DNA from: Chrysemys picta bellii | Lineage: Eukaryota | DNA: 64,000 bases | NCBI RefSeq assembly: GCF_011386835.1 | Contig: NC_088803.1 | Location: 11,718,001-11,782,000, forward strand | Direction: 5' to 3' | Part shown: positions 1 through 64,000 of the stretch, piece by piece | How the letters are laid out: each line of letters opens with the position of its first letter | How positions within the stretch are numbered: the stretch's first letter is position 1 | Position numbers and translations under genes: made by a program | The notes under the pieces: generated by a model | Databases searched by the model: none | Told to the model about the DNA's origin: nothing | Seen by the model: only the letters and a program-made list of their open reading frames with translations

Positions 1-531
1 GCAGAAAAACTGATCAATAACATTGGACCCACAGAAAGGTAATCGAAAGGTATTAGCAGTGTGGAGCAATGAATAGATACAGCTGCTGATCCAGGAACCA
101 GCTGCCATCTGTGCACATGCCCCTCTAGTCATGATCACCCTGTAACGCAAAGGATGGCAGATTGCAACGTACCGGTCATACGCCATTGCTGTGAGAAGGG
201 CCAGTTCTGCAGAGGCAAAGTGGATACCCAAATAGACTTGGGCAACACAGCCAGAGAAAGAAATCAGCCTGGTGTTGTTTAAGGAGCTCACCATGGACTT
301 GGGGACGGTGACAGAGATATAGCAGATGTCTAGGAAGGACAAGTTGCCCAGGAAGAAGTACATGGGGGTGTGAAGGTGGTGGTCAAGGGCTACGGTTGTG
401 ATGATGAGAAGATTGCCCATTAGGGCTGCCAGGTAAATCACCAGGAACAGCACAAAGTGCAAAATTTGCAGCTCCCGAACATCAGAGAATCCCTGGAGAA
501 GGAACTCGGTCACAGTGCTTTGATTGGTCAT
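1..531 (-). CDS. Class II olfactory receptor, OR14-like; 5' 177 codons, open frame running off the window edge
   Basis: Manual translation from ATG at 531: MTNQSTVTEFLLQGFSDVRELQILHFVLFLVIYLAALMGNLLII...LHTPMYFFLGNLSFLDICY...MAYDRYVAICHPLRY...FCGSNVIDQFFC, no stop in 177 codons. OR motifs GN, LHTPMYFFL and MAYDRYVAIC are intact. The family assignment is from recalled sequence character. Confidence 0.92.
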   Translation of the reverse strand, partial: MTNQSTVTEFLLQGFSDVRELQILHFVLFLVIYLAALMGNLLIITTVALDHHLHTPMYFFLGNLSFLDICYISVTVPKSMVSSLNNTRLISFSGCVAQVYLGIHFASAELALLTAMAYDRYVAICHPLRYRVIMTRGACAQMAAGSWISSCIYSLLHTANTFRLPFCGSNVIDQFFC

Positions 532-560
532 TTCCTGCTGTGTGGAGAGAAATGCAAGGT
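532..560 (-). promoter_or_regulatory. Splice acceptor (pyrimidine tract plus tandem CAGCAG) just upstream of the OR start codon
   Basis: Minus strand reads ttgcatttctctccacaCAGCAGgaaATG. OR genes typically have a 5' UTR intron ending just before the single coding exon. Confidence 0.55.
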
Positions 561-1089
561 AAAAGCCATGTTGAGGGTAGAAGACAAGAAAAGAGGACAA
601 TATATGTACTTATTCTTCTGCAGAAAAGATTCTGGATTCTAGAACTGTTGCAAAGGATTGTCTGTCTTCTCTAAGGTCATTCAGATACAAGGAGAAAGTA
701 CTAATGACACATTATTCTCAATTAAACATTTATTCAGATTCATTATGCCTATTATGTTCATGCTTTGTCCTAGAGTGTCTTGCAATTTTCCCAAACTTAT
801 TTGCTCTTCAAAATGATTCAGCCTCATTTGCAGCTAGAGAAATCCCTTTGTGTCAGATTCTCTGCTACTGTAAATTTTCATTTTCTATTAAACTGTCAGT
901 TTATATCGGCGGAGAATTTATCTCCCTGTTTTCAAATTATGCCCTCAATTATGAGAAGCAGAAGTCTTATAATTCAACTTGGCAGAATTCCATGTTTATG
1001 TTTTATAACTTCACCAGAAAATATCAAGTTTAATTTTTAAACATTTTTATTTTTAATTTATCTTTAAAATTAAAAAATATAAATTATTA

Positions 1090-1495
1090 AACAACTTTTA
1101 AACATTTCAATTTAAATTTTCACAATTGCAAAAGGTTATGAGTTCTAAACATTTTATCCTTGCATTTTATCTATTTAAATTTTCACAATTGTGGGAAATT
1201 ATTGGGGTGGAGGATCATACAGTGGGGGGACAGAGAATACATACTTAATGACATTGGGATTCAATAAAATACATTTTATACCATTTAAATAAAAATTGTC
1301 AAGGTCATGTCAAAATATACAAAGTGAAGAGCCTTACATCAAAACTCTACTAAGTTCTCAAATACCATTTTTCTTATTTTGCCTAGCTGTATCTTTAATT
1401 ATTATCAATGGAAATATTTTTGTTGGGTAGCGTGTCTATGGTGAAATTAATATTTACCAACATTTACCAATACATTTTTAATTCTGCCATGTCTA
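1090..1495. repeat. AT-rich dispersed repeat, unclassified; homologous in opposite orientation to 44185-44555
   Basis: Shared blocks in the same order: ttgtgggaaat, aaaatatacaa, ccttacatcaaa, ggaaatatttttgttg, ggtgaaatt, catttaccaata. Confidence 0.55.
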
Positions 1496-1660
1496 CTTAT
1501 AATTCAATACAGAGGACATGGAGAAAAAAGAATCATAATTTTTATACACAGTACATATGAAGTTTCATTTCTGACTTCTGGAAAGGGATTCTGCCCTAAT
1601 GACACCCATGAAAGAGAAATGGTGTGAGAAAAGAGTGTAGGTTGAATTAGTATTTAATTG

Positions 1661-2841
1661 GAATCATTGAAGCATAGAAGATTACATAGAAGAGACCTCA
1701 GGAGACCATCTAGTCTAATCCCCTGCTCAAAGCAGGACCAACACCAGCTAAATCATCCCAGCCAAGGCTTGGTCAAGCCGGGCCTTAAAAACCTCTAAGA
1801 ATGGAGATTCCACCACCTTCCTACGTAACATTCCAGTGCTTCACCACCCTCCTAGTGAAATAGTGATCCTAATATTCAACCTAGACTTCCCTCACTGCAA
1901 CTTGAGACCATTGCTTCTTTTTCTGTCATCTGCCACTACTGAGAACTGCCTAGCTCCATCCTCTTTGGAACCCCTCTTCTGGTAGTTGAAGGCTTCTATC
2001 AAATCCCCATCACTCTCCTCTCCTGCAGACTAAATAACTCCAGTTTCCTCAGCCTCTCCTCATAAGTCATGTGTCCCAGCCCCCTAATCATTTCTGTTGC
2101 CCTCCACTGGACTCTCTCCAATTTGTCCACATCCCTTCTGTAGTGGGGGGACCAAAACTGTACTCAATACTCCAGGTGCGGCCTCACCAGTGCCGAATAG
2201 AGGGGAATAATCACTTCTCTTGATCTGCTGGCAATGCTCCTACTAATACAGCCAAATATGCCATTGGCCTTCTTGGAAACGAGGGTACACTGCTGACTCA
2301 TATTCAGCTTCTTCTTCACAGTAATCCCCAGGGCCTTTTCTGAAGAACTGCTGCTTAGTCAGTCGTTCCCCAGCCTGTAGCAGTGCATGGGATTCTTCCT
2401 TCCTATGTGCAGGACTCTGCATTTTTCCTTGTTGAACCTCATCTGATTTCTTTTGGCCCAATTCTCCAATTTGTCTAGGTCACTCTGGACTCTATCCCTA
2501 CCCTCCAGCGTATTTACCTCTCCCCCCAGCTTAGTGTCATCTGCAAACTTGCTGAGGGCGTAATTAACCCTATCATCCAGATCATTGATAAAGGTGTTGA
2601 ACAAAACTGTCCCCAGGACAGACCACTGGGGTCTGCCAACTAGACAATGAGACATTGATCACTACCCGTTGAGCCTGTGCCAACTAGACAATGAGACATT
2701 GATCACTACCCGTTGAGCCTGATAATCTAGCCAGCTTTCTATCCACCTTATAGTCCATTCATCCAATCCATACTTTTTTAACTTGCTGGGAAGAATACTG
2801 TGGGAGACAGTATCAAAAGCTTTGCTAAAGTCAAGATATAA
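1661..2841 (-). mobile_element. CR1 LINE, 5'-truncated (3' UTR plus RT C-terminal half), decayed
   Basis: Degenerate (ATCATAGA)n-type antisense tail at 1661-1690. ORF 2359-2655 gives [16 protein letters not shown]...[10 protein letters not shown]...DLDKLENWA...[13 protein letters not shown], the CR1 RT motifs. Confidence 0.93.
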
Positions 2842-3537
2842 TCGCCTAATAAATTTGGGCTTTAAGATTTACTGTAACTGAAAACTGGAATTGTTCTGCC
2901 AGCCAGGCAGAAATAGACTTTCCTGTTGCTCTGAAGACAGAAGTCACATGTGAATAGAATTGTTACTGGTTCTGTTCCTAGCTCTGCAACAGGACACTTA
3001 GGCTGAGATTTTTAAAGGAGCCTAGCACACGTTGATGTCCAATTTCCATTAAAGTAGTGGGAACTGGATGTTCAAAGCCCTTAGGCATCCTTGAGCATTT
3101 TAGCGTTAATCCTGAGGAAGAATTTACTGATTTACTGAATCTGTTGAATAAGGATAACTTTTCCATCCTTCCCCTCCCATTCATCAGCTCCCTATCCATC
3201 CATCTTCACCTCTATGCATCCTTAACCACTTCAACTGCCTAAGAGAGTTAGGGACCCAATCCCCATTGACTGCAAGGTACTTAACTCCCTGTGTTCTTTT
3301 GAAATGTATTTCATGAAATGTTTAATGCTTTCTTTCTTTATTTCTCCAATACGTATCACATCCAAACTTGCTTCCTATTCCATAAACCACCAACATAGGA
3401 GCTCCTCATTCCGTGCTAGAAAATGACATGCCCAGAAAATAAGAAACCTTCTTCCCTCTGCCGCAAAAAAGACAATGCACTTGTTATTCTCTGGTAAAAC
3501 TGCACAGTCAGTGGACATGTATTTACAATATTATTTG

Positions 3538-3841
3538 GTGTTTGTCTACACTGCCAAAGAGCACCCATTAGCTGCGAGTCTCAGAGCCTACGTCAACTGA
3601 CTTGGGCTCGTACCACTGGCTAAAAGTAGCAGTGTAGACATGCCTGAATGGCCTGGAGGACCAATTCTAAAACCCAGTGAAGTGAAAGGATCTCAGAGCC
3701 CGGCTCCAGCCTGAATGGGAATGTCTACACTGCTATTTTCAGCCCCGAAGTCTGAGCCCTGTGAGCCAGAGTCAATTGACTGAATCTTTGAAGCTTGCTG
3801 CTGTGGGACATTTTTTTTTCTTTTGCAGTATAGACGTACTC
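3538..3841. mobile_element. Non-autonomous DNA transposon (PIF/Harbinger-type MITE), old
   Basis: Degenerate TIRs gtctacactgc...gcagtatagac and internal repeats of gtctacact/agtgtagac. Confidence 0.6.
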
Positions 3842-3844
3842 ACG

Positions 3845-3968
3845 GTGTCCAAAAAAGCTGATGCAGTTTTTGGTGGGATAAACAAAAGAAACAGGTGGTG
3901 TTGCTGGGAGTCCCATTCTATCTGATTCCATGGAGCACTTGGAACAGAACACTCAGTGCTAGGCATCA
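3845..3968 (+). mobile_element. Ancient CR1/L3 ORF2 fragment
   Basis: Translates KKADAVFGGINKR...VPFY...HLEQ, resembling CR1 KKANAILGCINR...PLY...HLEYC. Confidence 0.4.
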
Positions 3969-4060
3969 AAAAGAAAGATAATGATAAATGAAGGCAGAAG
4001 TGGGGAGGAACAGAATTTTTGTAGGTTTGAGGGAATTAACTCTGAGGAAAGCTTATTCTG

Positions 4061-4163
4061 TCATCCATCCATCCATCTATCCAGCCATCCCCATAAGCAG
4101 CTATCTATATAGCAATCCATCCATCTCCATCATTATCTATCTATTTATTTATCTATCTATCTA
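4061..4163. repeat. Degenerate (ATCC)n/(ATCT)n microsatellite
   Basis: Seen directly. Confidence 0.8.
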
Positions 4164-5013
4164 ATCTGCTTTGACTTTTACGTAAGGCAACACCATCCTC
4201 TTGAATCAGACAGCACAGGATATCGACACTGATTATGGTAAATTATCCCACTAAAACCGAATTGATAGGATGCCAGATTTGTATCTCCATGCGGAAATAA
4301 ATTCAAGATCTACATTTGCTGGGACTGAAATTAGAATCATGTACAGTTATGTGCTAGGAAGCTTACCTGCTGGAATCCTGAGCTGAAGTGCCAGGTATTC
4401 TTTCAGATGCTATAAAACTGCATGAAACACTGAAATACATGCATTCTTATATCTCCCTGCCCCCCTAAGTCTGCAACCAAAGAATTACTGATGGTTGGTA
4501 CCATTTTTGACTGGGAAAGAGAGACTGACTCATGATGCAGCCACTCAGAATTGGTGAATTACGTTGATTATAGTTCAGTTGTGTTTTAATCACAGCAAGG
4601 AACTCCCACTCTGTCCATGTTGTGGAGTCACTCCCAGGGATGATGCAAATGTATGAAGAGCAGATCTCAGTTTGACATGGTGAGCACCCAAGTTAGACCT
4701 TCCTAGCAATGAGCCACTGATGCCTTGCTCAGAAGATTTATCCAGGTGATTTCTCTGATGTGTATTGGGGCTGTTGTTCTCTGGAGGCTTGCAGAGCTCA
4801 AAAACAAGGACACATGAGAAATCTGCCTTGTAATCAAGCGTAAAAACAATTTGAAAACTAGGGCTGGTCCCCAAAATTTCAAATTAGAACTTTTCTTCTT
4901 GGAAAATGAGGCAGCATTGCCAATTCCAAATGTTTAAAAATGCCTCCTCCTAAAAATAATTACATTGACTTAACAATCATCTCTCTCTCTCTCCCCATCT
5001 ATCTATCTATCTA

Positions 5014-5095
5014 TTCATAGATTCCAAGGCCAGAAGTAATCATTGTGATCATCTACTAGTCTGAGCTCTGGTATACTATAGGCCAAAGAATTTAC
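5014..5095 (-). mobile_element. Very short CR1 3' end fragment next to a (CT)n/(ATCT)n tract
   Basis: catagattccaaggccagaag...tgatcatctactagtctgagctc matches an antisense CR1 3' terminus. Confidence 0.6.
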
Positions 5096-5201
5096 TCCTT
5101 CTTCCCTGAGCTGTCCAACTGAGCCCTATGAGGCTACTGACTTTAATGTAGCAAATAGGATTTGGCCTTATATCTGACTATGAGGGAGACTTTCAGCCTT
5201 A

Positions 5202-5331
5202 AGGAAAGATTTTAAAGGTATTTAGGTGCCCAGTGGGATATTCAATAGTGCCTAGATGCCTAACAACCACTGAAATCAAGGTGCTTTTGAAATTCCAACT
5301 AGGCCCCTAAATATCGTTATAATTCTGGCCC
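5202..5331. mobile_element. Short palindromic Harbinger-type MITE
   Basis: Flanked by TTA...TTA. Imperfect TIR agattttaaaggtatttagg / cctaaatatcgttataattctggccc. Confidence 0.55.
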
Positions 5332-5366
5332 TTAGGGATCAGCCCTATTCTCATTCAAATATAGGC

Positions 5367-5780
5367 TGTAGTTCATTTTCTCATTCTGTTATTTGGTATT
5401 ATTATAGTAAATTCATATGCTATTTCATATATAGTCAATGTATGTTAATTAGATTTAAATTGTAGGATTATAGCAGTATAGAACGTAAAAGTATTTTGGA
5501 TTATGAGTGTGTATTAGATATATAAGTAAAGCATTGCTAAAGATTTTAGCTGAGCCAGACTAGGCAATAGGGTTAAGAATGCTTGACATGGGTGGATGAC
5601 ATAGGAATAGCCCTATGCCAGTAAGGTGACAAGATTACTGTAAAAAATGTGCCATTTGGTGATGTTACGGAAAAATAGATTGCAATAGACCACAACGTAC
5701 TGCCCAAGATTATGAGACACTTGATTGTAAAATGAAATGTCCTGACAGCAGGGTACATGTTGTATGTAGATGATAATAAG
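5367..5780 (+). mobile_element. LTR-like element, 5' part (probably continues at 9153-~9670)
   Basis: Starts TGTAG. Paralogous copies contain LTR-like aggcct/tgaggcct motifs. A TATA-like aatataaaag lies in the putative continuation at ~9253. Confidence 0.35.
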
Positions 5781-5789
5781 TGTAGTAGA

Positions 5790-8413
5790 CTCATAGACTC
5801 ATAGACTCTAAGGTCAGAAGGGACCATTATGATCATCTAGTCTGACCTCCCGCATGATGCGGGCCTCAAAAGCTGACCCACCCACTCCTGGAAGAATTTT
5901 CTCCCTTGACTCAGCTGTTGAAGTCCCTAAATCATGATTTAAAGACTTCAAATCACTGAGAATCCTCCAGCCAGCGACCCCCGCCCCATGCTGCTGAGGA
6001 AGGCGAAAAACCTCCAGGGTCTCTGCCAATCTACCCTGGAGGAAAATTCCTTCCCGACCCCAAATATGGCGATCAGCTGAACCCCGAGCATGTGGGCAAG
6101 ATTCTCTAGCCAGACCCTCTGGAAAAAGTTCTCTGTAGTAACTTTTAATATCCCATCATTGACCATTGTTGCTAATTACCAGCGATGGCACGTTATTGAC
6201 CTATTGACTAAAATCACTTTATCCCATCAAACCATCCCCTCCATAAACTTATCAAGCTTAATCTTAAAGCCAGAGAGGTCTTTTGCCCCCACTGTTTCCC
6301 TCGGAAGGCCGTTCCAAAACTTCACCCCTCTGATGGTTAGAAACCTTCGTCTAATTTCAAGCCTAAACTTCCCGACGGCCAGTTTATATCCATTCGTTCT
6401 CATGTCCACATTAGAACTAATCTGAAATAATTCCTCTCCTTCCCTGGTATTTATCCCTCTGATATATTTAAAGAGAGCAATCATATCCCCCCTCAGCCTT
6501 CTTTTGGTTAAGGTAAACAAACCGAGCTCCTCGAGTCTCCTTTCATACGACAGATTTTCCATTCCTCGGATCATCCTAGTGGCCCTTCGCTGTACTCGTT
6601 CCAGTTTGATTTCATCCTTTTTAAACATGGGAGACCACAACTGCACACAGTACTCCAAATGAGGTCTCACCAGTGCCTTGTATAACGGAACCAGCGCCTC
6701 CTTATCCCTACTAGAAATACCTCGCCTAATGCATCCCAAGACCGCATTAGCTTTTTTCACAGCCACGTCACATTGCCGACTCATAGCCAACCTGCTATCA
6801 ACCAGGACTCCGAGGTCCTTCTCCTCTTCCATTACCTCCAACTGATGCATCCCTAGCTTATAACTAAAATTCTTGTTATTTATCCCTAAATGCATAACCT
6901 TACACTACTCACTATTAAATTTCATCCTATTACTATTACTCCAGTTTACAAGGTCATCCAAATCTCCCTGCAGGATATCCCGATCCTTCTCCGAATTGGC
7001 AATACCTCCCAACTTTGTGTCATCCGCAAACTTTATCAGCCCACTCATACATTCGGTTCCGAGGTCAGTAACAAATAGATTAAATAAAATCGGACCCAAA
7101 ACCGAACCTTGAGGAACTCCACTAGTAACCTCCCTCCATCCTGACAGTTCACCTTTTAGTATGACCCGCTGCAGTCTCTCCTTTAACCAGTTCTTTATCC
7201 ACCTCTGGATTTTCATATCGATCCCCATCTTTTCCAATTTAATCAATAATTCCTCATGCGGTACCGTATCAAACGCTTTACTGAAATCGAGGTAAATTAG
7301 ATCCAACGCATTTCCTTTATCTAAATAATCAGTTACTTTCTCAAAGAAGGAGATCAGGTTGGTTTGGCACGATCTACCTTTCGTAAAATCGTGTTGTAAT
7401 TTGTTCCAATTGGCATTGTCCTCAAGGTCCTTAACTACTTTCTCCTTCAAAATTTTTTCCAAGACCTTGCATATTACAGATGTTAAACTAACAGGCCTGT
7501 TGTTACCCAGGTCACTTTTTTTTCCCCTTCTTGAAAATAGGAACCACATTAGCTATTCTCCAGTCAAACGGTACCACCCCCAAGTTTACAGATTCATTAA
7601 AAATTATCGGTAACGGGCTTTCAATTTCTCACGCCAGTTCCTTTAATATTCTCGGATGAAGATCATCCGGTCCGCCTGATTTAGTCCTGTTAAGCTGTTC
7701 GAGTTTGGCTTCTACCTCGGATACGGTAATGCCAATCCCCACTTCTTTATTCCCATCAGTCTCGCTTCTACTATTCCTCAGCCTTTCATTAGCCTCATTA
7801 AATACCGATGCAAAATATTCATTTAGATATTGTGCCATGCCTAGATTATCCTTAATCTCCACTCCATCTACAGTCTTAAGCGGTCCCACTTCTTCTTTCT
7901 TTGTTTTCTTCCTATTTATATGGCTATAAAAGTTCTTGCTATTGGTTTTAATTCCCCTTGCAAGGTCCAACGCTACATGGCTTTTGGCTTTTCTCACTCC
8001 ATCTCTACATGCTCTGACCTCAATAAGGTAGGTTTCTTTGCTGATCCCTCCCATCTTCCACTCCCTGTACGCTTTCTGTTTTTTCTCAATGACCCCTCTG
8101 AGACGCTTGCTTATCCAGCCCTTTCTAAATCTCCTGCCTGCGAACCGTTTTCCCTTTCTCGGGATACAGGCCTCCGACAGCTCCTGCAACCTCAACTTGA
8201 AATAATCCCAGGCTCCTTCTGCCTTTAGATCCCTAAATATGTTAGTCCAATCCACTTCCCTAACTAGTCCCCTTAATTTATTAAAGTTAGCCCTTTTGAA
8301 ATCGTAAACCTTAGTCTCCGATTTAATTCTGTTAATCTTTCCCTTTAGTTTAAACTGAATTAGGTCATGATCACTTGAGCCAAGGTTGCCCCCTATAACC
8401 ATTTCCTCAACCT
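5790..8413 (-). mobile_element. Young CR1 LINE, 5'-truncated, 2.6 kb, present only in unit A
   Basis: (GAGTCTAT)n tail at 5786-5808. ORF2 from the APE end (GSSDHD) through RT to the C-terminus. The empty site is visible in units B-D. Confidence 0.97.
6227..8413 (-). pseudogene. CR1 ORF2 (endonuclease end plus reverse transcriptase), disabled
   Basis: ORF segments 7629-8413, 6905-7549 and 6227-6895 carry YRPVSLTS-like, [23 protein letters not shown] and [10 protein letters not shown] motifs. Lesions: TGA at 7629-7631, +1 A in an A8 run at ~7516-7523, TAG at 6905-6907. Confidence 0.95.
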
Positions 8414-10499
8414 GAGACATAAGGCCTTGTATCAGAGGCTCAGTGTGAGGCCTAAGGCCTGAACTAAAGTAGTGGTCCTGCTTTGCTGATATAAAGCAAA
8501 GAAGCAAAGTTAGCAGAAGTCAGGCCCTGGCTGCTTGTAAGCTCACAGCACAGCGCTGGTATTATAAAAACACACACATTCCCAAGAAGTGCTAGGCACA
8601 GGACAATCCAGCAAATACATTCCAGAAGGGTGGTACCGGAACACCGCAATACCAAGTATGGTACAAACCTCTCCCCCCCCCAAAGTGATAAGAACACACT
8701 GGACGATTCTCAAGATAAGGTCAGGATGACAGAGTGATGGATACAGATGTTTTGATCGAATCAGCATGTACTATGTAATGGGTGGTAACTAACGACATCA
8801 AAGGGTGGTAACTAAACAAGTCAGAGGGCCGATATGTAATTTGTTAGTATTGGTGTATAAAATGGAGTCTCAAAGGGAGTGTCTTTGGCCAGAATAGGGG
8901 GCAGTGGAAAGTCCCTCTACTGACTGAGTCGTGTCCATTGTCATGGGCATACATGTGTACCTGTAACCATTGAGCCAGGGCATTAGGATCTTGCTACATT
9001 TACAATAAACCTGACTGAGTGCCTTTGCAATTGAAATAGGTCTTGTGGTCTCATTGGGTGTAATGATTGAGGTCTGCTTGGCCAATTATCTGCACAGAGC
9101 TGGGACAGCACACACAGAGAGAACACACACATTCAGCCAAGATCTAACCACATTAAAAAAAAAAGACAAACTAAGAAACAACCTATGGGGTGTGGAAATA
9201 CAGATAAGGAAAAGTGGGTATATGCAGAAGGTGTTAGGTGTGGTCAGAAGAACAATATAAAAGAGGCTCCCTGGTTGGGTAAAAGTGGGAAGACTCCATA
9301 GGATGACCCCAAGGGAAACCCCAGCAGGAACCTGTTAAGAGACACATCAGACCCTACAATATTTTTGAGGATGTGAGTATGACTACAGTCACAGACATGG
9401 CATGGGTTTTATGCATGTTGAAGGTGTAATCATAGGTGGCCTATCTGGATGCTCCAGTCAAATGGGAAAAGCCAGTTGGAGCACAGAGAAGATTTTACAC
9501 CTGGGCCCTATATCAAAGACATCATTGAGCAATATGGTAGCTGTGTCCAGACATACACAAGCAGGGTGAGGGCTTTCAAAAAACCTGGTTTTCCCTGCAA
9601 GAGGGAGACAGAGTCATGGAGAGAAACTGAGGCTAGGCTGGATACCAGGAATTTCTTGGCTTCCTAAGAGGATGTGAGTTTGGTTCACATCTTATCCTAT
9701 GACTGAAGATGGAAAACCATCAAGATTGACTTGTAAAGAAGCTTTCATTTAGATGAGACTGAATACAATTTCATAGAGTTTAAGGCCAGAACATGGCAGA
9801 GTCAATCAATTTTTTTTCCATAGGGCCATGGGGGTCAAATGCACCTCCTGTGTAACTCCACAGAGATAAACAAACTAACAACATGGATGAGTCTAGCCCT
9901 TTCAGTTGAGTTATTTCCTCCAGAATCTACTCCCATGCCCATTAAGGATAATCAGAGCATCATAACCTCATAGGTGGCTCCTCAAGGAATTTCCACATGG
10001 TCTGTTTGTTTTAGGAGCTATTGATAACTGCTTTCCTGAGCTGAAGGGATGTTCCTTGTATGCTATGCAGAAGCAGAAGCAATGACAGTGCCCCAAGGTA
10101 TCCTAAGAATAAGCAAAATTTCCTGTTATCAGTCCCACACTGGGCAATGGGAAGCAAATGAGATCTCATTTCACACCGTGAGACTATTGCAGGGAGCTCA
10201 GTGTAGACAGGAAGTAGCTGGCTCAGGGCACAGGGAATGAGGTAGATTCCTTCATCTTTAGGGATCTTCTTCAAGCAAGTGAGTAGCCTGCAGCAGCTGT
10301 ACCCTTTCTGACTGCTGAGAAAAGAGCGGTTGACATTTCTCAAGGTCCTGGACAAGGAACCACAGCACACACACCCCAACCAATCCTATTGAGCTAATTG
10401 GCTTATTTTGGGGACTGAAGGACCAACCCTAACCTAGAAACACAATCTCCAAGCAGAGGATTCAGTTTCCATCTCAGCCATTGGCTTCTCTTTGAATAA

Positions 10500-10790
10500 T
10501 GCAACTCTCCTGGTTCAGGACACCTGTGTTCCCCCTCTGTGGTCCACCAAGGGCAGCCAAGCTAAGTTCTCAACTAATCAGCCATCATTTCTCTTTGGCA
10601 GAGACCCATGTCTTTCTCCCTCCTGAACGGGTTTTTGCACAGTTCCCTGCCTACGGTGTGATAACACCAGCAAGCCAGGCCATGTGAAAGGCCAGTGTCT
10701 CCTTTGCTGTCTCTTTGAAGGCTATAGACCACTGTAAAATGCGAGTGCCAAGTGTGTTTGGTGTCTACAGGATTCAGCAGCAGCTGAGCA
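10500..10790. mobile_element. Fragment of an LTR-like family also found at 62560-63110 (copies in units B-D)
   Basis: Shared cagccatca...tctccctcctga...gcacag...cctgccta blocks with 62560-62720. Confidence 0.45.
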
Positions 10791-11410
10791 GGGATTTCCT
10801 GAATACCAGTGGAACCTGATTCTGGCATTTAGGCACTTAAGTTCCTTCTTGCTCTCGTCTCAAGTAGAGGCAAAGGTAGTCTTACATTTCAGACAGGCGA
10901 ATTGCAAGCTTGAGTCTCTGATGTTAACCCTTCCATCAGGATTTCAGGACCAGGAGACGGTCTTCAGTCAAGTAATGGAATTATTTCAGTAAAGGTCGCC
11001 CCTTTGTGTCAGCCATGTTGTTTTCATTGTGAAATTGTATCATGAAATGAAAGGAAATATAACACCTTTGAAATTTTGTGAACATTCTTCTAATCTTTAT
11101 ATATTTGCTTTTCAATAAATGGATTCATTAGTTGCTTTCTAGAAAGCTAAAACAGGGTAGAGATGACAAACAGGTTACTCTCTAGTTATATATGTGTGGT
11201 GGAGCAGTATAGAGACTGTAGTGAAGGTTCCGTCAAGGTTCTCAGTTGAACAAGAGTCATTTCCCTTGCTCCATTCTATGTCCATGTGATTATCTAGGAC
11301 ATTACACTTAGAATGTATCATGTCCTTTGGTCTTTTTCTGGTGCATAATAAGTATAACCAGTTTGTTTCCTTCTTCTTTCTTTCCCATATCATCCCTCCA
11401 CAGACTGTAT

Positions 11411-11728
11411 GCTAGTACTTGAACCCCATCTTTATACTCCAGTGTATTACTTCCAGGTTAACTGATCCTTCTTAGACCCTTTTTACTCCTCTGTCACCCT
11501 CCCCAAACTCATGGCTAATGCTTTCATCAACACCAGATTGATTTCTTTCTCTGGATGTGTTGAACAAAACTATATAGTTGTCACTTTCGTTGCTACAGAG
11601 AGGAATCTTCTTTCTTTTCATACAGCAATGGCATATGTCTGCTATGTTGCCATATCCAACCCTCTGCCTTAGAGGGCTATCATGAACCAGGGGCAAATGT
11701 GCCTAGATGTCAGCTGGTTCTTGGAGAC
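11411..11728 (+). pseudogene. OR14-like pseudogene fragment (TM2-TM4), unit A; N-terminal ~165 bp deleted
   Basis: Reads EPHLYTPVYYFQVN*SFLD...NTRLISFSGCVEQ...TAMAYVCYVAISNPL, aligning to the 1-531 OR. Confidence 0.85.
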
Positions 11729-14557
11729 AGTGAGGGGAGAGGAAAGGGCAGCTGTACTGTATAATGGGCACTAGGGGCAGCAGAGGGTTTGGGATTCACT
11801 GCACATTAAGGGATTAGGCCTTTTGAAAATGCTACTAGATGCCTATTTGCATCTGTAGATGCCCAAATATCTTTAAACATTTGTCCCATAACACTCATTG
11901 AAAGTCAATGTGACTTAGGCACCTAACTCACTTAAACACTTTTGTAAATCCCCTGAGATACCAATGTCCATCTGTCAGTGCCTAATACCTTAGGAAATCT
12001 GCCCTTTTTCTCTTTCTACCTGAATTATCTGTGTTTAAATTGAGGATAATACTCTTCTCTACCTCTCACAGCAGCTCGGAGGATAAATACTTTTAAGTTT
12101 TTGGGATTCTCAGAGACTTTGTTGATGGGGGACAGGTAATGGTGACATAGACAGGACAATGGAGTGTATCTCATCAAACTTGTGAAGAGACTGAAGTCAA
12201 GCGTTTTACTGTCTGCATGATTTTCCTTTGAGGTTAGATGTTCTCCATCATTAAACTTGTTTGTACAGTCTGATGGATTTCTGATAAATGGTCCCTTCCC
12301 ACAGTTTAAAATTCCCAGCTGCAGAAATGCCCAGGGAGATCTCATCCTCTCACAGAAAGGATAATTTATCCCAGATAAATATTGAATCGAGAGAGTCTTT
12401 TGCACTTTCATAAAAAAACACAAGGCAGAATATGCCATCCAGATCAACAGATCTGAGAACACCGTGAGGAAGAACCCAGTCTCTATATCCATGGTGCCTT
12501 ATATCCTAGGTGAGTGCTCTCACTGCTAGGATGAAACTTATGAGGGAGCTACTTCTGGTCAGAAGAAACCCCTGACTCAAAAGAGGGTTCACAGCTGAGA
12601 ATGCAAAGCCCAGACCAGTGTTTCTGTCCAGTCCAGACTGAGGCATCCAACTCCCTAAGAGTGCTCGGGACACACTATACCTCTCCTTGATATCTTAGGT
12701 GGCTCCCCGCTGAGCGAGCTGGCTTTTGTGAATCCCATTTTGAGGTGCCTATCTCTCCCACCATTCATTCTATAGAATGCCTGGCTGCTAAATTCAGGTT
12801 TTGTGAATCCCAGTGATTTTCTAGGTGCCTATGTCCCTTTGTGGTTTTCTGGTTTGAAGAATCAGAGAAGATGAAACACAGGCCAGTCCATCTTCATTCT
12901 CTCCCCACTGCAGGATTTTCCCTCATCGAATGTTATCAGCTATGTTTATTGAGGTATATTACAGACACTCTCTGTCTCTCTCTCTTCTCATATACTCTCT
13001 CTGTTTCTCATTTAGACCCTCTGCTGACCTGGGAATATTGGATGTATGTAGTGATAGATGAATGTAGCTCACTCTAAATGTACAAAGAGTTCAGGGAGCA
13101 TGAGTTAATATTGAATCTCCTCTCACTGCTTTCTTGTTAATTTAATTGAAATGTTTGGAAGATGCAAGCCTGGAAAACTAATATTCAAGATCAAGATGTT
13201 TTGACATCCATTCCTGGGATGGAGTCCAGTATACATGGGATGTTCTAGAAGTTTTGACTTGAGATTGGTTAGTTATAGACACTGAAAAAGTCCTATTTCT
13301 TACTCAACATTTTATTCCTGGGATAGTTTCTTTTTGTGATTTGGGGTCATCTCTTTTTTTCAAGAAGTTCACATATTGAACATTAGATCACGTCAAACAT
13401 ATTATAATTTCTACCAAAAATGTCAAAGGAAATTAATATTGTTTTTCTCAACACCTTTCCCTGAATTTTTCTTGTATTTTTTTTTTAAATCAGAATGAAT
13501 ACCCACCAAAGGAATAGTTGTGGTTCTCAATAAACCCAAAACATCATATTACATTTTTAGAACGCTGGAAAAAATTGGTTTTTTTTTTTAATTTTTCAAA
13601 GGAAATTTTAACAATTTCAGTGATAATCAATATTCTCCATTTAATAAGGAAGCCAATTTTCATCACAGTACAGAACAAAGAAACACAAAAAGTTCAACAA
13701 ACCTTTTTAGTTTCCCAATTCATAGTTACATTTAATACACCTGTTAGAATCTGCAATGAAATTCAGAGCAACCTGGCCACCAGGAATTTACACAGGGTTT
13801 TAGGCAAGTTATTTCAGAATATTTGGAAAGTCTGTGGGCTAGAGGATTTAATGGGAGAACTCACCTTTGTGTAATTTCTGAGTTGGGTGTACTATGAAAC
13901 AAATCACATTAAGGCACATAAGTGCTTTTGAAAATCCCACTAGATGCCTAAGTACCTTTCAAAATCAGGCCATTCGACTCTTGAAAATTTTACCCTTTCT
14001 TCCCAAATCCCTTATGGTTCTTTGAAAATCCCAGACTAAGTAAGCAAGTGTGATTTATCTTCCTGGTCCATAGGACTCTCACAGAAGAATCTCATGCTAA
14101 ATGAAAAATAAGGCAATAAGAAAGCATTTTTCTCAGCTGAAGTGTATATAATCTTGATGCCAGCTGATGAGCTTCAGTTATAATGAAACTGTTTCCAGAT
14201 TCAGAAGTATTCAACTAGAAGTATGGGATTCAAACGTCAGGAACTTGACCTTTAAGGATGATAGACATGTTTTTATATTTTTGTTAGCTTCACGGGTATA
14301 CATTATATATTTTTACGTGTAGGCAGAATGAGGAATTGGAAAGTCAGGAAATCTTATAAAAGTAGACTAAGTAGAAGTGAGGGAGGTATCTTCCATTATA
14401 GAGAATGGTTTAAATCTTGACTGTCTCATTTTTCAATTCACTGGGCCAGATATCCAATGCAAGTGCAGTCAAGGGGTCAGAACTTCACCTGGTGTAAACT
14501 GGTGTAGCTCTGGAAAGTTATTGCAGCTCTGCTGATATAAAACAGTTGGAAGATATG

Positions 14558-14991
14558 GGGCCAGATTTTCAAAGGAGTTTATGAGCACCTTAAGATGCAT
14601 ACAGGTTCATAGTGCAATTTTCAAAAGGTCCCGAGTAGGCTGGGCACAAAAAAGCTCATCTAGCTTTGAAAGCTCCACTAAAGGGCTAGAATCACAAAGG
14701 CTTGTTGATATTGTCAATGTGCCTAAATTTTAGGCATCTAGAAAATCACCGGGATGATCTGCTCTGGTGTGGGGCAGAAACGTAGCCACCTGGGGGACTT
14801 TTACAACCAAAAATTAGGCGCTGAACAAGTTTAGGCATCTTCGGGTTTGGGGGGCTTCTGAGTGGCGATTTTGTGAATTCCAGTGGGGCCTGATAATGGG
14901 ATTTCGGTGCCTAAAGTGGCAGTTAGGCAGCTGAATCCTGTTGTGACTCCAGTCCTAGGCAGCTACCTAAATAACTTTGAAAATCAGGCCC
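14558..14991. mobile_element. Nested Harbinger-type MITEs (inner ~14683-14955); copies at ~22791-23224, ~31317-31746, ~39885-40337
   Basis: Outer TIR gggccagattttcaaag / ctttgaaaatcaggccc; inner gggctagaatcaca / tgtgactccagtcc. Confidence 0.6.
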
Positions 14992-15406
14992 TGGTTGCTT
15001 AAGAAAGAAAGTTGTCTGTCAGTTTTCAGTAACTCAGAAGGGATTTGGATTCTTTCCAAACAAGTGTATGGGAATAGTTGGGAAAACATGGTGTGTGCAT
15101 GATACCAATGAGATCAGAATTAGAGCTGGAAGAAATGGAGATGGCACCAGTTGTGTCAACCAGGTTTGTGGCTAATGAAATGTCAAGTCACTTTTAAGCT
15201 ACCATCAGATGCCTCAAGCATCAGCAATACCAAAAGCATGCATGTTCATTGTCTCAGCTATCAGCTGAAACATACCGCCAGTAATCAGCAGGAAAGGGGG
15301 AGTTTAAATTATCTTTATAAATTATAATGATTGACTCTGTATTAATTTTCTAACTTCATCAAGTACAATTGTAGAGCTTTTGTTTAATTTTCTGTAGGGA
15401 CTGTTC

Positions 15407-16366
15407 ATGGAAAACAGAGACAGGAGAAATCAATCAGTGACGGAATTCAGCCTCCTGGGATTCGGGAATCTCCCTGAACTGCAGACCCTTCTCTTCCTGG
15501 TGTTTCTAGTAATCTACATTGCGACCATGGCCGGGAACATCCTCATCACAGCCCTAGTTGTGGCTGATCAGCACCTTCATACCCCCATGTATTTTTTCCT
15601 TGGGAACTTGTCTTGTTTAGAGACCTGCTACAGCTCCACTGTCCTGCCTAGAATGCTGGCCAGTCTCCTGTCTGGGGACAGAACCATTTCTGTTAGCAGC
15701 TGCATCATACAATTGTATTTCTTTGGTGCTCTGGTGGGTACAGAATGTTTCCTCTTATCCATGATGTCATATGATCGGTATTTAGCGATATGCAAACCAC
15801 TGCATTATACAGTCCTCATGAATGATAGGTTCTGTCTCCAGCTAACTGTTGGATCTTGGATGAGTGGGTTTCTAGCTATGATCATAGTAATAATATTGAT
15901 GTCACAGTTAACTTTTTGTGGTCCAACAGAAATAAACAGTTTCTTTTGTGATTTCATCCCAGTAATAAAACTCTCCTGCAGTGATCTCCATGTGCTGAAG
16001 GTGGTTGCTTTCATATGCTCTTCAATATTCTCAGTGATTCCATTCATTTTAACTCTGACATCCTACATTTGCATCATCATCACCATCCTCAGAATCCCTT
16101 CCACCACTGGGAAGCAAAAGGCATTTTCCACCTGCTCTTCGCACCTCATCGTTGTTACCATTTACTATGGGACACTAATCATTGCCTATATGTTACCAAA
16201 AACTGATACGTTGAGAAACCTGAATAAAGTATTCTCTGTCTTCTACACTGTCATTACACCTTTGCTCAACCCCCTCATCTACAGCCCGAGAAACAAAGAA
16301 GTCAAGGAGGCCCTCAGAAAAGCTCTAAGTAAATGTGTGGCTTTTGCAAGAGTCATGGAAATGTAG
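15407..16366 (+). CDS. Class II olfactory receptor (OR11/OR6-like), copy A, 319 aa; YSLRN changed to YSPRN
   Basis: Intact ORF with GN, LHTPMYFFL, MSYDRYLAIC, KAFSTCSSHL and NPLIYS motifs. Acceptor ttttctgtag lies 9 nt before the ATG. Confidence 0.96.
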   Translation: MENRDRRNQSVTEFSLLGFGNLPELQTLLFLVFLVIYIATMAGNILITALVVADQHLHTPMYFFLGNLSCLETCYSSTVLPRMLASLLSGDRTISVSSCIIQLYFFGALVGTECFLLSMMSYDRYLAICKPLHYTVLMNDRFCLQLTVGSWMSGFLAMIIVIILMSQLTFCGPTEINSFFCDFIPVIKLSCSDLHVLKVVAFICSSIFSVIPFILTLTSYICIIITILRIPSTTGKQKAFSTCSSHLIVVTIYYGTLIIAYMLPKTDTLRNLNKVFSVFYTVITPLLNPLIYSPRNKEVKEALRKALSKCVAFARVMEM

Positions 16367-16829
16367 GGTTGGAAGGGACCTTGAGAGGTCATCTCGTCCA
16401 ACCACCTGCACTGAGGCAGGAACAAATAAACCTAGACCATCCCTGAGAAGGGTTTGACCAGTCTGTTGTTAAAAATCTCCAGTGACTGGGATTCCACAAC
16501 CTCTGTTGGAAGCTTGTTCCAGACCTTAACTAGCATTATAGATAGAATCTTTTTCTTCTATCTCACCTAAATCCCTTGCTGCAGATGAAGCCAGTTTCTT
16601 TTTGTCCTACCGTCTGTGGACATGGAGAACAATTGATCACTCTCCTTGTTAGACCAGACCTTAACATATTTGCGGACAGTCATCTGATTCCCCCTTCAGT
16701 CTTTTTTCTCAATACTAAATATGCCCAGTTTTTTTTAAGCTTTCGCCACATATCAGGTTTTCTAAAGCTTTCATCATTTTTGTTGCTCTCCTTTGGACTC
16801 TGCATTTTGTCCGCAGCCTTCCTGAAATT
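16349..16829 (-). mobile_element. CR1 3' end fragment overlapping the last codons of OR copy A
   Basis: agagtcatggaaatgtagggttggaagggaccttgagaggtcatc is an antisense CR1 terminus. Continues to ...gttgctctcctttggactct...cttcctgaaat. Confidence 0.88.
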
Positions 16830-17191
16830 CATATAGTCCAAGTTAATGTTTTTAAGGTAAAATAAAATGTGAAATTATTGTTATATGGGATTGTCTCTTG
16901 TTATTTGAATATTACTTATTCATGCGAGTGGTCCTATTGAAGTCAACAATACTAGGCATGTGAATATAATTTGTAACTGGAATTTCTCAAAGGTAGCTCA
17001 ATGGGTTGATTCAAAGGAAGTTCAATGGGATTTTTTTATCTCTAGACACCCTTAAAAGTCCCAACCTCCACACACAAAAACCTGTAGAGATGATGGATTA
17101 GGGGGCAGAGTGCAGAGGGGGAAGCCAACGGGGCATGTTAAATTAACTGATCATATGGCTTTGAATTTTATCCCACAAGTGTAATCTCTAC

Positions 17192-18093
17192 TGTTAGGAT
17201 ATAGATATTCAGGCCTGTCTCTAAAGGTGTATATTTTAAGAATTTCGGTACATGTTTCTCACGTAGCTAGTTATAGAGGTATAAAAGAAAGAATCAAAAT
17301 CACTGTCTGCCGGTGTAAGGGCCTTCTCTCACTGTGACAGTCTGAGGCCCTGTTCTTAAGCTACGGCCTTTGGCTAAGCAGCAGAGGCAACCATAAACTG
17401 GAAAGGCTATGGTCGCATCCTCACATTCCAAAGTAATCACATTGAAATAAGGCAATCAGGGGCTGTTAGAAAGGTGATCCGATCTATCACCTCCAGAGGA
17501 AGGGAAAAGCCTAAAAAATTTAAAGAAAACTGATAGCATCCTGTCTGTCAAGAACTCACTTATCAACAGCTGGGGTGTAAAATCCTCATTTCTTTGTTGT
17601 TCTATCACTGTAGTCCCCACTTCTCTATTGTTTGTCTGTATTATCTCTGTCTGGTTCTGTGATTGTTTCTGTCTGCTGTATAATTAATTTTGTTGCGTGT
17701 AAATCAATTAAGGTGGTGGAATATAACTGGTTAAATAATTATGTTAAAATATGTTAGAATTGGTTAATTAAATTTCAGTAAAATGATTGGTTAAGGTGTA
17801 GGTAAGCAGAACTCAAGTTTTATTATATAGTCTGCAGTCAATCAGGAAGTAGGGGGGGAATTGGAAGCATGTTTTGCTAAGACGGGGAATGGGAACAGGG
17901 ACATAGGCAAGGCTCTATGGTTTTAGAGGTGGGAAAGGGGACACTGAGGAAGAAAATTAAAATCATTGCTTGCTGAAACTTCACCCCAATAAACATCAAA
18001 TTGTTTGCACCTTCGAACTTTGGGTATTGTTGCTCTCTATTTATTCAAGAAGAACCAGGGAAGTAAAAGGGTAAAGAAATAAGACCTCTAACA
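17192..18093 (+). mobile_element. Solo LTR, 902 bp, 5-bp TSD TCTAC
   Basis: TG...CA ends; TCTAC at 17187-17191 and 18094-18098; AATAAA at 17988. Confidence 0.92.
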
Positions 18094-19644
18094 TCTACCC
18101 ATGGGTGTCACCAGGCTGTAGTTCATTTTATCATTGTGTTATTTGGTGTTATGCTCATTTCATGTGCTTTTTCATATATAGTCAATGTATGTTAAATAGA
18201 TTTACGTTGTAGGATTATAGCAGTAAAAAACTGAAAAGTATTTCGGATGATGAGTGTGTATTAGGTATATAAGTAAAGCATGGGTGGAACACAAGGCCTA
18301 CAGGCTGAGGCCTGTAAGAATTTAGCTAAGCCAGACTAGATCATAGGCTTAAGAATGCTTGATATGGGTGGATGACATAGGAATAGCCCTATACCAGTAA
18401 GGTCACAAGATAACTGTAAAAGATCTGTCAATAGGTGATGTTATGGAAAAATAGATTGCAATAGATCGCAACGTACTGCCCAAGATTACGAGACGCCTGA
18501 ATGTAAAATGAAATATCCTGTCCTGACAGCAATATACATGTTGTATATAGATGATAATAAGTGTAGTAGAAAGAGAGCCCGAGACATAAGGCCTTGTATC
18601 AGAGGCTCAGTGTGAGGCCTAAGGCCTGAACTAAAGTAGTGGTCCTGCTTTGCTGATATAAAGCAAAGAAGCAAAGTTAGCAGAAGTCAGGCTCTGCCTG
18701 CTTGTAAGCTCACAGCACAGGGCTGGTATTACAAAAACACACACATTCCTGAAAAGTGCACTCATGCTAGGTTCTCAACTCATCAGCCATCATCTCTCTT
18801 TGGCAGAAACCAAACTCTTCTCCCTCCTGAACAGGTTTTTGCACAGTTCCCTGCCTATGGTATGACAACCCCAGAAAGCCAGGCCATGTGAAAGACCAGT
18901 GTCTCCTTTGCTGTCTCTTTGAAGGCTATGGACAACTGTAAAAGGCAAGTGCCAAGTGTGTTAGGTGTCTGCAGGATTCAGCATCAGTTGAGCGGGGATT
19001 TCTTGAATACCAGTGGGACTTGATTCTGGCATTTAAACACCTATTTCCCATCGTGAATCTAGCCCTTCTTGCTCTCGTTTCAAGTAGAGGCAAAGGTAGT
19101 CTTACATTTCAGACAGGCGAACTGCAAGCTTCAGTCTCTGATGTCTGCCCTTCCGTCAGGATTTCAGGCCCAGGAGATGGTCTTCAGTCAAGTAATTGAA
19201 TTCTTTCAGTAAAGGTCTCCCCTTTGTGTCAGCCATCTTTTTTTTATTATGAAATTGTATTGCCTTTGAGTTCCTCATGAAATGAAAGGAAATATAACAC
19301 CTTTGAAATTTTGTGAACATTTTTCTAATCTTTATACATCTGCTTTTTAATAAATTGATTCATTAGTTGCTTCCTAGAAAGCTAAAACAGGGTAGAGATG
19401 ACAAACAGGTTACTCTCTAGTTATATATGTGTGGTGGAGCAGTATAGAGACTGTAGTGAAGGTTGGGTCAAGGTTTTCAGTTGAACAAGAGTCATTTTCC
19501 TTGCTCCATTCTATGTCCATGTGATTATCTAGGACATTACACTTAGAATGTATCACGTCCTTTGGTCTTTTTCTGGTGCATAATAAGTATTACTAGTTTG
19601 TTTCCTTCTTCTTTCTTTCCCATATCATCCCTCCACAGACTGTA

Positions 19645-19963
19645 TGCTAGTACTTGAACCCCATCTTTATACTCCAGTGTATTTCTTCCAGGTTAACTGA
19701 TCCTTCTTAGACCCTTTTTACTCCTCTGTCACCCTCCCCAAACTCATGGCTAACGCTTTCATCAACACCAGATTGATTTCTTTCTCTGGATGTGTTGAAC
19801 AAAACTATATAGTTGTCACTTTCGTTGCTACAGAGAGGAATCTTCTTTCTTTTCATACAGCAATGACATATGTCTGCTATGTTGCCATATCCAACCTCTG
19901 CCTTAGAGGGTTTTATCATGAACAGGGGCAAATGTGCCTAGATGTCAGCTGGTTCTTGGAGAC
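19645..19963 (+). pseudogene. OR14-like pseudogene fragment, unit B (A-type, N-terminal deletion)
   Basis: Near-identical to 11411-11728. Confidence 0.85.
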
Positions 19964-22900
19964 AATGAGGGGAGAGGAAAGGGCAGCTGTACTGTATAAT
20001 GGGCATTAGGGGCAGCAGAGGGTTTGGGATTCACTGCACATTAAGTGCTTAGGCCTTTTGAAAATCCCACTAGATGCCTATTTCATCTGTAGATGCCCAA
20101 ATATCTTTAAACATTTGTCCCATAACACTCATTGAAAGTCAATGTGATTTAGGCACCTAACTCACTCACACACTTTTGTAAATCCCCCAAGATACCTATC
20201 TCCATCTGTCAGTGCTTAATAACTTTGTAAATCTGCCTTTTTTCTCTTTCTACCTGAATTATGTGTGTTGAAATTGAGGATAATACTCTTCTCTACCCCT
20301 CACAGCAGCTTGGAGGATAAATACTTTCAAGATTTTGGGGTGCTCAAAGACTTTGTTGATGGGGGACAGGTAATGGTGACATAGACAGGACAATGGAGTG
20401 TATCTCATCAAACTTGTGAAGAGACTAATGTCAAGAGTTTTACTGTCTGCATGATTTTCCTTTGAGATTAGATGTTCTCCATCATTAAACTTGTTTGTAC
20501 AGTCTGATGGATTTCTGATAAATGGTCCCTTCCCACAGTTTAAAATTCCCAGCTGCAGAAATGCCCAGGGAGATCTCATCCTCTCACAGAAAGGATAATT
20601 TATCCCAGATAAATATTGAATCGAGAGAGTCTTTTGCACTTTCATAAAAAAACAAAAGGCAGAATATGCCATCCAGATCAACAGATCTGAGAACACCGTG
20701 AGGAAGAACCCAGTCTCTATATCCATGGTGCCTTATATCCTAGGTGAGTGCTCTCACTGCTAGGATGAAACTTATGAGGGAGCTACTTCTGGTCAGAAGA
20801 AATCTGTGACTCTAAAGAGGGTTCACAGCTGAGAATGCAAAGCCCAGAGCAGTGTTTTTGTCCAGTCCAGACTGAGGCATCCAACTCCCTAAGAGTGCTC
20901 GGGACACACTACACCTCTCCTTGACATCTTAGGTGGCTCCCCGCTGAGCGAGCTGGCTTTTGTGAATCCCATTTTGAGGTGCCTATCTCTCCCACCATTC
21001 ATTCTATAGAATGCCTGGCTGCTAAATTCAGGTTTTGTGAATCCCAGTGATTTTCTAGGTGCCTATGTCCCTTTGTGGTTTTCTGGTTTGAAGAATCAGA
21101 GAAGATGAAACACAGGCCAGTCCATCTTCATTCTCTCCCCACTGCAGGATTTTCCCTCATCGAATGTTATCAGCTATGTTTATTGAGGTATATTACAGAC
21201 ACTCTCTGTCTCTCTCTCTTCTCATATACTCTCTCTGTTTCTCACTTAGACCCTCTGCTGACCTGGGAATATTGGATGTATGTAGTGATAGATGAATGTA
21301 GCTCACTCTAAATGTACAAAGAGTTCAGGGAGCATGAGTTAATATTGAATCTCCTCTCACTGCTTTCTTGTTAACTTAATTGAAATGTTTGGAAGATGCA
21401 AGCCTGGAAAACTAATATTCAAGATCAAGATGTTTTGACATCCATTCCTGGGATAGAGTCCAGTATACATGGGATGTTCTAGAAGTTTTGACTTGAGATT
21501 GGTTAGTTATAGACACTGAAAAAGTCCTATTTCTTACTCAACATTTTATTCCTGGGATAGTTTCTTTTTGTGATTTGGGGTCATCTCTTTTTTTCAAGAA
21601 GTTCACATATTGAACATTAGATCACGTCAAACATATTATAATTTCTACCAAAAATGTCAAAGGAAATTAATATTGTTCTTCTCAACACCTTTCCCTGAAT
21701 TTTTCTTGTTTTTTTTTCAAAACAGAATGAATACCCAATAAAGGAACAGTTGTGGTTCTCAATAAACCCAAAACATCATTTTACATTTTTAGAACGCTGG
21801 AAAAAATTGGTATTTTTTTTTAATTTTTCAAAGGAAATTTTAACAATTTCAGTGATAATCAATATTCTCCATTTAATAAGGAAGCCATTTTTCATCACAG
21901 TACAGAACAAAGAAACACAAAAAGTTCAACAAACCTTTTTAGTTTCCCAATTCATAGTTACATTTAATACATCTGTTAGAATCTGCAATGAAATGCAGAG
22001 CAACCTGGCCACCAGGCATTTACACAGGGTTTTAGGCAAGTTATTTCAGAATATTTGGAAAGTCTGTGGGCTAGAGGATATAATGGGAGAACTCACCTTT
22101 TTGTAATTTCTGAGTTGGGTGTACTATGAAACAAATCACATTAAGGCACATAAGTGCTTTTGAAAATCCCACTAGATGCCTAAGTACCTTTCAGAATCAG
22201 GCCATTAGACTTTTGAAAATGTTACCCTTTCTGCCTAAATCCCTTATGCTTCTTTGAAAATCCCAGACTAAGTAAGCAAGTGTGATTTATCTTCTTGGTC
22301 CATAGGACTCTCACAGAAGAATCTCATGCTAAATGAAAAATAAGGCAATAAGAAAGCATTTTTCTCAGCTGAAGTGTATATAATCTTGATGCCAGCTGAT
22401 GAGCTTCAGTGATAATGAAACTGTTTCCAGATTCAGAAGTATTCAACTAAAAGTATCGGATTCAAATGTCAGGAACTTGATCTTAAAGGATGATAGACAT
22501 GTTTTTATATTTTTGTTAGCTTCACGGGTATACTATTATATATTTTTACGTGTAGGTTGAATGAGGAATTGGAAAGTCAGGAAATCTTATAAAAGTAGAC
22601 TAAGTAGAAGTGAGGGAGGTATCTTCCATTATAGAGAATGGTTTAAATCTTGACTGTCTCATTTTTCAATTCACTGGGCCAGATATCCAATGCAAGTGCA
22701 GTCAAGGGGTCAGATCTTCACCTCGAGTAAATTGGTGTAGCTCTGGAAAGTTATTGCAGCTCTGCTGATATAAAACAGTTTGAAGATATGGGGCCAGATT
22801 TTCAAAGGAGTTTATGAGCGCCTTAAGATGCATATAGGTTCATAGTACAATTTTCAAAAGGTCCCGAGTAGGCTGGGCACAAGAAAGCTCATCTAGCTTT

Positions 22901-23639
22901 GAAAGCTCCACTAAAGGGCTAGAATCACAAAGGCTTGTTGATATTGTCAATGTGCCTACATTTTAGGCATCTAGAAAACCACTGGGATGGTCTGCTCTGG
23001 TGTGGGGCAGAAACGTAGCCACCTGGGGGACTTTTACAACCAAAAATTAGGCGCTGAACAAGTTTAGGCATCTTCGGGTTTGGGGGGCTTCTGAGTGGCG
23101 ATTTTGTGAATTCCAGTGGGGCCTGATAATGGGATTTCGGTGCCTAAAGTGGCAGTTAGGCAGCTGAATCCTGTTGTGACTCCAGTCCTAGGCAGCTACC
23201 TAAATAACTTTGAAAATCAGGCCCTGGTTGCTTAAGAAAGAAAGTTGTCTGTCAGTTTTCAGTAACTCAGAAGGGATTTGGATTCTTTCCAAACAAGTGT
23301 ATGGGAATAGTTGGGAAAACATGGTGTGTGCATGATACCAATGAGATCAGAATTAGAGTTGGAAGAAATGGAGATGGCACCAGTTGTGTCAACCAGGTTT
23401 GTGGCTAATGAAATGTCAAGTCACTTTTAAGCTACCATCAGATGCCTCAAGCATCAGCAATACCAAAAGCATGCATGTTCATTATCTCAATTATCAGCTG
23501 AAACATACCGCCAGTAATCAGCAGGAAAAGGAGAGTTTAAATTATCTTTATAAATTATAATGATTGACTCTGTATTAATTTTCTAACTTCATCAAGTACA
23601 ATTGTAGAGGTTTTGTTTAATTTTCTGTAGGGACTGTTC

Positions 23640-24599
23640 ATGGAAAACAGAGACAGGAGAAATCAATCAGTGACAGAATTCAGCCTTCTGGGATTCGGGA
23701 ATCTCCCTGAACTGCAGACCCTTCTCTTCCTGGTGTTTCTAGTGATCTACATTGCGACCATGGCCGGGAACATCCTCATCACAGCCCTAGTTGTGGCTGA
23801 TCAGCACCTTCATACCCCCATGTATTTTTTCCTTGGGAACTTGTCTTGTTTAGAGACCTGCTACAGCTCCACTGTCCTGCCTAGAATGCTGGCCAGTCTC
23901 CTGTCTGGGGACAGAACCATTTCTGTTAGCAGCTGCATCATACAATTTTATTTCTTTGGTGCTCTGGTGGGTACAGAGTGTTTCCTCTTATCCATGATGT
24001 CATATGATGGGTATTTAGCGATATGCAAACCACTGCATTATACAGTCCTCATGAATGATAGGTTCTGTCTCCAGCTAACTGTTGGATCTTGGATGAGTGG
24101 GTTTCTGGCTATGATCATAATAATAATATTGATGTCACAGTTAACTTTTTGTGGTCCAACAGAAATAAACAGTTTCTTTTGTGATTTCATCCCAGTAATA
24201 AAACTCTCCTGCAGTGATCTCCATGTGCTGAAGGTGGTTGCTTTCATATGCTCTTCAATATTCTCAGTGATTCCATTCATTTTAACTCTGACATCCTACA
24301 TTTGCATCATCATCACCATCCTCAGAATCCCTTCCACCACTGGGAAGCAAAAGGCATTTTCCACCTGCTCTTCGCACCTCATCGTTGTTACCATTTACTA
24401 TGGGACACTAATCATTGCCTATATGTTACCAAAAACTGATACGTTGAGAAACCTGAATAAAGTATTCTCTGTCTTCTACACTGTCATTACACCTTTGCTC
24501 AACCCCCTCATCTACAGCCTGAGAAACAAAGAAGTCAAGGAGGCCCTCAGAAAAGCTCTAAGTAAATGTGTGGCTTTTGCAAGAGTCATGGAAATGTAG
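23640..24599 (+). CDS. Class II olfactory receptor, copy B, 319 aa; DRY changed to DGY
   Basis: About 9 nt differences from copy A by my reading; ORF intact. Confidence 0.96.
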   Translation: MENRDRRNQSVTEFSLLGFGNLPELQTLLFLVFLVIYIATMAGNILITALVVADQHLHTPMYFFLGNLSCLETCYSSTVLPRMLASLLSGDRTISVSSCIIQFYFFGALVGTECFLLSMMSYDGYLAICKPLHYTVLMNDRFCLQLTVGSWMSGFLAMIIIIILMSQLTFCGPTEINSFFCDFIPVIKLSCSDLHVLKVVAFICSSIFSVIPFILTLTSYICIIITILRIPSTTGKQKAFSTCSSHLIVVTIYYGTLIIAYMLPKTDTLRNLNKVFSVFYTVITPLLNPLIYSLRNKEVKEALRKALSKCVAFARVMEM

Positions 24600-25060
24600 G
24601 GTTGGAAGGGACCTTGAGAGGTCATCTTGTCCAACCACCTGCACTGAGGCAGGAACAAATAAACCTAGACCATCCCTGAGATGGGTTTGACCAGTCTGTT
24701 GTTAAAAATCTCCAGTGACTGGGATTCCACAACCTCTGTTGGAAGCTTGTTCCAGACCTTAACTAGCATTATAGATAGAATCTTTTTCTTCTATCTCACC
24801 TAAATCCCTTGCTGCAGATGAAGCCAGTTCCTTTTTGTCCTACCCTCTGTGGACATGGAGAACAATTGATCACTCTCCTTGTTAGACCAGACCTTAACGT
24901 ATTTGCGGACAGTTATCAGATTCCCCCTTCAGTCTTTTTTCTCAATACTAAATATGCCCAGTTTTTTTAAGCTTTCCTCACACATCAGGTTTTCTAAAGC
25001 TTTCATCATTTTTGTTGCTCTCCTTTGGACTCTGCATTTTGTCCGCAGCCTTCCTGAAAT
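24582..25060 (-). mobile_element. CR1 3' end fragment, unit B copy
   Basis: Paralog of 16349-16829. Confidence 0.88.
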
Positions 25061-25423
25061 TCATATAGTCCAAGTTAATGTTTTTAAGGTAAAATAAAAT
25101 GTGAAATTATTGTTATATGGGATTGTCTCTTGTTATTTGAATATTACTTATTCATGCGAGTGGTCCTATTGAAGTCAACAATACTAGGCATGTGAATATA
25201 ATTTGTAACTGGAATTTCTCAAAGGTAGCTCAATGCGTTGTTTCAAAGAAAGTTCAATGGGATTTTTTTATCTCTAGACACCCTTAAAAGTCCCAACCTC
25301 CACACACAAAAACCTGTAGAGGTGATGGATTAGGGGACAGAGTGCAGAGCGGGAAGCCAACGGGGCATGTTAAATTAACTGATCATATGGCTTTGAATTT
25401 TATCCCACAAGTGTAATCTCTAC

Positions 25424-26312
25424 TGTTAGGATATAGATATTCAGGCCTATCTCTAAGGGCGTATATTTTAAGAATTTAGGTACATGTTTCTCACGTAGCT
25501 AGTTATAGAGGTATAAAAGAAAGAATCAAAATCACCGTCTGCCGGTGTAAGGGCCTTCTCTCACTGTGACAGTCTGAGGCCCTGTTCTTAAACTAAGGCC
25601 TTTGGCTAAGCAGCAGAGGCAGCCATAAACTGGGAAGGCTATGGTTACATCCTCACATTCCAAAGTAATCACTTGAAATAAGGCAATCTGGGGCTGTTAG
25701 AAAGGTGATCCGATCTATCACCTCCAGAGGAAGGGAAGAGCCTAAAAAATTTAAAGAAAACTGATAGCATCCTGTCTGTCAAGAACTCACTTATCAACAG
25801 CTGGGGTGTAAAATCCTCATTTCTTTGTTGTTCTATCACTGTAGTCCCCACTTACCTATTGTTTGTCTGTATAATCTCTGTCTGGTTCTGTGATTGTTTC
25901 TGTCTGCTGTATAATTAATTTTGTTGCGTGTAAATCAATTAAGGTGGTGGAATATAACTGGTTAAATAATTATGTTAAAATATGTTAGAATTGGTTAATT
26001 AAATTTCAGTAAAATGATTGGTTAAGGTACAGGTATGCAGATATCAAGTTTTACTATATAGTCTGCAGTCAATCAGGAAGTAGGGAGGGAATTGGAAGCA
26101 TGTTTTGCTAAGAGGGGGAATGGGAACAGGGACACAGGCAAGGCTCTGTGGTTTTAGAGTTGGGAAGGAAGAAAATTAAAATTATTGCTTGCTGAAACTT
26201 CACCCCAATAAACATCAAATTGTTTGCACCTTCGAACTTCGGGTATTGTTGCTCTCTATTTATGCAAGAAGAACCAGGGATGTAGAAGGGTAAAGAAATA
26301 AGACATCTAACA
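25424..26312 (+). mobile_element. Solo LTR, unit B copy (small internal deletions), TSD TCTAC
   Basis: TG...CA ends; TCTAC on both sides. Confidence 0.9.
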
Positions 26313-27857
26313 TCTACCCATGGGTGTCACCAGGCTGTAGTTCTTTTTATCATTGTGTTATTTGGTTTTATGCTCATTTCATATGCTATTTCATATATAG
26401 TCAATCTATGTTAAATAGATTTACGTTGTAGGATTATAGCAGTAAAAAACTTGTAAGTATTTCGGATGATGAGTGTGTATTAGGTATATAAGTAAAGCAT
26501 GGGTGGAACACATGGCTGAGACCTTTAACAATTTAGCTGAGCCAGACTAGACCATAGGCTTAAGAATGCTTGATATGGGTGGATGACATAGGAATAGCCC
26601 TATACCAGTAAGGTCACAAGATAACTGTAAAAGATCTGTCAATAGGTGATGTTACAGAAAAATAGATTGCAATAGATCCCAACGTACTGCCCAAGATTAC
26701 GAGACGCCTGAGTGTAAAATGAAATGTCCTGTCCTGACAGCAAGATACATGTTGAATGTAGATGATAATAAGTGTAGTAAAAAGAGAGCCCGAGACATAA
26801 GGCCTTGTATCAGAGGCTCATGTGAGGCCTAAGGCCTGAACTAAGTAGTGGTCCTGCTTTGCTGATATAAAGCAAAGAAGCAAAGTTAGCAGAAGTCAGG
26901 CTCTGCCTACTTGTGAGCTCACAGCACAGGGCTGGTATTACAAAAACACACACATTCCTGAGAAGCGCACTTATGCTAGGTTCTCAACTCATCAGCCATC
27001 ATCTCTCTTTGGCAGAAACCAATCTCTTCTTCCTCCTGAACAGGTTTTTGCACAGTTCCCTGCCTATGGTATGACAACCCCAAAAAGCCAGGCCATGTGA
27101 AAGGCCAGTGTCTCCTTTGCTGTCTCTTTGAAGGCTATGGACAACTGTAAAAGGCTAGTGCCAAGTGTGTTAGGTGTTTACGGGATTCAGCATCAGCTGA
27201 GCGGGGATTTCTTGAATACCAGTGGGACTTGATTCTGGCATTTAAAGACCTACGTCCCGTCGTGAATCTAACCCTTCTTGCTCTCGTTTCAAGTAGAGGC
27301 AAAGGTAGTCTTACATTTCAGACAAGCGAACTGCAAGCTTGAGTCTCTGATGTCAGCCCTTCCGTCAGGATTTCAGGCCCAGGAGATGGTCTTCAGTCAA
27401 GTAATTGAATTGCTTCAGTAAAGGTCTCCCCTTTGTGTCAGCCATCTTTTTTTTATTATGAAATTGTATTGCCTTTGAGTTTCTCATGAAATGAAAGGAA
27501 ATATAACACCTTTGAAATTTTGTGAACATTCTTCTAATCTTTATACATCTGATTTTTAATAAATGGATTCATTAGTTGCTTCCTAGAAAGCTAAAACAGG
27601 GTAGAGATGACAAACAGGTTACTCTCGAATTATATGTGTGTGGCGGAGCAGTATAGAGACTGTAGTGAAGGTTGGGTCAAGGTTTTCAGTAGAACAAGAG
27701 TCATTTCCCTTGCTCCATTCTATGTCCACGTGATTATCTAGGATATTACAACTACAATGTATCATGTCCTTTGCTCTTTTTCTGGTGCATAATAAGTATA
27801 ACCAGTTTGTTTCCTTCTTCTTTCTTTGCCACATCATCCCTCCACAGACTGTATTCA

Positions 27858-28320
27858 ATGCAAGAAATGTCTTGTCAAACCGCAGTGACCGAGTTCATTC
27901 TGCAGGGATTCCCTATATATTGAGAACTGTAGATTTTACATTTTATGGCCTTTCTAGTGGTTTACCTGGCCGATGTGATGAGAAATATTCTTACCCTCAT
28001 GGGCCTAGCCCTTGAACACCATCTTCACACCTCAGTGTACTTGTTCCTGGTTAATTGATCCTTCTTAGACCCTTGATACTCCTCTGTCCCCATCCAGAAA
28101 TCCATGGCTGACACTTTCATCAACACCAGATTGATCTCTTTCTCTGGATGTGTTGCACAAGACTTCACAGTTGCCACTTTTATTGATATGGAGAGGAATC
28201 TTCTTTCTTCTTGTACAGCAATGGCTTATGTCTGTTACTCTGCCATTTGCCACTCTCTGCTTTAGAGGACTTTCAGAAATGATGGCAAATGTGCTCAGAT
28301 GTCGGCTGGTTCTTGGAGAC
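27858..28320 (+). pseudogene. OR14-like pseudogene, N-terminus to TM4, unit C (D-type)
   Basis: MQEMSCQTAVTEFILQGFPIY*EL*ILHF...HHLHTSVYLFLVN*SFLDP*...NTRLISFSGCVAQ...AMAYVCYSAICH...CAQMSAGSW; several in-frame stops, ends at GSW. Confidence 0.9.
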
Positions 28321-28324
28321 AGTG

Positions 28325-28540
28325 AGGTGTGGGGAAGGGGCAGCTGTACTGTGTAATGGGAACTGGGAGTAGAAGAGGGATGGGGTGGGGAAAGGGTGGC
28401 TATACTTTATAATGGACACTCGGGCAGCAGAGGGTGAGAGCTAGGCAAGTGGCAGCTATACTGTATAATGGACACTAGGGGAAGCAGAGGGTGATTGGTG
28501 GGGAAGGGCAGCTATACTGTAGGGGCAGCAGAGGTTTTGG
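28325..28540 (+). repeat. Degenerate G-rich minisatellite (~50-55 bp unit, ~4 copies); also 36870-37085, single unit in A and B
   Basis: Repeated ggcagct(g/a)tactgta(t)aatgg...ggcagcagaggg. Confidence 0.75.
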
Positions 28541-31500
28541 GATTCACGGCACATTAAGGGCCTAGGCCTTTTGAAAATCCTACTAGATGCCTATTTGCAT
28601 CTGTAGATGCCCAAATATCTTTAAACATTTTTCCCATAACACTCATTGAAAGTCAATGTGACTTAGGCACTTAACTCACTTACACACTTTTGTAAATCCC
28701 CTGAGATACCAATGTCCATCTGTCGGTGTCTAATACCTTTGTAAATCTGCACTTTTTCTCTTTCTACCTGAATTATCTGTGTTTAAATTGAGGATAATAC
28801 TCTTCTCTACCTCTCACAGCAGCTTGGAGGATAAATACTTTTAAAATTTTGGGATGCTCAGAGACTTTGTTGATGGGGGACAGGTAATGGTGACATAGAC
28901 AGGACAATGGAGTGTATCTCATCAAACTTGTGAAGAGACTGAAGTCAAGCGTTTTACTGTCTGCATGATTTTCCTTTGAGGTTAGATGTTCTCCATCATT
29001 AAACTTGTTTTTTATACACTCTTTGATGGGTTTCTCATAAATGGTCCCTTCCCACCTGTTTAAAATTCCCAGCAGCAGAAATGCCCAGGGAGATCTCACC
29101 CTCTCACAGAAAGGATAATTTATCCCAGATAAATATAGAATCGAGAAAGCCTTTTGCACTTTCACAAGAAAAAAAAAAAACAAGAGAGAATATACCATCC
29201 AAATCAACAGATCTGAGAACACCGTGGGAACAAGCCAGCCTCTAGATCCATGGTGCCGTATATCCTAGGTGAGTGCTCTCACTGCTAGCATAAAACTTAT
29301 GAGGGAGCTACTTCTGGTCAGAAGAAACCCGTGACTCTAAAGAGGGTTCACAGCTGAGAATGCAAAGCCCAGACCAGTGTTTCTGTCCAGTCCAGACTGA
29401 GGCATCCAACTCCCTAAGAGTGCTTGGGACACAGTACACCTATCCTTGACATCTTAGATGGCTTCCCGCTGAGCGAGCTGGCTTTTGTGAATCCCATTTT
29501 GAGGTGCCTATCTCTCCCACCATTCATTCTATAGAATGCCTGGCTGCTAAATTCAGGTTTTGTGAATCCCAGTGATTTTCTAGGGTGCCTATGTCCCTTT
29601 GTGGTTTTCTGGTTTGAAGCATCAGAGAAGATGAAACACAGGCCAGTCCATCTTCATTCTCTCCCCACTGCAGGATTTTCCCTCATCGAATGTTATCAGC
29701 TATGTTTATTGAGGTATATTACAGACACTCTCTGTCTCTCTCTCTTCTCATATACTCTCTCTGTTTCTCACTTAGACCCTCTGCTGACCTGGGAATATTG
29801 GATGTATGTAGTGATAGATGAATGTAGCTCACTCTAAATGTACAAAGAGTTGAGGAAACATGAGTTAATATTGAATCTCCTCTCACTACTTTCTTGTTAA
29901 TTTAATTGAAATGTTTGGAAGATGCAAGCCTGGAAAACTAATATTCAAGATGAAGATGTTTTGACATCCATTCCTGGGATGGAGTCCAGTATACATGGGA
30001 TGTTCTAGACGTTTTGACTTGAGATTGGTTAGTTATAGACACTGAAAAAGTCCTATTTCTTACTCAACATTTTAATCCTGGGATAGTTTCCTTTTGTGAT
30101 TTGGGGTCATCTCTACTTTTCAAGAAGTTCAGATATTGAACATTAGATCACGTCAAAAATATTTTTATTTCACCAAAAATGTCAAAGGAAATTAATATTG
30201 TTTTTCTCAACACCTTTCCCTGAATTTTTCTGTTTTTTTTTTCTTCAAATCAGAATGAATATCCAATAAAGGATAGTTGTGGTTCTCAATAAACCCAAAA
30301 CATCTTTTTACATTTTTAGAACGCTGGCAAAAATTGGTATTTGTTTTAATTTTTCAAAGGAAATTTTAACAATTTCGATGATAATCAATATTCTCAATTT
30401 AGTAAGGAAGCCATTTTTCATCACAGTACAGAACAAAGAAACACAAAAAGTTCAACAAACCTTTTTAGTTTCCCAATTCATAGTTGCATTTAATACACCT
30501 GTTAGAATCTGCAATGAAACGCAGAGCAACCTGGCCACCAGGAATTTACACAGGGTTTTAGGCAAGTTATTTCAGAATATTTGGAAAGTCTGTGGGCTAG
30601 AGGATTTAATGGGAGAACTCACCTTTGTGTAATTTCTGAGTTGGGTGTACTATGAAGCAAGTCACATTAAGGCACATAAGTGCTTTTGAAAATCCCTCTA
30701 GATGCCTAAGTACCTTTCAAAATCAGGCCATTAGACTTTTGAAAATGTTACCCTTTCTGCCCAAATCCCTTATGCTTCTTTGAAAATCCCAAACTAAGTA
30801 AGCAAGTGTGATTTATCTTCTTGGTCCATAGGACTCTCACAGAAGAATCTCATGCTAAATGAAAAATAAGGCAATAAGAAAGCATTTTTCTCAGCTGAAA
30901 TGTATATAATCTTGATGCAAGATGATGAGCTTCAGTTATAATGAAACTTTTTCCAGATTCAGAAGTATTCAACTAGAAGTATGGGATTCAAATGTCAGGA
31001 TCTTGACCTTTAAAGATGATAGACATGTTTTTATATTTTTGTTAGCTTCACGGGTATACTATTATATATTTTTATGTGTAGGTTGAATGAGGAATTGGAA
31101 AGTCAGGAAATCTTATAAAAGTAGACTAAGTAGAAGTGAGGGAGGTATCTTCCATTATAGAGAATGGTTTAAATCTTGACTGTCTCATTTTTCAATTCAC
31201 TGGGCCAGATATCCAATGCAAGTGCAGTCAAGGGGTCAGATCTTCACCTGGTGTAAACTGGTGTAGCTCTAGAAAGTTATTGCAGCTCTGCTGATATAAA
31301 ACAGTTTGAAGATATGGGGCCAGATTTTCAAAGGAGTTTATGAGCACCTTAAGATGCATACAGGTTCATAGTGCAATTTTCAAAAGGTCCCGAGTAGGCT
31401 GGGCACAAGAAAGCTCCACTTTGAAAGCTCCACTAAAGGGCTAGAATCACAAAGGCTTGTTGATATTGTCAATGTGCCTAAATTTTAGGCATCTAGAAAA

Positions 31501-32161
31501 TCACCGGGATGATCTGCTCTGGTGTGGGGCAGAAACGTAGCCACCTGGGGGACTTTTACAACCAAAATTTAGGCGCTGAACAATTTTAGACATCTTCGGG
31601 TTTGGGGGGCTTCTGAGTGGCGATTTTGTGAATTCCAGTGGGGCCTGATAATGGGATTTCGGTGCCTAAAGTGGCAGTTAGGCAGCTGAATCCTGTTGTG
31701 ACTCCAGTCCTAGGCAGCTACCTAAATAACTTTGAAAATCAGGCCCTGGTTGATTAAGAAACAAAGTTGTCTGTCAGTTTTCAGTAACTCAGAAGGGATT
31801 TGGATTCTTTCCAAACAAGTGTATGGGAATAGTTGGGAAAACATGGTGTGTGCATGATACCAATGAGATCAGAATTAGAGTTGGAAGAAATGGAGATGGC
31901 ACCAGTTGTGTCAACCAGGTTTGTGGCTAATGAAATGTCAAGTCACTTTTAAGCTACCATCAGATGCCTCAGGCATCAGCAATACCAAAAACATGCATGT
32001 TCATTATCTCAGCTATCAGCTGAAACATACCGCCAGTAATCAGCAGGAAAAGGGGAGTTTAAATTATCTTTATAAATTATAATGATTGACTCTGTATTAA
32101 TTTTCTAACTTCATCAAGTACAATTGTAGAGGTTTTGTTTAATTTTCTGTAGGGACTGTTC

Positions 32162-33121
32162 ATGGAAAACAGAGACAGGAGAAATCAATCAGTGACGGAA
32201 TTCAGCCTTCTGGGATTCGGGAATCTCCCTGAACTGAAGACCCTTCTCTTCCTGGTGTTTCTAGTAATCTACATTGCGACCATGGCCGGGAACATCCTCA
32301 TCGCAGCACTAGTTGTGGCTGATCAGCACCTTCATACCCCCATGTATTTTTTCCTTGGGAACTTGTCTTGTTTAGAGACCTGCTACAGCTCCACTGTCCT
32401 GCCTAGAATGCTGGCCAGTCTCCTGTCTGGGGACAGAACCATTTCTGTTAGCAGCTGCATCATACAATTTTATTTCTTTAGTGCTCTGGTGGGTACAGAA
32501 TGTTTCCTCTTATCCATGATGTCATATGATCGGTATTTAGCGATATGCAAACCACTGCATTATGTAGTCCTCATGAATGATAGGTTCTGTCTCCAGCTAA
32601 CTGTTGGATCTTGGATGAGTGGGTTTCTGGCTATGATCATAATAATAATATTGATGTCACAGTTAACTTTTTGTGGTCCAACAGAAATAAACAGTTTCTT
32701 TTGTGATTTCATCCCAGTAATAAAACTCTCCTGCAGTGATCTCCATGTGCTGAAGGTGGTTGCTTTCATATGCTCTTCAATATTCTCAGTGATTCCATTC
32801 ATTTTAACTCTGACATCCTACATTTGCATCATCATCACCATCCTCAGAATCCCTTCCACCACTGGGAAGCAAAAGGCATTTTCCACCTGCTCTTCGCACC
32901 TCATCGTTGTTACCATTTACTATGGGACACTAATCATTGCCTATATGTTACCAAAAACTGATACGTTGAGAAACCTGAATAAAGTATTCTCTGTCTTCTA
33001 CACTGTCATTACACCTTTGCTCAACCCCCTCATCTACAGCCTGAGAAACAAAGAAGTCAAGGAGGCCCTCAGAAAAGCTCTAAGTAAATGTGTGGCTTTT
33101 GCAAGAGTCATGGAAATGTAG
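32162..33121 (+). CDS. Class II olfactory receptor, copy C, 319 aa; all canonical motifs intact
   Basis: MSYDRYLAIC and NPLIYSLRNKEVK intact; private changes Q26K, T48A, G107S, T135V. Confidence 0.97.
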   Translation: MENRDRRNQSVTEFSLLGFGNLPELKTLLFLVFLVIYIATMAGNILIAALVVADQHLHTPMYFFLGNLSCLETCYSSTVLPRMLASLLSGDRTISVSSCIIQFYFFSALVGTECFLLSMMSYDRYLAICKPLHYVVLMNDRFCLQLTVGSWMSGFLAMIIIIILMSQLTFCGPTEINSFFCDFIPVIKLSCSDLHVLKVVAFICSSIFSVIPFILTLTSYICIIITILRIPSTTGKQKAFSTCSSHLIVVTIYYGTLIIAYMLPKTDTLRNLNKVFSVFYTVITPLLNPLIYSLRNKEVKEALRKALSKCVAFARVMEM

Positions 33122-33583
33122 GGTTGGAAGGGACCTTGAGAGGTCATCTCGTCCAACCACCTGCACTGAGGCAGGAACAAATAAACCTAGACCATCCCTG
33201 AGACGGGTTTGACCAGTCTGTTGTTAAAAATCTCCAGTGACTGGGATTCCACAACCTCTGTTGGAAGCTTGTTCCAGACCTTAACTAGCATTATAGATAG
33301 AATCTTTTTCTTCTATCTCACCTAAATCCCTTGCTGCAGATGAAGCCAGTTCCTTTTTGTCCTACCTTCTGTGCACATGGAGAACAATTGATCACTCTCC
33401 TTGTTAGACCAGACCTTAACATATTTGCGGACAGTCATCTGATTCTCCCTTCAGTCTTTTTTCTCAATACTAAATATGCCCAGTTTTTTTTAAGCTTTCC
33501 TCACACATCAGGTTTTCTAAAGCTTTCATCATTTTTGTTGCTCTCCTTTGGACTCTGCATTTTGTCCGCAGCCTTCCTGAAAT
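33104..33583 (-). mobile_element. CR1 3' end fragment, unit C copy
   Basis: Paralog of 16349-16829. Confidence 0.88.
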
Positions 33584-33946
33584 TCATATAGTCCAAGTTA
33601 ATGTTTTTAAGGTAAAATAAAATGTGAAATTATTGTTATATGGGATTGTCTCTTGTTATTTGAATATTACTTATTCATGCGAGTGGTCCTATTGAAGTCA
33701 ACAATACTAGGCATGTGAATACAGGTTGTAACTGGAATTTCTCAAAGGTAGCTCAATGGATTGTTTCAAAGAAAGTTCAATGGGATTTTTTTATCTCTAG
33801 ACACCCTTAAAAGTCCCAACCTCCACACACAAAAACCTGTAGAGGTGATGGATTAGGGGGCAGAGTGCAGAGGGGGAAGCCAACGGGACCTGTTACATTA
33901 ACTGATCATATGGCTTTGAATTTTATCCCACAAGTGTAATCTTTAC

Positions 33947-34848
33947 TGTTAGGATATAGATATTCAGGCCTATCTCTAAGGGCGTATATTTTAAGAATTT
34001 AGGTACATGTTTCTCACGTAGCTAGTTATAGAGGTATAAAAGAAAGAATCAAAATCACTGTCTGCCGGTGTAAGGGCCTTCTCTCACTGTGACAGTCTGA
34101 GGCCCTGTTCTTAAACTAAGGCCTTCGGCTAAGCAGCAGAGGCAGCCATAAACTGGGAAGGCTATGGTCACATCCTCACATTCCAAAGTAATCACATTGA
34201 AATAAGGCAATCTGGGGCTGTTAGAAAGGTGATCCGATCTATCACCTCCAGAGGAAGGGAAGAGCCTAAAAATTTTAAAGAAAACTGATAGCATCCTGTC
34301 TGTCAAGAACTCACTTATCAACAGCTGGGGTGTAAAATCCTCATTTCTTTGTTGTTCTATCACTGTAGTCCCCACTTACCTATTGTTTGTCTGTATAATC
34401 TCTGTCTGGTTCTGTGATTGTTTCTGTCTGCTGTATAATTAATTTTGTTGGGTGTAAATCAATTAAGGTGGTGGAATATAATTGGTTAAATAATTATGTT
34501 AAAATATGTTAGAATTGGTTAATTAAATTTCAGTAAAATGATTGGTTAAGGTGTAGGTAAGCAGAACTCAAGTTTTACTATATAGTCTGCAGTCAATCAG
34601 GAAGTAGGGGGGGAATTGGAAGCATGTTTTGATAAGAGGAGGAATGGGAACAGGGACACAGGCAAGGCTGTATGGTTTTAGAGGTGGGAAATGGGACACT
34701 GAGGAAGAAAATTAAAATCATTGCTTGCTGAAACTTCACCCCAATAAACATCAAATTGTTTGCACCTTCGAACTTCAGGTATTGTTGCTCTCTATTTATG
34801 CAAGAAGAACCAGGGAAGTAAAAGGGTAAAGAAATAAGACCTCTAACA
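33947..34848 (+). mobile_element. Solo LTR, unit C copy
   Basis: TG...CA ends; left TSD TTTAC (one change), right TCTAC. Confidence 0.9.
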
Positions 34849-36403
34849 TCTACCCATGGGTGTCACCAGGCTGTAGTTCATTTTATCATTGTGTTATTTG
34901 GTGTTATGCTCATTTCATGTGCTATTTCATATATAGTCAATGTATGTTAAATAGATTTACGTTGTAGGATTATAGCAGTAAAAAACTGAAAAGTAATTCG
35001 GATGATGAGTGTGTATTAGGTATATAAGTAAAGCATGGGTGGAACACAAGGCCTACAGGCTGAGGCCTGTAAGAATTTAGCTAAGCCAGACTAGATCATA
35101 GGCTTAAGAATGCTTGATATGGGTGGATGACATAGGAATAGCCCTATACCAGGAAGGTCACAAGATAACTGTAAAAGATCTGTCAATAGGTGATGTTATG
35201 GAAAAATAGATTGCAATAGATTGCAATGTACTGCCCAAGATTAAGAGACGCCTGAATGTAAAATGAAATGTCCTGTCCTGACAGCAAGATACATGTTGAA
35301 TGCAGATGATAATAAGTGTAGTAGAAAGAGAGCCCGAGACGTAAGGCCTTGTATCAGCGGCTCATGTGAGGCCTAAGGCCTGAACTAAAGTAGTGGTCCT
35401 GCTTTGCTGATATAAAGCAAAGAAGCAAAGTTAGCAGAAGTCAGGCTCTGCCTACTTGTGAGCTCACAGCACAGGGCTGGTATTAACAAAAACACACACA
35501 TTCCTGAGATGTGCACTCATGCTAGGTTCTCAACTCATCAGCCATCATCTCTCTTTGGCAGAAACCAATCTCTTCTTCCTCCTGAACAGGTTTTTGCACA
35601 GTTCCCTGCATATGGTGTGACAACCCCAAAAAGCCAGGCCATGTGAAAGGCCAGTGTCTCCTTTGCTGTCTCTTTGAAGGCTATGGACAACTGTAAAAGG
35701 CACGTGCCAAGTGTGTTAGGTGTCTACGGGATTCAGCATCAGTTGAGCAGGGATTTCATGAATACCAGTGGGACTTGATTCTGGCATTTAAAGACCTAAG
35801 TCCCGTCATGAATCTAGCCCTTCTTGCTCTCGTTTCAAGTAGAGGCAAAGGTAGTCTTACATTTCAGACAAGCGAACTGCAAGCTTGAGTCTCTGATGTC
35901 AGCCCTTCCGTCAGGATTTCAGGCCGAGGAGATGGTCTTCAGTCAAGTAATTGAATTCTTTCAGTAAAGGTCTCCCCTTTGTGTCTACCATCTTTTTTTT
36001 ATTATGAAATTGTATTGCCTTTGAGTTCCTCATGAGATGAAAGGAAATATAAAACCCTTGAAATTTTGTGAACATTCTTCTAATCTTTATACCTCTGCTT
36101 TTTAATAAATGGATTCATTAGTTGCTTCCTAGAAAGCTAAAACAGGGTAGAGTTGACAAACAGGTTACTCTCTAATTATATGTGTGTGGCGGAGCAGTAT
36201 AGAGACTGTAGTGAAGGTTGGGTCAAGGTTTTCAGTTGAACAAGAGTCATTTCCCTTGCTCCATTCTATGTCCACGTGATTATCTAGGACATTACATCTA
36301 CAATGTATCATGTCCTTTCCTTTTTTTCTGGTGCATAATAAGTATAACCGGTTTGTTTCCTTCTTCTTTCTTTCCCACATCTTCCCTCCACAGACTGTAT
36401 CCA

Positions 36404-36866
36404 ATGCAAGAAATGTCTAGTCAAACCACAGTGACAGAGTTCATTCTGCTGGGATTCCCTATATATTGAGAGCTGTAGATTTTATATTTCATGGCCTTCC
36501 TAGTGGTTTACCTGGCCGATTTGATGAGAAATATTCTTACCGTCATGGGCCTAGCCCTTGAACACCATCTTCACACCTCAGTGTACTTGTTCCTGGTTAA
36601 TTGATCCTTCTTAGACCCTTGTTACTCCTCTGTCCCCATCCAGAAATCCATGGCTGACACTTTCATCAACACCAGATTGATCTCTTTCTCTGGATGTGTT
36701 GCACAAGACTTCACAGTTGCCACTTTTATTGATATGGAGAGGAATCTTCTTTCTTCTTGTACAGCAATGGCGTATGTCTGTTACTCTGCCATTTGCCACT
36801 CTCTGCTTTAGAGGACTTTCAGAAATGATGGCAAATGTGCTCAGATGTCGGCTGGTTCTTGGAGAC
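36404..36866 (+). pseudogene. OR14-like pseudogene, N-terminus to TM4, unit D
   Basis: Near-identical to 27858-28320. Confidence 0.9.
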
Positions 36867-37249
36867 AGTGAGGTGTGGGGAAGGGGCAGCTGTACTGTGT
36901 AATGGGAACTGGGAGTAGAAGAGGGATGGGGTGGGGAAAGGGTGGCTATACTTTATAATGGACACTCGGGCAGCAGAGGGTGAGAGCTAGGCAAGTGGCA
37001 GCTATACTGTATAATGGACACTAGGGGAAGCAGAGGGTGATTGGTGGGGAAGGGCAGCTATACTGTAGGGGCAGCAGAGGTTTTGGGATTCACTGCACAT
37101 TAAGAGCCTAGGCCTTTTGAAAATCCTACTAGATGCCTATTTGCATCTGTAGATGCCCAAATATTTTTAAACATTTGTCCCATAACACTAATTGAAAGTC
37201 CATGTGACTTAGACACCTAACTCACTTACACACTTTTGTAATCCCCTGA

Positions 37250-37518
37250 GGCTAGGTCTACACTACCCGCCTGAATCGGCGGGTAGAAATCGACCTCTCG
37301 GGGACCCGACGGGACGCGACAATCGATCCCCGAATCGACGCTCTTACTCCACCAGCGGAGGTGGGAGTAAGCGCCATCGACAGAAAGCCGAAAGTCGATT
37401 TTGCCGCCGTCCTCACAGCGGGGTAAGTCGGCTGCGATACGTCGAATTCAGCTACGCTATTCACGTAGCTGAATTTGCGTATCTTAAATCGACTCCCCCC
37501 TGTAGTGTAGATGTACCC
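37250..37518. mobile_element. Young CpG-rich Harbinger-type MITE, 269 bp, TSD TGA
   Basis: TIR ggctaggtctacactac / gtagtgtagatgtaccc; TGA at 37247-37249 and 37519-37521. The empty site cccctgagatacc is seen in units A and C. Confidence 0.92.
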
Positions 37519-40444
37519 TGAGATACCAATGTCCATCTGTCGGTGCCTAATACCTTTGTAAATCTGCCCTTTTTCTCTTTCTAACTGAATTATCTGTGTT
37601 TAAATTGAGGATAATACTCTTCTCTACCTCTCACAGCAGCTTGGAGGATAAATACTTTTAAGATTTTGGGATGCTCAGAGACTTTGTTGATGGGGGACAG
37701 GTAATGGTGACATAGACAGGACAATGGAGTGTATCTCATCAAACTTGTGAAGAGACTGAAGTCAAGCGTTTTACTGTCTGCATGATTTTCCTTTGAGGTT
37801 AGATGTTCTCCATCATTAAACTTGTTTTTTATACACTTTTTGATGGGTTTCTCATTAATGATCCCTTCCCACCTGTTTAAAATTCCCAGCAGCAGAAATG
37901 CCCAGGGAGATCTCACCCTCTCACAGAAAGGATCATTTATCCCAGATAAATACTGAATTGAGAAAGTCTTTTGCACTTTCATAAAAAAACACAAGGCAGA
38001 ATATACCATCCAAATCAACAGATCTGAGAACACCGTGGGAACAAGCCAGCCTCTAGATCCATGGTGCCATATATTCTAGGTGAGTGCTCTCACTGCTAGG
38101 ATAAAACTTATGAGGGAGCTACTTCTGGTCAGAAGAAACCCCTGACCCTAAAGAGGGATCACAGCTGAGAATGCAAAGCCTAGATCGGTGTTTCTGTGCA
38201 GCACAGACTCTGTCATCAAACTCCCTAAGAGTGCTCGGGACACACTTCACCTCTTGACATCTTAAGTGGCTCCTCGCTGAGCCAGCTGGCTTTTGTGAAT
38301 CCCATTTTGAGGTGCCTATATCTCCCATCATTCATTCTATAGGATGCCTGGATGCTAAATTCAGGTTTTGTGAATCCCAGTGATTTTCTAGGTGCCTAAG
38401 TCCCTTTGTAGTTTGCTGGTTTGAAGCATCAGAGAAGATGAAACACAGGCCAGTCCATCTTCTTCATTCTCTCCCCACTGGAAAACTAATACTGAAGGTG
38501 AAGTGACTTTGACATCCACTCCTGTGATGAAGTCTCAAATTCTTGGGAAGATCTAGAAGTTTTGACTTGAGATTGGTTAGTTATAGGCTCTGAGAATGTC
38601 CTGTTTCTTGTTCAACATTTTAATCCTGGGATAGTTTCTTTTTGTGATTTGGGGTTATCTCTTTTTGCCAGAAGTTCAGATATTGAACAGTAGATCACGT
38701 CAAAAAATATTTCAATTTCTGCCAAAAATTTCAAAGGAAATGAATATTGTTTTTGTCAACACCTCTCACTGATTTTTTTTCATGTTTTTGTCAAAAAACA
38801 ATGAATATCCAATAAAGGAATATTCGTGGTTCTCAAAAAACCCAAAGCATCATTTAACATTTTTAGAAAGCTGGAAAAAATTGATATTTGTTTTCATATT
38901 CCAAAGACAATGTTAACAATTTCAATGAATATCAATATTCTCCTTTTAGTCAGTTAGCCATTTTTAATCCCAAACAAGAGCAAAAAACACACACACACAA
39001 AAATCAAAAACACTCTTCAGTTTTCTAATTCATAGTTACATTTAATACACCTGTTAGAATCTGTGATGATATTCAAAGAAACCTGTCAGACAGGAATTTA
39101 CGCAGGGTTTTGGACATGTTGTTTCAGAAGAATTGGTATGTCTGTGGGCTAGAGGATTTAGTGGGACAACTCACCTTCATGCTTTCATGTGGTGTGAGGA
39201 CTATGAAACAAATAACTTAGGGCCACATTTAGGTCCTTAATTTCTTTTGAATATCCCACTAGGTGCCTAAATATCTTTTAAAATCAGGCCATTGGGCACT
39301 CTTGAAAATTTTACCCTTTGTGCCTAACTCCATTAGGCTCCTTTGAAAATTCCAGCCTACGTGAACAAGTGTAATTGATCTTCTTGGTCCTTTGAACTAT
39401 CACAGAAGAGTCTGACATTAAACAAAAAATAAGGCAGTAAGAAAGCATGTTTCTCAGCTGAAATATATATAATCTTTATGCCAGTTGCTGAGCTTCAGCT
39501 CTTAGAAAACGGTTTAGAAATTCGGAAGTATTCAACTAGAAGGGTGGGATTTAAACATAAGTAACTTTGACTTTTAAGGGGGATAACAGAGATATTTTTG
39601 TACTTTTGTTAGCTTCACAGGTATACTATTATATATATTTTACTTGTAGGCTGAATGAGGAATTGGAAGGTCAGGAAATCTTATAAAAGTAGACTAAGTA
39701 GAAGTGAGAGAGGTATCTTCCACTATAGAGAATAGTTTAAATCTTGACTGTCTCATTTTTTGAATGCACTGGGCCAGATATTCAATGCCACTGCAGTCAA
39801 TGGGTCAGATCCCCATCTGGTTTAAACCTGTGTAGCTCCTGAAAGTTATTGCAATTCTACTGATATAGAACAGTTGAAGATAAGGGGTCAGATTTTAAAA
39901 GGCATTTGTGGGTGCCTCAAGATGCATACAGACGTGCAGTGCAATTTTCAAAAGGTCCTGCGTAGGTTGGGCACCATCTAGCTCAGCCAGCTTTTAAAAG
40001 TCCAGTAAAGGGCAAGATTCAAAAAGGTACTTTGTTGGCATTGTCAATGTGCCTAAATTTTAGGCTCCTACAAATCCACTGGGATGGCCAGCCATGGTGT
40101 GGGGCAGAAACATAGTGACCTGGGAGACTTTTACAACCAAAATTTAGGTGCTGAACAAGTTCAGGCACCTTCAGGGTTTGGGGGCAGCTGAGTGGGGGTT
40201 TTGTCAATCCCAGTGGGGCCTGATTCTGGGATTTAGGTGCCTAAAGTGGCAGTTAGGAAGCTAAATCCTGTTGTGACTCCAGTCCTAGGCAGCTATTGAC
40301 ATCTTTGGCCACCTAAATAACTTTGAAAATCAGACCCTCATTGCTTAAGAAAGGAAATTGTCTGTCAGTTTTCAGTGATTCAGAAGGGATTTGGATTCCA
40401 TCCATACTAGTGTATGGGAACAGTTAGGAAAGTGTGGTACCTGC

Positions 40445-41565
40445 TGTAACCGTGCCTTAGTGGGTCACAACTGAGGATGCCAAATTCAGGACGAACTGCT
40501 GAGAAATAGGAAAGATACACCCCAAGACTGGTGGCTAATCCCCCATAGGATATACCAAACTAGCAACAAAAGTAAACTTGTTTCACCACACTGGATAACA
40601 AGAAGACATAAAGGCAGTTTCCTCTGGCATTCCAGTTCTTATATCACCACCAAAAACCCTGGATTCAAAGATGAGTGATTCTTTACAATCTCATCAAATA
40701 ATAGGTTCTTCTGATCCCAAAGGACCAGCTACACACCCAGGTCAATATATAACTTAGATCTTATCCAAAAATCACGCTGATGCCAATCTTTTAGTGTCTA
40801 AAATCTAAAGGTTTATTCGTAAAAAAGAAGAAAGAAAGGTGAGAGTTAAAATTGGTTAAAGGAATCAATTGCATACAGTAATGGCAAAGTTCTTGGTTCA
40901 GGCTTGTAACAGTGATGGAATAAACTGCTGGGTTAAATCAAGTTTCTGGAATACATCCACAGCTTGGGTGGGTCATTCAGTCCATTGTTCAGAGTTTCAG
41001 TTTGTAGCAAAGTTCCTCCAGAGGTAAGAGGCAGGATTGGAGACATAATGGACGTGTTTCCAGGGCCTTTTATAGCTTTTTCTATGTGGAGGGCATCCCA
41101 TTGTTCTTACTGTGGAAAATTACAGTAACCAGATGGAATTTGGAGTCACATGGGAAAGTCCCATGTCTATCCATTTCGCTCAGCCATTGCAGGAAGCCAT
41201 TACCTATACTCCAGACAACAAGTTGACAGTCCACTCAGTGTAGATGGGCATTTCCCATGGTCCATTTTCAACCAAGTGTTTCTTGATGAACCATTTAACT
41301 TGAATAGTCCCTTCAAGATGTGCTGGGCGCTATCTTGTGGGCTATACCCCAGGAGCAAACATTTGAAATCCAGGTATAGAGCCAATACTTATAACTTCAA
41401 ATACAAAAATGATACATGCATAGAGATAGCATAATCATAACCAGCAAAACATAACCTTTTCTTAGACATCTCACTCAACAACCTTTGTACAATATTTGCT
41501 GCAAATATAGAACAGTGGTTGCAACAATGATCTATATGGTCATATTTTAATCAGATAATATCACA
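40445..41565 (-). mobile_element. Solo LTR, 1121 bp, 5-bp TSD CCTGC
   Basis: TG...CA ends; CCTGC at 40440-40444 and 41566-41570. Minus-strand TATAAAA (~41065) and AATAAA (~40815). Absent in units A-C. Confidence 0.92.
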
Positions 41566-41882
41566 CCTGCATGATACCAAAGGAGACCAGAGTTCGAGTT
41601 GGAAGAAATGGAGATTGCATTTGGTTGTATTAACAAGGTTTGTGGCTAATGAAATGTCAAGTTACTTTTAAGCTGACATCAGATGCCTCAAGCCTCAGAG
41701 ATACCAAGAAATGCATGTTCACTGTCCGGAGTATCGGGTCAAAAATAACATTAGTAATCACCAGGAAAATGGGAGTTTAAATTATAATCTTTATAGGCTT
41801 AAATTATTGACCCTATATTAAATTTCTAATTTCATCAAATAACATTGTAAAGCTTTGTTTAACTATCTTTTTGGGACTGCTC

Positions 41883-41942
41883 ATGGAAAACAGAGTGAGG
41901 GGAAATCAAACAGTGACAGAATTCATTTATTTATTATTGTGA
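41883..41942 (+). pseudogene. Remnant first 14 codons of a deleted OR paralog (MENRVRGNQTVTEF), reading into a stop after 19 codons
   Basis: Aligns to MENRDRRNQSVTEF of copies A-C including the upstream ggactgctc; its acceptor AG is lost. Confidence 0.8.
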
Positions 41943-41965
41943 GTTATTTTCTGTAGATACAACCC

Positions 41966-42946
41966 ATGGAAGACTCCAAATGGGGAAATCAAACAGGCGT
42001 CACAGAATTCATCCTCCTGGGATTTGGGAATCTCCCTGAACTGCAGGTCCTTCTCTTCCTGCTGTTTCTAGTGATCTACATTGTGACCATGGCTGGGAAC
42101 ATCCTCATCGTTGTGCTAGTTGTGGCTGATCAGCACCTCCACACCCCCATGTACTTCTTCCTGGGGAACTTATCCTGCTTGGAGACCTGCTACACCTCAA
42201 ACATCCTGCCCATGTTGCTGGCCAGTCTCCTGACTGGGGACAGAACCATTTCTGTTGCGGGCTGTATTGTACAACTGTATTGCTTTGCTTGTCTGGTAGC
42301 TACAGAATGTTGTCTTCTAGCAGTGATGTCTTATGATCGGTATTTAGCCATATGCAAACCCCTGCATTATGCAGCCCTTATGAATGATCAGTTTTCCCTC
42401 CAGCTAGCAGTTGGGTCTTGGCTAAGTGGCTTTACAGTCAGTACCAACACAGCATGTTGGATGTCACAAATGATTTTCTGTGGACCCAATGAAATTGACC
42501 ATTTCTTTTGTGATTACATCGCATTGCTCAAATTGTCCTGCAGTGACACCAGCAAGATGGTTCTTGTGATCTTCCTTCTCTCCTTCATAATGATTCTTCT
42601 TCCATTTCTCTTAACCCTGACATCTTACGTGTGTATCATCAGCACCATCTTGAGAATCCCTTCCACCACGGGAAGGCAAAAGGCTTTTTCCACATGCTCC
42701 TCTCACCTCATCATGGTCACAATTTTCTATGGGACCCTAATCATTGTGTACATGCTCCCAGACACTGCTGAATTGCGAGACCTGAACAAAGTGCTCTCTG
42801 TCTTCTACACTGTCCTGACTCCCCTGGCCAACCCCCTCATCTACAGCCTGAGAAACAAAGAGGTCAAGGAGTCCCTGAGAAAAGCTCTAAGTAAGACTAC
42901 GACTTTTATAACCAATCACAAACTATCTTGTAGGCATTTATGGTAA
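41966..42946 (+). CDS. Class II olfactory receptor (OR11/OR6-like), 326 aa, ~73% aa identical to copies A-C
   Basis: Intact ORF with all OR motifs; acceptor ttttctgtag 9 nt before the ATG. Confidence 0.96.
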   Translation: MEDSKWGNQTGVTEFILLGFGNLPELQVLLFLLFLVIYIVTMAGNILIVVLVVADQHLHTPMYFFLGNLSCLETCYTSNILPMLLASLLTGDRTISVAGCIVQLYCFACLVATECCLLAVMSYDRYLAICKPLHYAALMNDQFSLQLAVGSWLSGFTVSTNTACWMSQMIFCGPNEIDHFFCDYIALLKLSCSDTSKMVLVIFLLSFIMILLPFLLTLTSYVCIISTILRIPSTTGRQKAFSTCSSHLIMVTIFYGTLIIVYMLPDTAELRDLNKVLSVFYTVLTPLANPLIYSLRNKEVKESLRKALSKTTTFITNHKLSCRHLW

Positions 42947-42969
42947 GTTGCAATCAAATATATAGAAAG

Positions 42970-43043
42970 TATCAGGGGGTAGCCGTGTTAGTCTGTATCT
43001 ACAAAAACAACAAGGAGTCTGGTGGCACCTTAAAGACTAACAG
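42970..43043 (-). mobile_element. 74-bp 3'-terminal Penelope-like insertion with 12-bp TSD ATATATAGAAAG
   Basis: TSD at 42958-42969 and 43044-43055; the insert matches 44560-44635. Confidence 0.88.
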
Positions 43044-43348
43044 ATATATAGAAAGGGAGCTCATCATGTGATGCAATGTAGCAAACCACAGCTCATGTGG
43101 GTGTCCTTAATTATTAGGGCTGTTCTATTACCTATAGTAAGACCCCAAGTGTGAGGAAGGGCCAGTTTAAAAGTATGGACTGCAGGGCCAGTATAGGTTG
43201 ACTCATAAGATACAGTCTGGATGGACCCTGGATCTGTTTGCGGTAATGTGAGTCAAACGAGCTGCACTGAAAGATGGGCAGGGATTTTAGGGGTTTAAGT
43301 AGCGATGAATTTCTCCTCAGTACAGACGGTCTACATGAGGTACACATT

Positions 43349-43985
43349 GTTTGCAGTGTTGTTGTAGCTGTGTTTGTCCCAGGATATTAAAGACACAAGT
43401 TGGGGGAGGTGATATCTTTTAGTGGACCAACTTCTGCTGGTGAAAGAGACAAGCTTTTGCTCTTACATGGAGCTTTTCTTCAGGTTGGAGAAAGGTACTC
43501 AGAATCACAGCTAAATACAAGGGTGGAATAGATAAGGAGTTAACACATGTTGCAAGAAATCATTGAAGGTGAAGTAGGCAGTTAACACTTCTACAATAAT
43601 CGGACAATGTGGGGTTAGTGGGTTACAGATGGTTATAATGTGCCAGAAATCCAGTCTCTTTGTTAAGAACATGCTTTTTTGCTGTCTAGCAGATTTATGA
43701 ATGTAAGTATAATTAAAAATTACAATGCATACTCACTGGGGGCCACATCCTGAAAGAAATCTTTCCCAAACTCCTTCTTTTGGCCTTCAAACAACCCCCC
43801 AACATCACCACGCTCATTATCAGAAGCTCCCCACCAGGATCCACCAAAACAAAGCAGCACCAACCCCTGCCATAACAACAGATGCAAAATTTGGAGACAT
43901 ATATCCACTGCTACAATGGTCAATATCCTCACAAGGCACCTTTCAAGTTCCATGGGCCTAACATGTGGTGTACCTCATCCAGTAG
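43349..43985. mobile_element. Older Penelope-like element, internally inverted (43349-43707 minus; 43720-43985 plus)
   Basis: Minus part encodes FINLLDSKKHVLNKETGFLAHYN plus the 3' region; plus part encodes HILKEIFP...AFKQPPN...PCHNNRC...VVYLIQ. Confidence 0.8.
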
Positions 43986-44184
43986 GCATTCTCAGAGCAA
44001 GCCCAACTGCACACAAAATGTCAGGAAGAGGAGGCAGCTTCTCTTATAAGCTTTAGCCCACTGTTCAGGGCACTCACCAAAAATATGGGAGACCCCCAGG
44101 TCAGTTTCACTCTCTGCCTGAGAAATAGAAGGGATTCAAACATGGGATTTCTTTGTTTTGGCTACATGCTCTAAACACTGACTT

Positions 44185-44555
44185 AAAGGTAGGTTTGAAG
44201 GATGAGATTTTTATTGGTAAATGAGGGTAATCATCAATTTCACCCTACACACACAAAACAACAAAAATATTTCCTTTGAATAGAAATTTATGGATAGGCA
44301 AAGTAAGACAAATGCTGCTTGGGAACTTATTAGAATTTGATGTAAGGATATTTACCTTGTATATTTTGTTATGTGATTTCAGTTTCTGTTTTAGTGATTA
44401 TAAAGCTTTAACTTTTTGAAATTAACGTCTCCTGTCGTTAAATAATGACCCACTCTCTTGTCTGTACCCCCCCATTATTTCCCACAACTATGAACATTTA
44501 AACTGATAAAAATCAGAAAAAAATACTTAAAATTTATGATATTGCACAACTGTGA
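44185..44555. repeat. AT-rich dispersed repeat, same family as 1090-1495
   Basis: Reverse-complement block homology with 1090-1495. Confidence 0.55.
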
Positions 44556-44646
44556 TAGTTATCAGAGGCGTAGCCGTGTTAATCTGAATCTGTAAAAAGC
44601 AACAGAGGGTCCTGTGGCACCTTTAAGACTAACGGAAGTATTGGGA

Positions 44647-44687
44647 GCATAAGCTTTCATGGGTAAGAACCTCACTTCTTCAGATGC
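44647..44687 (-). ncRNA. Minimal type I hammerhead ribozyme motif in the PLE 3' region (stem II partly decayed)
   Basis: Minus strand GCAT-CTGAAGA-agtgaggttcttacccat-GAA-AGCT-T-ATGC: stem I GCAT/ATGC, core CUGANGA...GAAA, palindromic AGCU stem III. Confidence 0.75.
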
Positions 44688-44748
44688 AAGTAATGGAAAT
44701 TTCCAGAGGCAGGTATAAATCAGTGTGGAGATAACGAAGTTAGTTCAA

Positions 44749-45724
44749 TCAGGGAGGGTGAGGTGCTCTTCTAGCAGTTGAGGTGTGAACATCAAGGGAG
44801 GAGAAACTGCTTCTGTAGTTGGATAGCCATTCACAGTCTTTGTTTAATCCAGATCTGATGGTGTCAAATTTGCAAATGAACTGGAGCTCAGCAGTTTCTC
44901 TTTGGAGTCTGGTCCTGAAGTTTTTTTGCTGTAAGATGGCTACCTTTACATCTGCTATTGTGTGGCCAGGGAGGTTGAAGTGTTCTCCTACAGATTTTTG
45001 TATATTGCCATTCCTGATATCTGACTTGTGTCCATTTATCCTCTTGCATAGTGACTGTCCAGTTTGGCCAATGTACATAGCAGAGGGGCATTGCTGGCAC
45101 ATGATGGCATATATAACATTGGTGCACGTGCAGGTGAATGAGCCGGTGATGTTGTAGCTGATCTGGTTAGGTCCTGTGATGGTGTTGCTGGTGTAGATAT
45201 GTGGGCAGAGTTGGCATCGAGGTTTGTTGCATGGGTTGGTTCCTGAGTTAGAGTTGTTATGGTGCGGTGCGTGGTTGCTGGTGAGAATATGCTTAAGGTT
45301 GGCGGGTTGTCTGTTGGCAAGGACTGGCCTGCCTCCCAAGGTCTGTGAAAGTGAGGGATCATTGTCCAGGATGGGTTGTAGATCACTGATGATGCACTGG
45401 AGAGGTTTAAGCTGAGGACTGTAGGTGATGGCCAGTGGAGTTCTGTTGGTTTCTTTTTTGGGCCTGTCTTGTAGCAGGAGGCTTCTGGGTACACATCTGG
45501 CTCTGTTGATTTGTTTCTTTATTTCCTTGTGTGGGTATTGTAGTTTTGAGAATGCTTGGTGAAGATCTTGTAGGTGTTGGTCTCTGTCTGAGGGGTTGGA
45601 GCAGATGCGGTTGTACCTCAGCGCTTGGCTGTAGACGATGGATCGTGTGATGTGTCCGGGGTGGAAGCTGGAGGCATGAAGGTAGGCGTAGCGGTCCGTG
45701 GGTTTTCGGTATAGGGTGGTGTTA
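44749..45724 (-). pseudogene. PLE ORF remnant (RT thumb/linker plus GIY-YIG endonuclease), ~325 codons without a stop, no RT core
   Basis: Manual translation upstream of the track ORF stays in frame: NTTLYRKPTDRYAYLHASSFHP...SIVYSQALRYNRICS...PLAITYSPQL...LGGRPVLANRQP. Confidence 0.88.
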
Positions 45725-45916
45725 ACACCTCAGACCTTGGGAGGCAGGCCAGTCCTCGCCCACAGACAACCCTCCAACCTTAAGCATATTCTTATGGGGA
45801 ACACCGATCTTCATAGTTTTTTTTGATCATGCTGCAGCTTTGGTGTCAAATGGGCATGCCTAGAGGCAGAAATTTAGGCACTAAGGAAATGTTGACAGTA
45901 CAAATTTAGGTGCCTA

Positions 45917-46007
45917 GAGCCAGATTTTTAAAGGTATGGATTTCAATGGGTGTTTAGATGCTTTTGAAAATCCCACTAGCATCTAAATACCTTTAAAAAT
46001 CTGGCCA
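45917..46007. mobile_element. ~90-bp mini-MITE with a perfect 19-bp TIR, nested in an older related MITE
   Basis: gccagatttttaaaggtat (45919-45937) and its exact reverse complement (45987-46005). Confidence 0.75.
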
Positions 46008-46140
46008 TTAGTTAGTTTAGGGGCCTACAGAGTTTATTGGCAGAAGAACAGGTGTTTGTGGATTGCAGTGGTGCCTAAACCTGCCTAAATCTCATGTTGA
46101 GGTGCTAAGTCCCTTTGTGGATCTGGGCTTTGGTGACCAG

Positions 46141-46639
46141 CAGGGGTGAAAGTGAACCGGTAGGGGCAGGTATGGCATACCGGTAAGAACTGCACTGGCC
46201 CATACCTAGCCCACATTAAAGCACTTTAATGTCCCTGCCCCTTTTGCCTCCCCTGTAGGCAGCCCTGCTGGTAGGGTTCTTACCGGCAGGGCCGCCTACA
46301 GGGGAGGCAAGCTTTAAGGACTGTCCTTTGCTGTGGCAGTACGTTACTGTCCCTGCCCCTTTTGCCCCACCCCCCCAGCCGCCGACGGGCGGGGTGGGGC
46401 AGAGGGATCAGCTGCCCTGGGGCCGGCAATTTAAAAGGGCCTGGGGTTCCGGACACTGCTGCTGCTGCCACAGCAGTGGCATCCGAAGCCCCGGGCCCTT
46501 TAAATCAACACGGGAGCCCCAGCAGGCCAGGCGGCCTAGAAGGGCTGGCTGGGGGATGCTGACCCCCAGCCCCGCCCCTTCCACCTGAGGCCTGCCCCGG
46601 CCCCATACCAGTAAGTGTCCTGACCTACCTTTACCCCTG
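46141..46639. mobile_element. hAT-type non-autonomous transposon, 499 bp, 8-bp TSD GTGACCAG
   Basis: TIR caggggtgaaag / ctttacccctg; perfect TSD at 46133-46140 and 46640-46647; GC-rich interior. Confidence 0.92.
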
Positions 46640-47852
46640 GTGACCAGACATCATTTTCACCTGCTCTGCTGCTACCAGTCCTATTTATTGAGAGCCTTAC
46701 ACAACGGGTCTGAGACATCAGTGTGTTACTCCACTTTCAACATCCTTGCCATGATTCAGCCCCCTCCTTAATGCCAGTACAATGGCTTTAATTTCAAAAG
46801 TTTCAAGCATTTTTTCTCATGAAAGGTGGACCTAGAATGAAGAAATTGGAAAACAACCAGCCAAATGGCCTACTATATAGGGACCAATTCTAGAAAGGAG
46901 AGTAGAATATGAATGTCCACTGCCTTGCACCTTGAGTACTCATTCACACCTCTGAATGAGACTATAAATGTCAACGCAGTCATTTTGATTTACACCAGAG
47001 TCTTTTAGAGAGGAACCAGGACCTATCATTCTATTCTGGTAGCATTTTACATCTGCACTGTCATTATTCTGTACAGCTGTAATCCATTACAGAAGACACA
47101 AGGTCATGGAAAATCATGCCCGCATATACCGTGGTTTATTTCAAACCTTGGCAAAACAGGGCAGTGGTGAATGAGAATTCAGAAGGAAGTTTCCTCACAT
47201 GTGGACACTTCTCCCAGGAAGGAGTGACTGAACTACCAGCTTACTTTGCCACAGTCAACCAACCATTCATGATTAAATTAATAGCTGCTGGTCAGCATTG
47301 ACCTTAAATTTGCAATCAAACTAGAGGTAATGCTGTTCATATCTCTTTCGCAGATCTAGGCAATCCATTCACAATAAATACACGTAATTAGAGGACAATC
47401 ATGTGCACATATCATCTAACATACAATTTTTTGACATACAGAACATCAACATTTTTTTCCAAAAATCCCATTTTTCAACATCATTTTTCATTGTAAATTT
47501 TAGCTGAGATGAAAAAAAAAATCTGTGCATATTAATCTGAATTGTAGATGAGTTTTTGTAATTTTTCTCTGTGTGCTTCAAGCAGCTACAGAGACAAGCA
47601 TCATTTCTGAAACTTCGGTGACTTTTTTGGCCAAAATGTTTAATTTCAAGCCCAACAAAAAATTGACAAAATGTTAACATTTTTGCATGTTTCATTTTGC
47701 AGTGTTTGGACACTAGTTCAACCGTAACATTGAATGCCATGGTTGTCAATGGAGCTACTCCAAATTTGCACAATTGTGTAACTGATATCAGAACAAGATC
47801 TGTGCCCAAATTACTTTCTTTGAGAAAATATTTTTCTCTTCATCCTGCCCCC

Positions 47853-48732
47853 CTACAGTCTCCTTAGAGCCCCTTTCACTTCCTTGTTCCTCAGGTGATA
47901 GATAAAGGGGTTCAAGGTGGGGGTGATGGTTGTGTATATGAGAGCCAGCATTTTGTTGCTGTCTGGTGAGTCAGTGAACTTGGGTCTTAAATAGATCAGG
48001 CTGCCACTCTTGTAATACAATGTCACCACAATGAGATGTGAGGAGCAGGTGGAGAAGGCTTTGTGTCTGCCTTCAGTCAATGCCATCTTTAAGATGGTGG
48101 AGATGATAAAGGTGTAGGACACAATAATGAGAGAAAATGGAGTGAAGATAACCAGTATCGTAGCTGTAAACAACTGCATTTCATACTGAAATGTGTCAAT
48201 GCAAGAAAGCTTAATCAATGGGGGAATATCACAGAAGAAATAGTTAATCTGATTGGACCCATAAAATGGCAAGGTGAAAACCCAGGCTGTCTGTACTAGG
48301 GACACCACATTACCACTGAACCATGAGAGAACTGTCAAGAAAAGGCAGGCCTTCCCGTTCATGATGAACCTGTATCTCAATGGGTTGCATATAACCATGT
48401 AGTGGTCATACGCCATGGCAGCAAGTAGGAAGCACTCTGAGACCCAAAAGAATAGCAGGAAATACATTTGGGCAGACAGCCCACCAGCATCTTGGGGACA
48501 GTGCCTGAGGTGTAGCAGATCTCCAGGAAGGATAAGACTCAGAGAAAGAAATACATGGGGGTGTGAAGGGCTGTGTCCATGGTGATGAGTTCCCCATCAG
48601 GATAATGGTGTAAATGAACAGATAGATGGAGAACAGAGGCATCTCCAGGTCACGGTAGTTGGATAATCCTAGTAGAATGAATTCAGTCACCGTGGTGACG
48701 TTCCCCCCTCTTCATTCCTTTGCATATTTCAT
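47853..48732 (-). pseudogene. OR10-like pseudogene
   Basis: Stop at codon 7 (MKYAKE*), ~13-bp deletion after GN, ~50-bp deletion after PKMLV, DRY changed to DHY, YSLRN changed to YHLRN. Paralog of 55004-55998. Confidence 0.93.
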
Positions 48733-49646
48733 CTGTGGGAGACAACTAATAAGAAGATATCATGTGAAGAAATGACCCACTGAAGGAAATAAGGAGAAAT
48801 AGTCAAAGGCTCACATGGAATGTAGGGTTCCAACTCCCATGGCCATTCAATGGGAGTTGGAGCCCAGCTCCTCAAAGATATGTCAGTGGCTAAACTTTCA
48901 TTGTTTTCTATGCGAGAAAAAATGTCTCAAGGGAAAGAATCATTCCCAAAAGTTCACAGTTTCAGTGTAAAATATCAGGACTGCCTGGAACGGACCCCTC
49001 AACTAGATGGACAGACTCACAGACAGAGCAACACAATGACAGAAAGATCAATAGCTAGATAGACCAATAAACCAATGGATAGATGGACAGATTTCATGTA
49101 AACCCAAGTTACTTGTTTACATTCTATTTTGTTTCAAGTTCCTTTAACCTTCCCTACTGCCCAACTTTGCTGATTTGCACCAGCTGAGTATTTTACCAGT
49201 AGAAACATCTGATGTTCACAGAGCTTACTGTCCTGCTCAGTGAATGCCAAAGAATAATACTGAGATTCTATAAAAAGCTAACTTTCCATTCACCATGACC
49301 AGCTGTAATTTTAAAGCACTTGAGGGCTTTATACTGAAAAGTCAGGGAAGATGGACATGACACTTCTCCTCTTTGTGCTTTAGTTTCTCCAGCTATAGAA
49401 AGGGATGATAATTTTTACGTATCCCTCAGTGGAATTCTGAGGCTAAATTAATTAATATTTATAGAATTATAGACGTGTAGGACAGGAAAGGACCTCAATA
49501 GGTGAACTAGTTCCATCCGCTTCACTCAAGGCAGGACTAAGTAATAACTAGACCATTCATGGCAGGTGGTTGTCTAATCTGGTTTTAAAACCTCCAATGA
49601 CTGAGATTCCACAACTCCCTAGTCAATTGTTCTAGTGCTTAACTCA

Positions 49647-49933
49647 GGCTAGGTCTACACTACCCGCCTGAATTGGCGGGTAGAAATCGACCTCTCGGGG
49701 ATTGATTGATCGCGTCCCGTTGGGACGCGACAATCGATCCCCGAATCAACGCTCTTACTCCACCAGCGAAGGTGGGAGTAAGGGCCGACAACGGGAAGCC
49801 GCAGAGGTCAATTTTGCCGCCGTCCCTACAGTGGGTTAAGTCGGCTGCTATATGTTGAATTCAGCTACGCTATTCACGTAGCTGAATTTGCGTATCTTAA
49901 ATCGACCCCCAACCCCATAGTGTAGACATAGCC
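49647..49933. mobile_element. CpG-rich Harbinger-type MITE, same family as 37250-37518
   Basis: TIR ggctaggtctacacta / tagtgtagacatagcc; flanks TCA/TAA (imperfect TSD). Confidence 0.88.
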
Positions 49934-51118
49934 TAACTTGATAGTTAGGAAATTTTTCCCAATATCCAATCTAATCCTCTCTTGCTGCAATTTAAACACA
50001 TTGCTTCTTGTCCTATCCTCAGAGGTGAACAAAAACATTTTTGGCCTTCTTCTTTGTAACCTTTCATATACTTGAAAACTGTTATCACTTCAGTCTTCAC
50101 TTTTCCAGACTAAACAAACCCAGCTTTTTTTCAATCTTACCTCATAGGTCATATTTTGTAGACCTTTAATCATTTTTGTTGCTCTCCTCTTGACTTTCTC
50201 CAATTTGTCCACATCCTTCCTGAAATGTGGCACCCAGATCTGGACACAGTACTCCAACTGAGGCCTCATCAGCACAGAGTAGAGCGGAAGAACTACTTCT
50301 CGTGTCTTGCTTACAATATACCTGCTAATCCCAGAATGATGTTAGTTTTTTTTGTAACACTGTTACACTGTTGACTCATATTTCGGTTGTCATTTTCCAG
50401 TTTGTATCCGTGCAACTGATTGTTCCTTCCTTAGTGGAGTACTTTGCATTTGTCCTTATTGAATTTCATCCTGTTTACTTCAGACCATTTCTCCAGTTTG
50501 TCCAAATCATTTTCAATTTTCATCCTATCCTCCAAAGCACTTGCAATCCCTCCCAGCTTGGTATCATCCAAAAATGTTATCAGTGTACTCTCTTTTCCAT
50601 TATCTAAATCATTGATGAAGATATTGAACAAAACTGGACCCAGTACTGATCCCTGCGGGACCCCACTCATTATGCCCTTCCAGCATGATCTCAACTACTG
50701 ATAACTACTCTCTGGGAATGATTTTCCAAACAGTTATGCATCCACCTCATAGTAGCTCCATCTAGGTTGTATTTCCCTAATTTGTTTATTAGAAGGTCAT
50801 GTGAGACAGTATCAAAAGCTTTGCTAAAGTCAAGACATACCACATTTAGTGCTTTCCCCTATCCACAAGCCTTGTTACTCTGTCATTTGGTTTGACATGA
50901 TTTGTTCTTGACAGTGACAGTAACTTATCATCTTCCAGGTGTTTAAAGATTGATTGCTGGATTATTTGCTCCTTTATCTTTCCAGGTACTGAAGTTATGC
51001 TGACTGGGCTGTAGTTCCTCAAGTTTTCCTTACTCCTCTATTTATAGATGGGCACTATATGTGCTCTCTTCCAGTTTTGTGGAATATCTCCCATCTTGTA
51101 TGACTTTTCAAAGATAAT

Positions 51119-51310
51119 ATAGCTCAGTGATTTGAGCATTGGCCTGCTAAACCCAGGGTTGTGAGCTCAATCCTTGAGGGGGCCACTTAGGGATCTAGGG
51201 CAAAAACAGTACTTAGTCCTGCTAGTGAAGGCAGGGGGCTGGACTCAATGACCTTTCAAGGTCCCTTCCAGTTTTAGGAGATAGGATATCTCCATTAATT
51301 TATTTATTTT
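51119..51310 (+). mobile_element. tRNA-derived SINE with CR1-derived 3' tail (turtle polIII/SINE type)
   Basis: A-box-like tagctcagtgatttgagc, B-box-like gagctcaatcc, then ggactcaatgacctttcaaggtcccttcca (CR1 tail) and an AT tail. Confidence 0.88.
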
Positions 51311-51970
51311 AGATATCTCCTCAGTCAGTTCCTTGAGTATTCTAGGATGTATTTCATCAGTCCCTGCTCACTTGAAGACCTCTTACACGTCTAAGCAATT
51401 TTTAACTTGTTCTTTCCCTATTTTAGCCTCAGATCCTAACTCATTTATAGACCATGTTGAGATCCTCAAGTAGCGGGTGGTATGGAAATGCAAATTGATA
51501 TCTTTATTATTGAATCAAAGACATTCCTAAATAATTGTTGATAATTCAAGTAAAAATGGAATTGATTATTTTTTCATAATATATGGACAAGAGCCAAAAT
51601 TCATTGCTTTTTTTTTTTTTTTTTTTTAAATAAAGGCTCATAGAAAACTGGAGATAATAAAAAGGAGAAGGGAAAATATGAATATTGTTGTGGGGGAAGG
51701 GAATTAAACAATCTAAAATATGAAGAAACTTCCAGAGATTTGGAGTATGTGACTATATGACTGCCAGAAAATATAACAACTATGGATAGACATGTAGAGG
51801 GTTGTAAAGGAGAGTAGAGCTGATTGAAACATTTCAGTTGAATGTTTTTGGTAAGAAAATGCTGATTAAACAAAATCTGAATGTTCACCTGGAATGTTTT
51901 ATTTTTATCTAAATTTGTTTGGGAAATTCATATTGTGGGGGGGAAATGATTTAATCTTTATCATTTCAAA

Positions 51971-52030
51971 TATAATATAATATAATATAATATAATATAA
52001 TATAATATAATATAATATAATATAATATAA
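51971..52030. repeat. (TATAA)12 microsatellite
   Basis: Perfect repeat, seen directly. Confidence 0.97.
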
Positions 52031-52389
52031 ATTTCAACTTATTAAATCCTCCCAACATTTTTACCTTATTGAAATGCTATATTTCAGAATATTTTGTTTC
52101 ACTGAAAAAATCTGAAATGTTGACTTTTTGGCCTGATTTGGGATAAAACCAAATTCTGAAATTACTCATTTTTTCCAGGACAGAAATTCAATTTTTAGAC
52201 TAGCCCTGAAAAAGGTATAAGGCATTGTTCCTATTCTTATTTCTGATGATAGTAATGATGAATAACTAGCCAGTTCTTTGAGACCTTACTGATTACCATT
52301 TGAATTGTTCCCTGAGCAATTCCACAGAAACCAATGTGATTATTTATGGAACAAGGTCCCTTTCAGGCTGAAAGTATTAAAATATGTCC

Positions 52390-52600
52390 CCTAACATTTA
52401 TACAGCACCTTCCAACTCAGGTTCTCTGAGGAACTAACATCAGTTGTGCCAGCTTCACAACCTCTGGCTGTGGCAGGTCACTATTTACCCCACTTTTGCA
52501 GATGGAGAAACTGAGGCACAAAGAGGAAAGAAGCAATTCTCCATCAAGGTCCCACAACAAGCTTGTGGTGGGGGCAGTAAGAGATTCTGGATCTCATGAG
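52390..52600. mobile_element. MIR/CORE-SINE relic (paralog at ~59660-59850)
   Basis: Core ttttgcagatggagaaactgaggcaca. Confidence 0.65.
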
Positions 52601-53333
52601 TTGCCCAGGTCTAAGCACAGAATTACCCCTGAATATACCCTATACATATGAGAGTGTAACCCTCAGCAGAAACCCAGTGATATGACCGATCATATTACAC
52701 ACATGGGGGCCATGTCTCTATACAGAGACAGACAAGCTTTTTATTTCATGCACCCACTTCCATTCTAAAGACAGAAGTAATGTCTTCATGAATAAAGAGG
52801 CTGCAGAGACCACAGCCTGGACACCTTGGATTTCAGGAAAAAAACAACATCTGTAAGGGATCACTTAAAGCCAACTGCTACAATCTAGAAAATTTTGCCA
52901 CATGAGGTGGCTTATTCATGTGTGCCATTGCAAAATTGAGCCCTGGATAAATGTCTGATAAAGTAGACAATCCTATTGCTATACACTTCTAGATTTCCAG
53001 AATCAGGAAAATCTGTGTAAAATTAAAATGTAATTGGCAATAACTTAATTCAGTGTCTGAGAGCTCTGAAAATCACGGGGAATTAAAAATGATTAAATAA
53101 AGATAACAATTAAATAAAAAGAGGACATATACTTCATCATTAGCATTAATTCTATGCAATCACTTTCTACAAATAAAGTAATAAAACACAATACAATCTC
53201 TCAGTTGCCTTCACGTTAATTATAAGATACTGGTTTCTCCCTTTATTGATTGCCAGACTCTGCCAGATATGGAACTATGTCTGTCTGATTTACTAGAGTG
53301 GTAGGTTCTGGTTTGCATTGCTTGTGGGACACC

Positions 53334-53336
53334 TTT

Positions 53337-53396
<60 letters not shown>

Positions 53397-53397
53397 T
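53334..53397. repeat. (TTTC)n microsatellite at the tail of an L2/MIR-like relic (~53400-53510)
   Basis: Repeat seen directly; the relic contains aagacaacccttgtccc...aactt. Confidence 0.9.
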
Positions 53398-53989
53398 GAA
53401 CTGAGATAATATCTAGGAGTCCCGATCATGCATCAGGACCACATTGTTCTATGCTCTGGACAAACCCGAGCAAAAAGACAACCCTTGTCCCATCGAACTT
53501 CCAGTATAATTACATCATTTCCCAATCTGTATGCCTGTTGGAAGATTTTACATTATTATTTGGAGCCCTGGGGATGGCTAATGTTCGGAATTTCCAACAA
53601 GAGGCACCTATTTAATTGCAGTTTTTAATTTCTTCGGGAAAGCAAGAAAAATACTCAGGACCGATCCTCAGCCTGTGTACATTCTCTGCTACAATTTAGA
53701 ATTTATCGTGGGTTTCTGTACTGAGATAGCTCAAGGCACAATGCAACTTTCTCTTTTGGACTAGTCCCAAAGGAGGGCTCATTACTCTCATTTAGAAGAG
53801 ACTTGTGCTTTTAGAAGTGAAGAAATAAGTTTCCTCTCTATTCTCCCCATGTCCCTGGTTTTATTCGATTCATACCATAACTGTGTGTGTTGTTTGTAAT
53901 GCCTGGGTACACACTTCACTGATTGAGTACCACCAGAATACAGAGAAAAGTCTGATTCTGTCTACATTATTTATGTTGACCTGTACAGT

Positions 53990-54386
53990 ACTGTCCATGG
54001 TAGCCCAATGAAATCAAGTAAGCTTCTTGCATGGAGTGACACCTACCTCAAGAAGATCAACTTGTTTGCTTTCAGGATCTTCAGAAGGTGAGCAACATTC
54101 CTATGTATAGTCCTGTCCTATGTATACCTCATCTCCACCATCCTGAGAGATGCTCTATGAAGTGGAAACTTTTTCCACCTGTATGTCTCACCTGACTGTC
54201 CTCCTCCTGTTTTGTGACACCCAAGTTGGGCCCATCTCCAGCTACTCGCTGAATAATGACAGGGTGTTGCCTGTGCTTTACAACACAGTCACCTCTCATG
54301 CTGAAGCCATTGAGCTACACCCTGAAGAACAGGGTGTGAAAGTGGAACTGAGAAAAGTCTTGATGGGGAAATTGTATTTGCAATGA
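53990..54386 (+). pseudogene. Highly degraded OR pseudogene, C-terminal half
   Basis: IVLSYVYLISTILR, FSTCMSHLTVLLLF, PISSYSLNNDRVLPVLY and, after a frameshift, LKPLSYTLKNRV correspond to OR TM5-TM7 motifs. Confidence 0.8.
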
Positions 54387-55003
54387 AATTGGAAATGTTT
54401 TTCTCTAGGGCTTGTGAATATCTTCTAGGTGCTAAAGGACTCTCGTTTTCTCATTTCATTTTCTGCTCTGTGTTTAGTAGAAATGGTGAAAAAATTACAA
54501 AACAAATGAAGTTACTTTCATTTGGTAACTTCAAATGGACCTATTTTTGTCTTTTTCGTGAAATTTTCTATTGTACTTTATTGTTTACTATTCATGCTCA
54601 TTTTCTACAATTTTACTGAAATTTTGTTCAAAACCATTCTCAAAATGGTTAGCTTGCAGCACATGAACATTGTCTTCCAAAATTAGCTTTTTTAACAACA
54701 TATTTCATTGCAATTTTGAGTTAAAATGAAAAAAAATCCGTGCATATTCACATTAAATGTAGATGAATTTTTGAGATTTTTCTGTGTGTTTCAAGCAGCA
54801 GTATATATGATCAACATTTCTGAAACTTTGATGCCTTTTTCTGGCCAAAATTTCTAATTTCATCCCCCCAGAAAATTGACAAAATGTTTTCAACATTTTT
54901 GTGTGTTTCATTTTGCAGTTTTAAGAAACTACTTCAACGGTAGCAGTGAATGGCATTGACATCAAAGGAACTACTCAAGATTTATGCAGTTGGATAACTG
55001 ATC

Positions 55004-55998
55004 TCAGAACAGGACCTGTATCCCAATTATTTTCTTTGAGAAAATATTTTTTCCTTTCAGCCCATCCCACAACAATCTCCACACAGCACCTTTCACCTCA
55101 TTGTTCCTCAGGCTGTAGACTATAGGGTTCAAGATGGGGTGATGGTTGTATACATCAGAGCCAGCACTTTGTTGCTGTCCGGTGAGTTAGTGGACTTGGG
55201 TCTTAAATAGATCAGGCCACTGCTCCCATAATACAATATCACCACAATGAGGTGTGAGGAGCAGGTGGAGAAAGCTTTGTGTCTGCCATCAGCCGAAGCC
55301 ATCTTTAAAATGGTGGAGATAATAACAATGTAGGACACAAGGATGAGAGAAAATGGAGTGAAGTTGACCAGTATAGTAGCTGTAAACAACTGCATTTCAT
55401 ATGAAGAGGTGTCAGTGCAAGAAAGCTTAAGCAATGGGGGAATGTCACAGAAGAAATAGTTAATCTGATTGGACCCACAAAATGGCAAGTTGAAAACCCA
55501 GGTTGTCTGTACTAGGGATACCACGTTACCACTGAACCAAGAGAGAACTACCAATGAAAGGCAGACCCTCCTGTTCATGATGAGTCTGTACCTCAATGGG
55601 TTGCATATGGCCACATAGCGGTCATACGCCATTGCAGCCAGAAGGAAGCACTCAGAGATTCCAAGGAAGAGCAGGAAGTACATTTGTGCAGCACAACCCA
55701 CATAGGAAATGCTCCTGTTGTCTGAGAGGAGGTTCACCAGCATCTTAGGGATGGTGACCGAGGTGTAGCAGATCTCCAGGAAGGATAAGACTCTGAGAAA
55801 GAAATACATAGGGGTTTGAAGGGCTGTGTCTATGGTGATGAGGATGATGAGGATGTTCCCCATCAGGGTAATCAAGTAAATTAACAGATAGATGGAGAAC
55901 AGAGGCACCTGCAGCTCATGGTGGTTGGACAATCCCAGTAGAATGAATTCAGTCACTGTGGTGAGGTTCCCCATTCTTGATTCCTTTGCATATTTCAT
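55004..55998 (-). pseudogene. OR10-like gene broken by a single 1-bp deletion in TM7 (restored frame 331 aa)
   Basis: 289-aa ORF with intact motifs to TTITP. Adding one C at 55136-55139 restores ILNPIVYSLRNNEVKGAVWRLL...VLF*. Acceptor ctcccacag abuts the ATG. Confidence 0.9.
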
Positions 55999-56229
55999 CT
56001 GTGGGAGACAATAAATACCTGGTTATCATGTGAAGAAGTGACCTACTGCAGGAAATAAGGAGAAATAGTCAAAGGCACACATTCTCCAATGGACATTCTA
56101 TGAGAGTTGGGGGTCATGTCCTCAAAGATATTTCAGTGGTTCACTCCCTTTGATTTCTATGGGAGTTAGGCACCTAAATACCTTTAAGGATCTGTACCTG
56201 GGTGTTTTACTGCCCCATGTGCATTTTGT

Positions 56230-57934
56230 TGGTGATGGTAATGCAACATTAAGGTCTGTATATTTGCCTGAGATAGACTTTTGGGTTTTGTTTGGCCATT
56301 TGAATTTTGAGGTTTTTAAAACACAATTGTTTATGTCTTACTATCATGTGTGAGCAAAGAACAAGGACACCATATCTTGCTTCTGCCTAGCCAGTTGGAA
56401 TTACAGCCCGATAAGAAAAGATAAGGAAGAGAGTTAAAGTGTTGCTGGGCACGGTGGGCGGTTGATATACATATATAGAATTCCTTTCCCAAGACAAGGT
56501 CAAACAACCGGTTCGAAGGGGTGAGGTGGATGGGTGGAGGTATAAGAAACACCAAAAGCCAAAGAAATGGTGACCCTGGCTGAAACACAACCTCACTCTC
56601 TACCCCTCCCATGGGATAAAAAAGAGGTGGTACTGAAACCTCCAGACTCACGAACCTCCAAAACATAACATGACCATAAATTGTAAGGAGTGGGACCAGG
56701 GTTGTGCACTAGAGGCATAATTAAGCCTGATTAGAAGGAGGAGGTGGGAAAAAAGATCAAATAAAGTTCTACAGGTGTACAGAGCTGTGGATTATGCTTG
56801 CTTGGTAACCCCAGTAGGGTTACCATTCGTCCGGATTTATCCGGACATGTCCTCCTTTTGTGTGCTAAAAATAGCGTCCGGGGGGAATTTGTAAAGCACT
56901 CACAATGTCCGGGATTAGCAGAGCGAGTGGCTGGGAGGGCTGCAGGGAAGTCCCGGGCTGGATTCAGGAGCAGCTGTAGAGGAGCCGGATCCGCCCTGCA
57001 TTCTGAGCCAGCAGCTCCCTTGCAGCCCAGTCCAGCAGCACTGTGCAGGGCCAGACCGGGTTTTGTTGTGCAGGGCCAGGGACCAGGTTTTGTTGTGCTG
57101 GGGAGCTCAGCCACGTGTCCGGCTCGGCTGCACAGAGCCCAACACTCTGTTCTGAGCAGCAGGGTAAGGAGGTCAGGGGGCAGGAAGGTTCTGGAGGTGG
57201 AGGTCAAGAAACGGGGGGGGCTTTTGGGGGGGAGTGGAGAAAGTTTTGGGCAGTCAGGGTACAGGTAGGGGGTAGGGTCCTGGGGGGCAGTTGGGGGGGG
57301 GGTCTTAGGAGGGGGCAGTTAGGGGACAAGGAACAGGGAGTCTTAGGTAGGGGGTGGGGTTCTGGAGGGCAGTTAGGAGCAGGGGTCCCAGGAGGGGGCA
57401 GTCAGGGGACAAGGAGCAGGGGGGGAGTGTTTGGGAGTTCTGGGGGGGGCTGTCAGGTGGCAGGGGTGGGGAGATGGATCGGAGCAGTCAGGGGACAGGG
57501 AGCAGAGGGGTTTAGATGGGTTGGGAGTTCTGGGGGGGGCTGTCAGGGGGTGGGGAGTGGTTGGATGGGGCGTGGGAGTCCCAGGGGTCTGTCTGGGGGT
57601 GGGGGTGTGGATAAGGGTTGGGGCAGTCAGGGGACAAGAGGCAGGGAGGCTTAGATAGGGAGTGGAGTCCTGGGGGGCAGTTAGGGGCAGGGGTCCCAGG
57701 AGGGGGCAGTCAGGGGACAAGGAACGGGGGGAGGGTTGGGGGTTCTGGGGGGGCGGGAAGTGGGAGGGGCAGGGGCGGGGCTAGGGCGGGGCTCCTCCCG
57801 TCCTCTTTTTTTCTTGCTGAAATATGGTAACCCTAAACCCCAGTAAACATCGCATTGCCTGCACTTTGGACTCCGGCCTTCTGCTTTCTGTCTGCGTGAC
57901 AAGAGCCAAGGGAGGCTGAGGGGAAGCCCTAATA
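56230..57934 (+). mobile_element. LTR-like element (5' boundary uncertain) interrupted by a hAT element
   Basis: 3' end cccca(g)taaacatcgcattgcctgcac...gggaagccctaata resembles the R/U5 end of the 17192 LTR family; absent from the paralogous unit. Confidence 0.5.
56815..57835. mobile_element. hAT-type non-autonomous transposon, 1021 bp, TIR TAGGGTTACCAT, 8-bp TSD AACCCCAG; G-rich minisatellite interior
   Basis: Perfect 12-bp TIRs; TSD at 56807-56814 and 57836-57843; repeats of ggggcagtcagggga / gggagttctggggggg at ~57160-57790. Confidence 0.95.
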
Positions 57935-60900
57935 CCTTTGAAAATGTTCCCCCAAAGTCACTGCGGCAAATTCTTCCTTCACTTCACCAAGTGCAAATCT
58001 CCTTTAGGCTCCTTCCAAAATCCCAGTCTGTGTTGGCTGGCATTTCTGTATTCTAGATGTGGCCGAAAATGAGAGAAAATGTCTCAAGGGAAAGTATCAC
58101 CCCCACAAAGTTCATTGTTTCTGTGTAAAAAATCAGGACTTCCTGGAATGTGCCTTTCAGACAGACAGACTCACAGACAGACCAATAGAAAATCAGACAG
58201 ACACAAAGGGAGACCAATAGAAAAACACATAAGCCAATAGGTAGATTGACCAATAGACTAATGGGTAGATGGATACATTTCACTAAATTGTTTCAATTTT
58301 ATCCTCTTTCAAATTCCTTTAACCATCCCATCTTCTTTCCTGCTACATTAAGCATGCACAGTGATTGATTGTTGGTAATACTAAGAAATGGATTGACTAC
58401 ACTATGTTCTAATTGGAACACTGCATAGACTTGCAGGGGACACAGATCAGCAAAACTACTTTGAAGTAGATGGAGCTACATTGATTTGCACGATGAGTAT
58501 TTTCCCTCTTCTCGGTGAATGCGAAAGAATAATACTGAGATCCTGCAAAAAAAACAAACTTTCCTTTCAACACGACAGGTGGAATTTTAATGCACCTGAG
58601 GGCTTTATACTAAAATGTCAGTGAACATGGGCATGCTGTTTCACTTCTTTTTGCCTTTGTGTCTCCACCTATAAAAAGGGATGATGACTTTTACTTATCC
58701 CTCAGCACAGTGTGGGGCTAATTTCGTTAATGTTTATAGTACCCTTTGAGTTTCTGAGATGACTGTTCCTATGGAAATTCAAAGTGACATTCTTATAATT
58801 GAATCAAAGATGTTCCCAAATAACTGTTGATCATTCAAATTCAAATAGAATTGATTATGGTTTAATAATATATGGACCAAAGCCCATTTTGATTTTGGGG
58901 AGCGGTTAAAGAAAAGGCTAATAGAAAACCTGAGAGAGTACAAAAGAGAGGTAAAAAGTCTGATTCTTTTTTGTTTGGGAAGGGAATTAAAAGATCTAAA
59001 CTATGAAGAAATTTCCAAGTACCTGCACTATGCGACTGCAGGATTGTAAGGAAATGTGACAACTGTGTATAGAGAAGGAGAGGGAAACTAAAAAAAAGCA
59101 GAGTTGGTTAAAAATTTTCAGAGGAATTTTTTTCCTAAGAAAATGCTGATTAAAGAAAATCTAAATATTTAGCTTTCATGTTCTCATTTTGTCTTAATTG
59201 TCTATGGGAAATTGATCAGGTTGAAATGTTTTGTTTCAGGTGTATCATTTAAACAATAATATAATCAAAACAATAAAGTCAACATGAAATGTTAAACCTT
59301 GTTTAACGCCCCTCCCCCCCCCAACATATTCACCTTATAGAAATGCAATATTTCCGAATATTTTGTTTCACAAAAAAGCCCTGAGATTTTGACTTTTTGG
59401 TCTGATCTGGGATTAAACCAAATTTTGAACTGTATGATCTTCTGGGACAGAAATTCCATATTTTGACCACCTCTGAGAAATGTATGAGGCATTGTTCCTA
59501 TTCTTATTTGTAATTATAATAATGATAAATAACTAGGCAGTAATTTGAGCCCTTACTGATTAGATTTTGACTTGTTCCATGAACAGTTTCACAGATACCA
59601 ATGTGACTATTTACAAAACAAGATCCCGTTCAATGTGAAGGTGTCACTATGTGTCCCCTACCATTTATATAGCACCTTCCAGCAGAGGACCTCTGAACAA
59701 CTAACATCAGTTATGTCAGCTTCACAATTTCAGGCTGAGGTAGGTTGGACTTTTGCAGATGGAGAGACTGAGACACAGAGAAGCAAGAAGTGATTCTCTT
59801 CTAAGGTCACACAATTAGTTTGTGGCAGGGGCAGGAAGAGATTCTAGTCTCATAAGTTTCCCTGGTTTAAGCACAGAATTGCCCCTGAATATACCCTATA
59901 AATATGAGATTATACAGCTCTGCAGAAACCCAATGATATGACTGATCAAACTACATAGATGGGGGCCATGTCTATAGAGAGAGACAGACAAACTGTTCAT
60001 ATCATGCACCCACCTCCACAACCATCAATCCAGTCCCATTTGCTGGTTCTCAAGAGGCTCTGTTTTTAAGACACCTGCAAAGGCTGCATGAGTACAGAGA
60101 CTGTAGAGACCACAGCCTGGATTTCGGGAATAGAACATCTATCAGATGTCACATAAAGCCAAGGGCTATGATCTAGCAAACTGCCACATGAGGAGTCTCA
60201 TTCATGTGTGCATTTGAAAAAAAATGATTTCTGGATAAATGTATGAGAAAGCAGACAATCCAATCAAGTTGCTAAACACCTCTAAAGTTAAAGAATTAGG
60301 AAGTTCGGTGTTTATGATATGATCAGTCAAAATTAAAATGTAATTGGCAATGACCTAATTCAGTGTCCAAAATCTCCAGAAATCACTGTTGGCTTAGTGA
60401 AACAGGGAACTGAAAAAAATAAACTAAATACAAGGAGAAAAAAATACTTCACCATTAGTGTTAATTCTACACACTCTCTTTCTACAAATAAAGTAATAAA
60501 ACGTAATACAAACTCCTAGTTGCTTTAAGTTAATTATCAGGTACTGGTATATCTCTTTGCAATTGCCACATTCTGCCTACAGAACTATCTCTGTCTCATT
60601 TTCTTGAGTTGTATGTTCTGGTTTGCATTGCTTGTGGGACATGTTTTATTTATTTATTTATATTTATTTGAAATGCATTAATGCCTAGGAGCCCCGAGCA
60701 TGGATCAGGACTCCATTATGTTATACTCTTGACAAACCCTGAACTAAAAAAGACAGCCCTTGCCCCAAAGAACTTGCAGTCTAATTACATCATTTCCCAA
60801 TCTGTATACCTGTTGGAAGATTTTACATTACTATACAGAGCCCTGGGGATGGCTAATGTCAAGAACTTCCAAAGATGGGCATCTATTTAATTGCAGTTTT

Positions 60901-61539
60901 AAATTTCTTTAGGAAAGCAAGAAAAATAAATACTAAAGGGACCAATCCCCAGCAGGTGAAATTTCTTTCTTTGAAATGACGCCACTTGAGAATCTCCCCC
61001 AGGTTTCTATACAGAGACAGTTCAAGTCAAGGGAGCAAAAGCAACATGCCCTCAGATATGTTTTCAGTCCATACAATAGTGAACGCCAACCAGAATGTAG
61101 CTAGATCCAAAATAATTTCCTCCTACCTCCAGGTTTCTTTGCTCAGCTCTCTGCAGAATGAATGTGCTGATATCTATGGTCTATTTCAGTCCCCTTATAT
61201 GACCTTTGGGGTGTAATTATGCTGCAGCCACTGTGCCCAACACACTGGGGGATTTACACCCATGTATTCCCACTGTGTCTCTTTAATTGGAAGGAAAAAG
61301 TCTGCAGCATAAGGATTTTCAGTGGAAACTTTTGTCTTTTTTTTTGCTTGAGAGTTCCTGGAGTTAATTCTCATTCACATTATAGAGACTTCATGTGGCT
61401 CTGTGAATGTAACTGAGCCTTGGGGTGGATGTCAATGTCATTTATGTCCATTTTCCGGCCCTTTTCATACTGCTAGAATGGTACAAAGCAGCTTCTGTGT
61501 CAATGAGGCTCAGGTCAACTAAGCTGAATTCTACTCTAA

Positions 61540-61778
61540 GGCTTCAGCTACACTAGAAGCTGGGGGAGTGGCGGCAGCACAGTCTAGCTGAATGAAGTAT
61601 GTGCCCTTGAGGTCTGAGTGGCTTTGTACTTGAGGTGACTAGCACATAGCCATTTGCCGCTGCCTGTGCTACTGCGGCTACACTTCTATTTTTAGAACGC
61701 TAACTCAATGACAGCTCAGTACAAATATGTGTACACGAGCTGGGAATCACACCTGTAGCACCAAGCGCAGAGGTAGCC
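61540..61778. mobile_element. Old Harbinger-type MITE, TSD TAA
   Basis: TAA at 61537-61539 and 61779-61781; degenerate TIR ggct..gctacact / agcgcagaggtagcc. Confidence 0.65.
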
Positions 61779-62559
61779 TAAATTACACAGGTGTGAATCT
61801 AGATTAGGGCCTCGTATTGCAAACCCATGAGTGTGATCCAGTGAGAGACACCTGTTGGCTTCACAGGGCTTCAGATCTGGCCTTCAATGGAGGGCTCAAG
61901 TATAAAAGCTATGTGGATAGCTTTTACGTGATAGTGACTATACATAGCGGGAAACATTACACCAGGTAGGTAATTTTCACAGATTCCTGGAGGTGGGGCA
62001 GAGAGAGGAATTTAGCCTATTGGGAGGTTTGAATAATCTTCCTTGCTAAACTTCTCTGCTGTTAAAAGCAGTGCATGGTGGAGACCCACTTCACAGCGAA
62101 GCATCCCAGCCTTATTTCTGCTTTTGGTGGAAATAATTGCTGTGTGTAATATTTCCACGGCAGGGAGAAGTTCAACTCATTTAGGGGCAGCCATCCCCAT
62201 GGGGGACAATGGGACACCATACACAAGCCCTTCAAACTGGATGGGAGATGGGAGTGGGAGGATCACGTTGCATGTTTATACCCAAAGATTTTGAAGTAAG
62301 AAGGGGTCATGAAGTCTTCTCCCCATAAGTACTAGAGAGAAAAAATAAAGATGGCTGTCAAACGATGCTGTACAGGCTTCTGCTGTCTGGTGGACTGCTA
62401 GTAGAATGTATATTATCTGAATAGTTGAAATGTTACATAGTGGAAGGTCATGGCAAAAAAGCCCTCCAGGGAATAAACCTGTCCAAAAAATCAATCAATG
62501 GGTTAACAAAGGTGCTTGTCATTAGCCTAGTTTCACCAATTCTTTACAGGATAGATATA

Positions 62560-63110
62560 TGTCACAGTTTAGGGTAATTGACTCTGTATTCCCCCTCCGT
62601 AGTTCCTTGAGGGCAGCCGCTCCCAACTCCTAGCCATCACATCTCTTGAGCAGATGCTCTCTCTCCCTCCTGACTGGAGTTTTTCCATGCTGCACAGATC
62701 CTTGCCTACCCTATGACATTCCCAGAAAACTGAAACTGGACAGCGTCTGGACTTTGATTTCTCTTTTAAGGCTGTGAACAGCACAATAGCCTGCAGTTAT
62801 AAGTTACCACAAAGTCTTTCTAAGCAAGCACATTTATTCTTAAGATGAAAGCATTGCAGAGAAAACATTTAAAAAACAAAGAATTTACACACATGCTAAA
62901 AACCTTAGCAAAGCTTATCCCACCTCCACCTCAGGCTCTGGTAGGGATGAGTCCTTCAAACCCACAGATGGTTTTTCCCTTTGGTTACATGTTCATAATT
63001 GTCTCAGATTCAGAACCACCATGAATAGTTTATTCTTTTCTTTAGACAGACTTGACTTTTAAACTAAGTGTCATGTAACAGGTGATCAGCAAACAATGGT
63101 CCTTCAGGGT
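62560..63110. mobile_element. LTR-like element starting TGTCAC, cut by the CR1 at 63113
   Basis: Related to 10500-10790; TTTATT (minus-strand AATAAA) at ~62833. Confidence 0.5.
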
Positions 63111-63112
63111 GT

Positions 63113-64000
63113 ACATACATAAGAACATAAGAATGGACCTACTGGGTCAGACCAATGGTCTATCTAGCCCAGTATGCTGTCTTCCTCCAGTGGCCAATGC
63201 CAGGACATTCAGAGGGAATGAGCAAAACAGCAATCATTGAGTGATCTATCCCCTGTCACCCATTCCTAGTTTCTGACAAACAGAGGCTAGGGCCAACATC
63301 CTTACCCATCCTGGCCAATAGACCTTGATGGACCTATCCTCCATGAACTTATCTAGTTCTTTTTTAAATGCTGTTATAGTCTTGGCTGTCACCGTATCCT
63401 CTGGCAAGGAGTTCCACAGGTTGTCTGTGCATTGTGTGAAGAAATACTTCATTTATTATTGTTTAAAACCTGCTGCCTATTAATTCATTTGGTGACCCCT
63501 AGTTCTTTATTATGAGAAAGCATAAATAACACTTCCTTATTTTCTTTCTCAACACCAGTCATGATTTAATAGACCTCTATCATATCCCTCCTTAGTCATC
63601 TCTTTTCCAAGCTGAGAAATCCCAGTCTTATTAATCTCTCCGCCTACGGAAACTGTTCCATACTCCTAAACTTTTTTCTTTTCCTTTTCTGTAGTCTTTC
63701 CAATTCCAATATATCTTTTTAATATGCGGTGACCACATCTGCATGCAGCATTCAAGATGTGGGCCTACCATGGATTTATATAGCGGCAATATGATATTTT
63801 CTGTCTTTTCATCTATCACTTTCATAAATGTTCCCAACTTTCTTTTAGCTTTTTTGACTGCTGCTGCATATTGAGTGGATATTTTATGAAAGCTATCCAC
63901 AATGACTCTGAGATCTGGAGTAGCAACAGCTAATTTGTACTTGATCATTTTACATGTATACTTGGTATTCTGTTTTCCAATGTGCATTACTTTGTATTTG
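63113..64000 (-). mobile_element. CR1 LINE of a third subfamily, running off the right edge
   Basis: (CATAAGAA)n antisense tail. ORF 63631-63987 gives MHIGK...AAAVKKA...IILPLYKSMVGPHLECCMQMWSP. Confidence 0.93.

What the first reader, a model, noticed from the sequence alone, without database searches (positions are those of the whole stretch)
5363..41928. The OR tandem array is built from chimeric units: A, (D/A), (D/A), D
Seen: four collinear units start at 5363, 18113, 26332 and 34868. Diagnostic indels do not give one tree. At the 5' end B, C and D share a ~2-kb deletion and a 16-bp segment that A lacks. In the OR14 pseudogene A=B and C=D. From ~29.3 kb on A=B=C and D is the outlier (own 262-bp deletion, different OR). 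Inference: A and D are old (~15-18% diverged) paralogs, and two independent unequal crossovers between them each produced a D-5'/A-3' unit, taking one OR from one to three copies. A full birth-and-death history is readable in one window.
Basis: partly seen in the sequence, partly recalled or inferred. Interest (0 to 1): 0.75.

Follow-up and report, generated by a model that had tools for sequence, protein, structure and literature searches.

The report
Chimeric olfactory-receptor tandem array in turtle
Four tandem repeat units in a painted-turtle smell-receptor cluster really are A, D-front/A-back, D-front/A-back, D, as expected when misaligned homologous recombination adds gene copies, so this is a clean example of a well-known process rather than a new one.

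Summary
The four collinear units start at 5363, 18113, 26332 and 34868. Site patterns switch from A|BCD to AB|CD to ABC|D (chi-square 923, p about 1e-198). Typing against the two-unit A-D array of Emys orbicularis shows B is D-type up to 19466 and A-type from 19520. C is D-type up to about 29239 and A-type from 29347; four-unit site patterns narrow this to 29292-29336.

The chimera model holds, but "two independent A x D crossovers" does not. Unit fronts (5' parts) give (B,(C,D)): C and D share 8 derived sites. Unit backs (3' parts) give (C,(A,B)): 18 shared derived sites against 7 and 6. No two-crossover history predicts both, so at least one more long exchange is needed. Unit A also carries a D-type conversion tract at 11811-12202.

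A-to-D divergence ranges from 3 to 24% and is equally uneven in Emys. D lost its own A-family receptor gene after codon 14.

A second array, A2-C2-D2, lies 70-78 kb downstream, outside the window. There an A x B exchange removed one unit. Whether this array is a true duplicate or an uncollapsed haplotype is open.

The mechanism is ordinary: unequal recombination plus gene conversion in a receptor cluster.

The parts
5363..18112 (+). Unit A. A-type throughout except for one D-type tract. Carries a LINE and a 1956-bp A-type-only segment.
18113..26331 (+). Unit B, a chimera: D-type 5' part (18113-19466) and A-type 3' part (19520-26331).
26332..34867 (+). Unit C, a chimera: D-type 5' part (26332 to ~29292) and A-type 3' part (29336-34867).
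34868..42946 (+). Unit D. D-type 5' part and flank, the remnant of its own A-family OR, then the more distant OR gene.
19466..19520 (.). Switch interval of B (D-type to A-type); equals A 11231-11285. A small AB|CD cluster at B 19420-19435 just upstream proved to be substitutions shared by C and D, not A-type alleles in B.
29292..29336 (.). Switch interval of C (D-type to A-type); equals A 12533-12577 and D 38103-38147. The 44 bp have no variable site among the four units.
11811..12202 (.). D-type gene-conversion tract inside unit A. It is flanked by A-type sites at 11787 and 12263. B keeps the ancestral A-type sequence here (B 20046-20436). The tract is shared with A2 of the second array.
18113..18501 (.). 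Patch at the unit start where B and D are 98.3% identical (7 differences in 417 sites), while C differs from B by 4.6% and from D by 5.4%. Probably a later B/D exchange.
15407..16366 (+). Intact OR gene of unit A (319 aa; Pfam 7tm_4). Has P294 in the conserved SLRNK motif.
23640..24599 (+). Intact OR gene of unit B (319 aa). Has R124G in the DRY motif.
32162..33121 (+). Intact OR gene of unit C (319 aa). An identical protein is encoded again about 70 kb downstream (C2).
41966..42946 (+). OR gene after unit D (326 aa). About 24% nucleotide and 27% amino-acid divergence from the A/B/C gene.
41883..41925 (+). First 14 codons of unit D's own A-family OR, left after a non-homologous deletion. Shared with Emys.
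27864..28316 (+). OR pseudogene fragment (aa ~8-154) in unit C. Copies lie at 36407-36862 (D), 11409-11720 (A) and 19644-19955 (B). The A and B copies lack 149 and 156 bp.
5790..8410 (-). 5'-truncated LINE with a reverse-transcriptase domain, inserted in the front of unit A. Present in A2 and Malaclemys, absent in Emys.
8593..10548 (.). 1956-bp segment of A-type fronts only (A, A2, and the Malaclemys and Emys A-units). Absent from all D-type fronts, including Emys D.
37242..37512 (.). 271-bp repeat insertion in D and D2 only (85% identical to 49643-49926). Absent from C and C2, so it was inserted after C's front was copied from D.
40439..41564 (.). 1126-bp segment of D-type units only. Present in D, D2, Emys D and Malaclemys D.

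Best explanation
The window holds a tandem olfactory-receptor (OR) array of the western painted turtle. The ancestral state was two old paralogous units, A then D.

Homologous but misaligned recombination, offset by one unit, inserted two chimeric units in the painted-turtle lineage. This could be unequal crossing-over (non-allelic homologous recombination, NAHR) or an equivalent homology-driven template switch. B is D-type up to 19466 and A-type from 19520. C is D-type up to ~29292 and A-type from 29336. Each event added one copy of the A-family OR gene.

These two exchanges were not the whole story:
- At least one further long exchange is needed, either between the 3' parts of A and B or between the 5' parts of C and D.
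- A short D-type conversion tract sits in A at 11811-12202.
- B and D exchanged sequence in the first ~400 bp of the unit.
- In a second copy of the array outside the window, an A x B crossover removed one unit.

Shown: the chimeric structure, the switch intervals, the ancestral two-unit state and the conflicting genealogies. Inferred: the recombination mechanism, and the order and number of events.
For: Structure:
- Collinear units and 96% identity at one-unit offset.
- Three-block topology switch with 85, 89 and 594 supporting sites; chi-square 923, p = 1.5e-198.
- Typing at 597 diagnostic sites defined by the Emys A- and D-units gives clean d-to-a switches in B and C, all-d D and D2, and a-type A apart from one tract.
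- Both switch intervals are gap-free, and the C interval has no variable site among the four units.

Ancestral state:
- The Emys orbicularis orthologous locus has just A then D.
- The Malaclemys locus also has two OR genes.
- In the 3' parts the painted-turtle copies form one group against Emys plus Malaclemys, support 100/99.

Additional exchanges:
- Fronts: C and D share 8 derived sites that B and Emys D lack.
- Backs: A and B share 18 derived sites, against 7 for B+C and 6 for A+C.
- In the A tract, B groups with Emys A at 100/100.
- B-D distance is 1.7% in cols 1-420 and 4.4% in the next segment.
- In the second array, A2 is A-like in its 5' part and B-like in its 3' part.

Assembly: it was built with HiFi reads averaging ~14 kb, longer than one unit (PMC13077969).
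Against: - The order of the B and C events cannot be fixed. Every two-step path fails one genealogy.
- The Malaclemys A-unit carries a D-type tract whose right edge (cols 3205-3313) falls in the same interval as the C switch. That edge may therefore be an old conversion boundary or a recombination hotspot rather than C's crossover point.
- No read-level proof of the B-to-C adjacency was obtained. Only short contigs from public runs were available, and none of those listed bridges the switch.
- Concerted evolution could mimic the single grouping of the painted-turtle copies.
Confidence: 0.8

Rival explanations
1. One reading: only two events, each an independent unequal crossover directly between A and D.
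For: Both chimeras are D-5'/A-3' with different switch points. A, B and C look nearly star-like in raw distances in the 3' part, with 59, 56 and 76 odd sites.
Against: In an A-B-D array a second A x D exchange is offset by two units and yields five units, not four. Alternatively the two events sit on different haplotypes and need a third event to be combined. The model also predicts the same order of B and C in fronts and backs. Observed: fronts (B,(C,D)) with 8 shared derived sites, and backs (C,(A,B)) with 18 against 7 and 6. It also leaves the A tract and the B/D patch unexplained.
Confidence: 0.07
2. Gene conversion only. Whole A-type units were duplicated first, and their 5' parts were later overwritten by D-type sequence (1.4 kb in B, 3 kb in C).
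For: Conversion clearly operates here: the D-type tract in A, a similar tract in the Malaclemys A-unit, and the B/D patch.
Against: It needs a new junction between the tail of one unit and an A-type front. It also needs loss of the LINE and the 1956-bp segment from two units, plus two long conversions that both end exactly at the unit start. All three tail-to-front junctions are the ancestral A-tail to D-front junction seen in Emys. Unequal exchange explains this with no extra step.
Confidence: 0.06
3. Assembly artefact: B and C are alleles or haplotigs of a single chimeric unit that were mis-joined in tandem.
For: The assembly is a primary/merged one from a heterozygous animal (0.48%; PMC13077969). 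A second, 3-unit array differing by about 0.6-1% lies 70-78 kb away and could itself be an uncollapsed haplotype. The short-contig check could not bridge the junctions.
Against: B and C differ by 2.4% in the 3' part and by 6-15% between the two switch points, far above heterozygosity. HiFi reads of ~14 kb exceed the 8.2-8.5 kb unit. The C-type junction is assembled twice (C and C2) with distinct flanking variants. Alleles found only in B, only in D or only in C2 occur in independent public runs.
Confidence: 0.04
4. One-step replicative triplication. A single break-induced or template-switching replication event copied the A-3'/D-5' segment twice, switching back at two different homologous positions.
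For: Raw distances among A, B and C in the 3' part are close to a star. The pairwise divergences of all young copies are similar, at 2-4%.
Against: Polarised sites show resolved and conflicting genealogies rather than stars. The 271-bp repeat insertion and the conversion tracts show that events were spread over time.
Confidence: 0.03

Closest known systems
NAHR / unequal crossing-over in olfactory-receptor clusters, e.g. the human OR8U8/OR8U9 to OR8U1 fusion (Hasin et al. 2008, PMC2570968)
   Same: Exchange between tandem paralogs in direct orientation. The breakpoint lies in a short tract of perfect identity: 119 bp in OR8U1, at most 44 bp for unit C here. The result is a change in copy number and chimeric units.
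   Different: Here the breakpoints lie in non-coding sequence 2.8 and 4.1 kb upstream of the gene, so the OR proteins are not chimeric. The products are duplications, not a deletion or fusion. The exception is A2 in the second array, which is the deletion product.
Birth-and-death evolution and lineage-specific OR expansions in turtles (Vandewege et al. 2016, PMC4825420)
   Same: A species-specific tandem expansion of one OR subfamily in the painted turtle, alongside pseudogene fragments and a deleted paralog.
   Different: That study is repertoire-level. This locus gives base-level junctions, plus outgroup loci that show the pre-expansion state.
Interlocus gene conversion in segmental duplications (e.g. 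Dumont 2015, PMC4467073)
   Same: Short patches of donor-type sequence flanked on both sides by recipient-type sequence: the A tract at 11811-12202 and the Malaclemys A-unit tract.
   Different: The tracts here are about 0.4-1 kb of aligned sequence. They sit in a 1-kb stretch that also holds two crossover intervals.

Membership tests
Tandem duplicates made by homologous unequal exchange (NAHR) | New units are collinear with both parent paralogs, with no indel or filler at the join. | tested here: met
   MAFFT alignment: the B and C switch intervals are gap-free.
Tandem duplicates made by homologous unequal exchange (NAHR) | The parental type changes once along each new unit, from the downstream parent in the 5' part to the upstream parent in the 3' part. 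| tested here: met
   Typing at 597 Emys-defined sites: B changes d to a at cols 1366/1420 and C at cols 3205/3313. Segmentation agrees.
Tandem duplicates made by homologous unequal exchange (NAHR) | The breakpoint lies in a tract of high identity between the parents. | tested here: met
   The C switch is a 44-bp interval with no variable site. Both switches lie in the 5' third of the unit, where the A and D types are 88-97% identical (83-85% within the OR-pseudogene stretch between the two switches), against 80-85% further 3'.
Tandem duplicates made by homologous unequal exchange (NAHR) | The pre-duplication state, with the two parents adjacent, exists in an outgroup. | tested here: met
   Emys orbicularis L008 has an A-unit followed directly by a D-unit.
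Tandem duplicates made by homologous unequal exchange (NAHR) | A reciprocal deletion product, or copy-number variation among individuals. | tested here: inconclusive
   A 3-unit version (A2 = A-5'/B-3', then C2, D2) exists 70-78 kb away in the same assembly. Whether it is an allele or a paralogous block is unknown.
Interlocus gene-conversion tract | Donor-type patch bounded on both sides by recipient-type sequence, with no change in copy number. | tested here: met
   A 11811-12202 is d-type between a-type sites at 11787 and 12263. B and Emys A keep the a-type.
Olfactory receptor (Pfam 7tm_4, class A GPCR) | Full-length match to PF13853 or PF00001 with an intact reading frame. | tested here: met
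   7tm_4 E-values of 6.6e-49 and 4e-48 for the A and D genes. The B and C genes are 98-99% identical to A and intact.
Uncollapsed haplotig / false duplication | The copies differ at about the heterozygosity level and are otherwise collinear. | tested here: not met
   For B against C: 2.4% to 15% divergence and different switch points, against heterozygosity of 0.48%. For block 1 against block 2 the test is inconclusive: 0.1-3% divergence per kb.

The most novel reading that the evidence does not exclude
The ~1-kb stretch A 11.8-12.6 kb (C 28.5-29.35 kb) may be a recurrent recombination hotspot. It has been used at least four times in two genera:
- the C switch;
- both edges of the D-type tract in A;
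- the D-type tract in the Malaclemys A-unit, whose right edge falls in the same interval as the C switch;
- the A x B crossover that made A2.

The 4-unit and 3-unit arrays in the assembly could also be the two haplotypes of one animal. The reference genome would then have caught a segregating OR copy-number polymorphism together with its exact NAHR junction.
Probability: 0.25. Interest if true: 0.45.

Novelty: new member of a known kind. Interest (0 to 1): 0.32.

Why it matters
Few loci show every step of gene-family growth at base resolution. This one has the ancestral two-unit state in a relative, two chimeric duplication products with narrow breakpoints, a deletion product, conversion tracts and a dead paralog. 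That makes it a useful teaching and benchmarking case for recombination-detection methods and for checking how well long-read assemblies resolve OR arrays. It does not change what is known about how OR families evolve.

Tried and rejected
- A global MAFFT alignment of whole units misplaced the 5' end of A because of its 4.6 kb of extra sequence. I redid it with A cut into its three homologous pieces.
- Change-point search on A/B/C alone in the 3' part found no breakpoints. The (A,B) signal appeared only after polarising with outgroups.
- dN/dS among the A, B and C genes (0.24-0.80, from 9-11 differences) is too noisy to interpret.
- Laying public runs on 26000-31999 gave only short contigs. 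No listed piece bridges the C switch or the B/C junction. All 40 listed variant letters are alleles of paralogous units. This is inconclusive for adjacency and copy number.
- Pfam scans of ORFs upstream of the LINE reverse-transcriptase domain (8464-10376) found nothing. The nature of the 1956-bp segment, and whether it was inserted or deleted, stay open.
- I first read the Malaclemys extra piece as an old remnant of a shared chimeric unit. It is 99-100% identical to that species' own A-unit, so it is a recent local duplicate or an assembly issue.
- I could not fetch the 19.4 kb between the window end and the second array. The extent of that duplication and any gap there are untested.
- The large protein search was not used, because family scans and cluster look-up sufficed.
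Full report
**What is in the window**

The window is part of chromosome record CM062330.1 of assembly GCA_011386835.2. Window position 1 is record position 11718001. [quoted passage not shown] It was built from PacBio HiFi reads averaging ~14 kb, plus 10x, Hi-C and Bionano data. Haplotype divergence is 0.48% (PMC13077969).

Six-frame ORF listing and Pfam show four intact olfactory-receptor (OR) genes on the + strand:
- 15407-16366, 23640-24599 and 32162-33121: 319 aa each, 98-99% identical.
- 41966-42946: 326 aa, 73% amino-acid identity to the others.

NCBI names these genes 'olfactory receptor 11A1-like' and '10A4-like'.

**Checking the observation**

Self-BLAST shows one-unit-offset identity of about 96% over 8-9 kb. 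The four units start at 5363, 18113, 26332 and 34868. In this report the front (or head) of a unit is its 5' part, the back (or body) is its 3' part, and the tail is the stretch after the OR gene.

A whole-unit alignment misplaced the front of A because of its extra sequence. Local BLAST showed that A 5363-5789, 8411-8592 and 10549 onward are the homologous pieces. All later work used those pieces.

- A 1956-bp segment in A only.
- 16-bp and 15-bp segments in B, C and D only.
- 149-bp and 156-bp segments in C and D only, inside an OR pseudogene fragment.
- A 259-bp stretch missing from D only.

Site patterns were segmented with a BIC penalty. This gives three blocks:
- A|BCD: 85 sites.
- AB|CD: 89 sites.
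- ABC|D: 594 sites.

A further rate change falls inside the coding sequence. The pattern-by-block table gives chi-square 923, p = 1.5e-198.

**Outgroups and typing**

A 90%-identity cluster look-up found orthologues in other turtles, and their loci were fetched.

Emys orbicularis (L008) has a plain two-unit array:
- An A-unit without the LINE but with the 1956-bp segment.
- A D-unit directly after it, with the 1126-bp D-only segment, the 14-codon remnant and the D gene.

I used sites where the Emys A-unit and D-unit differ as type markers. Each painted-turtle unit was then typed at 597 such sites:
- D and D2 are D-type throughout.
- A is A-type apart from one tract.
- B is D-type to B 19466 and A-type from 19520.
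- C is D-type to col 3205 and A-type from col 3313. The four-unit patterns narrow this to C 29292-29336, a 44-bp interval with no variable site.

Both joins are gap-free. They lie in the 5' third of the unit. There the two types are 88-97% identical (83-85% within the OR-pseudogene stretch between the switches), against 80-85% further 3'.

All three tail-to-front junctions are the ancestral A-tail to D-front junction. This is what homologous unequal exchange offset by one unit predicts. A non-homologous duplication or whole-unit duplication would not produce it.

Segment trees and polarised shared-derived sites give two conflicting genealogies.

In the fronts (cols 421-1316), C and D share 8 derived substitutions. 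B, A, Emys A and Emys D all lack them. The genealogy is (B,(C,D)), with support 95/93.

In the backs (col 3296 to the tail), A and B share 18 derived sites. B+C share 7 and A+C share 6. The genealogy is (C,(A,B)), with support 100/99.

I enumerated the possible paths:
- B first, then C from D x B. This fits the fronts but predicts (A,(B,C)) for the backs.
- C first, then B from C x A. This fits the backs but predicts (D,(B,C)) for the fronts.
- Two independent A x D events. These predict the same order in both parts, and within one array would give five units.

At least one more long exchange is therefore required. It lay either between the backs of A and B or between the fronts of C and D. 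It could have been a conversion or a duplication-deletion cycle.

**Further exchanges seen directly**

- A 11811-12202 is D-type between A-type sites at 11787 and 12263. B keeps the ancestral A-type there and groups with Emys A at 100/100. This explains the cluster of 20 'B-only' differences at B 20188-20467.
- B and D differ at 7 of 417 sites in cols 1-420, against 39 of 887 in the next segment. C is the outlier there.

**Divergence between A and D**

A-to-D divergence varies along the unit:
- 8-12% in the front.
- 15% in the pseudogene stretch.
- 3% at cols 2261-2975. That figure reflects the D-type tract in A; B against D is 6.3% there.
- 8-11% around the C switch.
- 16-20% further on.
- 24% in the coding sequence.

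The same profile appears between the Emys A- and D-units, so the unevenness is ancient.

The coding sequence is the most diverged part because D lost its own A-family OR. Only 14 codons remain, at 41883-41925. They sit 40 bp upstream of the start codon of a more distant OR. Emys shares the structure.

**A second array outside the window**

The exact protein of the C gene is encoded twice on the chromosome. Walking with exact-protein look-ups recovered 39 kb of a second block, 70-78 kb downstream.

Its composition:
- C2 is 99-100% identical to C and has the same switch.
- D2 is 98.3-100% identical to D and has the same 271-bp repeat insertion.
- At least 10 kb of downstream flank is collinear with the window.
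- It has only three units.

A2 carries the LINE, the 1956-bp segment and the D-type tract of A. From about col 2915-3294 onward it groups with B, and it shares B's 12-bp tail deletion. A2 is therefore an A-5'/B-3' fusion, the deletion product of an A x B unequal crossover.

B's front branches outside C, C2, D and D2. So B predates the split of the two blocks, and block 2 lost a unit rather than block 1 gaining one.

Block divergence is 0.1-1.7% per kb in the array and 1-3% downstream. This overlaps the animal's heterozygosity. I cannot tell a true segmental duplication from an uncollapsed haplotype, and I could not fetch the 19.4 kb between the window and block 2.

**Dating and the Malaclemys locus**

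- The LINE in the front of A is present in Malaclemys and absent from Emys.
- In the backs, all painted-turtle copies group together against Emys plus Malaclemys, 100/99. The copies therefore arose, or were homogenised, after the split from Malaclemys.
- Paralog distances of 2-4% compare with about 2% for painted turtle against Malaclemys and about 4% against Emys.
- The Malaclemys A-unit has its own D-type tract at cols 2275-3205. Its right edge falls in the same interval as the C switch.
- Malaclemys also has a recent partial self-duplicate and lacks the D front.

Within about 1 kb there are thus at least four exchange boundaries in two genera. This suggests a local hotspot. It also means the C 'switch' could be an inherited conversion edge rather than the crossover point itself.

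**Assembly check**

One search of public runs and one lay of contigs on 26000-31999 returned only short contigs. No listed piece bridges 26331/26332 or the C switch. All 40 listed variant letters match alleles of paralogous units. Some match alleles found only in B, only in D or only in C2. The paralog-specific variants therefore exist in independent samples, but adjacency is unproven.

Three points argue against a B/C mis-join:
- B and C differ by 2.4-15%, far above heterozygosity.
- HiFi reads are longer than one unit.
- The C junction was assembled twice.

**Comparison and verdict**

NAHR-made chimeric ORs and copy-number variation are documented in humans (PMC2570968). Species-specific OR expansions are documented in turtles (PMC4825420). 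Interlocus conversion is common in duplicated DNA.

This locus is a well-resolved new example of that known process. It is wrong or overstated on the number and independence of events, on a uniform age for A and D, on the copy count, and on the history being readable from one window.

Noticed in passing
outside the window: record CM062330.1 11801399-11840788 (L004, L002, L006): A second, 3-unit copy of the array (A2-C2-D2) with at least 10 kb of collinear downstream flank lies 70-78 kb downstream. It differs from the window by 0.1-3% per kb. It is either a true segmental duplication or an uncollapsed haplotype.
   Followed up: partly
window 49644-49933: A 288-bp repeat copy, 85% identical to the D-only insertion at 37242-37512, is present in the window but absent at the matching place in the second block. 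It is a young insertion or an insertion polymorphism.
   Followed up: partly
window 23640-24599 and 15407-16366: The gene of unit B has R124G in the conserved DRY motif. The gene of unit A has P294 where B, C and D have L in the SLRNK motif. Both are still open reading frames, but these changes may impair function.
   Followed up: no
window 26000-26400 (and the matching ends of the A and C tails): Word depth in public-run contigs is very high (up to ~24,000), so the end of each unit's tail and the unit boundary lie in a high-copy repeat.
   Followed up: no
L007 (Malaclemys terrapin CM051169.1) 12126-13559: Malaclemys has a 1.4-kb piece that is 99-100% identical to its own A-unit, inserted between the A tail and a D-unit that lacks its first ~3.3 kb. 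This is a separate recent rearrangement or an assembly problem.
   Followed up: partly
window 28326-28521 and 36872-37067: The 156-bp segment found only in C and D is an expansion of a ~56-bp tandem repeat. A and B have fewer repeats.
   Followed up: partly
window 1-546 (-), 47859-48732 (-), 54026-54362 (+), 55129-55998 (-): More OR genes and fragments flank the array: a partial gene at the window start, a frameshifted pseudogene near 48 kb, a short fragment near 54 kb and a truncated 289-aa ORF near 55.5 kb. The stretches 47439-48916 and 54657-56165 are 80% identical paralogs.
   Followed up: no
window 8587-8592 and 10549-10554: The 1956-bp A-type-only segment is flanked by an imperfect 6-bp direct repeat (AAGTGC / AAGGGC). 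This fits either a target-site duplication or a microhomology deletion, and which one is unresolved.
   Followed up: partly
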